Origin: Candidatus Nanogingivalaceae bacterium
GTDB taxonomy: Bacteria; Patescibacteriota; Saccharimonadia; Saccharimonadales; Saccharimonadaceae
DNA: 32,000 nt
Reading direction: 5' to 3'
NCBI GenBank assembly: GCA_015257795.3
Contig: CP072208.2
Location: forward strand, 30,001-62,000
The position numbers and the translations under genes are program-made. Positions within the stretch are counted from its first letter, which is position 1. The number at the start of each line of letters is the position of its first letter. This document shows, piece after piece, positions 1 to 32,000 of this stretch. Under the pieces are notes generated by a model. It ran no database searches and was not told the DNA's origin. It worked only from the letters and a program-made list of their open reading frames with translations.

Positions 1-155
1 TCCTTATGAACATCAGTTTGTTTCTCGGAGACAAATCCTTTAAACCGTACCAAGGTTCCTTTAGGTGATAAATCAGGATCAATTCCAATATAAAATTGAT
101 TATCAATGGAGATAACGCCACATGCAACGCCACAATAAGTAAACAAAATAGACAT
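1..155 (-). CDS. hypothetical protein, N-terminal fragment (gene runs off the left edge)
   Basis: Minus-strand ATG at 155-153 preceded by AGAGG. The frame stays open to position 1 (MSILFTYCGVACGVISIDNQFYIGIDPDLSPKGTLVRFKGFVSEKQTDVHK...). Too short for the ORF track. No family recognised. Confidence 0.35.
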   Translation of the reverse strand, partial: MSILFTYCGVACGVISIDNQFYIGIDPDLSPKGTLVRFKGFVSEKQTDVHK

Positions 156-227
156 AGTACCTCTATTATTTTATTAATTCTTTATATGTCCCAAGCAATC
201 TTACGCTAGTCAACTATAAACTACATG

Positions 228-776
228 CTAAATCTGTTTTGATGGTTTCGAGAAAAATAATAAATATATTCCAAACACAAGCTTAATCGCTGAGTCAATA
301 TATGCTATCAATCCTAAAGGTATAGCAATAAAAATGTATCCTACAAAAATATTAATGGCGCAAATAAGACCTAGATATATCATTGATTTTCCATGCACAA
401 AATAATACGGGAAAAAATGTAGTGCAGTTGCCATCAGCGCTCCCAGCCAAATTAATCTCCAATTCTCAGTCGCAAAGAATGGTCCACCCAGCAAAACCAT
501 TAAGATAAATAATAGAATAACGGCACGTGAAGATATTTTCTTTTGAAATTCACTCGAGGGGCCATCGGATAGTTTAGTTAGCACCTTTTTATTCATGTTG
601 ATTGAGAAAAAACTAATAACATATCCAATACTAAATATTTGCATATTTATTATTTGCTTTCCTCCTATTAAAGTAGCTATCGAAATAATCGCCGCTATTA
701 CAATTAGCCACAATCCACACGCTCTCTTATAATTGAATTCTAACTTTTCATCTTTATTGTAGCCTAAAAAAGCCAT
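228..776 (-). CDS. polytopic membrane protein, unknown function
   Basis: The ORF track entry 228..788 starts at a GTG. I prefer the ATG at 776 (MAFLGYNKDE...) because GGAG lies 6 nt upstream. Several long hydrophobic segments. No family recognised. Confidence 0.6.
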   Translation of the reverse strand: MAFLGYNKDEKLEFNYKRACGLWLIVIAAIISIATLIGGKQIINMQIFSIGYVISFFSINMNKKVLTKLSDGPSSEFQKKISSRAVILLFILMVLLGGPFFATENWRLIWLGALMATALHFFPYYFVHGKSMIYLGLICAINIFVGYIFIAIPLGLIAYIDSAIKLVFGIYLLFFSKPSKQI

Positions 777-870
777 AAAAATCTCCACTAATCTCTAATA
801 TTTACACCCCACTATATTGCTATTCTTTATTAAGGAGTTTTAAAAATAGCAATATAGTTTTTCGAATACT

Positions 871-2652
871 TTATTTTTTAGGATTTTTCTTCTTCTTTTT
901 AAGGATGAGTGCAATCGCTGGGGTAATAGTTGCAGTAATTAGGACGGTAAGAACTAGAAGATTATTCTGTTCGTCTTGTTTTTTCTTATCTTCTCGCAAG
1001 AACCCTGTTTCTGGTGAATTGATACGCTGATTTTTAACTTCAGGGTTATGTTTTTCTTCTGCTGGTTTAGAATTGTCAGCTTCAGCTTTTTTAGCAGCGA
1101 TTAATTCTTTAATTTTTTGAAGTTTTTCGGTTAATTCTTTACGCTTATTTTCATCTTTAACTTTCGAAATCAAATTCTCGGCATTAGCAATCTCTGAATT
1201 AATGTCTTCAAGCTTATTGTCATCAAGATTTTTCTGGATATTTTCTAGAGAATTATCTGCTTTTTTCTGATTTTCAGCTTCTTTATTAAGCAGCTCTTTA
1301 ATCTTATTATTTAGGTTATCAGCCGCAGTTTTTATTTCTTCTTCTGTAGTTAAAGGTTTATCGATTAACTGTTTCGCGTCATCAATTAAACTTTCCGATA
1401 TATCATTTTTAATATAATCTGGCTGATTATCTAAATTCTTGAGCGCATCTTTAACTGGATCGCGCGAGATTGTTCCAAAAATAAGGTGGAATTTAACAGT
1501 AGTTGAATTTCCATATTCATTGATTGCGGTTGAAGTTATGATGAAATCACCTTTTAGCTGATTTTCTTGATTATTTAAAACTTCGTCGGCGTCATTTCCG
1601 AATAGGATAACTCTAGATGTGTCACTTGTTGCGTAATAGCCTGATGTTTTTGAAATTTCGGTTCGTAAACTCTCTTTAAGATTGTCCAAAACTGATTTTG
1701 TTAATTTTGTAGAGGTTTTATCGAAATTTAATGTTGTGTTTTCTGTGAGCGGAGTGTCTTCAAATTCAATTACTGGTTTTTCGGCAGAATTTACATCAAT
1801 TCCCTCAACTGTAATTGTGGATTTACTGAAATTCAAATTGAATTTATTTCCACTCGGTAGTGTATTATTTTTTTCGTGAACTTCAAAATTATAATTGCCT
1901 TTTAAAACAGGTTTAATAATCTTAACATACCCGCCATCTTGTTTAGGATTTCCATCGGCATCAGTATTAACGAAGTTCTCGTTTTCTTCAATTGGCATAG
2001 TTGTTCCATCAAAGTTGATGAATGGATTTTTGAAAACTTTTTGCGACTTCTGCACTTTGATTTTTGCATTTGATCGAACGCCCCAAACTGAGGCACGTGG
2101 AAGTTCCTTAAGGAATGAAAAATCAGTGATAGGATTATCGTGAATCCAAAGCAATCCAACTTGCTTCCAATTTTTTACGGCTGACATATCTGAAATATTT
2201 GACGAGCTTAAATAAGCCGTTTTAATTTTAGTTAATGTTTCGGCTGCAGAAATATCTTTCAAGCTACTCATTCCAGAGACGTGAATCACTTCAAGGTTTG
2301 TGAAATATTGAATTCCTTCAAGATTTTCGAAATTACGATAAGCTGCATCCGGCCAAAATGAAGTCATTTTTTTAGCAGCGCCCACCGTAATTGGACTATC
2401 GAGATTTCGGGAAGTGTCAGTTTTCATTAAAACCGAATTTAATGCACGCTTAAAATTATTATCTGTAAATTTAATTTCGTAACTATCTGGCGCGGTGCTT
2501 GGGTCAACCGGGTTAACTGCCGAAGTATAAGCTAATGCTTTTGAAAATATATTCTGTTTATTAGTTAATTGTACTCCATAATACCCGACACCAAAAACTA
2601 AAACAGCCACAGCAACTGCAGGCATTAATATCCTATGATTTTTTACTCTCAT
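871..2652 (-). CDS. cell-surface protein: N-terminal anchor, internalin-like leucine-rich repeats, coiled-coil stalk, C-terminal SPETG sorting-signal-like tail
   Basis: 593-aa ORF. Hydrophobic N-terminus (MPAVAVAVLVFGVGYYGV). LRR-like segment (LEGIQYFTNLEVIHVSGMSSLKDIS...LSSSNISDMSAVKNWKQVGLLWIHDNPITDFSFLKEL). Long K/E-rich coiled coil. Then SPETG, a hydrophobic stretch (LLVLTVLITATITPAIALIL) and a KKKKKNPKK tail. AAGGGGA SD upstream. Confidence 0.75.
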   Translation of the reverse strand: MRVKNHRILMPAVAVAVLVFGVGYYGVQLTNKQNIFSKALAYTSAVNPVDPSTAPDSYEIKFTDNNFKRALNSVLMKTDTSRNLDSPITVGAAKKMTSFWPDAAYRNFENLEGIQYFTNLEVIHVSGMSSLKDISAAETLTKIKTAYLSSSNISDMSAVKNWKQVGLLWIHDNPITDFSFLKELPRASVWGVRSNAKIKVQKSQKVFKNPFINFDGTTMPIEENENFVNTDADGNPKQDGGYVKIIKPVLKGNYNFEVHEKNNTLPSGNKFNLNFSKSTITVEGIDVNSAEKPVIEFEDTPLTENTTLNFDKTSTKLTKSVLDNLKESLRTEISKTSGYYATSDTSRVILFGNDADEVLNNQENQLKGDFIITSTAINEYGNSTTVKFHLIFGTISRDPVKDALKNLDNQPDYIKNDISESLIDDAKQLIDKPLTTEEEIKTAADNLNNKIKELLNKEAENQKKADNSLENIQKNLDDNKLEDINSEIANAENLISKVKDENKRKELTEKLQKIKELIAAKKAEADNSKPAEEKHNPEVKNQRINSPETGFLREDKKKQDEQNNLLVLTVLITATITPAIALILKKKKKNPKK

Positions 2653-2700
2653 TACTATCCCCTTTTAAACTATTTCGCTTAAGTCTATTTTACTGTAAAT

Positions 2701-2729
2701 TTGCTTAAAAATCAATACCGTGCTAAAAT
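2701..2729 (+). promoter_or_regulatory. sigma70-type promoter of the 2758 ORF
   Basis: TTGCTT (2701-2706), 17 nt, TAAAAT (2724-2729) with TG at the extended -10 position. Confidence 0.5.
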
Positions 2730-2757
2730 GGTAACACTTTTCGAAAGGGGTGGTATT

Positions 2758-3093
2758 ATGAATTCGAAAGAACTTTTAAACAGATTTGGCTCGACAAACT
2801 TATTTTTAGCTTTAAACGCTATTTTCTATACTCGCCGAGTTAAAAATCCAGAAAAAACAAGGTTATTGTCGAATGAGAAAAATTTCGATTTTTTATTTTT
2901 AGAAATCGAACTTTATAAACCAATGGGAGTTTTTGGAAGAAAAAGTTTCTTTTTTAGATTAAACAAGAACAATTTAAAAGAAGCAACAAAAGCTTTCCAA
3001 AATCAAGAAATCAAAAACTGGTATATTCGTAAAGTTTTTTCTGTATCTTTTTTTGAGGGCAGAAGGAGGATGCAAATCTATAGTCAAGTCTAA
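2758..3093 (+). CDS. small basic hypothetical protein (111 aa)
   Basis: ATG 2758 (MNSKELLNRF...) with GGGGTGG SD 5 nt upstream and its own promoter. K/F-rich. No family recognised. The track's TTG start at 2701 coincides with the -35 box. Confidence 0.45.
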   Translation: MNSKELLNRFGSTNLFLALNAIFYTRRVKNPEKTRLLSNEKNFDFLFLEIELYKPMGVFGRKSFFFRLNKNNLKEATKAFQNQEIKNWYIRKVFSVSFFEGRRRMQIYSQV

Positions 3094-3097
3094 AATT

Positions 3098-3127
3098 AGC
3101 CGTTCGTAGGAGCGGTTTTTTATTTTT
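3098..3127 (+). terminator. weak intrinsic terminator after the 2758 ORF
   Basis: AGCCG / CGGTT 5-bp stem (one G-U) with a 10-nt loop, followed by TTTTTATTTTTT. Confidence 0.35.
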
Positions 3128-3128
3128 T

Positions 3129-3155
3129 AAAATCGCCCGGTAATTGAGCGATTTT
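3129..3155 (-). terminator. terminator-family copy 1 (downstream of murE)
   Basis: Transcript sense: AAAATCGCTC-AATTACC-GGGCGATTTT. The stem has a conserved U-G pair. Same sequence family as 15128, 19248 and 21265. Confidence 0.5.
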
Positions 3156-3179
3156 ATATAATTATAAGTTTTTCGAAAA

Positions 3180-4490
3180 TTATTTTTTAAAGATTTCTTT
3201 TGAAATTTCACGAACAATTTCGGTGTCGTTCCAAGGGGTTTTTTCGCCATCGATTATACGATAAACTTCATGGCCTAGGCCAGTAATTAATACGGTGTCG
3301 CCTTTTCCTGCAATCTGGAGGGCCTTTCGAATTGCTTCTTTTCGATCTGGAATTTCTTGGATATTTGCTGGTATTTTTCCATTCTTCTTAGAAAATCCTA
3401 CAATGACTTCTTCGCGAATTTGTTTTGCATCTTCGGTGTAGTTTTCTTCATCTGTTACGATAATTCGGTCAGCTAAATCTTGAGCGATTTTTCCCATAAT
3501 TGGGCGTTTCTCGCGATCGCGATCACCACAAGCACCGAAAACCAGAATAGTTCGATTTTTAGTGATTTTCTTTGAAGTTTGAAGAAGTTTTTCAAGTGCA
3601 TCAGGTGTGTGAGCATAATCTACCACAACTTCGAAAGGAAGATCTGATGTTGCATATTGGAAGCGCCCAGAAATTCCTTCAAGGTTAGCAATTCCTTCTT
3701 GAATATCTTGTAGTGAAATTCCTAAAAGATATGCACCAGCTGCTGCCGCAGTCATGTTGTAAACATTAAATTCTCCAGGCAAATTTGTAGCAATTTCAAG
3801 TGCTACGTTGTTGTCAATTCGCAATTTAGCTTCACTACCTTTTTTGTAAAGTTTAAAGCTTTTAATTTTAACTTCTGCTGAATCGCTTTCACCATAGGTT
3901 ATTTTTTGCTCGCTAGCTTCAAACTTATTAAAGTAATCAAAATATTTATCGTCGGTATTTAGGACGATAAAGCGTGGTTGCATTTCGAAAAGTTTAGCTT
4001 TTGCTGCAGCGTAATTTTCCATTGTTTTATGGTAATCAAGGTGATCTTGAGTAAGGTTGGTCATGATTGCCATTTCAATTGGTACACCCGCAAATTTATA
4101 TTGGTCAAGCGCGTGTGAAGTCGCTTCAATTAGTGCAAATTCAACATCGGCTTTTTTTGCATCGTGAAAGAATTTTTGTAATTTCGAAACTGTTGCGGTT
4201 GTAGAATTGGTATCATTGACTGTTTGAACGCCTGCGATTTCGATATTTGCAGTTGAAAACATTGCTGTTTTGTAGCCAGCTTCTTTTAAAATCTCATTAA
4301 GAAAATTAACGGTAGTTGTTTTACCATTTGTACCAGTCACGGCAATCACTCGTAAATCACGAGCAGGGTTTCCATAACGCGCCGCAACTACTTTTGCGCG
4401 AGATTTTCGATAAGTTCTTTCAAGCTCAACAAGTGCCGATTTTGGCAAAACTTTTCGAGCGGTTTTAGCTAAAGTATTCTTAATGCTCAT
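3180..4490 (-). CDS. murE: UDP-N-acetylmuramoyl-tripeptide synthetase (MurE-type Mur ligase)
   Basis: 436 aa. P-loop VIAVTGTNGKTTT. DYAHTPDALEKLL and GACGDRDREKRP motifs are typical of MurE. Short N-terminal domain. Confidence 0.85.
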   Translation of the reverse strand: MSIKNTLAKTARKVLPKSALVELERTYRKSRAKVVAARYGNPARDLRVIAVTGTNGKTTTVNFLNEILKEAGYKTAMFSTANIEIAGVQTVNDTNSTTATVSKLQKFFHDAKKADVEFALIEATSHALDQYKFAGVPIEMAIMTNLTQDHLDYHKTMENYAAAKAKLFEMQPRFIVLNTDDKYFDYFNKFEASEQKITYGESDSAEVKIKSFKLYKKGSEAKLRIDNNVALEIATNLPGEFNVYNMTAAAAGAYLLGISLQDIQEGIANLEGISGRFQYATSDLPFEVVVDYAHTPDALEKLLQTSKKITKNRTILVFGACGDRDREKRPIMGKIAQDLADRIIVTDEENYTEDAKQIREEVIVGFSKKNGKIPANIQEIPDRKEAIRKALQIAGKGDTVLITGLGHEVYRIIDGEKTPWNDTEIVREISKEIFKK

Positions 4491-4496
4491 ACTTAA

Positions 4497-4525
4497 ATTA
4501 TATCACTTTTTCGAGATCAGAGCAA
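4497..4525 (-). promoter_or_regulatory. murE promoter (leaderless configuration)
   Basis: Minus sense: TTGCTC (4525-4520), 17 nt, TATAAT (4502-4497), then 6 nt to ATG 4490. No SD. Confidence 0.55.
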
Positions 4526-4528
4526 ATT

Positions 4529-4562
4529 ACAAAATAAAAACAGCTTCTTTCGAAGACTGTTT
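4529..4562 (-). terminator. intrinsic terminator after tRNA-Leu
   Basis: Minus sense: AAACAGTCTTCGAAAGAAGCTGTTT hairpin (4562-4538) followed by TTTTATTTT. Confidence 0.55.
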
Positions 4563-4576
4563 CTAAAAATAATTTC

Positions 4577-4661
4577 TGGTACACGAGAAAGGACTTGAAC
4601 CTTCACGCCAATTGGCACTAGTTCCTAAGACTAGCGTGTCTACCAATTCCACCACTCGTGC
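4577..4661 (-). tRNA. tRNA-Leu(UAG), class II, CCA encoded
   Basis: Reverse complement is GCACGAGTGGTGGAATTGGTAGACACGCTAGTCTTAGGAACTAGTGCCAATTGGCGTGAAGGTTCAAGTCCTTTCTCGTGTACCA. Anticodon stem CTAGT/ACTAG, loop CTTAGGA. Long variable arm. GTTCAAGTC T-loop. Confidence 0.93.
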
Positions 4662-4675
4662 AAAATTACTTTACT

Positions 4676-4704
4676 ATTTTAACTGATATTTTTTGAAAAG
4701 TCAA
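4676..4704 (-). promoter_or_regulatory. promoter of tRNA-Leu
   Basis: Minus sense: TTGACT (4704-4699), 17 nt, TAAAAT (4681-4676), 14 nt upstream of the mature 5' end. Confidence 0.5.
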
Positions 4705-4729
4705 GGATTTTTTCAAAAAATAGATTTTT

Positions 4730-4817
4730 TGGCGGAGAGAACAGGATTTGAACCTGCGAGAGCTTGCGCCCAACACGCGTTCCAGGCGTGCGCCTTAAAC
4801 CACTCGGCCATCTCTCC
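4730..4817 (-). tRNA. tRNA-Ser(GGA), class II, CCA encoded
   Basis: Reverse complement is GGAGAGATGGCCGAGTGGTTTAAGGCGCACGCCTGGAACGCGTGTTGGGCGCAAGCTCTCGCAGGTTCAAATCCTGTTCTCTCCGCCA. Anticodon stem CACGC/GCGTG, loop CTGGAAC. Confidence 0.93.
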
Positions 4818-4825
4818 ATAAAAAT

Positions 4826-4854
4826 ATTATAACACGCTAAAACTATTAGTCCAA
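4826..4854 (-). promoter_or_regulatory. promoter of tRNA-Ser(GGA)
   Basis: Minus sense: TTGGAC (4854-4849), 17 nt, TATAAT (4831-4826), only 8 nt from the mature tRNA 5' end. Confidence 0.5.
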
Positions 4855-4936
4855 ATTAAATATATAAGCTAAACTTTTTAAATAAATCGTGCTATAATTT
4901 CAAATATAATTATCTAATATTTTAAGGAATGAGTTA

Positions 4937-5338
4937 ATGCAAGAAAAATCAATTTTTACACGAATTATCGAGGGTGAAATTCCCTGTCATAAGGTTTACG
5001 AAGACGAAAAAGTTTTTGCAATGCTTGATATCGAGCCACTTTCGGACGGCCATGTTTTAGTTTTTCCAAAAAAGCAAGTTGATTTGCTTTGGGATTTAGA
5101 GCAGGATGACTATGATTATTTGTGGCAAATTGCTAAAAAGATTGCTAAAAAAATTCAAGCTGAAATGAAACCAATTCGTGTGGGTGTTGTGGTTGAAGGC
5201 TTTGGCGTGCCACATGCGCACATTCACCTTGTGCCACTTTATGACCAAAATGTTTTGCAACTTCATCACGGCTACCCCGCTGAGACTTCACCCGAAGAAC
5301 TTGCAAAAATTGCTGCAAAGATCACTTTCGAAAAATAA
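4937..5338 (+). CDS. HIT-family (histidine triad) nucleotide hydrolase
   Basis: 133 aa. IFTRIIEGEIP N-terminus and histidine triad HAHIHLVP. AAGGAA SD. Confidence 0.9.
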   Translation: MQEKSIFTRIIEGEIPCHKVYEDEKVFAMLDIEPLSDGHVLVFPKKQVDLLWDLEQDDYDYLWQIAKKIAKKIQAEMKPIRVGVVVEGFGVPHAHIHLVPLYDQNVLQLHHGYPAETSPEELAKIAAKITFEK

Positions 5339-5345
5339 AAAATAA

Positions 5346-5365
5346 CCCCACAATTTGTGGGGTTT
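5346..5365. terminator. bidirectional intrinsic terminator
   Basis: CCCCACAATTTGTGGGG hairpin (5346-5362) flanked by an A-run and a T-run. Lies between the convergent HIT gene and the 5398 gene. Confidence 0.6.
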
Positions 5366-5397
5366 AAAAAAGTGAGATGTTAGAGAATTAAGCTGCG

Positions 5398-5700
5398 TTA
5401 AAGCATAACAATACCTTCTTGTGTCCAAAAATCAATTTCTTCTTTTGTTGTTTGACCATATCGAGGATCGTGCTTAGATACAATATGCATTGAAAAGTTA
5501 CCGGTCTTATTTTTAAATAAGTAGTTTCGTAATTGACGTTTGTATGTTTGCAAGAAGTCATGTCGTTTTTGTTCTGAAACCCCAGCAAAATTAATTCCTT
5601 CCACTACTTTGCGTGTAGGATTTTCTGATGAGTAAAGCTCCAAAACTACCCAGCCGTTATCTTTTTCAACAAACTCTGTGTAAAATTTAGCTTGAGCCAT
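5398..5700 (-). CDS. hypothetical protein (100 aa)
   Basis: ATG 5700 with GGAG 7 nt upstream (MAQAKFYTEFVEKDNGWVVLELY...). No family recognised. Confidence 0.6.
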   Translation of the reverse strand: MAQAKFYTEFVEKDNGWVVLELYSSENPTRKVVEGINFAGVSEQKRHDFLQTYKRQLRNYLFKNKTGNFSMHIVSKHDPRYGQTTKEEIDFWTQEGIVML

Positions 5701-5709
5701 ATGGAATCT

Positions 5710-5735
5710 CCGCGCTTAAAGCCCGCTTGGCTATA
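5710..5735 (-). promoter_or_regulatory. 26-nt conserved element, copy 2 (TATAGCCaaGCGGGCTTTAAgCGCGG)
   Basis: 23/26 identical to 25503-25528. Lies directly 5' of the SD of the 5398 gene. Imperfect palindrome TATAGCC-N5-GGCTTTA. Confidence 0.45.
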
Positions 5736-5864
5736 GATTTTTTCGAAACTTTCAGCTTCGAAAGCTGAGCTTAATTTTTTAAACTCAATTTTCGAAACTG
5801 AAAAATCGATCAATAGCCAATTTCTCACTTTTGAAATGTTCGCTTGTTTCACACAAGCTTTTAA

Positions 5865-5893
5865 ATTATATCATAAAAAAATAAAAAAGTCAA
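5865..5893 (-). promoter_or_regulatory. promoter of the 5398 gene (about 158-nt 5' UTR)
   Basis: Minus sense: AACTATTGACT with TTGACT (5893-5888), 17 nt, TATAAT (5870-5865). Confidence 0.5.
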
Positions 5894-5905
5894 TAGTTAT
5901 AGCAC

Positions 5906-5937
5906 AAAAAAAGAAAAAGCCTTGCAAAAACAAGGCT
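5906..5937 (-). terminator. intrinsic terminator after the 5964 gene
   Basis: Minus sense: GCCTTG-TTTTTG-CAAGGC hairpin (5936-5919) followed by TTTTTCTTTTTTT. Confidence 0.65.
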
Positions 5938-5963
5938 TGTGAGTTGTGGAATTGAGCTATTGG

Positions 5964-6305
5964 CTATCTATATTTGGCCAGCGCTTGGCAGCCAATAATT
6001 TGACCGTCGCCATTTCTCACCGTTTTAGCAGTGAGAAGAAGATCTTGCGTATTTCGGCCGCTTAAGTATGCTGCTTTAGCGGTTAGGGCACTTACAATAT
6101 AATATGTGCCCTGATCATATTCTGGTAAATCAACTGGCTCACCATAAGATGTCTCAATTATTGGAATACCTTCAAGCATTCCAATTTGAATATCCTCTTG
6201 CGCAGCTCTTGCCTTACCCTCAGATTCGAAGACTTTAATTACATTGCCTTCTTCATTCATGATGTTAATTTTATGTGGCGTCAAGTTTATAATGATATTT
6301 GTCAT
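5964..6305 (-). CDS. hypothetical protein (113 aa)
   Basis: ATG 6305 with AAGAGGAAG SD. MTNIIINLTPHKINIMNEEGNVIKVFESEG... No family recognised. Confidence 0.6.
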   Translation of the reverse strand: MTNIIINLTPHKINIMNEEGNVIKVFESEGKARAAQEDIQIGMLEGIPIIETSYGEPVDLPEYDQGTYYIVSALTAKAAYLSGRNTQDLLLTAKTVRNGDGQIIGCQALAKYR

Positions 6306-6351
6306 TTTCTTTACTTCCTCTTTCGAGGCCCTTCTATTATTTTACCAAGTT

Positions 6352-6406
6352 TACTACTTAGCAAAAAATCTTTAAAGAATCTTTAAAAACTTATTGCTAA
6401 GCAGTA
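6352..6406. repeat. inverted repeat enclosing a tandem 11-mer, upstream of the 5964 gene
   Basis: CTTAGCAA (6357-6364) pairs with TTGCTAAG (6394-6401). The loop holds AATCTTTAAAG (6367-6377) and AATCTTTAAAA (6378-6388) in tandem. Confidence 0.5.
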
Positions 6407-6536
6407 AAAAGATAATAAAATGAACAATATTTTTAGCTCAATTCTGGTAATGTTCGGTTGTGATTTTAGTATTCACAACTCCATTAATTATAGCATAATT
6501 ACAATAAAAAGTCAAATTCGAAAAAAATCAAAAAAA

Positions 6537-6545
6537 TGTTAAAAT
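6537..6545 (+). promoter_or_regulatory. extended -10 promoter of rlmH (leaderless)
   Basis: TGtTAAAAT, then 6 nt to ATG 6552. No SD. Confidence 0.5.
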
Positions 6546-6551
6546 AAGAAT

Positions 6552-7010
6552 ATGAAAATGAAAATTATTGCGATTGGTAAAAAACATGAAAAGTGGGTTG
6601 CGGGCGGGATCGAAATGTTCGAAAAACGTTTGAAAAAGCCGTTTGAAGTGGAATGGCAAATTTTGGCGCATTCGAATTTTGCCGAGGAAAAAGCTCGTGA
6701 AGAAGAAACTTTGCGAATTTTAGAGAAAATTAAGCCGAATGATTTTGTAATTTTGCTTGATGAGCGCGGTAAAAATATTTCTAGTCCGGAATTTGCGAAA
6801 TTACTTTCGAACGGCTTTGTGAATTCGCAAAATTTTGTGATTGTGATTGGCGGTGCTTTCGGAGTTACGGAAGAGCTTCGAAAACGTGCAAATTTTGTTT
6901 GGAGTCTTTCGAAATTGGTTTTTCCGCACCAAATTGTGCGATTGATTTTAATTGAACAGATTTATCGGGCGCAAGAAATTTCTTCTGGCGGAAAATATCA
7001 CCATGAATAG
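6552..7010 (+). CDS. rlmH: 23S rRNA (pseudouridine1915-N3)-methyltransferase RlmH
   Basis: 152 aa SPOUT protein. IIAIGKK...VIVIGGAFGV...LSKLVFPHQIVRLILIEQIYRA...YHHE matches the RlmH pattern. Confidence 0.9.
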   Translation: MKMKIIAIGKKHEKWVAGGIEMFEKRLKKPFEVEWQILAHSNFAEEKAREEETLRILEKIKPNDFVILLDERGKNISSPEFAKLLSNGFVNSQNFVIVIGGAFGVTEELRKRANFVWSLSKLVFPHQIVRLILIEQIYRAQEISSGGKYHHE

Positions 7011-7076
7011 TTTTATTTTGTGGAAAAACTGTGGAAAATTTTTTTCAAAAATGTACGAGAAAATAAGCTAAAGCAA

Positions 7077-7105
7077 TTGCTAAAAATCGTAAAAAAATAT
7101 ATAAT
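7077..7105 (+). promoter_or_regulatory. promoter of the ABC transporter operon
   Basis: TTGCTA (7077-7082), 17 nt, TATAAT (7100-7105), then 9 nt to ATG 7115. No SD. Confidence 0.5.
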
Positions 7106-7114
7106 AGAATTACT

Positions 7115-7915
7115 ATGGCTAAAAATGAAAAAGAAATTGTTAAACTGCGAAATTTAAAGAAGCGTTTTGGTGTTGGTGACGCTGAAAACTACGCCTTGAA
7201 TGGTGTTAATCTAACCATTAAACAAGGTGAATTTATCATAATTATGGGGCCTTCTGGCTGCGGAAAAACTACTCTTCTTAATACAATTGGGCTTCTTGAT
7301 CGTGCGACAGAAGGAGATTATATTTTTGATGGGCGAAATGTTGCGCGAATGTCGCGTTCAAAGCAGGCGCAAATTCGAAGTGAAAAAATTGGATTTATTT
7401 TCCAGAATTTTAATCTAATTCCCCGTTTAACGGTGATTGAAAACGTTGCCCTTCCCCTTGTCTATAAAGGTGTTGGTAAAGTTAAACGCCTTGAACAAGC
7501 TTCAGAAAGTTTGAAACAATTTCATCTTGGTGAGCGTGAGTTTTATATGCCGTGGCAACTTTCGGGTGGCCAAACGCAACGTGTAGCAATTGCACGAGCT
7601 CTTGTGAACAAACCATCAATTATTCTTGCCGACGAGCCAACTGGAAATCTAGATTCAAAGAGCTCGCATATTATTATGGAAGAATTGGCTGATGTGCATA
7701 AAAAAGGTAATACTATTATTATGGTAACGCACAATCCTGAATTAATGGCATACGCTACGCGGATTATTACAATGTTTGATGGAAAAATCGACACTGATAC
7801 CAAAAAGAAACCCGCTAAAAATTCTTCGAAAAAAGATGAAGAGTTGAATACACTAGACAAACTCGAACAGATGGAAGAAAAAATTGATGAAATTAAAGAG
7901 GAATTAGGAGTTTAA
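7115..7915 (+). CDS. ABC transporter ATP-binding protein (MacB/LolD/FtsE-like)
   Basis: Walker [10 protein letters not shown], signature LSGGQTQRV, Walker B IILADEPT. About 40-aa K/E-rich C-terminal extension. Confidence 0.9.
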
Positions 7916-7916
7916 G

Positions 7917-9149
7917 ATGAGTCCGAGAGTTTTAAAAACGAATATCGAAAATGCGATAGAATCGCTCCATGCAAATCGTTTGAGAACTTTCTTGACGATG
8001 CTTGGCGTGATGATTGGTATCGCCAGCGTTGTGGTTATCTTTTCACTTTCTGGCGGTGTGGGCTCAATGATTTCAAATCAAATTGTTGCTGAAGGTGGGG
8101 CGTTGGCAGTTGTTCGTCCAAAAGAATTGACGGCAAATGATAAAAATGTAATCACAAGCCTAGCAACTTCGAAGAGCTTTACGCAAAGTTCAATCACGAA
8201 CGAAGACCTTGGTATGATTTCGAAGATTAAAGAAGTATCGGCGGTTGCTCCACTTGCAAATTTTTCGGCAAAAGTTAGAGGGGATGGCGAAGAAAAATAC
8301 GCAAACCTACTCGCAACAAGTCCAAATCTTGATCAAACAGTGAGTCTTAAAGTTCGCGAAGGCCAATTTATAGCGGATAGCGCAAATGCAAATACGGTCG
8401 TTCTTGGTAATCAGATGGCGATTGATTTATTTGGAACAACTCAAGCGGTTGGTAAAGAAATTGCAATGAAGGGTGAAAAATTTATCGTTATCGGTGTTCT
8501 AACGCATCAAAGCTCTTCAATTAACTTTAGTAATGTTGATTTTAATAATACTGCAATCATTCCTTATGAAACTGCGAAACGAATTATCGGTGATAATTTG
8601 CAGATTCAACAAGTAAACATTCATGCAAAAAGCATTAATAGCCTAGGAGCAATTCAAAAACAAATTGAAAGCGATCTTTTGAAAAAACACAATGGTGAAC
8701 GCGATTTTGAAGTTCTTACAGGTAAAAATATTTCACATCCATCAGATAAATTCATCGAACTTTCAACATTAATTTTGGCGATTGTTGCTAGTGTTTCATT
8801 GGTTGTTGGCGGAATTGGGATTATGAATATTATGCTAGTAAATGTTAGCGAACGAACACGGGAAATCGGAATTCGAAAAGCGCTTGGCGCGAATAATCGA
8901 CACATTCTATTCCAATTCTTAACTGAGTCGATGATTATTTCGCTTGGTGGAGGATTGTTTGGATACTTGATTGGCTATGCATTCTCATTTGGTGTAAGTA
9001 TGTTCTTGCCGTTTAGCCCAATTATCTCTTGGCAAATTGCACTTTTGGTTTGTGGACTTTCGACAGTTGTTGGTGTGATCTTTGGTCTATACCCTGCCTT
9101 CCGCGCAGCCCGAAAAGACCCAATTGTAAGTTTGCGTCAATACTCTTAA
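7917..9149 (+). CDS. ABC transporter permease, MacB-type (periplasmic domain plus FtsX domain)
   Basis: 410 aa. N-terminal TM, large extracytoplasmic domain, and a C-terminal FtsX-like 3-TM bundle with the ERTREIGIRKALGA motif. Starts 1 nt after the ATPase stop. Confidence 0.88.
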   Translation: MSPRVLKTNIENAIESLHANRLRTFLTMLGVMIGIASVVVIFSLSGGVGSMISNQIVAEGGALAVVRPKELTANDKNVITSLATSKSFTQSSITNEDLGMISKIKEVSAVAPLANFSAKVRGDGEEKYANLLATSPNLDQTVSLKVREGQFIADSANANTVVLGNQMAIDLFGTTQAVGKEIAMKGEKFIVIGVLTHQSSSINFSNVDFNNTAIIPYETAKRIIGDNLQIQQVNIHAKSINSLGAIQKQIESDLLKKHNGERDFEVLTGKNISHPSDKFIELSTLILAIVASVSLVVGGIGIMNIMLVNVSERTREIGIRKALGANNRHILFQFLTESMIISLGGGLFGYLIGYAFSFGVSMFLPFSPIISWQIALLVCGLSTVVGVIFGLYPAFRAARKDPIVSLRQYS

Positions 9150-9170
9150 TTACTTAATAATAAATAAAAA

Positions 9171-9193
9171 GGTCGCTTCGAGTGCGACCTTTT
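9171..9193. terminator. bidirectional intrinsic terminator
   Basis: GGTCGC-TTCGAGT-GCGACC hairpin flanked by AAAAA and TTTT. Lies between the convergent permease and pilin genes. Confidence 0.65.
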
Positions 9194-9207
9194 AAGTTTC
9201 GATAAAT

Positions 9208-9678
9208 TTAAACGTTTGTTGGTGGAACACCATTCACGCCATTTGGATTGCTTCCTCCACCGAAACCAGTTCCGGTACCTGTGAATAATCCAATAATGAA
9301 GTTAATAATTGCATACGCAAGAAGTGCGATAATTAAACCAACGATTGCGTAAAGGATGGTATTTTTTGCAGCATCAACTTTTTTCGAATCTCCGTTTGAG
9401 AGAATGTAGCGAAGACCGCCATAGATTAGCATAACAACGCTAAGAATTCCTACCGCGAAAAGCATCATGTTGATCATTTGGGTGAAAATTCCAGTATTTC
9501 CGTCACCGAAAAGGGTTGTTGGAACACCTACGCCACGACCCCTGTCTGCTCCGCCTTGAACTCCACTGTTAAAAATAGTGCTAGTCGCAAAAGAATTAAG
9601 CGTTAGAAAAGTTGCCGGAAAAGCCGAAGCTATAAAACCGCTAATTGAGATTTTCGAAACTTGTTTTAAATTCTTCAT
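9208..9678 (-). CDS. VirB2/TrbC-like (type IV secretion-type) pilin
   Basis: Signal-like N-terminus. Two TM helices (MINMMLFAVGILSVVMLIYGGLRYILS and ILYAIVGLIIALLAYAIINFIIGLF) joined by the short charged loop NGDSKKVDAAKNT. Gly-rich tail. This topology matches T4SS pilins common in CPR genomes. Start taken at ATG 9678 because the upstream ATG (9687) abuts the -10 box. Confidence 0.55.
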   Translation of the reverse strand: MKNLKQVSKISISGFIASAFPATFLTLNSFATSTIFNSGVQGGADRGRGVGVPTTLFGDGNTGIFTQMINMMLFAVGILSVVMLIYGGLRYILSNGDSKKVDAAKNTILYAIVGLIIALLAYAIINFIIGLFTGTGTGFGGGSNPNGVNGVPPTNV

Positions 9679-9687
9679 AATAGGCAT

Positions 9688-9716
9688 ATTATATCAAAAA
9701 AATGGTTTTTTGTCAA
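9688..9716 (-). promoter_or_regulatory. pilin promoter (leaderless configuration)
   Basis: Minus sense: TTGACA (9716-9711), 17 nt, TATAAT (9693-9688), then 9 nt to ATG 9678. Confidence 0.55.
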
Positions 9717-9721
9717 TGCTC

Positions 9722-9750
9722 TTGTGTTTTTTATAAAAATTTGTTAAAAT
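9722..9750 (+). promoter_or_regulatory. promoter of tRNA-Ser(GCU)
   Basis: TTGTGT (9722-9727), 17 nt, TGtTAAAAT (-10 at 9745-9750), 10 nt before the tRNA 5' end. Confidence 0.45.
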
Positions 9751-9760
9751 GGAAAGTACT

Positions 9761-9853
9761 GGAGGATTACCCAAGTGGCTGAAGGGGACGGTTTGCTAAA
9801 TCGTTAGTCTGGGGAGACCTGGAGCGGGAGTTCGAATCTCCCATCCTCCGCCA
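9761..9853 (+). tRNA. tRNA-Ser(GCU), class II, CCA encoded
   Basis: GGAGGATTACCCAAGTGGCTGAAGGGGACGGTTTGCTAAATCGTTAGTCTGGGGAGACCTGGAGCGGGAGTTCGAATCTCCCATCCTCCGCCA. Anticodon stem ACGGT/ATCGT, loop TTGCTAA. Long variable arm. Confidence 0.93.
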
Positions 9854-9862
9854 AATAAAAAA

Positions 9863-9885
9863 CTCATCGCAAGATGAGCTTTTTA
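9863..9885. terminator. bidirectional intrinsic terminator (tRNA-Ser / pnp)
   Basis: CTCATC-GCAA-GATGAG hairpin flanked by AAAAAA and CTTTTTATTTT. Confidence 0.6.
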
Positions 9886-9903
9886 TTTTGTAGTGTTTTG
9901 GCT

Positions 9904-12030
9904 TTATTGCTTGACACCTTTCATTGTAAGATTCAACCTTCCCTTTTCGTCAATTTTATCTAGTTTTACCCAAATTTCTTGATCTTGGCTTAAAACATCC
10001 GTAACTTTTTCGGTTCGCTTTTCAGACATTTGTGAAATGTGAAGCATGCCATCAATTCCAGGAAGAATATTTACGAAAGCACCAAAGTCTTTAATTGAAA
10101 CAACTTTTCCGCGATAGATTTTGCCAACTTCAGGCTCTTCAACCAATGATTTAATCCAGTTCAGTGCTTTTTCAATCTGTTCAGCATTCGAGCTTGCGAT
10201 TGTAATCAAGCCGTCTTCCTTGATATCAACTTCAGCACCAGTTTCAGATGTAATCTTATTGATTGTTTCACCACCCTTACCAATGATTGCACCAATTTTT
10301 TCAGGGTTAATTTTAATCTTTTCAATCCGTGGTGCATATGGTGAAAGGTCTTTTTTAGGCTCAGAAATTACACTTAACATGTGGCGCAAAATATGCTCGC
10401 GACCTTTTCGTGAAGTTAAGATTGCTTTTTCAAGAACAGAAACTGGCAAACCATGAACTTTCATATCCATTTGGAGCGCTGTAATTCCGTTTTTCGAACC
10501 TGTACATTTGAAGTCCATATCGCCAGCAAAGTCTTCGGCGTCGGCGATATCGCTTAGAATGTAAGGTGTTTCACCATCCATCATTAATCCCATTGCGATT
10601 CCTGAAACGGGATTTTTCAAAGGTACGCCGGCGCTCATTAAAGCCATACAACTTGAACAAGTTGCTGCCATTGAAGTTGAACCATTTTGGCTCATAATTT
10701 CAGTCACGCTACGGATTGCATAAGGAAAATCTTCAACACTCGGTAAAACTGCTTCCAAAGCTCGTTGCGCCAAATAACCGTGGCCAATTTCACGCCGACC
10801 AGGGCTTCCTAGGCGTCGAGGTTCACCAACAGTATATCCGGGTGCATTGTAGTGGTGCATATATCGGCGTTCAATTTCGTTGAACTCCATTGTGTCAACC
10901 AATTGCGAATATGAAAGTGGTGCAAGAGTTACGATATTCATTGCTTGAGTCACGCCACGAGTGAAGAGGCTCGAACCGTGTGCTCGTGGCAAGAAGTCGA
11001 TTTCACTCGAAAGTGGTCGAATTTCATCTAACTCACGACCATCTGGTCGCTCGCCGTCTTCAATAATCCCCTTTCGAACTGCTTTATGAACCGCCAAAGT
11101 GAATGCTTCATCATATTCTTTTCGAATTTCTTCATACGCTTCTTCACCGAATTTTTCAAGCATTTCTGCGTGGAACTTCTCGCGAATCTCGGCAATATTT
11201 TGATTATACTTTGGATAAGCCTCACGAATTTTCGAATCGAATTTTCCGTCTGTCCACTCTTCCACTTCTTTTAAAATTTCTTCATTAGGCAAAACTAATT
11301 CGAAAGCGCGCTCCTCAAAATAACCTGCTTCGATATATTTTGCGCGTAATTCATTTTGGAGTTTAATTGCTGGTTGGAAATTTTCGTAAGCCCAAGCTAG
11401 CCCTGCGATAATTTCTTCTTCAGGAACTTCGTTTGCTCCAGCTTCAACCATTGTGATGCCGCTTTCGATTCCGGCAACAACCAAATCGAGCGGAGATTTT
11501 TCGCGTTCTTCAGGATTTAAGAAAGCTTTAAATTCTCCGTTAATTTTACCAATCCGAAGACCAGCAACTGGGCCATCAAACGGAACTCCAGCAAGATGCA
11601 ACGCGCTCGAAGCTGCAATCATCGCAATCATATCTGGTCGAAATTCTGGATCGGCTGAAAGAACAGTTGTGACAACTTGAACTTCTTCGCGATAACCTTT
11701 TGGAAACAAAGGCCGAATTGGGCGATCGATTAACCGACCAATCAAAACGGCGTCATCGCTTGGGCGACCTTCGCGCTTAATAAATCTTGAGCCAGAAATT
11801 CGTCCGCTCGCGTACCACTTCTCTTCGTAATCAATTGAAAGTGGGAAATAATCTAGCGCCACTGGTTTAGAGCCTAATTGAACGGTTCCCAAAACAACAG
11901 CTTCGCCGTATTTTACGATAACGCTTGAAGTTGAACGAAAGCCAACTTTGCCAACTTCTAGTGTTAATTTTCGACCCAAGAAATCAGTACTAACCGAAAT
12001 TAATTTCTTCCCGGTTGGATTTATGATCAT
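9904..12030 (-). CDS. pnp: polyribonucleotide nucleotidyltransferase (PNPase)
   Basis: Two RNase PH domains, KH (IGKGGETINKI) and S1 (GKVVSIKDFGAFVNILPGIDGMLHISQ). Start taken at ATG 12030 (MIINPTGKK...) with AGGAG 5 nt upstream. The track's extra 23 codons belong to the leader. Confidence 0.93.
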   Translation of the reverse strand: MIINPTGKKLISVSTDFLGRKLTLEVGKVGFRSTSSVIVKYGEAVVLGTVQLGSKPVALDYFPLSIDYEEKWYASGRISGSRFIKREGRPSDDAVLIGRLIDRPIRPLFPKGYREEVQVVTTVLSADPEFRPDMIAMIAASSALHLAGVPFDGPVAGLRIGKINGEFKAFLNPEEREKSPLDLVVAGIESGITMVEAGANEVPEEEIIAGLAWAYENFQPAIKLQNELRAKYIEAGYFEERAFELVLPNEEILKEVEEWTDGKFDSKIREAYPKYNQNIAEIREKFHAEMLEKFGEEAYEEIRKEYDEAFTLAVHKAVRKGIIEDGERPDGRELDEIRPLSSEIDFLPRAHGSSLFTRGVTQAMNIVTLAPLSYSQLVDTMEFNEIERRYMHHYNAPGYTVGEPRRLGSPGRREIGHGYLAQRALEAVLPSVEDFPYAIRSVTEIMSQNGSTSMAATCSSCMALMSAGVPLKNPVSGIAMGLMMDGETPYILSDIADAEDFAGDMDFKCTGSKNGITALQMDMKVHGLPVSVLEKAILTSRKGREHILRHMLSVISEPKKDLSPYAPRIEKIKINPEKIGAIIGKGGETINKITSETGAEVDIKEDGLITIASSNAEQIEKALNWIKSLVEEPEVGKIYRGKVVSIKDFGAFVNILPGIDGMLHISQMSEKRTEKVTDVLSQDQEIWVKLDKIDEKGRLNLTMKGVKQ

Positions 12031-12132
12031 ATCTTCTCCTTCTGCCAAATGAGTTGCAGGAATCTTCTTCGAAAAGCTTTCGAAAATAATTTCTACCACA
12101 CATTTGGCGTTAATTTTACCCTTTTATTATAG
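12025..12132 (-). repeat. promoter/leader cassette copy A (upstream of pnp)
   Basis: 108 nt with 5 mismatches to 12614-12721. Holds TATAAT (12131-12126; the -35 TTGCTA lies at 12154-12149). Leader stem GCCAAATG (12108-12101) pairs with CATTTGGC (12051-12044). Also contains an inner TTCGAAA/TTTCGAA hairpin, AGGAG and the ATG. Confidence 0.85.
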
Positions 12133-12259
12133 CATTTTCGAGTAAATTTAGCAAAATATATTGATTGATTTTATTGGAAATTAACCCAAGTTTTAGACTC
12201 TGAATATTATAATGGAAGGTATAAAGAATTTGTCTATAATGGAAAAATTTTATAGCAAC

Positions 12260-12285
12260 AAAGATCCCCGAATTGGGGGGTCTTT
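12260..12285 (-). terminator. intrinsic terminator after the ASCH gene
   Basis: AAAGATCCCC / GGGGGTCTTT 10-bp stem (one G-U). In minus sense it is followed by TTTGTTG. Confidence 0.6.
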
Positions 12286-12289
12286 AATT

Positions 12290-12619
12290 TTATAATTCTA
12301 CTCTAATTCCTAGAACACTAAACTTTTCTTGTTTTTCTGGTGTATAAAATTCACTAAGAACACCTAGAAGTTCTTCTTTTGCCATTGTTCTTTCGGCGAG
12401 AATTTCAATTCCGAAATCATTGAAAAGAGTTTTAAAGTCCTGATACTTTAATAATCCAATAACTTTTGCTGTAAATTTATCTTTTTTATTGCTAAACTCA
12501 ATTGAATCGCCGATTTTTATTTGTTGTCGCTTCTCATCATTTAATCTTAATTCAATTCTTTTTGTTCCATTTTTAATAAAGTCAAAATATTTATCTTGTA
12601 AGTTCATTTTATGGATCAT
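12290..12619 (-). CDS. ASCH-domain (PUA-like, predicted RNA-binding) protein
   Basis: 109 aa from ATG 12619 (MIHKMNLQDKYFDFIKNGTKRIELRLNDEKRQQIKIGDSIEF...). This is the ASCH pattern YFdxIxxGxKxxExRlxDxKrxxixxGD. AGGAG 5 nt upstream. Confidence 0.7.
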   Translation of the reverse strand: MIHKMNLQDKYFDFIKNGTKRIELRLNDEKRQQIKIGDSIEFSNKKDKFTAKVIGLLKYQDFKTLFNDFGIEILAERTMAKEELLGVLSEFYTPEKQEKFSVLGIRVEL

Positions 12620-12721
12620 ATCTTCTCCTTCTGCCAAATGAGTTGCAGGAATTCTCCTCGAAAATCTTTCGAAAATAATTTCTACCACACATTTGGCGTT
12701 AATTTTACTCTTTTATTATAG
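12614..12721 (-). repeat. promoter/leader cassette copy B (upstream of the ASCH gene)
   Basis: Offset +589 from copy A. TATAAT (12720-12715; the -35 TTGCGA lies at 12743-12738). Stem arms at 12697-12690 and 12640-12633. Same SD and ATG ATC start. Confidence 0.85.
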
Positions 12722-12745
12722 TATTTTTAGCTAAAAATCGCAAAA

Positions 12746-12773
12746 TTAAATAGCCCTTGATTGGGCTATTTAA
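12746..12773 (-). terminator. hairpin/terminator after the Spherulin-4-like gene
   Basis: TTAAATAGCCC-TTGATT-GGGCTATTTAA 11-bp stem immediately after the stop codon. Confidence 0.5.
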
Positions 12774-13907
12774 TTAAATTTTGTGTCGAATAATCCAAGT
12801 TAAGATTATTGGTAATGCTGCAATTCCAGCGGCAATTAAAATTGAGAAATCTTTAGTGCTTTTACGTGAACCAGTGTTTGGTGCCTCAACCTTTGAATCT
12901 GTCTTTTTAGCTTCGGCATTATTTGGATTCTTAGGTGTTTTTGGATCTTTTGGATCAGCTGGTTTAGCTGGCTCTACTGGTTTGTTTTCACTTGGTTGCG
13001 TTGGTTTATTCTCTGGGTCTTTCTTGTTTTTAACTTTTAGGTTAAATACATCTTCGCATCCTTCTGGCAATTCCACAGGAGTACCAACTTCAGGTTGAGT
13101 TGCTGGTAGATTCATTGATTCGATAAGTTTATCGAAATTATCTGAAGGATCTCGGTAATAATTTGAAGTTTTTGATGTAAAGTAAATGAATCCTGCATTT
13201 CGTTCGCGGCTTAGCTCTAGAACTTTTTGTTGCTCTGCTTCTGAACGAATTCCATAAACGATGTGATAAATCTTTTTCGAATTTTTGCTATCTTTTTCGA
13301 AATTAGAAATATTTTTCCAGCGGTTAGAATCTTTGTCTAGATATTTTTCAACATCTGTTTCAGCAGTTGTAAAGATATCTGCGTATTTTCCGATTTCTTC
13401 ATCTTGAAGGTAAATTCCAGGGTTTTGAATAACTAGAGTTCCAGGATATTTTACCTTAATATAGTTGTAAGTGTTTGCAACGTAACAACGTTGAGCGGGT
13501 GTACCAGAAGCCATCTCATCGATAAAGATCGCTTTTGTGTCCGGTGCGATTTTAAACCAAGTATCGATGTCTTTTGCGAGCTCTTTAATGTCACGATTTT
13601 GATAAGTTTGGGCAACATATCCAACCTTATTAAAACCACGGTTGCTTAATTCTGTCATCGCTTTTTGATAAGATGCATCTAGCGGATCAGCTGGTCCGTT
13701 ATTGGGGTTGACAATCGTGTATGGAATTTTTGTGCTTCCGTGTTTATAGATTGCTTCCCATAGCGGTGCATTTTTGCTAGGGTATTTATACATCGGTATG
13801 ATTATGGATTGAGTTGATGTTGCAGCAGAAGCTTTTAGCCCAAAGAGCACGCTCAAACCAACAATCCCTAAAATTGATGTTAGTATTGCTATTTTATTTT
13901 TGTTCAT
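12774..13907 (-). CDS. secreted Spherulin-4 family (GH135/Sph3-like) protein with Pro-rich linker and APNTG sorting-signal-like tail
   Basis: Signal peptide (ILTSILGIVGLSVLFGLKASA). IIIPMYKYPSKNAPLWEAI...YTIVNPNNGPADPLDASYQKAM...GFNKVGYVAQTYQNRD matches the Spherulin-4 pattern. P/K-rich linker, then APNTG, a TM segment and an RHKI tail. AGGAGG SD. Confidence 0.7.
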   Translation of the reverse strand: MNKNKIAILTSILGIVGLSVLFGLKASAATSTQSIIIPMYKYPSKNAPLWEAIYKHGSTKIPYTIVNPNNGPADPLDASYQKAMTELSNRGFNKVGYVAQTYQNRDIKELAKDIDTWFKIAPDTKAIFIDEMASGTPAQRCYVANTYNYIKVKYPGTLVIQNPGIYLQDEEIGKYADIFTTAETDVEKYLDKDSNRWKNISNFEKDSKNSKKIYHIVYGIRSEAEQQKVLELSRERNAGFIYFTSKTSNYYRDPSDNFDKLIESMNLPATQPEVGTPVELPEGCEDVFNLKVKNKKDPENKPTQPSENKPVEPAKPADPKDPKTPKNPNNAEAKKTDSKVEAPNTGSRKSTKDFSILIAAGIAALPIILTWIIRHKI

Positions 13908-13985
13908 TTTCTCCTCCTTAAAAAGAATAACATTCCGATTATAAAATATTTATAAATAAAAATCAATAGTAATTATGCTTATTTT

Positions 13986-14021
13986 TTGAAAAAACAAAAA
14001 AGCTTCGAAAATAACGAAGCT
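13986..14021 (-). terminator. intrinsic terminator after the ATP-grasp-like gene
   Basis: Minus sense: AGCTTCG-TTATTTT-CGAAGCT hairpin (14021-14001) followed by TTTTTTGTTTTTT. Confidence 0.65.
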
Positions 14022-14022
14022 T

Positions 14023-15036
14023 TTAAAGTGTTTGGCGATATTTATTTTCAACCAAGATTTTTATATCACATGCATATAACCCAGAATTCGAAAGCGGGTT
14101 TAATTCAACAATTCCCGGTTTACCGTTAATTATTGCTGCATCCAACACAAAATCTTTAGTTTTAAAAACCGGCGTAATTTCTTTAGCGGTTTTTCGAGCA
14201 AATTCAAGTAATTGATTTCGAATCTTAGGTTGAAATTTAACTTCGGTTTGATTGCGAATTTCTTGCAGTTGCGGATCAAACTTTTCAGTGTTTTGCAACC
14301 AAGTAAAATCTTCAATGTTACCAGCCGAAGTTAACACTTCCCCGTTCACACAAAAACAACGCATTTCATAACGAATATCTGCAAAATCTTGAATGAATAA
14401 ATCATTTTCGTGCCAGGCATTCATTATTCTTACCAGCATTTCGTGAGTTGGCTTTTGAGATAAATCAATTTCGAAAATTCCCGCTTTTGGATTTATCATA
14501 ATTTTAACCATTACTTTTTTATGGTTTTGGCCGAAAATTTCAAGCGTTTCTAGAAAATTTTCGCTATAACAATGAATGAAATCTCGATTAAAATATTTTT
14601 GAACTTGCGGCTTTAAATCGTATCGATTAACGTCATAGTTTGGATGTTTTTCGATTCCAAATCGGGGTAAGTTCAATTTCGAATAATCAAAATTTAAGAT
14701 TTTTCCGGTTTTATCAAATACAACCGTATCTTGTTTTGAGCCAAGATCATAAAAAACAAAAATTGGATTTTGCGCAACCTCGAGGCCAAATTTTATTCGG
14801 CCAATCATTTCTAGCCAAAGCTCGGTGTCTTGCTTTAAGTGAGTGTGTAAATTATTTACATAATTCAAAATGCTGTGCAAATCTTTTGGATTACAATTTT
14901 GTGTTTCCTGCTTGGGAAATTCAAATTTTTGGGCAAGTTTTTTGAACTCTGTTTTCAATGAATCCGGAACGCGCTTTTCGAAATCTTCGTTCGAAATTTC
15001 AAACACATAATTACTGATAATTAAATCGTAGGCCAT
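14023..15036 (-). CDS. ATP-grasp-fold protein (R2K-clade-like), function unknown
   Basis: 337 aa from ATG 15036 (MAYDLIISNY...) with GGAGG SD. C-terminal half has ATP-grasp-like strands LFIQDFADIRYEMRCFCVNGEVLTSAGN and DFVLDAAIINGKPGIVELNPLSNSGLY. Confidence 0.5.
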   Translation of the reverse strand: MAYDLIISNYVFEISNEDFEKRVPDSLKTEFKKLAQKFEFPKQETQNCNPKDLHSILNYVNNLHTHLKQDTELWLEMIGRIKFGLEVAQNPIFVFYDLGSKQDTVVFDKTGKILNFDYSKLNLPRFGIEKHPNYDVNRYDLKPQVQKYFNRDFIHCYSENFLETLEIFGQNHKKVMVKIMINPKAGIFEIDLSQKPTHEMLVRIMNAWHENDLFIQDFADIRYEMRCFCVNGEVLTSAGNIEDFTWLQNTEKFDPQLQEIRNQTEVKFQPKIRNQLLEFARKTAKEITPVFKTKDFVLDAAIINGKPGIVELNPLSNSGLYACDIKILVENKYRQTL

Positions 15037-15127
15037 TTTAATACCTCCAAAAAATAAAAAGTTCAACAAAAAGTCTAGTTTTAATTATAATATATTTTTA
15101 TCTTAAGTTAAACTGAAAATACACAAC

Positions 15128-15157
15128 AAAAAATCGCCCAGAATTTGAGCAATTTTT
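15128..15157 (-). terminator. terminator-family copy 2 (downstream of rpsO)
   Basis: Transcript sense: AAAAATTGCTC-AAATTCT-GGGCGATTTTTT. Confidence 0.5.
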
Positions 15158-15172
15158 GCAGTTTCGAAATTA

Positions 15173-15439
15173 TTATTTTCGAAGACCTAATTTAGCAACA
15201 ACAGCTTTGTAAGCTTCAAAATCTTTTCGTTCAAGATATTTTAGAAGTTTTTTACGGCGACCAACCATTTGCATCAAACCGCGACGAGCCATGAAGTCGT
15301 GCTTGTTTGATTGAAGGTGTTCCGTCACTTCTTTGATACGAGCCGTCAAGATTGACACTTGCGCCTGTGGCGAACCAACGTCATTCTTTGAAACCTGAGT
15401 CAAAGCGATTGCCTTCTCTTTATTCTCTTTAGTAATCAT
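15173..15439 (-). CDS. rpsO: 30S ribosomal protein S15
   Basis: 88 aa from ATG 15439 (MITKENKEKAI...GSPQAQVSILTARIKEVTEHLQSNKHDFMARRGLMQMVGRRKKLLKYL). Confidence 0.92.
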   Translation of the reverse strand: MITKENKEKAIALTQVSKNDVGSPQAQVSILTARIKEVTEHLQSNKHDFMARRGLMQMVGRRKKLLKYLERKDFEAYKAVVAKLGLRK

Positions 15440-15446
15440 CTTGAAT

Positions 15447-15475
15447 ATTTTAACAAATTTTTCTAGATAAGTCAA
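15447..15475 (-). promoter_or_regulatory. rpsO promoter (leaderless configuration)
   Basis: Minus sense: TTGACT (15475-15470), 17 nt, TAAAAT (15452-15447), then 7 nt to ATG 15439. Confidence 0.55.
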
Positions 15476-15490
15476 GAAAGTTTTATAATT

Positions 15491-18049
15491 CTATAGAATT
15501 TCAAGCGCTTTTTTAACTTTTTCAAGCTCGGCTTTTTTGTTTGAGAATTCTTCACGAGTTTCTTCAACCAAATGTGCTGGTGCTTTCGAAACATAGTTTT
15601 CGTTCGAGAGTCGTTTTTCGAGCAAGTTAATCTCGTTCGAAATCTTTTCGATTCGTTCATTTAATTCAGTTTTATATTCGGCTAGAACGCTAGTTGGAAC
15701 ATCAAGATATGCGCCCAAACCGCTAGCGGCAAGACTGAATCCGTGTGGCGCGTCTGTTTGAACAATTTCTGGTACGCGTGAAAGGTGGCGAATTGTCTCG
15801 GCATTTTTTGCAATTAGTTCATCTTTTTCGAAAACCAAATTGTAGCGTTTTTTGCCTGGAAGTTCAGCGGTGATCAAGCGAATTTCACCAACCAAATCTT
15901 GAATTCGTTCAAATTGAAGTGCTTCGAATTCGTTAAACTCTAGTGATTCGGCAAGTTTTTCATTTGCGAGAATTCCCTCAGTCCAAGGTAAAGTTTGCCA
16001 GATAGTTTCGGTTACGAAAGGCGCAAATGGATGTGCAATTTTTAGACAAGTTTCAAGGACCCAAGCCAGAAGTTCAGGATTTTGTTGTGTTTTTGATGCT
16101 TCGATATACCAATCGGCAACTGTGCTCCAAATTGTGTGATAAACAGTTTCAGAAGCTTCGGCAAAACGGTAATTTTGCATGTGATTATCTAATTCTGAAA
16201 TTGCACGGTCGAGTTCTCGTACGATCCAGTGATCTGCTGGCGAGAAAGCTTCGGGGCGTTTTTCACTCTTAATATCGCCAACTTTTTCTGAGATAAATCG
16301 TGAAATATTCCAAAGTTTATTGCAGAAGTTTCGCCCAGCGATAACTTTATTTTTCGAAAATGCTTGGTTTTGCCCTGCTGAACGTGCTGCGATAATTCCA
16401 AGGCGGAAAGCGTCGGAACCATATTCAGCAATTACATCCATCGGGTTGATCACATTTCCCTTTGATTTACTCATTTTTTGGCCATGCTCATCAAGAACCA
16501 TTCCGTGCAAGTAAACTTCGCGGAAAGGAATTTGGCCGGTGCAATAAAGCCCCAACATGATCATTCGTGAAATCCAAGGGAAAATCAAGTCGTGGCCGGT
16601 TTCCATTACACTATTTGGGTAGAATTTCGAAAGCTCACCGCCCTCAAGAAAATCAGTTGTAATGAATGGCCATTGACCACTCGAGAACCAAGTATCAAGC
16701 GTATCCTCATCGCGTTTATAAATTTTGCCGTTAACTTCAATTTCAGCTTCGTGAACGCGTTCATCAAAAATCCAATCTGTTGGATCTTCAACATTTTGAA
16801 ATGCTGGGATCGGAATTCCCCACGGTATTTGACGTGAAATGTTCCAGTCGCGAATATTTTTAAGGTATTCCATTAGAACATTCTTCTTATTTTCGGGCGT
16901 AAATTTAATTTTGTCCTCTTCAAGAACTTCAATAGCTTTTTTAGCTAGAGGTTTCGTAGAGATAAACCACTGCTCTTTTACAAGTGGCTGAATTGGCTCG
17001 CCAGATTTATAGTCGTAACCAACAACGTGCGTAATATCTTCTTCTTTAAAGAGAGCGTTAATCTTCTTGAGGTCTTCAAGAATCTTTTTTCGCGCTTCCA
17101 TAACTTCTAAGCCAGCATACTCACCGGCGTTTTGAGTCATTTTTCCATCAAAGCCAATTACTTGAATTTTTGGTAAGTTGTGACGATTACCAACTTCGAA
17201 GTCATTTGGATCGTGGAATGGTGTAATTTTAACAACACCAGTTCCAAATTGTGGATCGGCGTATTCATCGGCGACGATTTCAACTTCACGATTAGTTAGA
17301 GGTACGCGCACTTTTTTGCCAATTAGATTTTGGTATCGTTCATCTTCTGGATTAACTGCAAGTGCAGTATCGCCAAGAATTGTCTCTGGGCGCGTTGTTG
17401 AAACTAGCATATATTCACTAATATCACCAAAATTATCAAGAACAGGATACGCGATTGTCCAAAGTTTGCCCTTCTCTTCTTTATAATCTACCTCAATGTC
17501 GGCGTAAGAAGTTTGGTATTTTGTTGAATAATTAACAATTCGCTCACCTCTATAGATTAGGCCATCGTTCCACATTTTTTCGAAAGTCTTATAAACGCGA
17601 TTTACTACTTTTTCATCTAGTGTGAAAGTAAGGTTTTTCCAGTCAGCTCCAGCTCCGAGTGCGCGAAGTTGTAATTCCATATTTCCGCGTTGGCTAGCAA
17701 CAAAATCCCAAACATTTTTATAAAGCTCATCACGAGAATAATCAAAACGGCTCTTCCCTTTTGCATTTAGAAGGCGTTCATAAACAACCCATGTTTCAAA
17801 ACCGGCGTGGTCGGCACCAGGCAAATAAATTGCGTCATAACCCTTCATTTTGTGATAACGCACCAAAATATCCTCTACGGCGGCCATTAATCCGTGACCA
17901 ATGTGAAGATTTCCGTTTGCATTTGGTGGTGGCATTACAATTGAATATTTTGGGCCAACTCCGCTACTTTCGAAAGCACCGGAAAGTTCCCAAAGATTAT
18001 AAATTTCAGGTTCGTAATTGTTCGGTTCGTAAGTCTTTGTAATTTTCAT
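15491..18049 (-). CDS. valS: valine--tRNA ligase
   Basis: HIGH motif (PPPNANGNLHIGH), KMSKS (QKMSKSKGNV), C-terminal coiled coil. Start taken at ATG 18049 (MKITKTYEPNNYE...). An in-frame ATG at 18067 is possible. Confidence 0.93.
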   Translation of the reverse strand: MKITKTYEPNNYEPEIYNLWELSGAFESSGVGPKYSIVMPPPNANGNLHIGHGLMAAVEDILVRYHKMKGYDAIYLPGADHAGFETWVVYERLLNAKGKSRFDYSRDELYKNVWDFVASQRGNMELQLRALGAGADWKNLTFTLDEKVVNRVYKTFEKMWNDGLIYRGERIVNYSTKYQTSYADIEVDYKEEKGKLWTIAYPVLDNFGDISEYMLVSTTRPETILGDTALAVNPEDERYQNLIGKKVRVPLTNREVEIVADEYADPQFGTGVVKITPFHDPNDFEVGNRHNLPKIQVIGFDGKMTQNAGEYAGLEVMEARKKILEDLKKINALFKEEDITHVVGYDYKSGEPIQPLVKEQWFISTKPLAKKAIEVLEEDKIKFTPENKKNVLMEYLKNIRDWNISRQIPWGIPIPAFQNVEDPTDWIFDERVHEAEIEVNGKIYKRDEDTLDTWFSSGQWPFITTDFLEGGELSKFYPNSVMETGHDLIFPWISRMIMLGLYCTGQIPFREVYLHGMVLDEHGQKMSKSKGNVINPMDVIAEYGSDAFRLGIIAARSAGQNQAFSKNKVIAGRNFCNKLWNISRFISEKVGDIKSEKRPEAFSPADHWIVRELDRAISELDNHMQNYRFAEASETVYHTIWSTVADWYIEASKTQQNPELLAWVLETCLKIAHPFAPFVTETIWQTLPWTEGILANEKLAESLEFNEFEALQFERIQDLVGEIRLITAELPGKKRYNLVFEKDELIAKNAETIRHLSRVPEIVQTDAPHGFSLAASGLGAYLDVPTSVLAEYKTELNERIEKISNEINLLEKRLSNENYVSKAPAHLVEETREEFSNKKAELEKVKKALEIL

Positions 18050-18114
18050 AATTCCCTTTAATCGCATTTATTCAACATTTCACGCGAAATTTTTTAATGC
18101 GTGAAAATTTTACA

Positions 18115-18144
18115 TTTACAATTATACCACATTCGGTGTATAAT
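18115..18144 (+). promoter_or_regulatory. promoter of the FemAB-family gene (leaderless). Overlaps the divergent valS extended -10 (TGgTATAAT, minus, 18129-18121)
   Basis: TTTACA (18115-18120), 18 nt, TATAAT (18139-18144), then 6 nt to ATG 18151. Confidence 0.5.
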
Positions 18145-18150
18145 ATAAAT

Positions 18151-19230
18151 ATGCTAAAGATTATCGAAATTACAGATAAAAAAGAATGGGACGATTTTGT
18201 TAACGAACATAACGGTCATCCTTTGCAGCTTTGGGGCTGGGGTGAACTTAAAGCCGAGTCATCAAACTGGAAAGTGGTGCGAGTTTTTTTGAAGAACGGT
18301 GAAGAAAAATACATTGATCGCAAGAAGAATGATCATTCAGATATTGTGGCAGCAGCGCAAATTTTAATTCGAAAACTACCTTTTCCGCTTAATAGTTTTG
18401 CATATATTCCGCGTGGCGCTTTGGCGCTTTCGAAAAAACCGATTGAACGAGCTCGCATTTCGCGTGAAATAGCACTTTGGGTTTCGAAAAACATTAAACC
18501 AAAACCAGTTTGTTTGAGTATGGAGCCAGATTGGAATGAAGATGAATTTGAGATTCGTGATGGCTGGCGAAAGAGTAAAAATACTATTTTAATTCCGCGA
18601 ACGCTAATTATTGATTTAACGCAAACTGAAGATGAATTGCTCGCACAAATGAGCAAAAAAACGCGTCAATATATTCGAAAGAGTAGTGGGGAAGTAAAAA
18701 TTCGCCAACTTCGTTCGAAAGAAGATATCGATCGCGCGCTAGAAATTTACGTTCAAACTGCAAAGCGTGCTGGTTTTGCAATTCACCCTAAAAAATATTA
18801 CCACGACCTCTATAAAAAAATGGGTGAAAATTCGCCAATTTTTGGTGCATTTATAGATGTAAACTCGAGTGAAGAGCAGGGGCAAGCTTTCGAAAATAAC
18901 CAAACTCAAGAAATGGTTGCATTTTTGTGGTTTGCGCAAAGCAACTATACTTCGTTTGAGCTTTATGGCGGCGTGACTGAAATGGGTCAAAAAGTGCGCG
19001 CTAACTACATTTTAAAGTGGACGGCAATGCTCGAAATGAAAAAACGTGGTGTGGAAAGATATGACTTCAACGGTCTTTTGAACGATGGGATTTCGAAATT
19101 CAAAGCTGGTTTTGCGCATCATGAAAATATGCTTGTTGGAACTTTGGATTTTCCGATTTCGAAAACATATTTCATCTGGAATTCATTCTTACCGACTGCG
19201 AAAAAAATCGTGCGAAAATTCAAAAAATAG
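18151..19230 (+). CDS. FemAB-family peptidoglycan interpeptide-bridge aminoacyltransferase
   Basis: 359 aa from ATG 18151. MSKKTRQYIRKS and LYGGVTEMGQKVRANYILKWTAMLEMKKRGVERYDFNGL match the FemX/MurM family pattern. Confidence 0.78.
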   Translation: MLKIIEITDKKEWDDFVNEHNGHPLQLWGWGELKAESSNWKVVRVFLKNGEEKYIDRKKNDHSDIVAAAQILIRKLPFPLNSFAYIPRGALALSKKPIERARISREIALWVSKNIKPKPVCLSMEPDWNEDEFEIRDGWRKSKNTILIPRTLIIDLTQTEDELLAQMSKKTRQYIRKSSGEVKIRQLRSKEDIDRALEIYVQTAKRAGFAIHPKKYYHDLYKKMGENSPIFGAFIDVNSSEEQGQAFENNQTQEMVAFLWFAQSNYTSFELYGGVTEMGQKVRANYILKWTAMLEMKKRGVERYDFNGLLNDGISKFKAGFAHHENMLVGTLDFPISKTYFIWNSFLPTAKKIVRKFKK

Positions 19231-19247
19231 GGAAGTGCAGAATAAAG

Positions 19248-19281
19248 AAAATCGCTCAAAATCTGGGCGGTTTTTCTTTTT
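19248..19281 (+). terminator. terminator-family copy 3 (downstream of the FemAB gene)
   Basis: AAAATCGCTC-AAAATCT-GGGCGGTTTTTCTTTTT. Confidence 0.6.
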
Positions 19282-19304
19282 CGAAAGTAAAAAAATCTAA
19301 AAAA

Positions 19305-19333
19305 TTGACCAAAATATTAAAAGGTAGTAAAAT
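19305..19333 (+). promoter_or_regulatory. tsaD promoter (leaderless configuration)
   Basis: TTGACC (19305-19310), 17 nt, TAAAAT (19328-19333), then 6 nt to ATG 19340. Confidence 0.55.
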
Positions 19334-19339
19334 AGAATT

Positions 19340-20428
19340 ATGAAAATACTAGGAATTGAAAGCACTTGCGATGAAACTGCGGCGGCCGTGGTTGAATTTG
19401 ATGCAGATCAAATTACGCGCGAAAGTTCGCCAAGATTAAATTTGCTCTCAAGTGTGGTTCATTCACAGATTGATATTCACGCGCAATTTGGTGGTGTGAT
19501 TCCTGAGGTGGCGGCTCGTTCGCATATTGAATATGCGAATCCTGTAGTTCGAAAAGCGCTCGCGCGCGCTGGTGTTTCTTTTGAAGATCTCGATGGGATT
19601 GCCGTTTCTTATGCGCCAGGTTTAATTGGCTCGCTTTTGGTTGGCACATTAACCGCGCGAACTTATGCACGAATTTTCAATAAACCTTTTTATCCAATTC
19701 ATCATGTTGAAGCGCACGTTTATGCGAATTTTTTGAACGAAAAACCGCCAAAGTTTCCATTTTTGGCGCTAGTTGTATCGGGCGGTCATTCGCAAATTGT
19801 TTTGTTTAAAGCTCACGGCGATTATCAAATTTTGGGCGAAACTCAAGATGATGCGGTTGGTGAAGCTTTCGATAAAGTTGCAAAAATTATCGGTTTGCCT
19901 TATCCGGGCGGTCCAGCAATTTCGAAAGCAGCGCAAAATGGAGATTCTTCAAAATATAAGTTGCCAAAAGCGCGCTTAAAAGGGAAGTATGACTTTAGTT
20001 TTTCGGGCTTAAAAACGGCTGTTTTGCGAGCGGTTCAAAAAGAAGTTGGTGTTGATTTTAACTTTCCTTCTTTCGAATTAGCGGCAAAACTCAGTGAACA
20101 GCAACGAAACGATTTTGCGGCAAGTTTTCAAAAAACGGCAGTTGAAACTTTGGTTGATAAGCTTGAGCTTGCGGTGAAAGATTTTGCGCCAACAACAGTT
20201 GTGATTGCTGGCGGTGTGGCGGCAAATTCAGCGTTAAGGGAAGAATTAGTTAAGCGAGTTTCAGATAAATTGCCGGATCCAGTGATTTTCACTCCACCGG
20301 AACTTTGCACCGACAATGCTGCAATGGTAGCAACATTGGGTGCTTTTCAAGCTGTGCTGAGCGAACCGCAAAATCCGCTCGAGCTTGAGGTTAAGCCTTC
20401 ACTTTCGATGAGTGACTCAAATTGGTAA
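19340..20428 (+). CDS. tsaD: tRNA N6-adenosine threonylcarbamoyltransferase TsaD
   Basis: ILGIESTCDETAAAVV N-terminus, HHVEAH metal motif, GGVAANSALRE. Confidence 0.93.
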   Translation: MKILGIESTCDETAAAVVEFDADQITRESSPRLNLLSSVVHSQIDIHAQFGGVIPEVAARSHIEYANPVVRKALARAGVSFEDLDGIAVSYAPGLIGSLLVGTLTARTYARIFNKPFYPIHHVEAHVYANFLNEKPPKFPFLALVVSGGHSQIVLFKAHGDYQILGETQDDAVGEAFDKVAKIIGLPYPGGPAISKAAQNGDSSKYKLPKARLKGKYDFSFSGLKTAVLRAVQKEVGVDFNFPSFELAAKLSEQQRNDFAASFQKTAVETLVDKLELAVKDFAPTTVVIAGGVAANSALREELVKRVSDKLPDPVIFTPPELCTDNAAMVATLGAFQAVLSEPQNPLELEVKPSLSMSDSNW

Positions 20429-20460
20429 ATAATTTTCAAAAAATGTTAGAAATAAAATAA

Positions 20461-20482
20461 CCCGCAAATTTCTGCGGGTTTT
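20461..20482. terminator. bidirectional intrinsic terminator
   Basis: CCCGCA-AATTTC-TGCGGG flanked by AAAATAA and TTTT. Lies between convergent tsaD and the 20500 gene. Confidence 0.65.
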
Positions 20483-20499
20483 GTTTCTTTGATGATTTT

Positions 20500-20817
20500 C
20501 TAAAGGAAGACGCGAATACCTTGGAAAATGTATTTGGTATCCGTATAGTTAGGGATAATTTTGTCTTTATTACGGTCGTAATAATTTTGTCTTTGAATCT
20601 GTTTCGCATCATAAACATTTTCAAATTTTATATCTTCACTCTCAAGAAAATGACAGATAATATTAGTTTTGCTGTCTCGCTCATTTGATAGTGAAATAAG
20701 TGTAGATGACTCACCCTTTCTTGCAGCAGCTAACAGCGTTTCTTTCACTTGTCCTACAATAGTATCACGGTCAAGAGCCTCGTTTTTGACAGCTTCTAGC
20801 TGGTCTTTAAATGACAT
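20500..20817 (-). CDS. hypothetical protein, paralog A of a tandem pair (105 aa)
   Basis: MSFKDQLEAVKNEALDRDTIVGQVKETLLAAARKGESS...YIFQGIRVFL. GGGAGAG SD. Roughly 35-40% identical to the upstream gene by eye. Confidence 0.65.
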   Translation of the reverse strand: MSFKDQLEAVKNEALDRDTIVGQVKETLLAAARKGESSTLISLSNERDSKTNIICHFLESEDIKFENVYDAKQIQRQNYYDRNKDKIIPNYTDTKYIFQGIRVFL

Positions 20818-20834
20818 AATTCACTCTCCCTTCA

Positions 20835-21167
20835 CTATAAAAATACGCGGATACCTTTGAATTGATATTTAGTCACAGGGACTTGTTTATTAGGGTCGAC
20901 GCCCTCATAACCACCCATGTGCGTATCGATATACGGAAATTCAGTTGTTTGGTATGAGTCGTAAGCCTTTTTGAAATCAATTCCTTCCTTAGTTAGGAAC
21001 TGACATACGGCTTGCGTTTTGTAGCCATTTTCCTTATCAAGGTAGATAACTACAGTTGATTCACCATCCTTAGCGGCCTTGATGAGAATATCTTCGACTT
21101 GTTTAGCAATATTATCCTCAGTCAATGCGGATTGCTTCATTGTCGCCAATCGTTCCTTTAAAGACAT
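20835..21167 (-). CDS. hypothetical protein, paralog B of a tandem pair (110 aa)
   Basis: Start taken at ATG 21167 (MSLKERLATMKQSALTEDNIAKQVEDILIKAAKDGEST...YQFKGIRVFL) with GGAGGA 7 nt upstream. The track's start at 21200 lacks an SD. Confidence 0.65.
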   Translation of the reverse strand: MSLKERLATMKQSALTEDNIAKQVEDILIKAAKDGESTVVIYLDKENGYKTQAVCQFLTKEGIDFKKAYDSYQTTEFPYIDTHMGGYEGVDPNKQVPVTKYQFKGIRVFL

Positions 21168-21217
21168 ATAAAAGTCCTCCAAATGTTCTATTTTTGCCAA
21201 AACGGCAAATCTTTTAG

Positions 21218-21246
21218 ATTATAGCATTTTTAAGTAGAATTGTCAA
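21218..21246 (-). promoter_or_regulatory. promoter of the paralog pair
   Basis: Minus sense: TTGACA (21246-21241), 17 nt, TATAAT (21223-21218). About 50-nt leader with a TTGCC/GGCAA hairpin. Confidence 0.5.
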
Positions 21247-21264
21247 GTTTTTGAAAAAGAAAAA

Positions 21265-21294
21265 TAAAAAACCGCCCAATTTTGAGCGATTTTT
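21265..21294 (-). terminator. terminator-family copy 4 (downstream of rpsT)
   Basis: Transcript sense: AAAAATCGCTC-AAAATT-GGGCGGTTTTTT. Confidence 0.6.
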
Positions 21295-21308
21295 GAAAAT
21301 GTATCAAA

Positions 21309-21563
21309 TTAAGCAAGTTTTACGCCAGCTTTTTTCGCAGCAGCGGCAAGAGAAGATTTTCGGCGGGCAGCTGTATTTTTCTTGATAAGACCTTTTTTAA
21401 CAGCTTTGTCTAGTTCGCTTTGTGCTTTTGAAAGGCTTTTTGCGCTTGGTTCAGCAACAAAAGCTTTTACTGCACCTTTGATATCTTTTTTAATTCCAAC
21501 GTTGCGTTCGCGTCGTTTTGCGGTTTGTCGCATTCGCTTTACAGCAGATTTAATAATTGGCAT
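21309..21563 (-). CDS. rpsT: 30S ribosomal protein S20
   Basis: MPIIKSAVKRMRQTAKRRERN..., 84 aa, basic. GAAGGA SD. Confidence 0.92.
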   Translation of the reverse strand: MPIIKSAVKRMRQTAKRRERNVGIKKDIKGAVKAFVAEPSAKSLSKAQSELDKAVKKGLIKKNTAARRKSSLAAAAKKAGVKLA

Positions 21564-21605
21564 TTAGTGTCCTTCTTTTAGGTTGTTATTTACAATTCAA
21601 CATCG

Positions 21606-21634
21606 ATTATACAGTATTTCGAAAGAAAAAGCAA
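21606..21634 (-). promoter_or_regulatory. rpsT promoter
   Basis: Minus sense: TTGCTT (21634-21629), 17 nt, TATAAT (21611-21606). Confidence 0.5.
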
Positions 21635-21651
21635 GTATTTCAAATAAACTA

Positions 21652-21680
21652 TTGACATTTTATTATGATTATGCTAATAT
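21652..21680 (+). promoter_or_regulatory. promoter of the DHH-truB operon
   Basis: AACTATTGACA with TTGACA (21652-21657), 17 nt, TAATAT (21675-21680). Confidence 0.5.
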
Positions 21681-21724
21681 AGGGCTATAAATTATAAAAA
21701 TAAACAATAGGATTCAATAAACAA

Positions 21725-23746
21725 ATGTCAAAAAATAATGCTCAAGAGCAGATTATCGCAAAGTTGAAAGAATCAGAAAGCATTCTAATTGCGGTAAACG
21801 ATAACCCAAGTGTTGATGAACTTTCATCAGCTTTGGCGTTGACGCTTGCGATAAACAATTCAGGCAAGCATGCAACAGCAGTTGCGAGTGGTGAAATGCC
21901 AGATGCGCTAACTTTCTTGCGCCCAGAAAAAACTTTCGAACATTCGGTCGATTCTTTACGTGATTTTATTATCGCCCTAAATAAAGAAAAAGCTGATCAC
22001 TTACGCTACAAACTTGTTGGCGATCACGTTAAAATTTTCATTACGCCGTATCGTTCGGTGATTTCTGAAAAAGACCTCGAATTCGAACAAGGTGATTTTA
22101 ATATTGATTTTGTTTTGGCGCTAAACGTTGAAAGCCAAGATCGACTTGATGGTGCTTTGGCGGCACATGGTCGAATTTTTCACGATGCTTCAGTGGGAAT
22201 TTTAACTGTTGGCGAAAATCAAACAAATCTTAACGGAATTCACTGGCACGATGAAAGTGCAAGTTCTTTAAGTGAAATTACTGTTCAAATTATTGAATCT
22301 ATTGGCAAAAAAAATCTTACTGAATCAGTTGCTACCGCGCTTCTAACTGGAATCGTTGCGGAAACTGATCGATTCTCAAACTCGAAAGTAACGGCTGAAA
22401 TTATGGGTCTTGCTTCGAAACTTATCGCATCTGGCGCCGACCAGCAACTTGTTATTTCGAAAATTCGTGAAGCTGAAGAAAAAGCAGGCGAATTTGCCGT
22501 TCAGAAAAATGCTAAAATGGAAGAAGCACTTGAAGAGCTTTCTGGCGAAAAAGAAGATAAAAAGCAAGTTTCGAAAACCGAACAAAAACGTGACGGTGCT
22601 TTCGTAATTGCTCACGAAGAAGCAAAAGCTAAAAAAGAATCTCAAGAGCCAGAAAAAGATAGTGAAGAGGAACTTGAAGAGTCTCTTAACGACCTAAAAA
22701 ATATTAACACTGGAGTTAATGCTTTCTCAGAACTTGAAGATGGAGATTCTGAAGATGAAGAAGTCGAGCAACCTCAAGAAGATTTCAAAGAAGTGGTTGA
22801 AGAGTCTAAAGAAGAGCCTGCTCAAAAAGAAGAATTTATTCCTCAGGCTCCAGTTCAGCCCGTAGTTGAGATTCCAACTCAACCAGTTGAAGCTACACCA
22901 GCACCAGTTGCTGAACCAAAAGAAGCTCCAGCGCAAGAACAAAATAACGATGCGCCAGTTCAACAAGAAATTCAACAACCAGCTCCACCTCAAAGTGTAG
23001 AAGGTTTAGTTGAGGCGCCGATTGAAAACTATGCGCCAGAAATTCCAGCTAGCGAGCCTTTCGAAAATCCGAATGCGTTTATTGCTGAATCTCCAGTTCA
23101 AGAGCAAGTTTTTGAACCAGCTCAACAAACTGAGATTTCTGTTCCAGCTTTTGAAGCTCCAACTCAACCAGTTGAAGCTACACCAGCACCAGTTGCTGAA
23201 CCAAAAGAAGCTCCAGCGCAAGAACAAAAACAGGGCGATGAATATTATCACCCTAAGGATAACGCAGAAATTGTCAGCGGGTTAATGGGCGCTCAGCCAT
23301 ATTCACCTAGTGGAATTAAGCGAGAAGATAATGCTGCCGCAACCTCAAACCCTGAAGATAACGATTATATTTTAAATCGTAAACAAACTCAGAATGCGGT
23401 TTACGAAGAGCCAAAAGATAATAGCAATTTTATACCCGAAACTAACGCTTATGCACAGGCTGCACCAGTTCAACCTCTTTCAAATTTCGAATCAAGCAAT
23501 CCGATTTCGAATGAACAATACGCGGCAAGTAATCCGGTGCAAAATTCAAATGATTTTGCAATGCCAATGCCACCAGCTATGCCAGATTTTAACACAATGC
23601 CAATGCCACCAGAAATTCCAAATTTTGACGTAGCTCCAAGTCCAGCAGAACAGCCGGCAATGGGTGCACAAAATAGTGGCGATAAAATAATGACGGATCA
23701 AATTTACCCTAACGATCCATCGCAGTTTAGAATTCCAGGAATGTAA
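21725..23746 (+). CDS. DHH-domain (NrnA-like) protein with degenerate catalytic motifs and a roughly 420-aa acidic/Pro/Gln-rich low-complexity tail
   Basis: The N-terminal ~250 aa align to the DHH fold (ILIAVNDNPSVDELSSALAL; LLTGIVAETDRFSN, compare GDTGRF). DHH motifs I-IV are mostly substituted. The rest is low complexity with an internal exact repeat. Sits directly upstream of truB, as nrnA-like genes often do. Confidence 0.65.
   Translation: MSKNNAQEQIIAKLKESESILIAVNDNPSVDELSSALALTLAINNSGKHATAVASGEMPDALTFLRPEKTFEHSVDSLRDFIIALNKEKADHLRYKLVGDHVKIFITPYRSVISEKDLEFEQGDFNIDFVLALNVESQDRLDGALAAHGRIFHDASVGILTVGENQTNLNGIHWHDESASSLSEITVQIIESIGKKNLTESVATALLTGIVAETDRFSNSKVTAEIMGLASKLIASGADQQLVISKIREAEEKAGEFAVQKNAKMEEALEELSGEKEDKKQVSKTEQKRDGAFVIAHEEAKAKKESQEPEKDSEEELEESLNDLKNINTGVNAFSELEDGDSEDEEVEQPQEDFKEVVEESKEEPAQKEEFIPQAPVQPVVEIPTQPVEATPAPVAEPKEAPAQEQNNDAPVQQEIQQPAPPQSVEGLVEAPIENYAPEIPASEPFENPNAFIAESPVQEQVFEPAQQTEISVPAFEAPTQPVEATPAPVAEPKEAPAQEQKQGDEYYHPKDNAEIVSGLMGAQPYSPSGIKREDNAAATSNPEDNDYILNRKQTQNAVYEEPKDNSNFIPETNAYAQAAPVQPLSNFESSNPISNEQYAASNPVQNSNDFAMPMPPAMPDFNTMPMPPEIPNFDVAPSPAEQPAMGAQNSGDKIMTDQIYPNDPSQFRIPGM
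22873..22944 (+). repeat. 72-bp exact direct repeat, copy 1 (in frame, encodes PTQPVEATPAPVAEPKEAPAQEQ)
   Basis: Identical to 23158-23229. Offset 285 bp (95 codons). Confidence 0.9.
23158..23229 (+). repeat. 72-bp exact direct repeat, copy 2
   Basis: Identical to 22873-22944. Confidence 0.9.
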
Positions 23747-23747
23747 A

Positions 23748-24428
23748 ATGGCGTTTTTCGAAAACGATAGCGGGCGAATCTTAATTGATAAGCCCGCTGG
23801 AATTACTAGCTTTGGTGTTGTGGCAAGAATTCGCCGTGTGCTAAAAAATGAGTTTGGTAAAAAAATAAAAGTTGGCCACACAGGAACGCTCGACCCTTTT
23901 GCGACCGGGCTTTTAGTTTTGTTATATGGTAAAGAAACTAAAAATGCGATGAGTCTCACTAAGCTTGATAAAGTCTATGAGGCTGAATTTACACTTGGCC
24001 AAATTTCCAGCACGGGTGATCCAGAAGGTGAGATTTCGAAATGCGAGAATTTTGAAGTTCCAACTTTCGAACAGATTAAAAAAGAAATTAAAACTAACTT
24101 TTTGGGCAAAATTGAACAAACACCGCCAGCTTTTAGTGCGATTAAAATTGATGGTAAGCGCGCTTACGATTTAGCGCGAAAGGGTGAAGATTTTGAAATT
24201 CCTAAACGCACGGTTGAAATTTTTGATTTCGAAATTTTAAGTTATGATTTTCCAAAACTAAAAGTTCGCACGCATGTTTCAAGTGGGACTTATATTCGTT
24301 CACTAGCGGAAGATTTGGGTGAAAATTTGGGTTGCGGTGCATTCTGTTCGCAACTTCGGCGCACAAAAATTGCCGATTTTGATATTTCGAAAGCTAAAAA
24401 GCTTGAAGATTTTGGAATTTTAGATTAG
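23748..24428 (+). CDS. truB: tRNA pseudouridine(55) synthase TruB
   Basis: GHTGTLDPFATGLLVLL catalytic Asp motif. PPAFSAIKIDGKRAYDLAR. 226 aa (no PUA extension). Confidence 0.93.
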   Translation: MAFFENDSGRILIDKPAGITSFGVVARIRRVLKNEFGKKIKVGHTGTLDPFATGLLVLLYGKETKNAMSLTKLDKVYEAEFTLGQISSTGDPEGEISKCENFEVPTFEQIKKEIKTNFLGKIEQTPPAFSAIKIDGKRAYDLARKGEDFEIPKRTVEIFDFEILSYDFPKLKVRTHVSSGTYIRSLAEDLGENLGCGAFCSQLRRTKIADFDISKAKKLEDFGILD

Positions 24429-24431
24429 TTT

Positions 24432-24460
24432 TTGCTTATTCTACTAAAAAATGATATAAT
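24432..24460 (+). promoter_or_regulatory. orn promoter (leaderless configuration)
   Basis: TTGCTT (24432-24437), 17 nt, TGaTATAAT (-10 at 24455-24460), then 7 nt to ATG 24468. Confidence 0.55.
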
Positions 24461-24467
24461 TTAAACA

Positions 24468-25016
24468 ATGAAAAGCGCAAAAATTCTTTGGATTGATTTA
24501 GAAATGACTGGTCTTGATCCGCAAAAAGACCGGATTTTAGAAGTTGCCGCAATTGCGACAGACTGGGATTTTAACGAAATTGCCACTTTTGAAAGTGCGG
24601 TTAAAGTTGATGAAAAAACACTCGAAAGCCGAATGGTTGGCGAGTTTTGGGATACTTTTAGTGAAACGCGCAATGCTTTAAAATTACAAAACTCTCGTGC
24701 TACGAAAAATTCACAAGAAGTTGAAGCGGACTTAATTAAATTTGTAGAAGAAAACTTTGCGGAAGAACTTACGAATGGCGAAAAGATTCTTTTGGGCGGA
24801 AATTCAATTCACCAAGATCGCCGATTTATTCGTGCGGAATGGAAAAAACTTGAAAAAATGTTGCATTATCGAATGCTAGATGTTTCGGCGTGGAAAGTTG
24901 TGATGAGTGCCAAGTTTAAACGGGTTTTTGCCAAGCCCGAAAACCACCGTGCGTTGGATGATATTCGCGGTTCGATTGAAGAGTTGAAATTTTATTTAAA
25001 AAAGGTGAAAAAATAA
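24468..25016 (+). CDS. orn: oligoribonuclease (DEDDh 3'-5' exonuclease)
   Basis: LWIDLEMTGLDPQKDRILEVAAI, GNSIHQDRRFI, HRALDDI motifs. 182 aa. Confidence 0.92.
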   Translation: MKSAKILWIDLEMTGLDPQKDRILEVAAIATDWDFNEIATFESAVKVDEKTLESRMVGEFWDTFSETRNALKLQNSRATKNSQEVEADLIKFVEENFAEELTNGEKILLGGNSIHQDRRFIRAEWKKLEKMLHYRMLDVSAWKVVMSAKFKRVFAKPENHRALDDIRGSIEELKFYLKKVKK

Positions 25017-25441
25017 TGAATCAAGATGAAATTAGAGATTTTTTGTTAACTTTTGATGCGGCAGAAGTTCGAAAAGATGAAGAAAATAAGCTTGAAATTT
25101 TTGAAGTTAATTTCGATAAATTAGAAAAAATTTGGCAAGAAAAAATGACTGGTGAGCTTGGTGATTTTGAACGTGCGACTGGTGAAAAGATTCTTTCGAA
25201 AATTGCGGAAAGTGAAGAATCGAAAGCAATTTTTGCAATTATCCATGATGGCTCAAAACCATTAAACGTTGAAATGAAAACTGGTGCGCAATTGGCGCGA
25301 ATTTTGCGTGAAAAGGAGAGCGTGGTCCCTTCTAAATTAATGAACGAGCGTGATTGGAATTTGATTATTGGGCAAGGGCAAGTTGCGGCCGATGAGCTTT
25401 GTGACTTATTGCGACTAAGTTATCGATTAGCTTGTGAGTAG
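25016..25441 (+). CDS. hypothetical protein, possibly MmcQ/YjbR-like
   Basis: Start overlaps the orn stop (TAATG). The C-terminal pattern DWNLIIGQGQVAADELCDLLRLSYRL resembles YjbR-family ends. Weak call. Confidence 0.4.
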   Translation: MNQDEIRDFLLTFDAAEVRKDEENKLEIFEVNFDKLEKIWQEKMTGELGDFERATGEKILSKIAESEESKAIFAIIHDGSKPLNVEMKTGAQLARILREKESVVPSKLMNERDWNLIIGQGQVAADELCDLLRLSYRLACE

Positions 25442-25448
25442 TTAACTA

Positions 25449-25477
25449 TTGACAAAAATATATTTATATGGTAACAT
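25449..25477 (+). promoter_or_regulatory. promoter of the GC-rich unit
   Basis: AACTATTGACA with TTGACA (25449-25454), 17 nt, TAACAT (25472-25477). Confidence 0.5.
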
Positions 25478-25502
25478 AGTAATTACCTCTTTTTGGGGAA
25501 AT

Positions 25503-25528
25503 TATAGCCGTGCGGGCTTTAAACGCGG
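25503..25528 (+). promoter_or_regulatory. 26-nt conserved element, copy 1 (TATAGCCgtGCGGGCTTTAAaCGCGG)
   Basis: 23/26 identical to the minus strand of 5710-5735. Ends 8 nt before ATG 25537. Confidence 0.45.
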
Positions 25529-25839
25529 TACATTATATGACAAGAAGAAGAATTATTGACCACCACACAGCATATAGCGAAACGAAATGTGGGGTAAAGG
25601 CTCCTACTCAGAACAGGACGAATAATAGCCCAAATGAGCATTATGCTGTTGATGGAAACAGAAATAATGATGGGCAGTTAGCACGGTTGTCTGGACGAGT
25701 TGACGTTGACGGTAATAGGAATGGTAGTGAAAGTGAGCCGGCATGGCGAGCGCAAACTGCATGCTTTGGTGCATTCGATGGAAGTGCTCCTTGTGTTGCG
25801 CATCAAGAAGATCGTCGTTATGCAGACGATCGGTGGTAA
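25510..25839 (+). CDS. orphan hydrophilic D/G/N/R-rich protein (100-109 aa). Start is GTG 25510 or ATG 25537
   Basis: From ATG 25537 my hand count over 100 codons gives T = 13/12/42 and G+C = 56/~50/32 at codon positions 1/2/3, a strong coding periodicity. Own promoter and strong terminator. No hydrophobic core, 3 Cys, no family recognised. An ncRNA alternative is not fully excluded. Confidence 0.5.
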   Translation: MRALNAVHYMTRRRIIDHHTAYSETKCGVKAPTQNRTNNSPNEHYAVDGNRNNDGQLARLSGRVDVDGNRNGSESEPAWRAQTACFGAFDGSAPCVAHQEDRRYADDRW

Positions 25840-25849
25840 AAATCTTCTC

Positions 25850-25870
25850 GGCCTCGAAGGAGGCCTTTTT
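25850..25870 (+). terminator. strong intrinsic terminator
   Basis: GGCCTC-GAAG-GAGGCC followed by TTTTT. Confidence 0.8.
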
Positions 25871-25893
25871 CATTTGCGAAAAAAATATAAATT

Positions 25894-25902
25894 TGGTATA
25901 AT
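25894..25902 (+). promoter_or_regulatory. extended -10 promoter of the Q/N-rich protein gene
   Basis: TGgTATAAT, then 10 nt to ATG 25913. No SD. Confidence 0.5.
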
Positions 25903-25912
25903 CATAAGTAAT

Positions 25913-26830
25913 ATGAAACCAAATCAAGACTGGAATCAGAACGACCAAAATTATGGTGTTCAACCGAATAATTTTCCTCAAAATCAGTATCCACAACAAC
26001 AAAACTATGGTGGATATCCAAATGAGTTTACTCAAAATGGGCAATTTCCTGCTGAGCAAAATCAGCAGCAGTTTGGTGTTCAGTATCAAAACTATGGTGC
26101 TCAACAAAATTATCCGCAATATCCAAATGGGTATCAAAACCAACCTCAATATCCACGGCAACCAGTGCAGAATCCGTCTGCTGCTCCAAATTTAATGCCA
26201 AATCAAAACTATAACGGTAGCTCTGCATCTGAGAATCCGTATACCGTTGAGTATTTGAATAAAATCTCGCCTAAAAAGGCTGTTCCGTTTTGGACAAAGG
26301 GCAAGATTTTGGTTGCGTCCGCGCTTGCAATTGCGCTATTCTTTGCCATTTTCATTATTGCAACTGCTGGAAAAAGTGATGATTCTACGCAAAAAGTTCT
26401 TCGGGCTTATTATAACGTTGTGAAACTTAAAGAGATTACCGGGACGTATCAAAAGAAAATTAAAAGTTCAGACTTAGCAGCCGTTAATGCCGGAATCAAT
26501 ATTTCACTCAGTTCTGATGAGCAAATCTTAACAGAATACATGAAGAGTAAGAAAATTGATGTTCCGCGTGGTGATTCAAGGAAGAAATCAGAAATTTATA
26601 AGCAAACTGAAACTGATTTTAACAAGCTTGATACAACTCTTGATGATGCGTTTTTGAATGCTACGATTGACGAAGTTTATTCTCGTGAAATGGCCTATCA
26701 GTTAGTTCGTGTTAAAAACTTGATTGTTCGTCATAAAAAGACAGCAGGTTCTGTGCAGAAAAAAATGTATGCAAAGATTGAAAAAAATCTTGAAGAATCT
26801 TCAAAGCAACTCGAAAACTATAAGAAGTAG
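25913..26830 (+). CDS. single-pass membrane protein with an N-terminal Q/N/P/Y-rich low-complexity domain
   Basis: 305 aa from ATG 25913 (MKPNQDWNQNDQNYGVQPNNFPQNQYPQQQNYGGYP...). TM segment ILVASALAIALFFAIFIIATAG. About 180-aa C-terminal domain of unknown family. The track's start at 25700 reads through the upstream terminator. Confidence 0.75.
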   Translation: MKPNQDWNQNDQNYGVQPNNFPQNQYPQQQNYGGYPNEFTQNGQFPAEQNQQQFGVQYQNYGAQQNYPQYPNGYQNQPQYPRQPVQNPSAAPNLMPNQNYNGSSASENPYTVEYLNKISPKKAVPFWTKGKILVASALAIALFFAIFIIATAGKSDDSTQKVLRAYYNVVKLKEITGTYQKKIKSSDLAAVNAGINISLSSDEQILTEYMKSKKIDVPRGDSRKKSEIYKQTETDFNKLDTTLDDAFLNATIDEVYSREMAYQLVRVKNLIVRHKKTAGSVQKKMYAKIEKNLEESSKQLENYKK

Positions 26831-26840
26831 AATATTCTAA

Positions 26841-26867
26841 AAGCCGCTTTTTTCGAAAAGGCGGCTT
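26841..26867. terminator. bidirectional intrinsic terminator
   Basis: AAGCCGCTTTTT-TCG-AAAAGGCGGCTT long hairpin centred on TTCGAA. Lies between convergent genes. Confidence 0.7.
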
Positions 26868-26871
26868 ATTT

Positions 26872-27456
26872 TTATTTGTTGATAATTTCTTGAATTATTT
26901 TTTGTAAATCTGGAATCACTTCGTCCTTGAACCAAGGATTTTTTGCTTGCCAAATATTGTTGCGAGGCGAAGGGTGAACGAGCGGAAAATATTCCGGAAG
27001 ATAAGATTTATAATTTTTAACGGTTTCGGTTAGCTTATCAGACGATTTTTGATTAAGGTAATAATGCTGAGCATAATTACCAATTAAAATTGTTAATTCT
27101 ATATCTGGAGCGAGAGCAAGAACTCGCTTGTGCCACTTTTCAGCAAAGCCTTTCCTTGGCGGTAAATCGCCCGATTTTCCGTGTCCAGGAAAATAAAAAT
27201 CCATCGGAATAATAGCAAATAATCCTGAATTATAAAACTGTTCTTTACTTACGCCAAGCCATTCTCGAAGATTATCACCACTTGGGTCATTCCAATATAG
27301 CCCTGATTCTTGTGCGCGTATTCCTGGCGCTTGGCCAACAATGTTGATGCGTGCAGTTTTTGGAATTGTAAAGAGCGGTTTAATTCCTTGTTTTGTGTAG
27401 ATAGAATTTTGTGGATCGGCCATAATTTCGGCTGTAAGTTTTTCGATCGTTTCCAT
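26872..27456 (-). CDS. uracil-DNA glycosylase superfamily protein
   Basis: 194 aa. Motif A INIVGQAPG and motif B LVHPSPRNN. AAAGGAAAA SD. Confidence 0.82.
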   Translation of the reverse strand: METIEKLTAEIMADPQNSIYTKQGIKPLFTIPKTARINIVGQAPGIRAQESGLYWNDPSGDNLREWLGVSKEQFYNSGLFAIIPMDFYFPGHGKSGDLPPRKGFAEKWHKRVLALAPDIELTILIGNYAQHYYLNQKSSDKLTETVKNYKSYLPEYFPLVHPSPRNNIWQAKNPWFKDEVIPDLQKIIQEIINK

Positions 27457-27544
27457 TTTATTTTTTCCTTTTCTGATTTTTATTTTAGCACTTTAATTTC
27501 AGTAAATCAAGAAATAGCATTTTTTAGAATATTTTTTCGACCCG

Positions 27545-27553
27545 TGGTATAAT
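27545..27553 (+). promoter_or_regulatory. extended -10 promoter of dnaG-rpoD (leaderless)
   Basis: TGgTATAAT, then 6 nt to ATG 27560. No SD. Confidence 0.55.
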
Positions 27554-27559
27554 ATAAAC

Positions 27560-29296
27560 ATGAACGATGCCAGAGAAGAAATTAAATCGCGAATAAGTAT
27601 TGAAGATTTAGCTGGCGAATATCTTGAGCTCAAGCGAACGGGGCGCAATTTTAAGGCGCTTAGTCCCTGGACGAATGAGCGAACTCCGAGTTTTATTGTT
27701 AGTCCGGATAAGCAAATTTGGCACGATTTTTCATCTGGAAAAGGCGGTGATATTTTTGGTTTTATCATGGAAGTTGAGGGAATGAATTTTCGTGAAGCAT
27801 TAGAATTTTTGGCTCGAAAAGCAGGCGTTGAAATTGAAACTTTTAACTCAAAACGCTCTAAAGAAATTGCCGAAAAGAAAGAACGCCTTCGAAAAATTTT
27901 ACAAATAAGTTCTAATTTTTATCAGCATATGTTGATTCGTGATAAAAAAGCTTTGAACTATGTTTTTAAAAAACGCAAACTTTCGAAAGAAATTGTGCAA
28001 GATTTTAAAGTTGGCTATGCGCCAAACGGCCAAAAAATATTAACAAACTTTTTACTTAAAAAAGGTTTTTCGTTAAATGATATTCGTGACGCAGGGCTTT
28101 TAAATCGGTTTGGTGGTGACATTTTTCGAAACCGAATGGTAATTACATTAAAAGATGCGAGTGGTGAGCCGGTTGGGTTTACTGGCAGGATTATAGATGA
28201 CGAACCAAACGCTCCCAAATATTTGAACACACCACAAACTCTGCTTTATGATAAGTCTTCGAATATTTTTGGACTTTCGCAAGCTAAAAATGAGATTCGA
28301 AAAACTGGTTTTGCAGTGGTTGTTGAAGGGAATATGGATGTAATTTCGAGCCATCAAGTGGATGTGAGAAATGTGGTCGCTACGGCTGGAACAGCTATGA
28401 CAGTAAATCACCTCAAGGCGCTTAGTCGGTTCTCAAATGATATTCGCCTCTGTTTTGATAGTGATCAGGCTGGAATCAACGCCACTGAAAGAGCTATTTC
28501 TTTAGGTCAGCAAGCTGGGGTTGAGCTTTCAATTATTACATTAGATCAATCTGCAGGCCAAGCAAAAGATCCGGATGAATTAATTCAAAAAGATATAGAA
28601 CTATGGAGGAGATCAATTGCGAATCCGCAGCCAGCAATGGAATGGATCTTTGATCAATATCAAAAGAGGCTAGATATTTCAACTGCGAAGGGTAAAAAAG
28701 ACTTTTCCACAATTGCACTTAAACTTGTGGAAAACTTAAATGACCCTGTGGAAAAAGATTTTTACATTAATGAGATTTCGAAAAGAATTGGTGTTTCGAA
28801 AGCGACGTTGCTCAATAAGATTGGTGAAGAAAAGAAGCCTGAAAAAACCAAAAAACGGGTGAAAATTGAAAAAACAGATAAGAAATTTGTTGACGATTTT
28901 TTGTACGAAGATGATTTGCTTGCGCTTGCGATTAAGGAGCCTCGGCTCGCTAAAATGTTGAGTGATTTAAAAGAGAATTCTCTACACGGCGAACAGCGGA
29001 ATAAAATTCTAGAAATATTGAAATCTGAAGATATGGAGCTATTGAAAAGCTTTGATGAATATGTTAAAATACTACTATTAAAAGCTGACGAACGGCTCGG
29101 AAATATTAAAGAAAGTGCAACCGATGAAATGAAGCGTTTGATTCAGAAAGTTAAAACTGAAAATTTGCGAACACAAAAAGAGAATCTTCAAGCTGAACTT
29201 GAAAATGCTGAAATTCAGGGTGATGAAAATTTAAAAACGAAGATTTTAAGTAAGATTATTGAACTAAATAAGGAGCTAAATAGTGGCAAAAGGTAA
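27560..29296 (+). CDS. dnaG: DNA primase DnaG (zinc-ribbon region lacking the four Zn ligands)
   Basis: TPSF motif region [47 protein letters not shown] and [15 protein letters not shown]. 578 aa. Confidence 0.93.
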
Positions 29297-30296
29297 AAGC
29301 AAGAAGGAACTTCCAGAAGAAATCTTAAACGAAGATGGTGTTGTTGACGCAACGGTATCTCTTGATGAATTTGAGCCGGATTTTGAAGATCTTACAAATG
29401 AAGACGAAGAAAATATAGCAGACGAAGATCTAATAAATAGTTCATATTCTGATGATATAACAGATGATAGTGTTCGGATGTATTTGCGTGAGATTGGTAA
29501 AATCCCACTCCTTTCACTTGAAAAAGAAACTGAACTTGCCAAAAAAGCGATGGAAGGTGACCAAAAGGCAAAAGATAAAATGGCGGAAGCTAATATGCGC
29601 CTTGTGGTTTCGATTGCAAAACGATATTCTGGTCGTGGGTTGGACCTACTTGATTTAATTCAAGAGGGAAACACTGGTCTTCTTCGTGCCGTAGATAAAT
29701 TTGATCCAAGCAAAGGTTTCAAGTTTTCAACTTACGCAACTTGGTGGATTCGACAGGCAATTACTCGTGCGATTGCCGATCAGGCGCGAACTATTCGAAT
29801 TCCTGTCCACATGGTCGAAACGATCAATAAACTTATGCGAACATCTCGCCGATTAACACAAGAACTTAATCGTGAACCAACTAATGAAGAACTTGCTAAA
29901 GAGATGGACATGGATGTTGAAAAAGTTGAATATATCCAGAAAATTAAGCAAGATATTACTTCGCTAGATGCGGGAATTGGCCGCGATGGGGAAGAAGGTG
30001 AAGAATCAACATTGGGTGATTTTATTGAAGACGAAGATACTGCAAGCCCAGAAGAATCAGCGACAGTTCAACTTCTAAAAGAGCAAGTTCGCGATATTCT
30101 TTCAACACTTTCAGACCGTGAGCGTAAAATCCTCGAAATGCGTTTTGGACTGAACGGCACAAAGAGCCATACGCTTGAAGAAGTTGGTCTTGAATTTGCA
30201 GTTACTCGTGAACGAATCCGTCAAATTGAAGCAAAGGCATTAATGAAGTTGAAGAAGCATAAAGATTCGAAAAAACTTCATGAATATTTGGATTAA
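29283..30296 (+). CDS. rpoD: primary RNA polymerase sigma factor (sigma-70 family)
   Basis: GTG start with AAGGAG 7 nt upstream. Overlaps the dnaG end by 14 nt. Region 2 ([40 protein letters not shown]) and region 4.2 ([24 protein letters not shown]). Confidence 0.93.
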
Positions 30297-30317
30297 AGTG
30301 GTGGAGAAAGGTTTAAA

Positions 30318-30956
30318 ATGAAGGAAAAACTTATACGAATTGCACCAATCTTGCTAATTATCGCGATTGCGATTCTTTCGATCATAACTGTTGTTACAGT
30401 AGTGAATGCGCTTATGAATGGTGGAAATAATAATCAATCACAGCAGGCTGGAGATGATTCTTCGAAAGAAGAAGATAAATCGGTTAAAGATTTATTAAGT
30501 GTTGAACAGAATCGTAGTGTTAAAATGGCGGTTCGAGGACCAATTGTGGCTCAAGAAAACTTTCGATCTTATACTGTTGAAGTGTCTCCAACTTATCGTA
30601 AGCTAATAACTTATAAAGGCTATCTTGATGAAGTTATTAAGGAAGTGAATTTGGGGAATAATTCAGAGTCGTATACTCAATTTGTGAATGCACTCAATAA
30701 GGCTAACATGATGAAGGGTGTTGCATTTAGTGGTGCGGCTGATGATCTTGCTGGGGTTTGTGCTACAGGACACCTTTATGATTTCTCAATTTTAAAAGAT
30801 GATAATGTACAAAAACATCTTTGGACTACAACTTGTGCAGGCTCTAAAGGTTCATTATTAGCAAACAATAAACAGCTTCAGAATTTGTTTATTTCGCAAG
30901 TTCCAGGAAATGAGCAAATTGTGCGTGATCTTGGGATTAATGAGAATAAGCGCTAA
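30318..30956 (+). CDS. membrane-anchored hypothetical protein
   Basis: N-terminal TM (IAPILLIIAIAILSIITVVTVV), then a ~170-aa extracytoplasmic domain with two Cys. No family recognised. Confidence 0.65.
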   Translation: MKEKLIRIAPILLIIAIAILSIITVVTVVNALMNGGNNNQSQQAGDDSSKEEDKSVKDLLSVEQNRSVKMAVRGPIVAQENFRSYTVEVSPTYRKLITYKGYLDEVIKEVNLGNNSESYTQFVNALNKANMMKGVAFSGAADDLAGVCATGHLYDFSILKDDNVQKHLWTTTCAGSKGSLLANNKQLQNLFISQVPGNEQIVRDLGINENKR

Positions 30957-31374
30957 AGTTCTATTTTTCGATTGTTTTGGAGTGCTGGTTTTACGCCAGC
31001 CTTCTTCAGAACATATTTTTGAATATGTCTGGAAAAAAGATAAAAATCTTTTAAATTTTATCCGTCAACAGAAGACTAATGGCCTAAAAATTGGAATTAT
31101 TTCTAATGTCGCACAATATCAATTTGATGAGTTTTTTTCCAGAAAAGAGCAAGCAGAACTTTTCGATTTTTTAGTATTATCTGGTGAAGTTGGGTGTGCT
31201 AAACCAAATTCAAGAATTTTTAAAATCGCAATTGAAAAGAGTAATGTTCTACCGAGCGAAATAGCTTTTTTCGATGATTCGATTTTAAATGTTGAATCCG
31301 CCCAAAAAGTGGGGATTCAGGGATTTTTATATAAAAATTGGGAAGATTTTTCAAAGGAATTTAAGGAGGATTAA
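30940..31374 (+). CDS. HAD-superfamily hydrolase (subfamily IA-like, short)
   Basis: Start taken at ATG 30940 (MRISAKVLFFDCFGVL...). The track starts at 30910. Motif I LFFDCFGVL, motif III K (GCAKPN), motif IV FFDDSILNVESAQKVG. Confidence 0.7.
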   Translation: MRISAKVLFFDCFGVLVLRQPSSEHIFEYVWKKDKNLLNFIRQQKTNGLKIGIISNVAQYQFDEFFSRKEQAELFDFLVLSGEVGCAKPNSRIFKIAIEKSNVLPSEIAFFDDSILNVESAQKVGIQGFLYKNWEDFSKEFKED

Positions 31375-32000
31375 TGCCAGAATTACCAGAGGTAGAGACT
31401 GTTGTCAGAGGATTGAATCGATTAATCTTGAAAAAGAAAATTTCGAAAGTAAAACACGATTGGCCTAAAAGTTTTCCAAATGCACCAAAAGATGTTGAAG
31501 ATTTTATGGTTGGTGCTGAGATTTCGAAAGTTAGTCGTCGAGGAAAAGCTATTATTTTAAAATTAAATAATGAATATACGCTTGTGACTCATCTTCGAAT
31601 GACGGGTCAAATGGTTTATCGGGGCGAAGAGAACTGGGGAGCCGGTCACCCGAATGAAGACTTTCTTAATGATCTACCGAATAAATCAACTCGTGTTGAA
31701 ATTGATTTTGAAGATGGAACTAAATTATTTTTTAATGATCAACGCAAATTTGGCTATATGAAATTGTTGCCAGATTTTGAAGTTGAACTTTTACCATTTT
31801 TCCAAAAATTAGGGCCAGAACCGTTAGAGGATAATTTTACGGTGGAAGTTTTAAAGAAGCAACTTTCAAGAAAAAGAAAAAGTATGGTCAAGCCAGTAAT
31901 TTTAGATCAAAGTGTTATTGCCGGTGTGGGGAATATTTACGCCGATGAAGCTTTGTGGCGAGCGAAAATTCATCCTGAAACTCGAATCGAAGATCTTTCG
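31374..32000 (+). CDS. mutM: formamidopyrimidine-DNA glycosylase (Fpg/MutM), C-terminus beyond the window
   Basis: ATG overlaps the HAD stop (TAATG). MPELPEVETVVRGL... catalytic N-terminal Pro. FNDQRKFGYM. Helix-two-turn-helix region DQSVIAGVGNIYADEALW. Open to the window end. Confidence 0.9.
   Translation, partial: MPELPEVETVVRGLNRLILKKKISKVKHDWPKSFPNAPKDVEDFMVGAEISKVSRRGKAIILKLNNEYTLVTHLRMTGQMVYRGEENWGAGHPNEDFLNDLPNKSTRVEIDFEDGTKLFFNDQRKFGYMKLLPDFEVELLPFFQKLGPEPLEDNFTVEVLKKQLSRKRKSMVKPVILDQSVIAGVGNIYADEALWRAKIHPETRIEDLS

Follow-up and report, generated by a model that had tools for sequence, protein, structure and literature searches.

The window, the whole 32-kb stretch of DNA analyzed here, belongs to clade G6 of the Saccharibacteria (Nanogingivalaceae). 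Copies of the palindrome TTCGAA, a classical type II recognition sequence (BstBI/AsuII isoschizomers), are found in genes, intergenic regions, and hairpins throughout it (Table 1). At the terminator-like hairpin 3' of tRNA-Leu, TTTCGAA (site 4549) spans the loop and the inner stem, and the -35-like hexamer upstream of rlmH (TCGAAA at 6518) lies within the motif at 6517. The first-pass annotation had placed the motif in terminator loops and stems (4548, 14004, and 26852), at a -35 position (6517), twice in the pnp leader, and in phases 1, 2, and 3 of the FemAB-family gene (18889, 18674, and 18429, respectively). The hairpins indeed carry it at 4549, 14004, and 26852, the -35 assignment holds as a match to the consensus only, the leader copies were located at 12068 and 12079, and the three phases were confirmed with the gene start at 18097. 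The whole pnp promoter and leader segment (~125 nt) is duplicated 5' of the ASCH gene (12608-12746), where the copy matching 12079 is kept at 12668 and that matching 12068 has decayed to TTCGAG. In the motif-poor stretch, sites are confined to a YjbR-like gene (25068 and 25195) and a terminator (26852); this stretch may be compared with the motif-poor accessory DNA of relatives.

Table 1 TTCGAA sites and motif-bearing features of the 32-kb window.
Feature	Position	Strand	Description
tRNA-Leu 3' hairpin, terminator-like	4538..4565	-	AAACAGCTTCTTTCGAAGACTGTTT with a T-run after it (- strand)
Intergenic hairpin	5751..5769	+	TTCGAA (5757) at apex; flanked by sites 5742 and 5791 within this intergenic region
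Promoter-like site 5' of rlmH	6517..6545	+	TCGAAA, 16-nt spacer, TG-TAAAAT; consensus match only
rlmH (SPOUT methyltransferase) gene	6552..7010	+	Highest motif density of any gene in the window (10.9 per kb; 5 sites over 459 bp)
pnp coding region	9904..12030	-	14 distinct motif positions in the reading frame among G6 species
pnp promoter and 5' leader	12031..12157	-	Motif copies 12068 and 12079; transcribed strand TTTTCGAAAGCTTTTCGAAG
Terminator-like hairpin	13998..14024	-	TTCGAA (14004) in stem
FemAB-family gene	18097..19230	+	8 sites, 7.1 per kb, all three codon phases
FemAB gene sites	18889; 18674; 18429		TTC-GAA (F-E); aTT-CGA-Aag (I-R-K); ctT-TCG-AAa (L-S-K)
Motif-poor stretch	24468..27456		No site in RNase T gene, unknown 376-aa gene, or UDG gene
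Terminator-like hairpin	26841..26867	+	AAGCCGCTTTTTTCGAAAAGGCGGCTT; motif (26852) at apex
TTCGAA starts, part 1	861, 1163, 2326, 2740, 2763, 3172, 3326, 3630, 3984, 4183, 4549, 5327, 5742, 5757, 5791, 6225, 6517, 6618, 6671, 6806, 6877, 6908, 7374, 7825, 8168, 8219, 8872, 9383, 9653, 9831		
TTCGAA starts, part 2	10493, 11073, 11121, 11231, 11299, 12068, 12079, 12668, 13276, 13296, 14004, 14087, 14217, 14470, 14678, 14977, 14990, 15163, 15178, 15585, 15636, 15827, 15923, 16353, 16626, 17195, 17579, 17969, 18368, 18429, 18483, 18674, 18714, 18889, 19092, 19158, 19280, 19548, 19921		
TTCGAA starts, part 3	20072, 21618, 21935, 22082, 22414, 22456, 22570, 23060, 23486, 23506, 23757, 24035, 24066, 24228, 24386, 25068, 25195, 26852, 27888, 27982, 28125, 28258, 28296, 28777, 28795, 29794, 30266, 30461, 31442, 31523, 31594		

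A machine count gave 100 TTCGAA sites (~1 per 310 bp) against 10.75 expected from mononucleotide composition, a 9.3-fold excess in line with the earlier hand count of 95-100 against ~10. Forty-six of the sites extend to TTTCGAAA, for which base composition predicts 1.1 copies (42-fold) and dinucleotide-preserving shuffles yield 5.25 ± 2.33 (maximum 12; about 9-fold). Among all 6-mers of the window, TTCGAA ranks second by frequency and first by z-score, and no other 6-bp palindrome of the window was found to be enriched. Markov models, a type of null proposed beforehand, predict 27.4 (order 1), 42.2 (order 2), 57.9 (order 3), and 88.9 (order 4) copies; the narrowing of the excess at high order is due solely to the model taking up 5-mers that are parts of the motif. 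T is present at position -1 in 65% and A at position +6 in 70% of the sites, and the composition farther out is that of the background, indicating that TTCGAA is not part of a longer repeat element. The spacing is as for random placement (CV = 1.00, largest gap 1657 bp).

Coding DNA contains 81 sites after correction of the pnp start, against 9.2 (mononucleotide, 8.8-fold) and 24.0 (order 1) expected, and non-coding DNA contains 19, against 1.5 (12.7-fold) and 2.9. The gene sites fall into all codon phases (TTC-GAA, 26; xTT-CGA-Axx, 16; xxT-TCG-AAx, 41), which together with the non-coding sites agrees with the earlier view that the motif is not tied to one frame. A codon- and dipeptide-preserving shuffle that reproduced the count had been named as evidence against the enrichment; such shuffles gave 33-53 sites in genes against 83 observed. 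In detail, shuffling of codon order resulted in 20.5 ± 4.4 sites, synonymous-codon shuffling in 32.6 ± 4.7, and a shuffle keeping the protein, dipeptides, and codon context in 52.7 ± 4.3 (maximum 65 in 500), with z-scores of 7 to 14. Codon choice depends on the context: Ser is encoded by TCG in 60% of T_TCG_AA contexts versus 11-19% elsewhere, Phe by TTC in 55% before GAA versus 19% before other G-starting codons, and Arg by CGA in 73% of TT_CGA_A contexts versus 17-19% if the next codon lacks an initial A (and already in 51% where only the following A is present). The force on TTCGAA has shifted synonymous codon choice, and the dipeptides FE and SK are in excess.

CpG and AA/TT richness, codon usage, and common dipeptides (F-E, S-K, I-R-K) could in principle generate the count, given observed/expected ratios of 1.28 for CpG and 1.36 for AA/TT, the common codons CGA and TCG, and an order-4 expectation near the observed number. 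However, the order-4 fit is circular, the 5-mers being the motif's own parts, and CGA and TCG are common only within the motif context. Since every shuffle fell far short, the enrichment is higher in non-coding than in coding DNA, and the excess is missing from two relatives of similar GC and equal or higher CpG observed/expected (22 sites per 22 kb in L214 and 8 in L077), we rejected such an artefact as very improbable. The shuffles, the stronger non-coding enrichment, and the context-dependent codon choice support the first-pass claim that a DNA-level force, not coding, drives the excess; the motif is a feature of the DNA duplex rather than of genes or RNA.

The force also seems to reach into proteins. 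Two of the 14 pnp motif positions lie in an extension upstream of the likely start, and 12 are alignable. Compared with 70 non-G6 PNPases, most of these 12 coincide with G6-specific amino acid replacements, such as IQQ to ISK, GTS to GSK, HQ to FE, and LRV to LRI, and for most G6 positions, the peptide at that place in other Saccharibacteria is one that the motif could not encode. As judged from these alignments, the force is associated with amino acid replacements in housekeeping proteins and has apparently changed protein sequence.

Between G6 clades ~16% apart, 212 of 337 TTCGAA sites (63%) are intact, versus 28% of same-GC control palindromes, 36% of all 6-mers, and 32% of one-mismatch variants; conservation of these variants was not seen, unlike for HIP1* of the cyanobacterial palindrome HIP1. 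Synonymous codons are more conserved inside than outside the motif (TTC, 78 vs 45%; TCG, 74 vs 53%; CGA, 87 vs 58%). For the T and A that flank the motif, conservation is 91-98% versus 85%. In aligned non-coding DNA, TTCGAA was not clearly better conserved than its surroundings (58 vs 52%, n = 43). Per branch, sites are retained at 87.9% versus 68.3% (p = 1.6e-6), a loss ~2.6 times slower than that of comparable 6-mers, and TTYRAA is converted to TTCGAA at 17.1% versus a background of 4.1% (p = 0.0012), so that creation from TTTGAA/TTCAAA runs at ~4 times the background transition rate. This retention, the faster creation, and the conserved synonymous positions again bear out a DNA-level force, and TTCGAA is very probably maintained at the DNA level. 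All three G6 clades share 33 sites, with 14 stem gains and 13 losses, and the density is at a gain-loss equilibrium of 3-4.5 sites per kb. Where orthologs differ singly, the other allele is TTTGAA or TTCAAA in 61 of 93 cases, and these two words are the source of 12 of 16 polarized gains inside clades, of 7 of 14 on the stems, and of at least 3 of 4 at the population level. An allele-frequency test on the population data had little power, with back-mutation as a possible confounder. A directional force makes TTCGAA sites, mainly from TTTGAA/TTCAAA.

The enrichment is specific to the G6 lineage, where it is present in all species, and is graded in close sisters. Every G6 locus of sufficient length for scoring, namely 8 of the 9 at species level as well as the strain loci, has TTCGAA as its top 6-mer, with observed/expected ratios of 8-13, and sister lineages have 3.4, 1.7, and 1.0 sites per kb. 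In about 60 non-G6 Saccharibacteria loci of ~12-22 kb, it occurs 0-8 times per locus and is among the avoided palindromes. Since the density is 0.05-0.4 sites per kb in relatives and 3-4.5 in G6, sites must have been created, beyond retention, and the 'protected CpG context' suggested earlier as a candidate mechanism is insufficient. The earlier assumption that avoidance is the norm for palindromes of this type proved sound: GATC, CATG, GTAC, ACGT, GGCC, and CCGG are avoided in G6, as is TTCGAA in other Saccharibacteria. Clade-specific accessory segments have 0.3-0.7 sites per kb versus 3.5-4.5 in shared DNA, and a mobile type II restriction-modification (RM) pair in locus L011 has none in 1.8 kb; newly acquired DNA starts without the motif, and resident DNA accumulates it. 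Nanopore reads underlie the assembly of G6 strain JB003 (CP076102), the source of the window, and a sequencing or assembly artefact at a modified motif was considered. Independent assemblies of numerous strains show the same density, as do nine additional G6 genomes at species level that stem from other projects; their contig names indicate short-read assemblers (MEGAHIT-style k141, MetaWRAP/CONCOCT bins), and we rejected this artefact as having a negligible probability.

We infer that the force is exerted by a protein reading the palindrome on double-stranded DNA. Our tentative interpretation is that TTCGAA/TTTCGAAA is a lineage-specific highly iterated palindrome of clade G6, read as a methylated self-DNA tag. 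The most likely reader would be a TTCGAA-specific DNA methyltransferase, and the involvement of such a cognate enzyme is rather probable. Once methylated, the sites may label DNA as 'self', motif-bearing DNA may be preferred in uptake or recombination by naturally transformable, recombining epibionts, and motif-creating alleles may spread through molecular drive and/or selection, a scheme that has recently been put forward for HIP1 of cyanobacteria. A role in transformation or recombination is conceivable, with doubt prevailing. HIP1, when methylated, enhances natural transformation (bioRxiv 10.1101/2024.09.10.611283; 10.64898/2026.06.24.733823), and natural competence via ComEC has been shown for Saccharibacteria outside G6 (PMC10633639). 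G6 is uncultured, and no methylation data for it were found in the searchable literature. The DNA 9 kb downstream of the window contains a pilus gene of the PilM type. In ~41 kb of the 692-kb genome and ~20 kb per relative (~6-10% of the G6 genome), no TTCGAA-specific methyltransferase was found; the only methyltransferases met in this G6 DNA were one RM pair, mobile and of the D12 class, and MmeI-type enzymes that vary between strains. As counter-points to the self-tag reading, a palindrome of 6-8 bp discriminates poorly in uptake, and the random spacing gives no sign of regular placement.

Part of the same evidence could reflect a neutral repair ratchet, in which a resident TTCGAA methyltransferase and methylation-linked mismatch correction would leave the motif as a functionless by-product. 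VSP-type or Elhai's methyl-directed correction of T:G mismatches in TTTGAA/TTCAAA heteroduplexes would yield TTCGAA, and damage inside sites would be repaired, with Elhai's HIP1 model as a precedent (PMC4390886). The predominance of TTTGAA/TTCAAA among differing alleles and polarized gains, the 4-fold conversion of TTYRAA, the balance of gains and losses as in a mutation-type equilibrium, and the lack of the motif in accessory DNA are all consistent with it. However, the TTCGAA methyltransferases characterized in a methylome survey all form m6A, not m5C (PMC5930826), in which case no mismatch arises by deamination. Depletion of TTTGAA and TTCAAA is not seen (87 copies vs 96 expected at order 1), and pool size and transition bias alone can explain the TTYRAA dominance because other transition neighbors are rare. 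Protection reaches past the central CpG, to the A of CGA at motif position 5 and the flanking T/A, and many pnp sites required several changes or transversions together with amino acid replacements. Xu et al. read the same conservation pattern of HIP1 as selection, not replenishment (PMC5861425). We consider the ratchet unlikely.

The lineage-specific, graded occurrence of the motif in all frames and in terminator hairpins, its lack in foreign DNA, the nearby pilus genes, and the competence of Saccharibacteria outside G6 would also suit a classical DNA uptake sequence, in which a competence or type IV pilus surface receptor binds TTTCGAAA directly without methylation and uptake bias with recombination enriches the genome. 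The 8-mer density of 1.4 per kb is comparable to those of DUS/USS. Known uptake sequences are, however, longer (9-12 nt) and not palindromic, the receptor is hypothetical, and other Saccharibacteria are competent yet avoid the motif. An AT-rich palindrome of 6-8 bp occurs by chance ~1 per 3 kb in low-GC neighboring oral bacteria and would be a weak uptake filter, and we regard such a sequence as quite improbable. More doubtful still is an array of sites bound or nicked in some chromosomal process, served by an abundant nucleoid or segregation protein or by strand discrimination in methyl-directed mismatch repair. In the latter case, TTCGAA would be the counterpart of the GATC site of E. coli (one per ~240 bp), and selection would keep its density (1 per 310 bp) high enough for every mismatch to be served. 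The genome-like even coverage with Poisson spacing, the conserved individual sites, the density near that of GATC, and the chromosome-structure role favored for HIP1 by Xu et al. speak for an array. It is nevertheless without a candidate protein, the sites are neither over-evenly spaced nor placed so as to avoid long gaps (the 1657-bp maximum fits random placement), and the periodicity of 10-90 kb is beyond the reach of a 32-kb window. The mismatch-repair version needs MutS/MutL, which, to our knowledge, many reduced Patescibacteria lack.

Among known systems, restriction-site avoidance acts on TTCGAA in other Saccharibacteria and on six 4-bp palindromes in G6, but its sign is reversed for TTCGAA in G6, where this is the most over-represented word of the loci examined. 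In E. coli, very-short-patch repair with Dcm produces a CCWGG excess and a CTAG deficit of well under 2-fold. Such a repair bias at a methylated palindrome likewise shifts genome-wide k-mers, as the dominant gain route from TTYRAA might in G6; the G6 effect is 9-fold, without a deficit of the mismatch products, and reported TTCGAA methyltransferases form m6A. The orphan methyltransferase CtsM of Campylobacter jejuni methylates RAATTY (m6A) and licenses DNA for natural transformation. RAATTY is also a short AT-rich palindrome, and adenine methylation as a self mark is the mechanism that we favor by analogy; methylation and methyltransferase are demonstrated there and putative in G6, and we know of no report of RAATTY hyper-enrichment beyond composition. 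Neisseria DUS and Pasteurellaceae USS share with the G6 motif a frequency of ~1 per kb, occurrence in all coding frames and terminator hairpins, lineage specificity, and scarcity in foreign DNA, and their accumulation is thought to be due to uptake bias and recombination in naturally competent bacteria. They are asymmetric and have a known receptor (ComP in Neisseria), whereas the G6 motif is a perfect palindrome of 6-8 bp.

The highly iterated palindrome of cyanobacteria still awaits an explanation, and we found no closer match to it in other bacteria than TTCGAA in G6. HIP1 (GCGATCGC) and the alternate cyanobacterial palindromes are likewise short, hyper-abundant in one lineage (~1 per 0.3-1 kb), and present in all reading frames and between genes, with an 8-mer around a 6-mer core of the restriction-site type, different levels or variants in related lineages, and a naturally transformable host (for G6, as judged from other Saccharibacteria). 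HIP1 is conserved between genomes above control palindromes, with constituent codons more conserved inside the motif (PMC5861425), and both conservation tests of Xu et al., repeated on G6, had the same outcome. The G6 motif differs in its phylum (Patescibacteria), its unrelated AT-rich sequence with a CpG center, its unconserved one-mismatch variants, and its lower 8-mer enrichment (42-fold by composition and ~9-fold by dinucleotide shuffles vs 15-300-fold reported for HIP1). HIP1 is tied to cognate methyltransferases (CGATCG, GATC; PMC4390886), a counterpart of which was not found in the G6 DNA examined. The behavior of TTCGAA in G6 matches that of cyanobacterial HIP1, in another phylum and in a tiny oral bacterium.

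TTCGAA is strongly over-represented in the window. The machine count of 100 sites, against 10.75 expected from mononucleotide composition (9.3-fold; GC content 36.98% over 32,000 bases), agrees with the first-pass annotation, which had counted 95-100 by hand against about 10 expected. The 8-mer TTTCGAAA occurs at 46 sites against 1.1 expected from mononucleotide composition, and dinucleotide-preserving shuffles gave 5.25 ± 2.33 copies, with none of 100 above 12. Markov models of orders 1, 2, 3 and 4 predict 27.4, 42.2, 57.9 and 88.9 copies of TTCGAA, but the near fit at order 4 is circular, since the 5-mers used (TTCGA, 142; TCGAA, 134) are halves of TTCGAA itself. Among the 4096 hexamers in the window, TTCGAA ranks second by frequency and first by z-score, followed in z-score by its overlapping neighbours TTTCGA and TCGAAA, and no other 6-bp palindrome is enriched there. 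Since independent metagenome assemblies of other strains show equal TTCGAA density, the excess is not a nanopore artefact.

The base before the core is T in 65% of sites and the base after it is A in 70%. Since composition further out is at background, with no consensus outside the 8-mer, a longer repeat element was ruled out as the source. An origin from the tRNA T-loop (GGTTCGAATCC) was likewise ruled out; the flanks are T and A, GTTCGAAC is absent and ATTCGAAT is present twice. The sites show neither clustering nor regular spacing across the 32 kb (CV 1.00, as for random placement), with densities of 1.4 per kb for the 8-mer and 3.1 per kb for the 6-mer. Beyond the window the density persists, with 28 further sites in 8.9 kb. 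Judging from these ~41 kb and from the relatives, coverage at about one copy per kb, with scarcity in recently acquired DNA, would extend genome-wide. One 3-kb stretch of the window is nearly motif-free; it may reflect later acquisition or chance (P ~0.03 for its 1.1-kb gene alone).

The sites occupy all three codon phases (TTC-GAA 26, xTT-CGA-Axx 16, xxT-TCG-AAx 41), and a coordinate check confirmed the earlier reading of three sites in the FemAB gene, one per phase. With the pnp start corrected, coding DNA holds 81 sites against 9.2 (mononucleotide) and 24.0 (order 1) expected, and non-coding DNA holds 19 against 1.5 and 2.9, so the enrichment is stronger outside genes. The 83 sites in 31 genes were reduced to 20.5 ± 4.4 by shuffling codon order and to 32.6 ± 4.7 by shuffling synonymous codons within each gene. 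The first-pass annotation had named a shuffle preserving codons and dipeptides as the test that could overturn its claim. In such a context shuffle, third positions were swapped among codons with identical first two bases, amino acid and next base, which preserves the protein, all dipeptides and every N1N2N3N1' 4-mer; the count was not reproduced (52.7 ± 4.3, highest 65 in 500 runs). Codon choice depends strongly on the neighbouring bases. Ser is encoded as TCG in 60% of T_TCG_AA contexts against 11-19% elsewhere, and Phe as TTC in 55% of cases before GAA against 19% when the next codon is another one beginning with G. For Arg, CGA makes up 73% in TT_CGA_A contexts against 17-19% when the following codon starts without A, and already 51% with only the following A present. 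The dipeptides FE (52 against 36 expected) and SK (77 against 49.5) are also in excess. The four shuffles and the non-coding enrichment together reject an artefact of codon usage, dipeptide usage or composition.

Over all window genes, Arg codons are mostly CGN (323/376) and not AGR, despite a GC content of 37%. CpG is over-represented in the window (rho 1.28), and observed/expected ratios of 1.0-1.6 are common across Saccharibacteria loci.

The motif also lies in non-coding DNA where the first-pass annotation had placed it, at or near the apex of hairpins, twice in the pnp leader and at a -35-like hexamer. A segment of ~125 nt, comprising a promoter-like site, the 5' leader and the start codon, is duplicated with 90% identity before pnp and before the ASCH-domain gene, and this duplicated leader suggests that the two genes are regulated together. 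Since the segment also stands before another gene, the probable start of pnp is the ATG, rather than the GTG that opens the longest ORF. Many homologues in the databases have the shorter 708-aa form.

Coordinates of features in the window and in loci around pnp from related genomes (L numbers)
Sequence	Position	Feature	Observation
Window	4549, 5757, 14004, 26852	Hairpins	TTCGAA at or near apex
Window	5964-6305 (-)	113-aa protein	Matches PADLOC Unk_01, "unknown small protein, sometimes fused to CARF" (E = 1.5e-24)
Window	6518	-35-like TCGAAA	
Window	9208-9687	T4SS_pilin	One gene
Window	near 12030	ATG	Probable pnp start
Window	12099	GTG	Start of longest pnp ORF
Window	12020-12157	Duplicated leader segment	Before pnp
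Window	12608-12746	Duplicated leader segment	Before ASCH-domain gene
Window	24468-27456	RNase T, unknown 376-aa and UDG-superfamily genes	Genes without any site
L005	1-922	MmeI-type (type IIL) combined restriction-modification gene	Adjoins window upstream; likewise in L001, L003, L006
L007	1718-5093	Clade-B-specific block	0.3-0.6 TTCGAA per kb
L009	1677-5073	Clade-B-specific block	0.3-0.6 TTCGAA per kb
L012	14365-16700	Clade-B-specific block	0.3-0.6 TTCGAA per kb
L007	20690-23224	MmeI-type gene	Copy at another locus in clade B
L011	19849-21641	D12-class N6-adenine methyltransferase and convergent type II restriction endonuclease (PADLOC REase_II)	Beside zwf, in one clade-B genome
L211	15052-22124	Patescibacteria-type type IV secretion cluster	Six tandem T4SS_pilin paralogues, then TrbL-, PrgI- and TraC-like genes

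An exact-protein match puts the window at about 30,001-62,000 of CP076102.2, the complete genome (691,584 bp) of strain JB003. JB003 is a clade G6 Saccharibacteria strain from the human mouth, and its genome paper makes no mention of motifs, methylation or restriction (Baker 2021, PMC8386444). We surveyed the region around pnp in one genome per GTDB species (80 loci). TTCGAA is the top hexamer in every scorable G6 locus (8 of 9 at species level; PNPase identity 94-95%), where observed/expected ratios are 8-13, whereas the ~60 other Saccharibacteria loci (PNPase ≤75% identical) contain 0-8 sites per ~12-22 kb locus. In the pooled non-G6 loci, TTCGAA stands at 0.22-0.5 of the order-1 expectation and is the 4th to 17th most avoided of the 64 palindromes. 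On the other hand, it is 3.6-fold above this expectation in G6, the opposite of the under-representation that marks restriction-site avoidance. The excess in G6 is real and robust, and is a reversal of ancestral avoidance. The premise of the first-pass annotation that such palindromes are normally avoided also holds in G6 itself, which avoids GATC, CATG, GTAC, ACGT, GGCC and CCGG.

Motif density declines stepwise from G6 outward across its sister lineages, with 4.5 sites per kb in G6, 3.4 in L211-213, 1.7 in L016, 1.0 in L214-216 (almost without TTTCGAAA) and at most ~0.4 in other Saccharibacteria. Since the densities are graded and L214-216 is basal in the PNPase tree, the trait arose after an L214-like lineage branched off. 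TTTAAA, GGGCCC, ATGCAT, GTGCAC and ACATGT are avoided alongside TTCGAA in the non-G6 loci (L017-L086), suggesting that restriction at these palindromes is frequent within the phylum or around it. Some non-palindromic hexamers are 4-7-fold above order 1, namely TGGCGG/CTGGCG/CGCCAG in G1-like loci (L017-L042) and TCGCCA/CGCCAA in the G6 sisters (L016, L211, L214), and no extended consensus was found around TCGCCA. Since the pooled loci are orthologous, this excess may amount to repeated counting of one codon or peptide effect. L016 and L211 show a mosaic of identity, 93% in pnp and tsaD and 78-79% in the DNA between and around them, a pattern suggestive of recombination among species of the family.

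The G6 loci fall into three clades ~15-17% apart in DNA, and the window sites were scored in the other two. TTCGAA was intact in 212 of 337 comparisons (63%), against 28% for 23 palindromes of the same GC content, 36% for all 6-mers and 22-29% for other CpG-centred 6-mers. One-mismatch variants were conserved at 32% (0.32 against 0.28 for the control palindromes and 0.36 for all 6-mers), which differs from the pattern of HIP1*, the one-mismatch variants of the cyanobacterial highly iterated palindrome HIP1. Where the amino acid is the same, codons are more often unchanged within than outside the motif for TTC (78 vs 45%, p = 3e-8), TCG (74 vs 53%, p = 1e-4) and CGA (87 vs 58%, p = 2.5e-5). The differences are not significant for GAA (92/86%) and ATT (88/83%), and CTT and GTT, at very small counts, show no excess. 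Conservation of the flanking T/A reaches 91-98%, compared with 85% at A/T positions in general. Xu, Lawrence and Durand used the same two conservation tests to argue that selection maintains HIP1 (PMC5861425), and the results here agree with theirs.

When the state common to two clades is taken as ancestral, TTCGAA is retained per branch in 87.9% of cases (102/116), and other 6-mers judged by the same rule in 68.3% (p = 1.6e-6). TTTGAA and TTCAAA, each one transition away, became TTCGAA in 17.1% (7/41), against a T>C and A>G background of 4.1% (odds ratio 4.9, p = 0.0012). With 33 sites common to all three clades, 14 stem gains and 13 losses, the system is at steady state. Polarisation within clades gave 16 gains and 30 losses, but its criteria are asymmetric according to control motifs, and we therefore rely on the clade-stem counts. 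Among 13 strains of the window's species (3-6% divergent), all four motif-creating derived alleles have frequencies of 0.8-0.92, against a mean of 0.40 for control T>C/A>G changes, and the mean for the 19 motif-destroying alleles, 0.275, is not significantly lower than that of control C>T/G>A changes (0.326). These frequencies lean as expected under a motif-favouring force, but are only suggestive, since few alleles are involved and back-mutation could produce an apparent gain signal. A hypermutable methylated CpG was ruled out, as the C is more often conserved in TTC-GAA than in TTC codons elsewhere. The protected CpG context proposed in the first-pass annotation fails as a sole explanation, because sites are gained and motif-free relatives have similar CpG observed/expected ratios.

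The motif has apparently also left an imprint on protein sequence. The G6 species together have 14 motif positions in pnp, 12 of which can be aligned to 70 non-G6 PNPases. The peptide of other Saccharibacteria could encode the motif at only 2-3 of these 12; the remaining positions fall on G6-specific replacements such as IQQ to ISK, GTS to GSK, HQ to FE and LRV to LRI. The motif thus clearly illustrates how a force at the DNA level can override preferences at the protein level.

Segments that look like recent acquisitions are motif-poor. Site density is 0.3-0.7 per kb in clade-specific accessory segments and 3.5-4.5 per kb in shared DNA, and given the low density of the clade-B-specific blocks, motif density could be used as a clock or marker of acquired DNA in G6. 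Those blocks encode proteins of mostly unknown function and one FGase-family protein. We searched every ORF in the window and in the loci of 20 relatives (21 G6-family loci in total) with motif IV and m5C regular expressions and then with Pfam, NCBIfam and PADLOC, covering ~41 kb of the JB003 genome and ~20 kb per relative (~6-10% of a G6 genome). No TTCGAA-specific methyltransferase was found in these 21 loci, in which the matches were MmeI-type enzymes and one D12-class pair, all strain-variable, and the flanks downstream of the window contained no methyltransferase. The D12-class pair in L011 is probably a recent acquisition, since its 1.8 kb contain 0 TTCGAA; GATC and CATG are its most plausible targets, both being avoided in clade B. 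The MmeI-type gene upstream of the window is present in JB003 and some strains and absent at this locus in L002 and L004, and the L007 copy looks long-resident, since it carries 2.4 TTCGAA per kb. No further defence gene was recognised beside the PADLOC Unk_01 protein. A search of viral contigs for paired TTTCGAAA, as in a G6 phage, gave only chance hits among the matches listed, none with G6-like density.

The first-pass annotation had proposed a DNA-level cause, and this stands: in one lineage, duplex DNA is subject to a directional force by which the 8-bp palindrome is both created and kept. We infer that a reader of the palindrome exists. By analogy with HIP1, we favour a self-tag, in which methylated TTTCGAAA would bias uptake or recombination toward conspecific DNA and motif-bearing alleles would spread through that bias. 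This preference draws on the reports on HIP1 methylation and transformation, on natural transformability via ComEC in Saccharibacteria other than the uncultured G6 (PMC10633639), on the PilM pilus gene 9 kb downstream of the window, on TTCGAA being a classical type II target, and on the m6A made by the TTCGAA methyltransferases listed in one methylome survey (PMC5930826). In its full form, that an ultrasmall epibiotic Patescibacterium independently evolved a HIP1-type system, with methylated TTTCGAAA as a self-tag for transformation or recombination and a drive rewriting codon usage and housekeeping proteins, we consider the reading possible but somewhat doubtful.

The main rival is a repair ratchet that builds up TTCGAA without any function, and the predominance of TTTGAA and TTCAAA as sources of gain counts in its favour. 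However, m6A yields no deamination mismatch, protection reaches motif position 5 and the flanks, and many sites required several changes. Nor are TTTGAA and TTCAAA depleted (53 + 34 = 87, against 96 at order 1 and 100-108 at orders 2-3), whereas a footprint of very-short-patch repair calls for a deficit of these mismatch products. An uptake signal independent of methylation is possible, and so is an array of binding or nicking sites on the chromosome, such as one with a GATC-like role in mismatch repair; the random spacing (CV 1.00) lends no support to a structural array at the short range that 32 kb covers. A HIP1-like periodicity would span 10-90 kb.

The mechanism behind the excess is now tractable. 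The passage from avoidance to a 9-fold excess within one phylum, with graded relatives, is a natural experiment for the responsible gene, and a comparison of gene presence and absence could identify the reader, given these relatives and a genome of 0.69 Mb. If the HIP1-type self-tag reading is true, the 30-year question of what highly iterated palindromes do becomes directly tractable. If the motif is a methylated self-tag or an uptake signal, DNA for transforming the so far uncultured G6 must carry it, methylated. The motif is a strong compositional marker for binning or recognising G6 DNA and for detecting horizontally acquired genes.

In the searchable literature we found no Saccharibacteria methylome and no report of uptake sequences or TTCGAA enrichment in these bacteria. 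Hyper-abundant palindromes conserved at the DNA level have so far been studied almost only in cyanobacteria, where the function of HIP1 is debated after three decades. HIP1 has been tied to cognate methyltransferases (Elhai 2015, PMC4390886), according to a recent report its methylated form increases natural transformation by as much as 100-fold (bioRxiv 10.1101/2024.09.10.611283), and it co-varies with a type IV secretion system that the authors link to DNA uptake (10.64898/2026.06.24.733823). A second, unrelated case, here in another sequence, another phylum and a small genome with few DNA-binding proteins, would make the phenomenon general and not a cyanobacterial oddity. Compared with the DNA uptake sequences DUS and USS, which are asymmetric and 9-12 nt long with a conserved core, TTCGAA is a perfect palindrome of 6-8 nt with background flanks, but shares with them a density of about one copy per kb, falling to 0-0.7 per kb in accessory segments. 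Like HIP1, TTCGAA occurs at one copy per kb or more, lies in all frames and in non-coding DNA beyond what codon or peptide usage explains, is conserved above palindromes of the same GC content, and has constituent codons that are more conserved within the motif. Unlike HIP1, its one-mismatch variants are not conserved above controls, and this is the only tested respect in which the two behave differently. Since HIP1 is GCGATCGC (or a GC-rich variant) in cyanobacteria and the sequence here is TTTCGAAA in a Saccharibacterium, the TTCGAA system is an analogue of HIP1 and not a member of it.

Follow-up and report, generated by a model that had tools for sequence, protein, structure and literature searches.

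A structured leader RNA of pnp in Saccharibacteria and its duplication in front of a neighbouring ASCH-domain gene

In the stretch of DNA analysed here (32,000 nucleotides of Candidatus Nanogingivalaceae bacterium contig CP072208.2, hereafter the window), the PNPase gene pnp and an ASCH-domain gene are each preceded by nearly the same promoter and 5' leader, and the question arises whether this likeness places the two genes under common post-transcriptional control, as proposed in a preliminary description of the locus, or whether it has a different origin. Taken as a whole, our verdict is that of a new pnp-leader RNA family and an ordinary duplication of such a leader. All coordinates are window positions; copy A is the one on the pnp side and copy B the one on the ASCH side, and R1 denotes the covariance model of the leader. 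The features concerned, all on the minus strand, are the following:

9904..12030, minus: pnp (PNPase, 708 aa from the ATG)
12028..12040, minus: pnp SD AGGAG (12040-12036), 5-nt spacer and ATG (12030-12028), read from the sequence
12044..12108, minus: pnp leader hairpin, copy A, 27 bp with four 1x1 internal loops and a 3-nt loop (from fold, R1 match and covariation)
12099-12093 and 12059-12053, minus: conserved core of copy A, GUGGUAG pairing with CUGCAAC
12126..12154, minus: promoter of copy A, sigma-70-type, -35 TTGCTA, 17-nt spacer with TG, -10 TATAAT
12158..12289, minus: spacer between ASCH and copy A
12260..12285, minus: G+C-rich hairpin 3' of the ASCH stop codon, probable terminator
12290..12619, minus: ASCH-domain gene, 109 aa (Pfam PF04266)
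12617..12629, minus: ASCH SD AGGAG (12629-12625), 5-nt spacer and ATG (12619-12617)
12633..12697, minus: leader hairpin of ASCH, copy B, 27-bp fold as in copy A
12715..12743, minus: promoter of copy B (ASCH), -35 TTGCGA, 17-nt spacer, -10 TATAAT
12744..12775, minus: terminator hairpin of the upstream Spherulin4-family gene
15173..15475, minus: rpsO (S15)

An ungapped comparison of 12025-12132 with 12614-12721 yields 108 nt with 5 mismatches, located in copy A numbering at 12064, 12065, 12068, 12076 and 12120, precisely as the preliminary description had it; a repeat finder prolongs the match stretches to 133 nt (90% identity, spacing 589), and 123 of the 141 positions are identical between 12020-12160 and 12609-12749. 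Two long sub-patterns occur window-wide at copies A and B only, with 0 expected from shuffles. Each copy is composed of a sigma-70-type promoter, a 27-bp imperfect hairpin, AGGAG and ATG, and this cassette is real in front of both genes of the window strain: the minus-strand promoters (TTGCTA-17-TATAAT and TTGCGA-17-TATAAT) were both found, the 8-bp arms GCCAAATG and CATTTGGC sit where they had first been placed, and the 3' arm is indeed followed by AGA, AGGAG, N5 and ATG. In the MFE fold the structure is left intact by all five differences; hairpin B departs from hairpin A at 12653, 12654, 12657 and 12665, all of them structure-neutral, and R1 matches copy A at 12040-12112 with 70.3 bits and copy B at 12629-12701 with 64.6 bits. 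Both 12064 and 12065 had been regarded as unpaired, which is true of 12065 (a 1x1 internal loop) but not of 12064, which is paired in the MFE fold as U.G in the pnp copy and as U-A in the ASCH copy.

As regards the surroundings, the PNPases of 80 Saccharibacteria loci align with the pnp product (9904-12030) from residue 1-3 onwards, RNase_PH/KH/S1 domains are on record for the pnp orthologue of L091, and the 109-aa ASCH product begins at the ATG 12619-12617 in independent gene calls too. The palindrome at 12260..12285, listed on the plus strand, reads on the minus strand as well, with a weak U tail, and probably splits the ASCH transcript from the pnp transcript, while the T tail of the terminator at 12744..12775 extends into the -35 box of copy B. 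The right end of the spacer at 12158..12289 is homologous to the right end of a longer insert in L012, and relatives carry a convergent acetyltransferase gene at this position. In the window rpsO lies ~3 kb upstream of the pnp leader; in relatives devoid of inserts it is the gene directly before leader and pnp.

The leader hairpin is a real structured RNA. Each copy folds as one 27-bp hairpin with an MFE of -28.1 (A) and -27.3 kcal/mol (B), corresponding to fold z values against dinucleotide shuffles of -4.0 and -4.9, respectively. RNAalifold applied to 32 diverse leaders returned 21 pairs, 17 of them with compensatory changes; across 68 distinct sequences 87.6% of the cells are paired (39-48% in slid controls), the covariation score is 0.61 (at most 0.21 in slid controls) and both sides vary in 18 of the 21 pairs. 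One unbranched hairpin of 21-37 bp was seen in all 66 distinct leaders, and the check originally put forward, whether relatives conserve these stems before pnp and show covariation in them, has a strongly positive outcome. At its heart lies a near-invariant wobble-rich core, 5'-GUGRURGA / 3'-CYGYWAC, with the pairs G-C, U-A, G.U, R-Y, U.G, R-Y, G-C and A x C, whereas the flanking stems covary freely; in the window genus the first core wobble (G.U) is replaced by a G x A mismatch. A K-turn or box C/D reading of the GUGAUGA...CUGA-like core strings was rejected on account of Watson-Crick covariation at positions 17/107 and 19/105. The SD follows the hairpin at 3 nt in the window and at ~3-6 nt in most loci; in several clades the two are 20-45 nt apart. 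A -10-like hexamer (at least 5 of 6 positions) is found 9-29 nt upstream of the core in 63/63 distinct regions of relatives, a count made without a shuffled control. In the full leader the SD is mostly unpaired (mean pairing 0.23), as compared to a mean of 0.50 in the 3' half of the leader alone, a comparison without a proper control.

Searching 80 species-level loci (~1 Mb) with R1 gave a single match directly 5' of pnp in 79 of them, and the only extra matches lay before ASCH, in the window and in L012. A metagenome-wide scan with the Nanosynbacter-type motif recovered 76 loci, of which 69 stand directly before pnp, 4 are cut by a contig end and 3 are weak and chance-like; the matches precede pnp in 69 of the 72 assessable cases. 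The ancestral order is rpsO, terminator, promoter, leader, pnp, and in L011 and L013-L019 the ~176 nt from the rpsO stop to the pnp ATG hold terminator, promoter and leader together. The hairpin is the 5' leader that pnp had ancestrally in Saccharibacteria. Rfam contained no relevant family at gathering score for the window and ten relatives, nor anything relevant at E<=10 for the leader regions, and our literature searches retrieved no earlier account of a Saccharibacteria pnp leader.

Before the duplication is given a biological meaning, it should be considered whether it is an artefact or a non-regulatory repeat, be it an assembly duplication, a MITE/REP-like repeat or a translated GTG extension. 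The contigs carrying ASCH are short, many of them ending near the second copy, and in the window no stop codon interrupts the GTG-initiated frames. However, contigs collinear with the window at 96-100% identity stem from independent assemblies by different assemblers, and since seven independent metagenome contigs carry two complete model matches each, as L012 and L104/L105 also carry both copies, the cassette duplication is no assembly artefact, a possibility that the preliminary description had wanted excluded. A dispersed or mobile repeat (MITE/REP) was likewise rejected: the window carries copies A and B alone, 79 loci carry one each, and no further ones came to light in ~1 Mb of relatives or, away from pnp, in metagenomes. 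An integron-attC-like or site-specific cassette insertion was set aside as well, the element being present at pnp in cassette-free genomes. An in-frame stop is present in the last 96 nt before the ATG in 64 of the 74 distinct pnp leaders, the leaders of close relatives carry 1-nt loop indels, and leader variation tracks base pairs and not codons; translation from the upstream GTG was accordingly rejected. The MVEIIFE... extensions are therefore the leader read from an in-frame GTG, as originally suspected, and for annotation it follows that the leader accounts for the spurious MVEIIFE... and MWRKIPAIYL... N-termini on pnp/ASCH gene calls. Altogether, we hold an artefactual or non-regulatory repeat to be extremely improbable.

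The ASCH gene itself matches Pfam PF04266 with E 3.9e-12 and 47.2 bits (cut-off 21.2) over residues 5-108, and the closest solved structures are PH0355 and PF0455. Its translation contains the GxKxxExR octapeptide with the catalytic Lys and Glu (NGTKRIELR), a motif defined in a recent study in which GKER-octapeptide ASCH proteins are reported as ac4C deacetylases acting on tRNA and nucleosides (bioRxiv 10.64898/2026.02.27.708502); judged from this motif, the window enzyme is likely to be an ac4C deacetylase. The gene is under purifying selection (dN/dS 0.07-0.14, with 0.14 between the allele types with intact and decayed leader). More distant ASCH homologues are located elsewhere and have no leader match; they already begin with MTTHQM or MTIHEM, by which a derivation of the ASCH N-terminus MIHKM from pnp codons was mostly rejected, only the second codon following the pnp copy (ATC/ATT, as opposed to ACC in decayed alleles).

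The leader copy in front of ASCH was found within one genus only, and its evolution there is instructive. Copies A and B share genome-specific states, namely GCCAAAUG...GAAGAUAUGAUC in the window and L104 and GCUGAAUG...GAAAAUAUGAUU in L012; in L104 no difference separates the two between the TSS region and the ATG, and in L186 the end of the converted tract differs. The promoter spacers, unlike the leaders, cluster by copy type: that of copy B departs from copy A at 9 of ~25 positions, and the B-type spacer is common to the window, L091, L104 and L182. Because the ASCH copy bears each genome's own pnp-leader variants, this concerted evolution indicates, as far as sequence comparison can tell, gene conversion with the pnp copy as donor. 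An intact ASCH leader persists in at least four lineages (the window, L012, L104/105 and L186-189). The ASCH leaders of L091-L094 and L182-L185 have lost 26 nt by deletion, substitutions in their 3' arm are not compensated, and on these decayed leaders R1 gave no match at E<=10; the -35, -10, AGGAG and ATG are all kept. A tally of contigs, with the gene-call N-terminus as proxy (checked on two further proteins), amounts to ~500 decayed versus ~60 intact ASCH leaders. Judged from these alleles, the hairpin is dispensable for ASCH.

The explanation towards which we lean, with modest confidence, is that of a native pnp control leader and a genus-specific ASCH copy, which was kept alike by gene conversion and has partly decayed. 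The native 5' control region of pnp would consist of a promoter just after the rpsO terminator, a long imperfect hairpin and the SD, and the hairpin, judged by where it lies and how it folds, would be the counterpart of the rpsO-pnp intergenic stem-loop cut by RNase III in E. coli and Streptomyces as the first step of PNPase autoregulation. We infer that a double-strand-specific nuclease or PNPase itself would act on the duplex, in the direction of reduced pnp mRNA stability or translation; an autoregulatory or processing role of the leader is our best guess, because the pnp leaders that RNase III cleaves in E. coli and Streptomyces have the same layout. In one genus, the ASCH gene would have been inserted between rpsO and pnp, originally alongside the convergent acetyltransferase gene, with a ~139-bp copy lying upstream of it that comprises promoter, leader, SD and ATG. 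In its transcribed portion, copy B would since have been overwritten repeatedly by the pnp copy, and A and B would be near-identical in the window because of this repeated conversion. ASCH would need the promoter and the ribosome-binding site from the copy, with the hairpin merely accompanying them. In the window strain, any factor that targets the pnp hairpin should affect the ASCH mRNA as well, so that shared post-transcriptional control of the two genes is plausible there.

A selected regulon, in which the leader was recruited since ASCH as an RNA-modifying or RNA-binding protein must track PNPase, and in which selection keeps the hairpin, would likewise account for near-identical leaders with five structure-neutral differences and for an intact ASCH copy in several lineages. 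Leader B diverges at only ~9 of 105 sites between the window and L012 (manual count) despite an ASCH dS of 0.50, and the GKER octapeptide, suggestive of ac4C deacetylation, suits a partner of an RNA-degrading enzyme; in the lineages with intact copies, gene conversion and selection predict one and the same pattern, and selection for the ASCH hairpin may act there. Yet conversion from a constrained pnp copy explains the slow divergence of leader B equally, the motif was found on no other gene (R1 loci and metagenome scan), the distant ASCH homologues lack it, and the commonest alleles have no hairpin, yet their ASCH gene is under purifying selection and promoter and SD are kept. Because the commonest sister strains lost the ASCH hairpin and kept ASCH, shared control is neither conserved nor required, and the earlier inference of a meaningful regulon placing ASCH under the same control as PNPase is not supported: the motif is otherwise dedicated to pnp, and its ASCH copy is confined to one genus and looks homogenised by conversion. 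We therefore consider the regulon unlikely, albeit worth keeping in mind.

Doubtful, and somewhat more so, is the view of the hairpin as an operator for another RNA-binding protein (S15 or another factor) blocking ribosome loading near the SD. The near-invariant core with its G.U and U.G wobbles and A x C mismatch between covarying flanks, the gap of 3-6 nt to the SD in most loci and, for S15, the ancestral position immediately 3' of rpsO would agree with it. Set beside helix 22 of the E. coli and B. subtilis 16S rRNA, the core shows only a loose resemblance. Known S15 operators, however, lie in the rpsO 5' UTR and form a three-way junction or pseudoknot with a G.U/G-C motif, whereas here a plain hairpin lies downstream of rpsO, the first core wobble is a G x A mismatch in the window genus, no Rfam S15 family matched, and in several clades 20-45 nt separate hairpin and SD. 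Still less probable is a role as passive 5' stabiliser or processing barrier, by which the hairpin would shield the pnp mRNA from 5'-end-dependent decay and exert no feedback: the hairpin is close to the predicted 5' end (-10 box 9-29 nt upstream of the core) and most of the SD is free of pairing when the full leader is considered, but the invariant core sequence would not be needed for such a role, the restriction of the motif to pnp throughout the phylum speaks for something pnp-specific, and in the window the start predicted from the -10 box lies ~12-17 nt upstream of the stem, protective stem-loops usually being nearer the 5' end.

Returning to the native pnp leader, the near invariance of the wobble-rich core hints at a protein that recognises its sequence, whereas E. 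coli RNase III needs no such recognition. An E. coli RNase III query gave no rnc match in the 1.2 Mb of pnp/ASCH neighbourhoods searched, a result that says little about the genomes as a whole. There is an outside chance that the core is a protein-specific operator, bound by the KH/S1 module of PNPase or by another factor, and part of a new PNPase feedback circuit in Saccharibacteria into which ASCH is wired where the copy is intact. If so, the intact-copy lineages would couple RNA decay to the recycling of modified nucleosides via ASCH, in organisms living on salvaged nucleotides. Few cis-regulatory RNAs are known in Saccharibacteria/Patescibacteria, and the covariation of the pnp leader, which sits on a central RNA-decay enzyme, is strong enough for proposing an RNA family. 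The ASCH duplication furthermore represents a natural experiment, strains of one species having either an intact or a hairpin-less leader, and oral metatranscriptomes or the now-cultivable Saccharibacteria could reveal the effect of the hairpin without engineering.

Gene conversion is generally known to keep duplicated promoter or 5' UTR segments alike within a genome. The present segments, 589 bp apart, resemble such duplicates in sharing genome-specific substitutions while the adjacent sequence groups by copy type; they differ in that the tract is a structured regulatory leader, whose hairpin is dispensable in the recipient and lost in sister strains. The autoregulatory leaders of S15 (RF00114 and relatives) share the operon neighbourhood, and a protein-recognised G.U helix is conceivable for the pnp leader, but they lie upstream of rpsO as pseudoknots or three-way junctions, while the pnp leader lies downstream of rpsO and always abuts pnp. 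The analogy with E. coli drawn in the preliminary description extends to the layout of the pnp locus, with rpsO terminator, pnp-proximal promoter, long imperfect 5'-UTR stem-loop and pnp, where stem-loop 'R' between rpsO and pnp is the entry site of RNase III in PNPase autoregulation (PMC5029454 and references therein). There is no sequence or Rfam-detectable homology to that leader or the SraG locus, no antisense SraG-like gene was identified here, and, in contrast to E. coli, the Saccharibacteria leader has a strongly conserved wobble-rich core and in the window strain stands before a second gene as well; autoregulation is known in E. coli, the leader described here from its sequence. In S. 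coelicolor, belonging to a phylum distant from Proteobacteria, intergenic promoters are likewise followed by a hairpin just 5' of pnp, unrelated in sequence, and cleavage of this rpsO-pnp intergenic hairpin by RNase III (AbsB) was shown experimentally (PMC5872136); the architecture thus recurs in distant phyla. Leaders of the E. coli/Streptomyces type have a long imperfect duplex of some two helical turns at least, and so does the present one, with 27 bp in the window and at least 21 in the 66 leaders, a length sufficient for RNase III. Since the rpsO-pnp hairpin theme of Proteobacteria and Actinobacteria now reaches a third, deeply separate lineage, these parallels suggest that PNPase feedback via a leader duplex is either ancient or has been reinvented repeatedly.

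Five genes follow one another on the minus strand of the window, in this order:

15475-15173, minus strand, rpsO
15069-14023, minus strand, ATP-grasp-like gene
13907-12774, minus strand, Spherulin4-family gene
12619-12290, minus strand, ASCH gene (109 aa)
12030-9904, minus strand, pnp

The preliminary description had reported that pnp and the ASCH gene each carry a copy of the same promoter and structured 5' leader, and this duplication is confirmed in full: positions 12025-12132 and 12614-12721 match over 108 nt with exactly five mismatches (12064, 12065, 12068, 12076 and 12120), none of which affects the structure. A repeat finder returned a 133-nt match (identity 90%, spacing 589), and a pattern search found no further segments resembling either copy elsewhere in the window. 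Each copy has one promoter, consisting of TTGCTA or TTGCGA, 17 nt and TATAAT, and a leader with a single computed 27-bp hairpin (-28.1 and -27.3 kcal/mol; z -4.0 and -4.9), downstream of which the sequence reads AGA, AGGAG, five bases and ATG. The coordinates first proposed hold as well, with one correction: position 12064, which had been placed in an unpaired stretch, forms a base pair, U.G before pnp and U-A before ASCH.

Some neighbouring features should also be mentioned. The 337/348-aa gene after rpsO, at 14023-15069 (-), reaches only E about 1e-3 against R2K-clade ATP-grasp domains, which misses the Pfam cut-off, and has no NCBIfam match. A promoter of perfect consensus (TTGACA-17-TATAAT with an extended -10 TG; 9688-9716 (-)), the top match in a 6-kb scan, precedes a small T4SS-pilin-like gene (PF18895; 9208-9687). 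Between pnp and this gene the window has a tRNA gene (9761-9850 (+)); in the related contigs L091-L093 a 163-aa ORF lies there (L091 10853-11344), which neither L094 nor the window (9688-9903) has.

The pnp leader is a genuine, conserved and covarying structured RNA tied to pnp. A PNPase protein query yielded 80 species-level loci, nearly all labelled Saccharibacteria (a near-identical ASCH protein carries the NCBI name Candidatus Nanogingivalaceae). For the nine closest species BLAST places the leader immediately 5' of pnp, and eight of them have a simple layout of valS, rpsO, terminator, promoter, leader and pnp, with a rpsO-pnp gap of about 176 nt. Beyond these species the leader sequence is not recognisable by BLAST, yet a long hairpin precedes every pnp, and the distant hairpins have the core 5'-GYGRURGA ... 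CYGYWAC-3' in common. Alignment of 32 diverse leaders gave a 21-pair consensus with compensatory changes in 17 pairs, and the covariance model made from it (R1) has one match, directly 5' of pnp, in 79 of the 80 loci; in about 1 Mb it matches nowhere else except at the ASCH copies in the window and in the related locus L012. In the model alignment of 68 distinct sequences, 87.6% of the cells are paired versus 39-48% with slid partners, the covariation score is 0.61 versus at most 0.21 in the slid controls, and both sides change in 18 of 21 pairs, so that the stem proposed from the window is borne out before pnp in its relatives. All 66 distinct leaders form one unbranched hairpin of 21-37 bp, and each of the 63 distinct upstream regions has a -10-like hexamer 9-29 nt 5' of the core, a count without shuffled control. 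An in-frame stop occurs at most 96 nt from the ATG in 64 of 74 leaders, which means that the region is not coding. Public pnp and ASCH gene calls (P0002-P0055) often start at a spurious upstream GTG, TTG or ATG inside the leader, which extends the products (731-aa pnp, 123-132-aa ASCH; GTG starts in the window at 12099 and 12688); this N-terminal extension allows a leader allele to be recognised quickly. The leader of the window and those of its relatives match no family in Rfam 15, and the main text of the largest survey reporting TM7 motifs mentions no pnp element; the hairpin could well be proposed as a new RNA family.

In a scan of metagenomes, the Nanosynbacter-type motif AAGTGATAGAGA-N28-58-CCCTGTTACT turned up at 76 loci, 69 of which directly precede pnp (frameshifted in two), four being cut by contig ends and three being weak (R1 17-22 bits, no gene downstream, about chance expectation). 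Given these 69 loci, the motif is a dedicated pnp leader, and its near-exclusive position before pnp rules out a regulon signal or a repeat.

The ASCH copy has a much narrower distribution: among the 80 pnp loci, ASCH adjoins pnp only in L012. Homologues at 86-100% identity all belong to the genus of the window, and every retrieved context places them between rpsO and pnp, with upstream cargo that varies (nothing, a 125-aa gene, or both ATP-grasp and Spherulin4) and a variable spacer downstream, sometimes with a convergent acetyltransferase. Those at about 70% identity occupy unrelated genomic sites, one adjoining an ASCH-acetyltransferase fusion on the opposite strand, and none has an R1 match. 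The window and L012 agree in the junction ATGAT(C/T)-CATAAAATG and in the right-hand end of the spacer, which points to a single origin of the ASCH copy. An assembly duplication can be ruled out. Many independent assemblies, built with SPAdes, MEGAHIT and other assemblers, contain short contigs that code for the identical ASCH protein and align collinearly with the window (96-100% identity). Seven of these contigs contain two complete leader copies, and other lineages (L012, L104/L105) have both copies, too.

Downstream of ASCH there is often a GNAT acetyltransferase gene in convergent orientation (L186 1864-2664 (-), L188 687-1487 (-), L095 8488-9312 (-)), of which L012 retains a remnant (5300-5870); L095-L098 carry an ASCH-acetyltransferase fusion, and the window has only a 132-nt spacer at this site. 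It seems that ASCH and the acetyltransferase gene entered the rpsO-pnp interval together, as one unit. Across Saccharibacteria this interval is an insertion hotspot of about 150 nt to more than 5 kb (L011-L090; for example, L021 1462-6001, L036 697-6001, L058 5570-6001). Distant Spherulin4 homologues (34% identity) lie in it in L036, L042, L043, L049, L050, L053, L055 and L057, and an Rfam search placed the MDR-NUDIX RNA motif (RF02918) above gathering score 5' of pnp in three loci:

L059 4864-4924 (-), MDR-NUDIX motif, rpsO-pnp interval
L060 4254-4313 (-) and 4369-4429 (+), MDR-NUDIX motifs in opposite orientations, rpsO-pnp interval
L089 5716-5776 (-), MDR-NUDIX motif, upstream of pnp

In each case, the transcribed leader before ASCH shares the variants of the pnp leader from the same genome (GCCAAAUG...GAAGAUAUGAUC in the window and L104, GCUGAAUG...GAAAAUAUGAUU in L012), and in L104 both leaders are identical. 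Promoter spacers, unlike transcribed leaders, cluster by copy type across genomes, and in L186 the tract common to both copies extends further upstream. Leaders alike within a genome, next to spacers alike across genomes, are the probable signature of gene conversion in which the pnp copy has repeatedly overwritten the ASCH copy. In the ASCH leader, ASCH and the spacer, the contig L002 matches the window at 100% identity, against about 95% in the genes for Spherulin4 and ATP-grasp, while L091 has the reverse pattern (flanks 96-100%, ASCH 93%). This mosaic (window 12290-13907) indicates that the ASCH segment has probably been exchanged among strains by recombination.

Sister strains (L091-L094, L182-L185) keep the synteny of the window with flanks 96-100% identical, and a 26-nt deletion in their copy before ASCH has removed most of the apical hairpin along with part of the conserved core. 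This copy also has four transitions in its 3' basal arm, none compensated in the 5' arm, and R1 does not match these decayed copies even at E<=10; -35, -10, AGGAG and ATG are all kept. Aligned to the window's copy, the remnant shows about 11 differences in 79 sites (manual count), compared to 2 in about 121 sites between the pnp copies; with an ASCH dS of 0.25, its evolution is therefore close to neutral. For ASCH, all comparisons indicate purifying selection (dN/dS 0.07-0.14). Since decayed alleles keep promoter and ribosome-binding site before a selected gene, these are apparently what ASCH needs from the duplicated segment, the hairpin being optional. Using the N-terminus of the gene call as allele proxy (decayed MWRKIPAIYL.../MTHKM, intact MVEIIFE.../MIHKM; correct in both further proteins checked), a manual tally of contig counts gives about 500 decayed versus about 60 intact contigs, and the two alleles offer a ready-made natural experiment.

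The idea that the leader puts ASCH under the same post-transcriptional control as PNPase was thus half right: the conserved structured pnp leader stands, whereas the shared hairpin appears to be dispensable and limited to a minority of alleles in one genus, its sharing being most probably the outcome of duplication plus gene conversion. In the window strain, any factor that acts on the hairpin should also affect the ASCH mRNA. The encoded protein contains the motif GxKxxExR, and ASCH enzymes with this motif were reported to deacetylate N4-acetylcytidine (bioRxiv 10.64898/2026.02.27.708502); it may plausibly be linked in function to RNA turnover.

In E. coli, the pnp leader contains a long stem-loop 3' of the rpsO terminator and the P2 promoter, whose cleavage by RNase III leads to PNPase-dependent decay and repression of pnp mRNA (PMC5029454), and the rpsO-pnp intergenic hairpin of S. 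coelicolor, in the same arrangement, is cut by RNase III as well (PMC5872136). The element of Saccharibacteria is alike in position and order of parts, and its duplex always spans at least two helical turns. On these likenesses we tentatively favour, with something short of even confidence, an RNase III/PNPase feedback element that would act on pnp via the leader hairpin. This leaves room for a sequence-specific binder of the hairpin, such as the KH/S1 domains of PNPase, S15 or another protein, as a generic double-strand nuclease explains neither the nearly invariant core with its G.U, U.G and A x C nor the closeness of the hairpin to the Shine-Dalgarno sequence in most clades. The retrieved neighbourhoods of pnp and ASCH gave no match to rnc, the gene for RNase III, and contain no 16S rRNA. 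The case is one of a pnp leader hairpin of known architecture, accompanied by an ordinary leader duplication: compared to the known autoregulatory pnp leaders, the architecture is alike and the mechanism may be, the sequence is not.

Follow-up and report, generated by a model that had tools for sequence, protein, structure and literature searches.

Two genes in the window (the whole stretch of 32,000 nucleotides that was analysed) each encode an orphan protein of 100 amino acids, and one short element stands directly upstream of both start codons. What is this element, and does it work as DNA or as RNA? The first copy, TATAGCCGTGCGGGCTTTAAACGCGG, lies on the plus strand at 25503-25528, and the second, TATAGCCAAGCGGGCTTTAAGCGCGG, on the minus strand of 5710-5735. 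The two 26-mers are identical at 23 of 26 positions and differ at three; no match of this type was obtained in 100 dinucleotide shuffles of the window, and none is expected by chance. The end of the element is separated from the ATG by 8 nt at 25537 and by 9 nt at 5700. The two products are unrelated to each other (BLASTP E = 22), and neither was assigned to a family in Pfam or PHROG. The original prediction had put forward these positions, the match beyond chance, the distance of 8-9 nt and the unrelatedness of the proteins, and each was confirmed. The source Saccharibacteria genome is a single contig (663,355 bp, 36% G+C, 99% complete), and no third copy was found in it either by a search allowing up to 6 substitutions or with a structural descriptor of the fold described below.

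It had also been proposed that an extended −35 box connects the two genes. The box, AACTATTGAC, is indeed present at both promoters, but it does not tie them to each other, because the genome contains 11 copies (2.6 expected) and every one of them belongs to a promoter of the TTGAC-17-TATAAT type. The box is therefore a general feature, a house style of strong promoters in this organism, and not a specific link between the two genes. The promoter of the 25537 gene (TTGACA-17-TAACAT, 25449-25477, plus strand) would start transcription near 25484, about 20 nt upstream of the structured element. The short leader carries a small 5'-proximal hairpin, CCUC-UUUUU-GGGG (25486-25498; CCUC...GAGG in orthologues), which is followed by the A-rich linker AAAUUAU and then by the element. 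The gene itself (25537-25839, plus strand; family B, ..IDHHTAYS...CFG.F...C..H..RYADDRW) is followed by a terminator at 25850-25865. Its orthologues differ by in-frame indels, and the open reading frame is therefore protein-coding. The promoter of the 5700 gene (TTGACT-17-TATAAT, 5865-5893, minus strand) gives a leader of about 160 nt. This long leader (5736-5864, minus strand) is conserved in the genus, with the hairpins GCUUGU...ACAAGC and CAGCUUUCGAAGCUG, TTTCGAA repeats, and an A-rich linker at its end, just before the element. The gene (5398-5700, minus strand; family A1) has a terminator at 5364-5344, and unrelated genes occupy its slot in sister species.

The original prediction offered two readings of the element, a DNA operator or an RNA with two mutually exclusive hairpins, AGCC/GGCU and GCG/CGC. 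The second reading was right in substance, since each of these helices pairs and each covaries, yet the hairpins need not exclude one another. Their strands are interleaved in the order P1-5', P2-5', P1-3', P2-3', so that the two hairpins are the two stems of one pseudoknot of the H type and can form together. The pairing pattern thus indicates that the shared element is a very small RNA, a 21-nt H-type pseudoknot that ends 0-4 nt upstream of the Shine-Dalgarno (SD) sequence. As RNA it has the form AGCC-NN-GCG-GGCU-UUAAR-CGC. More generally, the stems are P1 of 4 bp, (A)GYC/GRC(U), and P2 of 3 bp, GYG/CRY; L1 measures 1-2 nt, L2 is absent, and L3 is an A-rich loop of 5 nt, UUAAR. Such a geometry, having no L2, would allow the three pairs of P2 to stack directly on the four pairs of P1. 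The first copy (25506-25526, plus strand; covariance-model match 51.4 bits) consists of AGCC (25506-25509) paired with GGCU (25515-25518) in P1 and GCG (25512-25514) paired with CGC (25524-25526) in P2, with GU (25510-25511) as L1 and UUAAA (25519-25523) as L3. The second copy (5712-5732, minus strand; 58.1 bits; 30 of the 35 genomes in the genus have orthologous copies) has AGCC (5732-5729) and GGCU (5723-5720) in P1, GCG (5726-5724) and CGC (5714-5712) in P2, AA (5728-5727) as L1 and UUAAG (5719-5715) as L3.

To distinguish an RNA from a strictly conserved DNA site, the changes in related copies were compared, and the comparison came out in favour of RNA, with compensatory changes in both stems. 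Among 25 distinct sequences of the genus, 100% of the cells in the two stems can pair; pair 3 of P1 has undergone double changes (C-G to U-A), and G-U and U-G pairs appear as variants in P2. In more distant copies P2 appears as ACG/CGU (A-U) or with UGC (G-U), L1 may be a single nucleotide, and there is one A.C exception. For an unbiased test of pair 6-14 a database pattern open to all four pyrimidine/purine combinations was used. Among 178 unique contexts, C-G was found 116 times, U-A 49 times, C.A 9 times and U.G 4 times; in the 135 contexts with an SD sequence and a start codon, the counts were 89, 43, 1 and 2, respectively. These are counts from related sequences and carry no formal probability, and both the C-G and the U-A forms occur in several phyla. 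Nested folding gave z-scores of about 0, as is expected from a pseudoknot. Two other pairings were considered and rejected: the minimum-energy nested fold of the second copy (AGCCA/UGGCU, at the start codon) is not kept in orthologues, and the outer pairs of an extended P1 (TATAGCC/GGCTTTA) are not conserved outside the genus.

How far does the element extend? The original prediction would have been refuted if only these two copies existed and relatives were devoid of the element, and this is not the case. Of 35 genomes in the genus, a covariance-model search found 30 with the knot, with 1-3 true copies in each, upstream of at least five unrelated families of small genes. The 95 other genera of the family and 400 other genomes of the phylum (the Patescibacteria sample) that were searched gave no knot; matches of the covariance model R1 at about 20-26 bits were rejected as false, lying inside a UvrD-like coding region. 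When 185,579 species representatives were scanned, 55 matches were obtained, of which an estimated 17 or so could be due to chance (the matches in GC-rich coding sequences, L083, L091, L114 and L120, fit chance). The matches include about 15 Treponema/Spirochaetaceae, mostly from termite gut, three Christensenellaceae, one Eubacteriales and one Nanoarchaeota MAG. Metagenomes added at least 120 loci, many of them from termite guts, and phages and a linear virus with inverted terminal repeats also carry the knot. The phyletic spread shown by these matches is patchy, and each genome has few copies (1-4, at most 5). The proposal of a small regulon holds to the extent that the element is carried by two genes here and by one to several in each relative's genome; in any stronger sense it was not supported. 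A scan of the window against Rfam 15 at gathering thresholds returned only tRNAs. Permissive scans (E up to 10) gave no match at the element in either window locus, or at the element in 12 Treponema and phage loci, where a Termite-flg match was located elsewhere in L201. Two 31-nt versions compared by BLAST with GenBank phages produced only chance-level matches of 16-20 nt, and a string search of the literature for 12-mers of the element returned no paper containing them.

The position of the knot with respect to the gene is nearly constant. An SD sequence and a start codon lie downstream in 145 of 192 unique instances; in 135 of these 145 the first GG comes 0-4 nt after P2, and the start codon is mostly found 10-13 nt after P2. 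At the 5700 gene, the SD sequence GGAG (5711-5708) is placed directly against P2 and is followed by the ATG at 5700-5698 (5698-5711 in all, minus strand). At the 25537 gene, a weak SD-like GGU (25527-25529) is placed against P2 before the ATG at 25537-25539 (25527-25539 in all, plus strand), and the orthologues L025, L028 and L029 keep CGY-GGUA. The orientation of the element is always that of the downstream gene. Upstream of the knot there is an A-rich linker at positions −10 to −2, with A at −2 in 89-98% of instances, and further upstream a hairpin recurs: CUGYYC-GUU-GRRCAG in Treponema, CCUC/GRGG in family B of the 25537 gene, and CAGCUU-UCG-AAGCUG in the 5700 leader. The downstream genes encode LRR surface proteins, small two-helix membrane proteins, zinc-ribbon proteins, Cys-rich peptides and, as in Treponema primitia, an ABC-transporter binding protein, and share no common or metabolic theme.

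A second context was found in viruses. In IMG/VR the knot occurs between the tRNA genes of chlorovirus-like contigs; two of the contigs, of 368,683 and 344,691 bp, have the sizes of the chloroviruses NY-2A and AR158. The contig L138 has 7 tRNA genes, the same number as reported for AR158 (PMC7589089). In four clusters the knot makes up 15 of 17 short spacers (21-33 nt), starting 0-2 nt after one tRNA and ending 2-5 nt before the next. In these spacers P1 takes the forms AGCC/GGCU, AGUC/GACU, UGCC/GGCA, UGCU/AGCA and GUU/AAC, P2 takes the forms GCG/CGC, GUG/CAC and GUG/CGC, and L1 is usually a single G. It was reported previously that chlorovirus tRNA clusters have conserved spacers of 21-25 nt whose processing is unexplained; the spacer motif itself is absent from that paper (PMC7589089). 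Further viral settings were a linear contig of 14.8 kb with the knot and an SD sequence in both inverted terminal repeats (L128), phage genes (L134), repeated promoter-knot cassettes lacking an SD sequence (L137, L192 and L210), a phage-like tRNA array (L228), and a locus in which tRNA-His is followed by the knot, an SD sequence and a gene (L188). Since a regulator common to bacteria, archaea and an algal virus is hardly possible, the knot would be expected to function without a protein or to contact universal machinery.

A known RNA resembles the knot closely. The coremin motif (xrRNA_C) of plant RNA viruses (beny-, cucumoviruses and others) is GUCCGAAGACGUUAAACUAC (PMC10520033). Its parts are a hairpin of 3 bp (GUC/GAC) with a loop of 4 nt, the conserved spacer GUUAAACUAC and another hairpin called hp2, and it stalls the exoribonuclease Xrn1 (Dilweg et al. 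2019, PMC6546385). When the loop and the end of the spacer were randomised in a screen run in E. coli, Xrn1-resistant variants with a canonical 3-bp pseudoknot were recovered (Dilweg et al. 2023, PMC10321173). One of these, Hit2 (loop GGCG, spacer end CGCU, in the scaffold GUC-loop-GAC-GUUAAA), withstands Xrn1 and promotes frameshifting, and a picorna-like virus (loop GGAG, spacer end CUCA) provides a natural example of this Watson-Crick type (PMC10321173). In such variants G5, the pair G8-C18 and a Y-R closing pair are essential, and G5A or G5C abolishes resistance; hp2 is needed for resistance to Xrn1 in vitro, but not for ribosome stalling as seen in −1 frameshifting (PMC10321173). Frameshifter pseudoknots of similar size do not stop Xrn1 (PMC10321173), and a small knot alone is therefore not enough.

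The core of our element matches the Watson-Crick-type coremin, xrRNA_WCC; the match is known here from sequence, while resistance was shown for the plant-virus element. Both have a stem GUC/GAC or GCC/GGC with a Y-R pair closing the loop, a 6-nt spacer NUUAAA with essential adenines, and a 3-bp second stem that joins the last three nucleotides of the loop to the three that follow the spacer and must have G-C at the junction. The chlorovirus-type copies, (A)GUC-GGCG-GAC-UUUAAA-CGC-A, agree with Hit2 at 18 of 20 positions, nucleotides 2-21 being the same except for 12 and 21. The window copies are further away, with the stem GCC/GGC (a tolerated change) and an L1 of 2 nt. Coremin requires a Y-R closing pair in hp1/S1 of 3-5 bp, G-C abolishing function; the window copies and nearly all others have C7-G13, and the viral copies UGUU/AACU and UGCU/AGCA have U-A. 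Its spacer is length-sensitive, with A15-A17 essential, and the corresponding spacers here are UUUAAA in the first copy and UUUAAG in the second. Over 136 instances A19 and A20 never vary and a purine, A or G, stands at position 21, the corresponding A17G being outside the substitutions tested in the coremin papers. In the second stem, GCG/CGC occurs with GU, UG, AU and UA variants, and G12-C22 is invariant except for the one A.C, in L059.

Two features of coremin are not shared by the window copies. Coremin of the Watson-Crick type needs a single G as L1, whereas L1 is GU or AA in the window, and most copies have a 2-nt L1 that varies everywhere; in the 1-nt copies (viral tRNA spacers, L060, L061 and L177) L1 is G. 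Coremin also needs hp2, a hairpin of at least 4 bp located 1-2 nt downstream, but downstream of the knot the mRNA copies have the SD sequence and the start codon and lack a conserved hairpin. In the tRNA arrays an acceptor stem starts 2-5 nt downstream of the knot. The contexts differ as well, coremin being located in the 3' UTRs of RNA viruses and the knots described here in DNA genomes, in 5' leaders against the SD sequence or between tRNAs. We found no paper linking coremin with bacteria, phages, archaea, tRNAs or chloroviruses. The likeness could be convergent.

What, then, may the knot do? Judged from the sequences compared, the finding is real and much larger than the original prediction could see; its function is a proposal. 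The best reading, to which we give a probability of roughly 0.4, is that the knot serves as a mechanical plug or insulator that needs no protein and lies at the 5' edge of the ribosome-binding site, which would stabilise the downstream mRNA and aid its translation. A compact and mechanically robust knot of this kind would act without protein or ligand, and would stop or slow machinery that tracks along RNA in the 5'-to-3' direction, shielding the RNA beyond it. The source genome encodes RNase J (472 bits) and RNase Y (612 bits), and RNase E/G was not found in it. In organisms with this decay set, as with the stabilisers of B. subtilis, 5' structures and SD-bound ribosomes block 5'-to-3' decay. 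In the source organism the knot may thus block RNase J after entry by RNase Y or a pyrophosphohydrolase, and in the eukaryotic hosts of the viral copies it may block enzymes of the Xrn type. At the same time the SD sequence would be kept unpaired, so that a short downstream mRNA could be both stabilised and well translated; the leader of about 160 nt of the 5700 gene could be trimmed back to the knot.

Since hp2 is missing in cis, we propose that its role might be supplied in trans, by the duplex of the SD sequence with the anti-SD of a bound 30S subunit in mRNAs, and by the acceptor stem of the next tRNA in the viral arrays. Beside this it may be noted that the spacing, 0-4 nt to the SD sequence and 2-5 nt to the acceptor stem, fits such a substitute when set against the 1-2 nt of coremin. 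It is tentatively suggested, as a possibility short of even odds, that natural roadblock pseudoknots of the coremin type are met here for the first time outside RNA viruses, as one family that bacteria, archaea, phages and algal giant viruses would use to halt 5'-to-3' tracking enzymes without a protein, with hp2 supplied in trans. Several observations count against the plug: neither window copy is followed by an hp2-equivalent hairpin, their L1 (GU, AA) lacks the G needed by the 1-nt L1 of the Watson-Crick coremin, and the 25537 transcript already has a short leader with a hairpin of its own at the 5' end. In addition, neither RNase J nor RNase E/G was detected in two Treponema genomes that were searched, although Treponema has many copies of the knot. 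A block of an exonuclease therefore cannot be the universal role, and a block of RNase J in that capacity is weakened.

The main rival is a role in initiation or insulation that would work in every host, including Treponema without RNase J and RNase E/G, and that requires no hp2. Here the knot would be a translation-initiation module, an autonomous fold which insulates the SD sequence from the leader, may stack coaxially on the SD/anti-SD helix and raises ribosome loading. The A-rich linker, single-stranded between the 5' hairpin and the knot, would be a standby or S1 landing site, and in the tRNA arrays the same fold would merely insulate neighbouring tRNAs from misfolding. The tight contact with the SD sequence, the A-rich stretch and the recurrent upstream hairpin are all consistent with this possibility, which we consider rather unlikely. 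Any stable hairpin would be an equally good insulator, and strict conservation of the fold is less well explained. Left unaccounted for are the purine/pyrimidine pattern and the adenines of L3, which are kept in bacteria and chlorovirus-like tRNA arrays alike, as well as the match to an experimentally defined roadblock fold, and the low number of copies (1-5 per genome) also counts against it.

A regulated switch, working as a tiny riboswitch or as the target of an RNA-binding protein, appears unlikely. In such a switch the knot, with the SD sequence free, would alternate with a hairpin, CC-NN-GCG...CGC-GG, in which the SD sequence has its first two G buried. Nested folding of 25484-25545 does select a GCCGUG/CGCGGU hairpin at a similar energy, the architecture is that of the SD-proximal pseudoknots preQ1-I, SAM-II and guanidine-III, and the downstream genes are a patchy, accessory set. 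Nevertheless, the CC:GG pairing is impossible in most copies outside Saccharibacteria (CGC-AAAGGA) and in the tRNA spacers, and a protein common to bacteria, archaea and algal viruses is improbable. The variable L1 and the absence of L2 leave no conserved pocket visible, the downstream genes have no metabolic theme, and no Rfam family was matched even at E up to 10; a riboswitch in particular was discarded for want of a pocket and a gene theme.

Least probable by far is the DNA operator of the original prediction, the imperfect palindrome TATAGCC-N5-GGCTTTA bound by a dimeric regulator, because, although a palindromic core does lie between promoter and start codon, both half-sites have been altered in concert many times, from AGCC/GGCT to AGTC/GACT, and forms with one altered half are almost absent, the GCG/CGC helix lies outside the palindrome and also covaries while tolerating only G-U-type changes, only on the sense strand do the changes compensate one another or stay compatible with G-U pairing, conservation of the outer palindrome positions (T-3/A19) is not seen elsewhere, the orientation relative to the gene is fixed, and a DNA-binding regulator common to four prokaryotic lineages and the tRNA spacers of giant viruses is implausible. 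Other ideas were also discarded: a self-cleaving ribozyme or HDV-like theta ribozyme beside tRNAs (far too small, no Rfam match), a mimic of the tRNA acceptor stem or anticodon (no T-arm, no 7-nt loop), type III antitoxin repeats (the element is single-copy), and a promoter or discriminator element, against which the covariation and the tRNA-spacer copies speak.

To our knowledge, exoribonuclease-resistant RNAs have so far been a speciality of eukaryotic RNA viruses. A match in prokaryotic leaders and in the tRNA arrays of DNA viruses would show that a fold of 21 nt is a portable, cross-domain RNA module, and would add to the 5'-UTR elements of bacteria and archaea a class that is new, unannotated and missing from Rfam. 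Work on the coremin structure, which is still unsolved, and on its requirement for hp2 would benefit from natural covariation, and an explanation would be offered for the conserved 21-25-nt spacers of chlorovirus tRNA clusters. If a roadblock completed by hp2 in trans is the true reading, protection of mRNA would depend on the ribosome, and the pre-tRNAs of viral arrays would be shielded after an upstream cut. In the source genome, two orphan genes and a gene slot swapped between species would be marked as sharing one post-transcriptional device. The knot would also be a candidate minimal stabiliser or insulator part for synthetic biology.

Among known systems, the preQ1-I (RF00522), SAM-II and guanidine-III riboswitches are similar in that they are small H-type pseudoknots with an A-rich L3 and with the 3' strand of P2 adjoining the SD sequence. 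They differ from the knot, which has neither L2 nor conserved ligand-contact nucleotides, and no queuosine, SAM or guanidine genes lie downstream of it. In preQ1-I a conserved C of L2 and a U of L1 contact the ligand, and queuosine-related genes follow; in the element L2 is absent, L1 is variable, the downstream genes are orphans, and Rfam scans at E up to 10 returned no match to this family. The 5' mRNA stabilisers of Gram-positive bacteria (cryIIIA STAB-SD, the ermC stalled ribosome and the aprE 5' stem-loop) block 5'-to-3' decay by RNase J1 through a structure or an SD-bound ribosome near the 5' end. They are comparable because the source organism has the same set of RNase Y and RNase J, but they are simple hairpins or SD sequences, contain no conserved pseudoknot and are lineage-specific. 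The −1 frameshift knots of the luteovirus type (BWYV P1-P2) are likewise minimal H-type pseudoknots: S1 is short, S2 has 3 bp, L1 has 1-2 nt, and the A-rich L3 can lie in the minor groove of S1. The BWYV knot has, however, a junction nucleotide and an L3 of 7 nt, and does not stop Xrn1 (PMC10321173); moreover, the element described here is outside the reading frame and has no slippery site upstream. Taken together, these comparisons suggest that the knot, a family undescribed in Rfam terms, is best filed as a new variant of the coremin-type pseudoknot in a new context.

The orphan gene at 5398-5700 (minus strand), which lies behind one of the two window copies of the 21-nt H-type pseudoknot (the knot), was compared with loci L003, L004, L005, L007, L013 and L022 over the stretch 5398-5735 (minus strand). 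Synteny at this locus is kept between species, yet the ORF itself is replaced. Homology extends to the end of the knot and Shine-Dalgarno (SD) sequence, stops across the ORF, and returns directly past it near the terminator. The slot is occupied by at least three unrelated families: a protein of about 100 aa (MVKVFK..), one of 133-135 aa and one of 87 aa (MAVTPCAECKR...). The 133-aa protein is 100% identical among four different species, which suggests that it was recently exchanged into an expression slot that itself stays fixed.

The orphan protein behind the other window copy, encoded at 25537-25839 (plus strand), is G+C-rich to a degree unusual for this genome, and it is conserved within the genus with in-frame indels. 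Within it an (A)VDGNRN motif is repeated, cysteines are conserved (CFG.F, C..H) and the C-terminus is always RYADDRW; by this sequence pattern it resembles a peptide that is secreted or processed. Genome-wide, the −35 box is extended by the A-rich, UP-like sequence AACTATTGAC at 11 promoters of the TTGAC-17-TATAAT type, against 2.6 expected; examples in the window are at 21647, 25444 and 5898 (minus strand).

When genus relatives were scanned with R1, the covariance model of the knot, matches at 22-26 bits (L063-L072) proved false. They recur at GAAAAAAATTATAAAATGTTAAACGCAGAGC, inside the coding sequence for the N-terminus of a UvrD/PcrA-like helicase, a caution for scans with short models.

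Knots also occur in termite-gut metagenomes at Treponema-type loci (L149, L152, L186, L201 with three copies, L219, L224, L234, L240 and L258). Upstream of the knot these carry a 15-nt hairpin that covaries, CUGYYC-GUU-GRRCAG, together with an A-rich linker, and the whole arrangement may be a larger composite motif. Several of the loci head genes for paralogous small membrane proteins, starting M(L/I)(D/E)FVK.., or for zinc-ribbon proteins. On a GC-rich, phage- or plasmid-like contig (L237, L195), two tandem intergenic knots, AGUCGCGCGGACUUUAAACGC-G-GGUCGGCAGACCUUAAACGC, lie at 6015-6060 of L237 with neither tRNA nor SD adjacent; more copies occur elsewhere along it.

Two linear IMG/VR contigs of ~14.8 kb (L128, L130) carry the knot, an AGGGG SD and an ATG within inverted terminal repeats, about 70 nt from each of both ends. 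Because a Nanoarchaeota MAG (L097, L115, L139, L146) likewise has an AGGGG-type SD just after the knot, these contigs may represent a virus of DPANN archaea. A published survey of chlorovirus-like tRNA clusters (PMC7589089) makes no mention of a spacer motif; in such clusters from IMG/VR (L129, L132, L135, L136, L138), 15 of the 17 short inter-tRNA spacers (21-33 nt) are copies of the knot.
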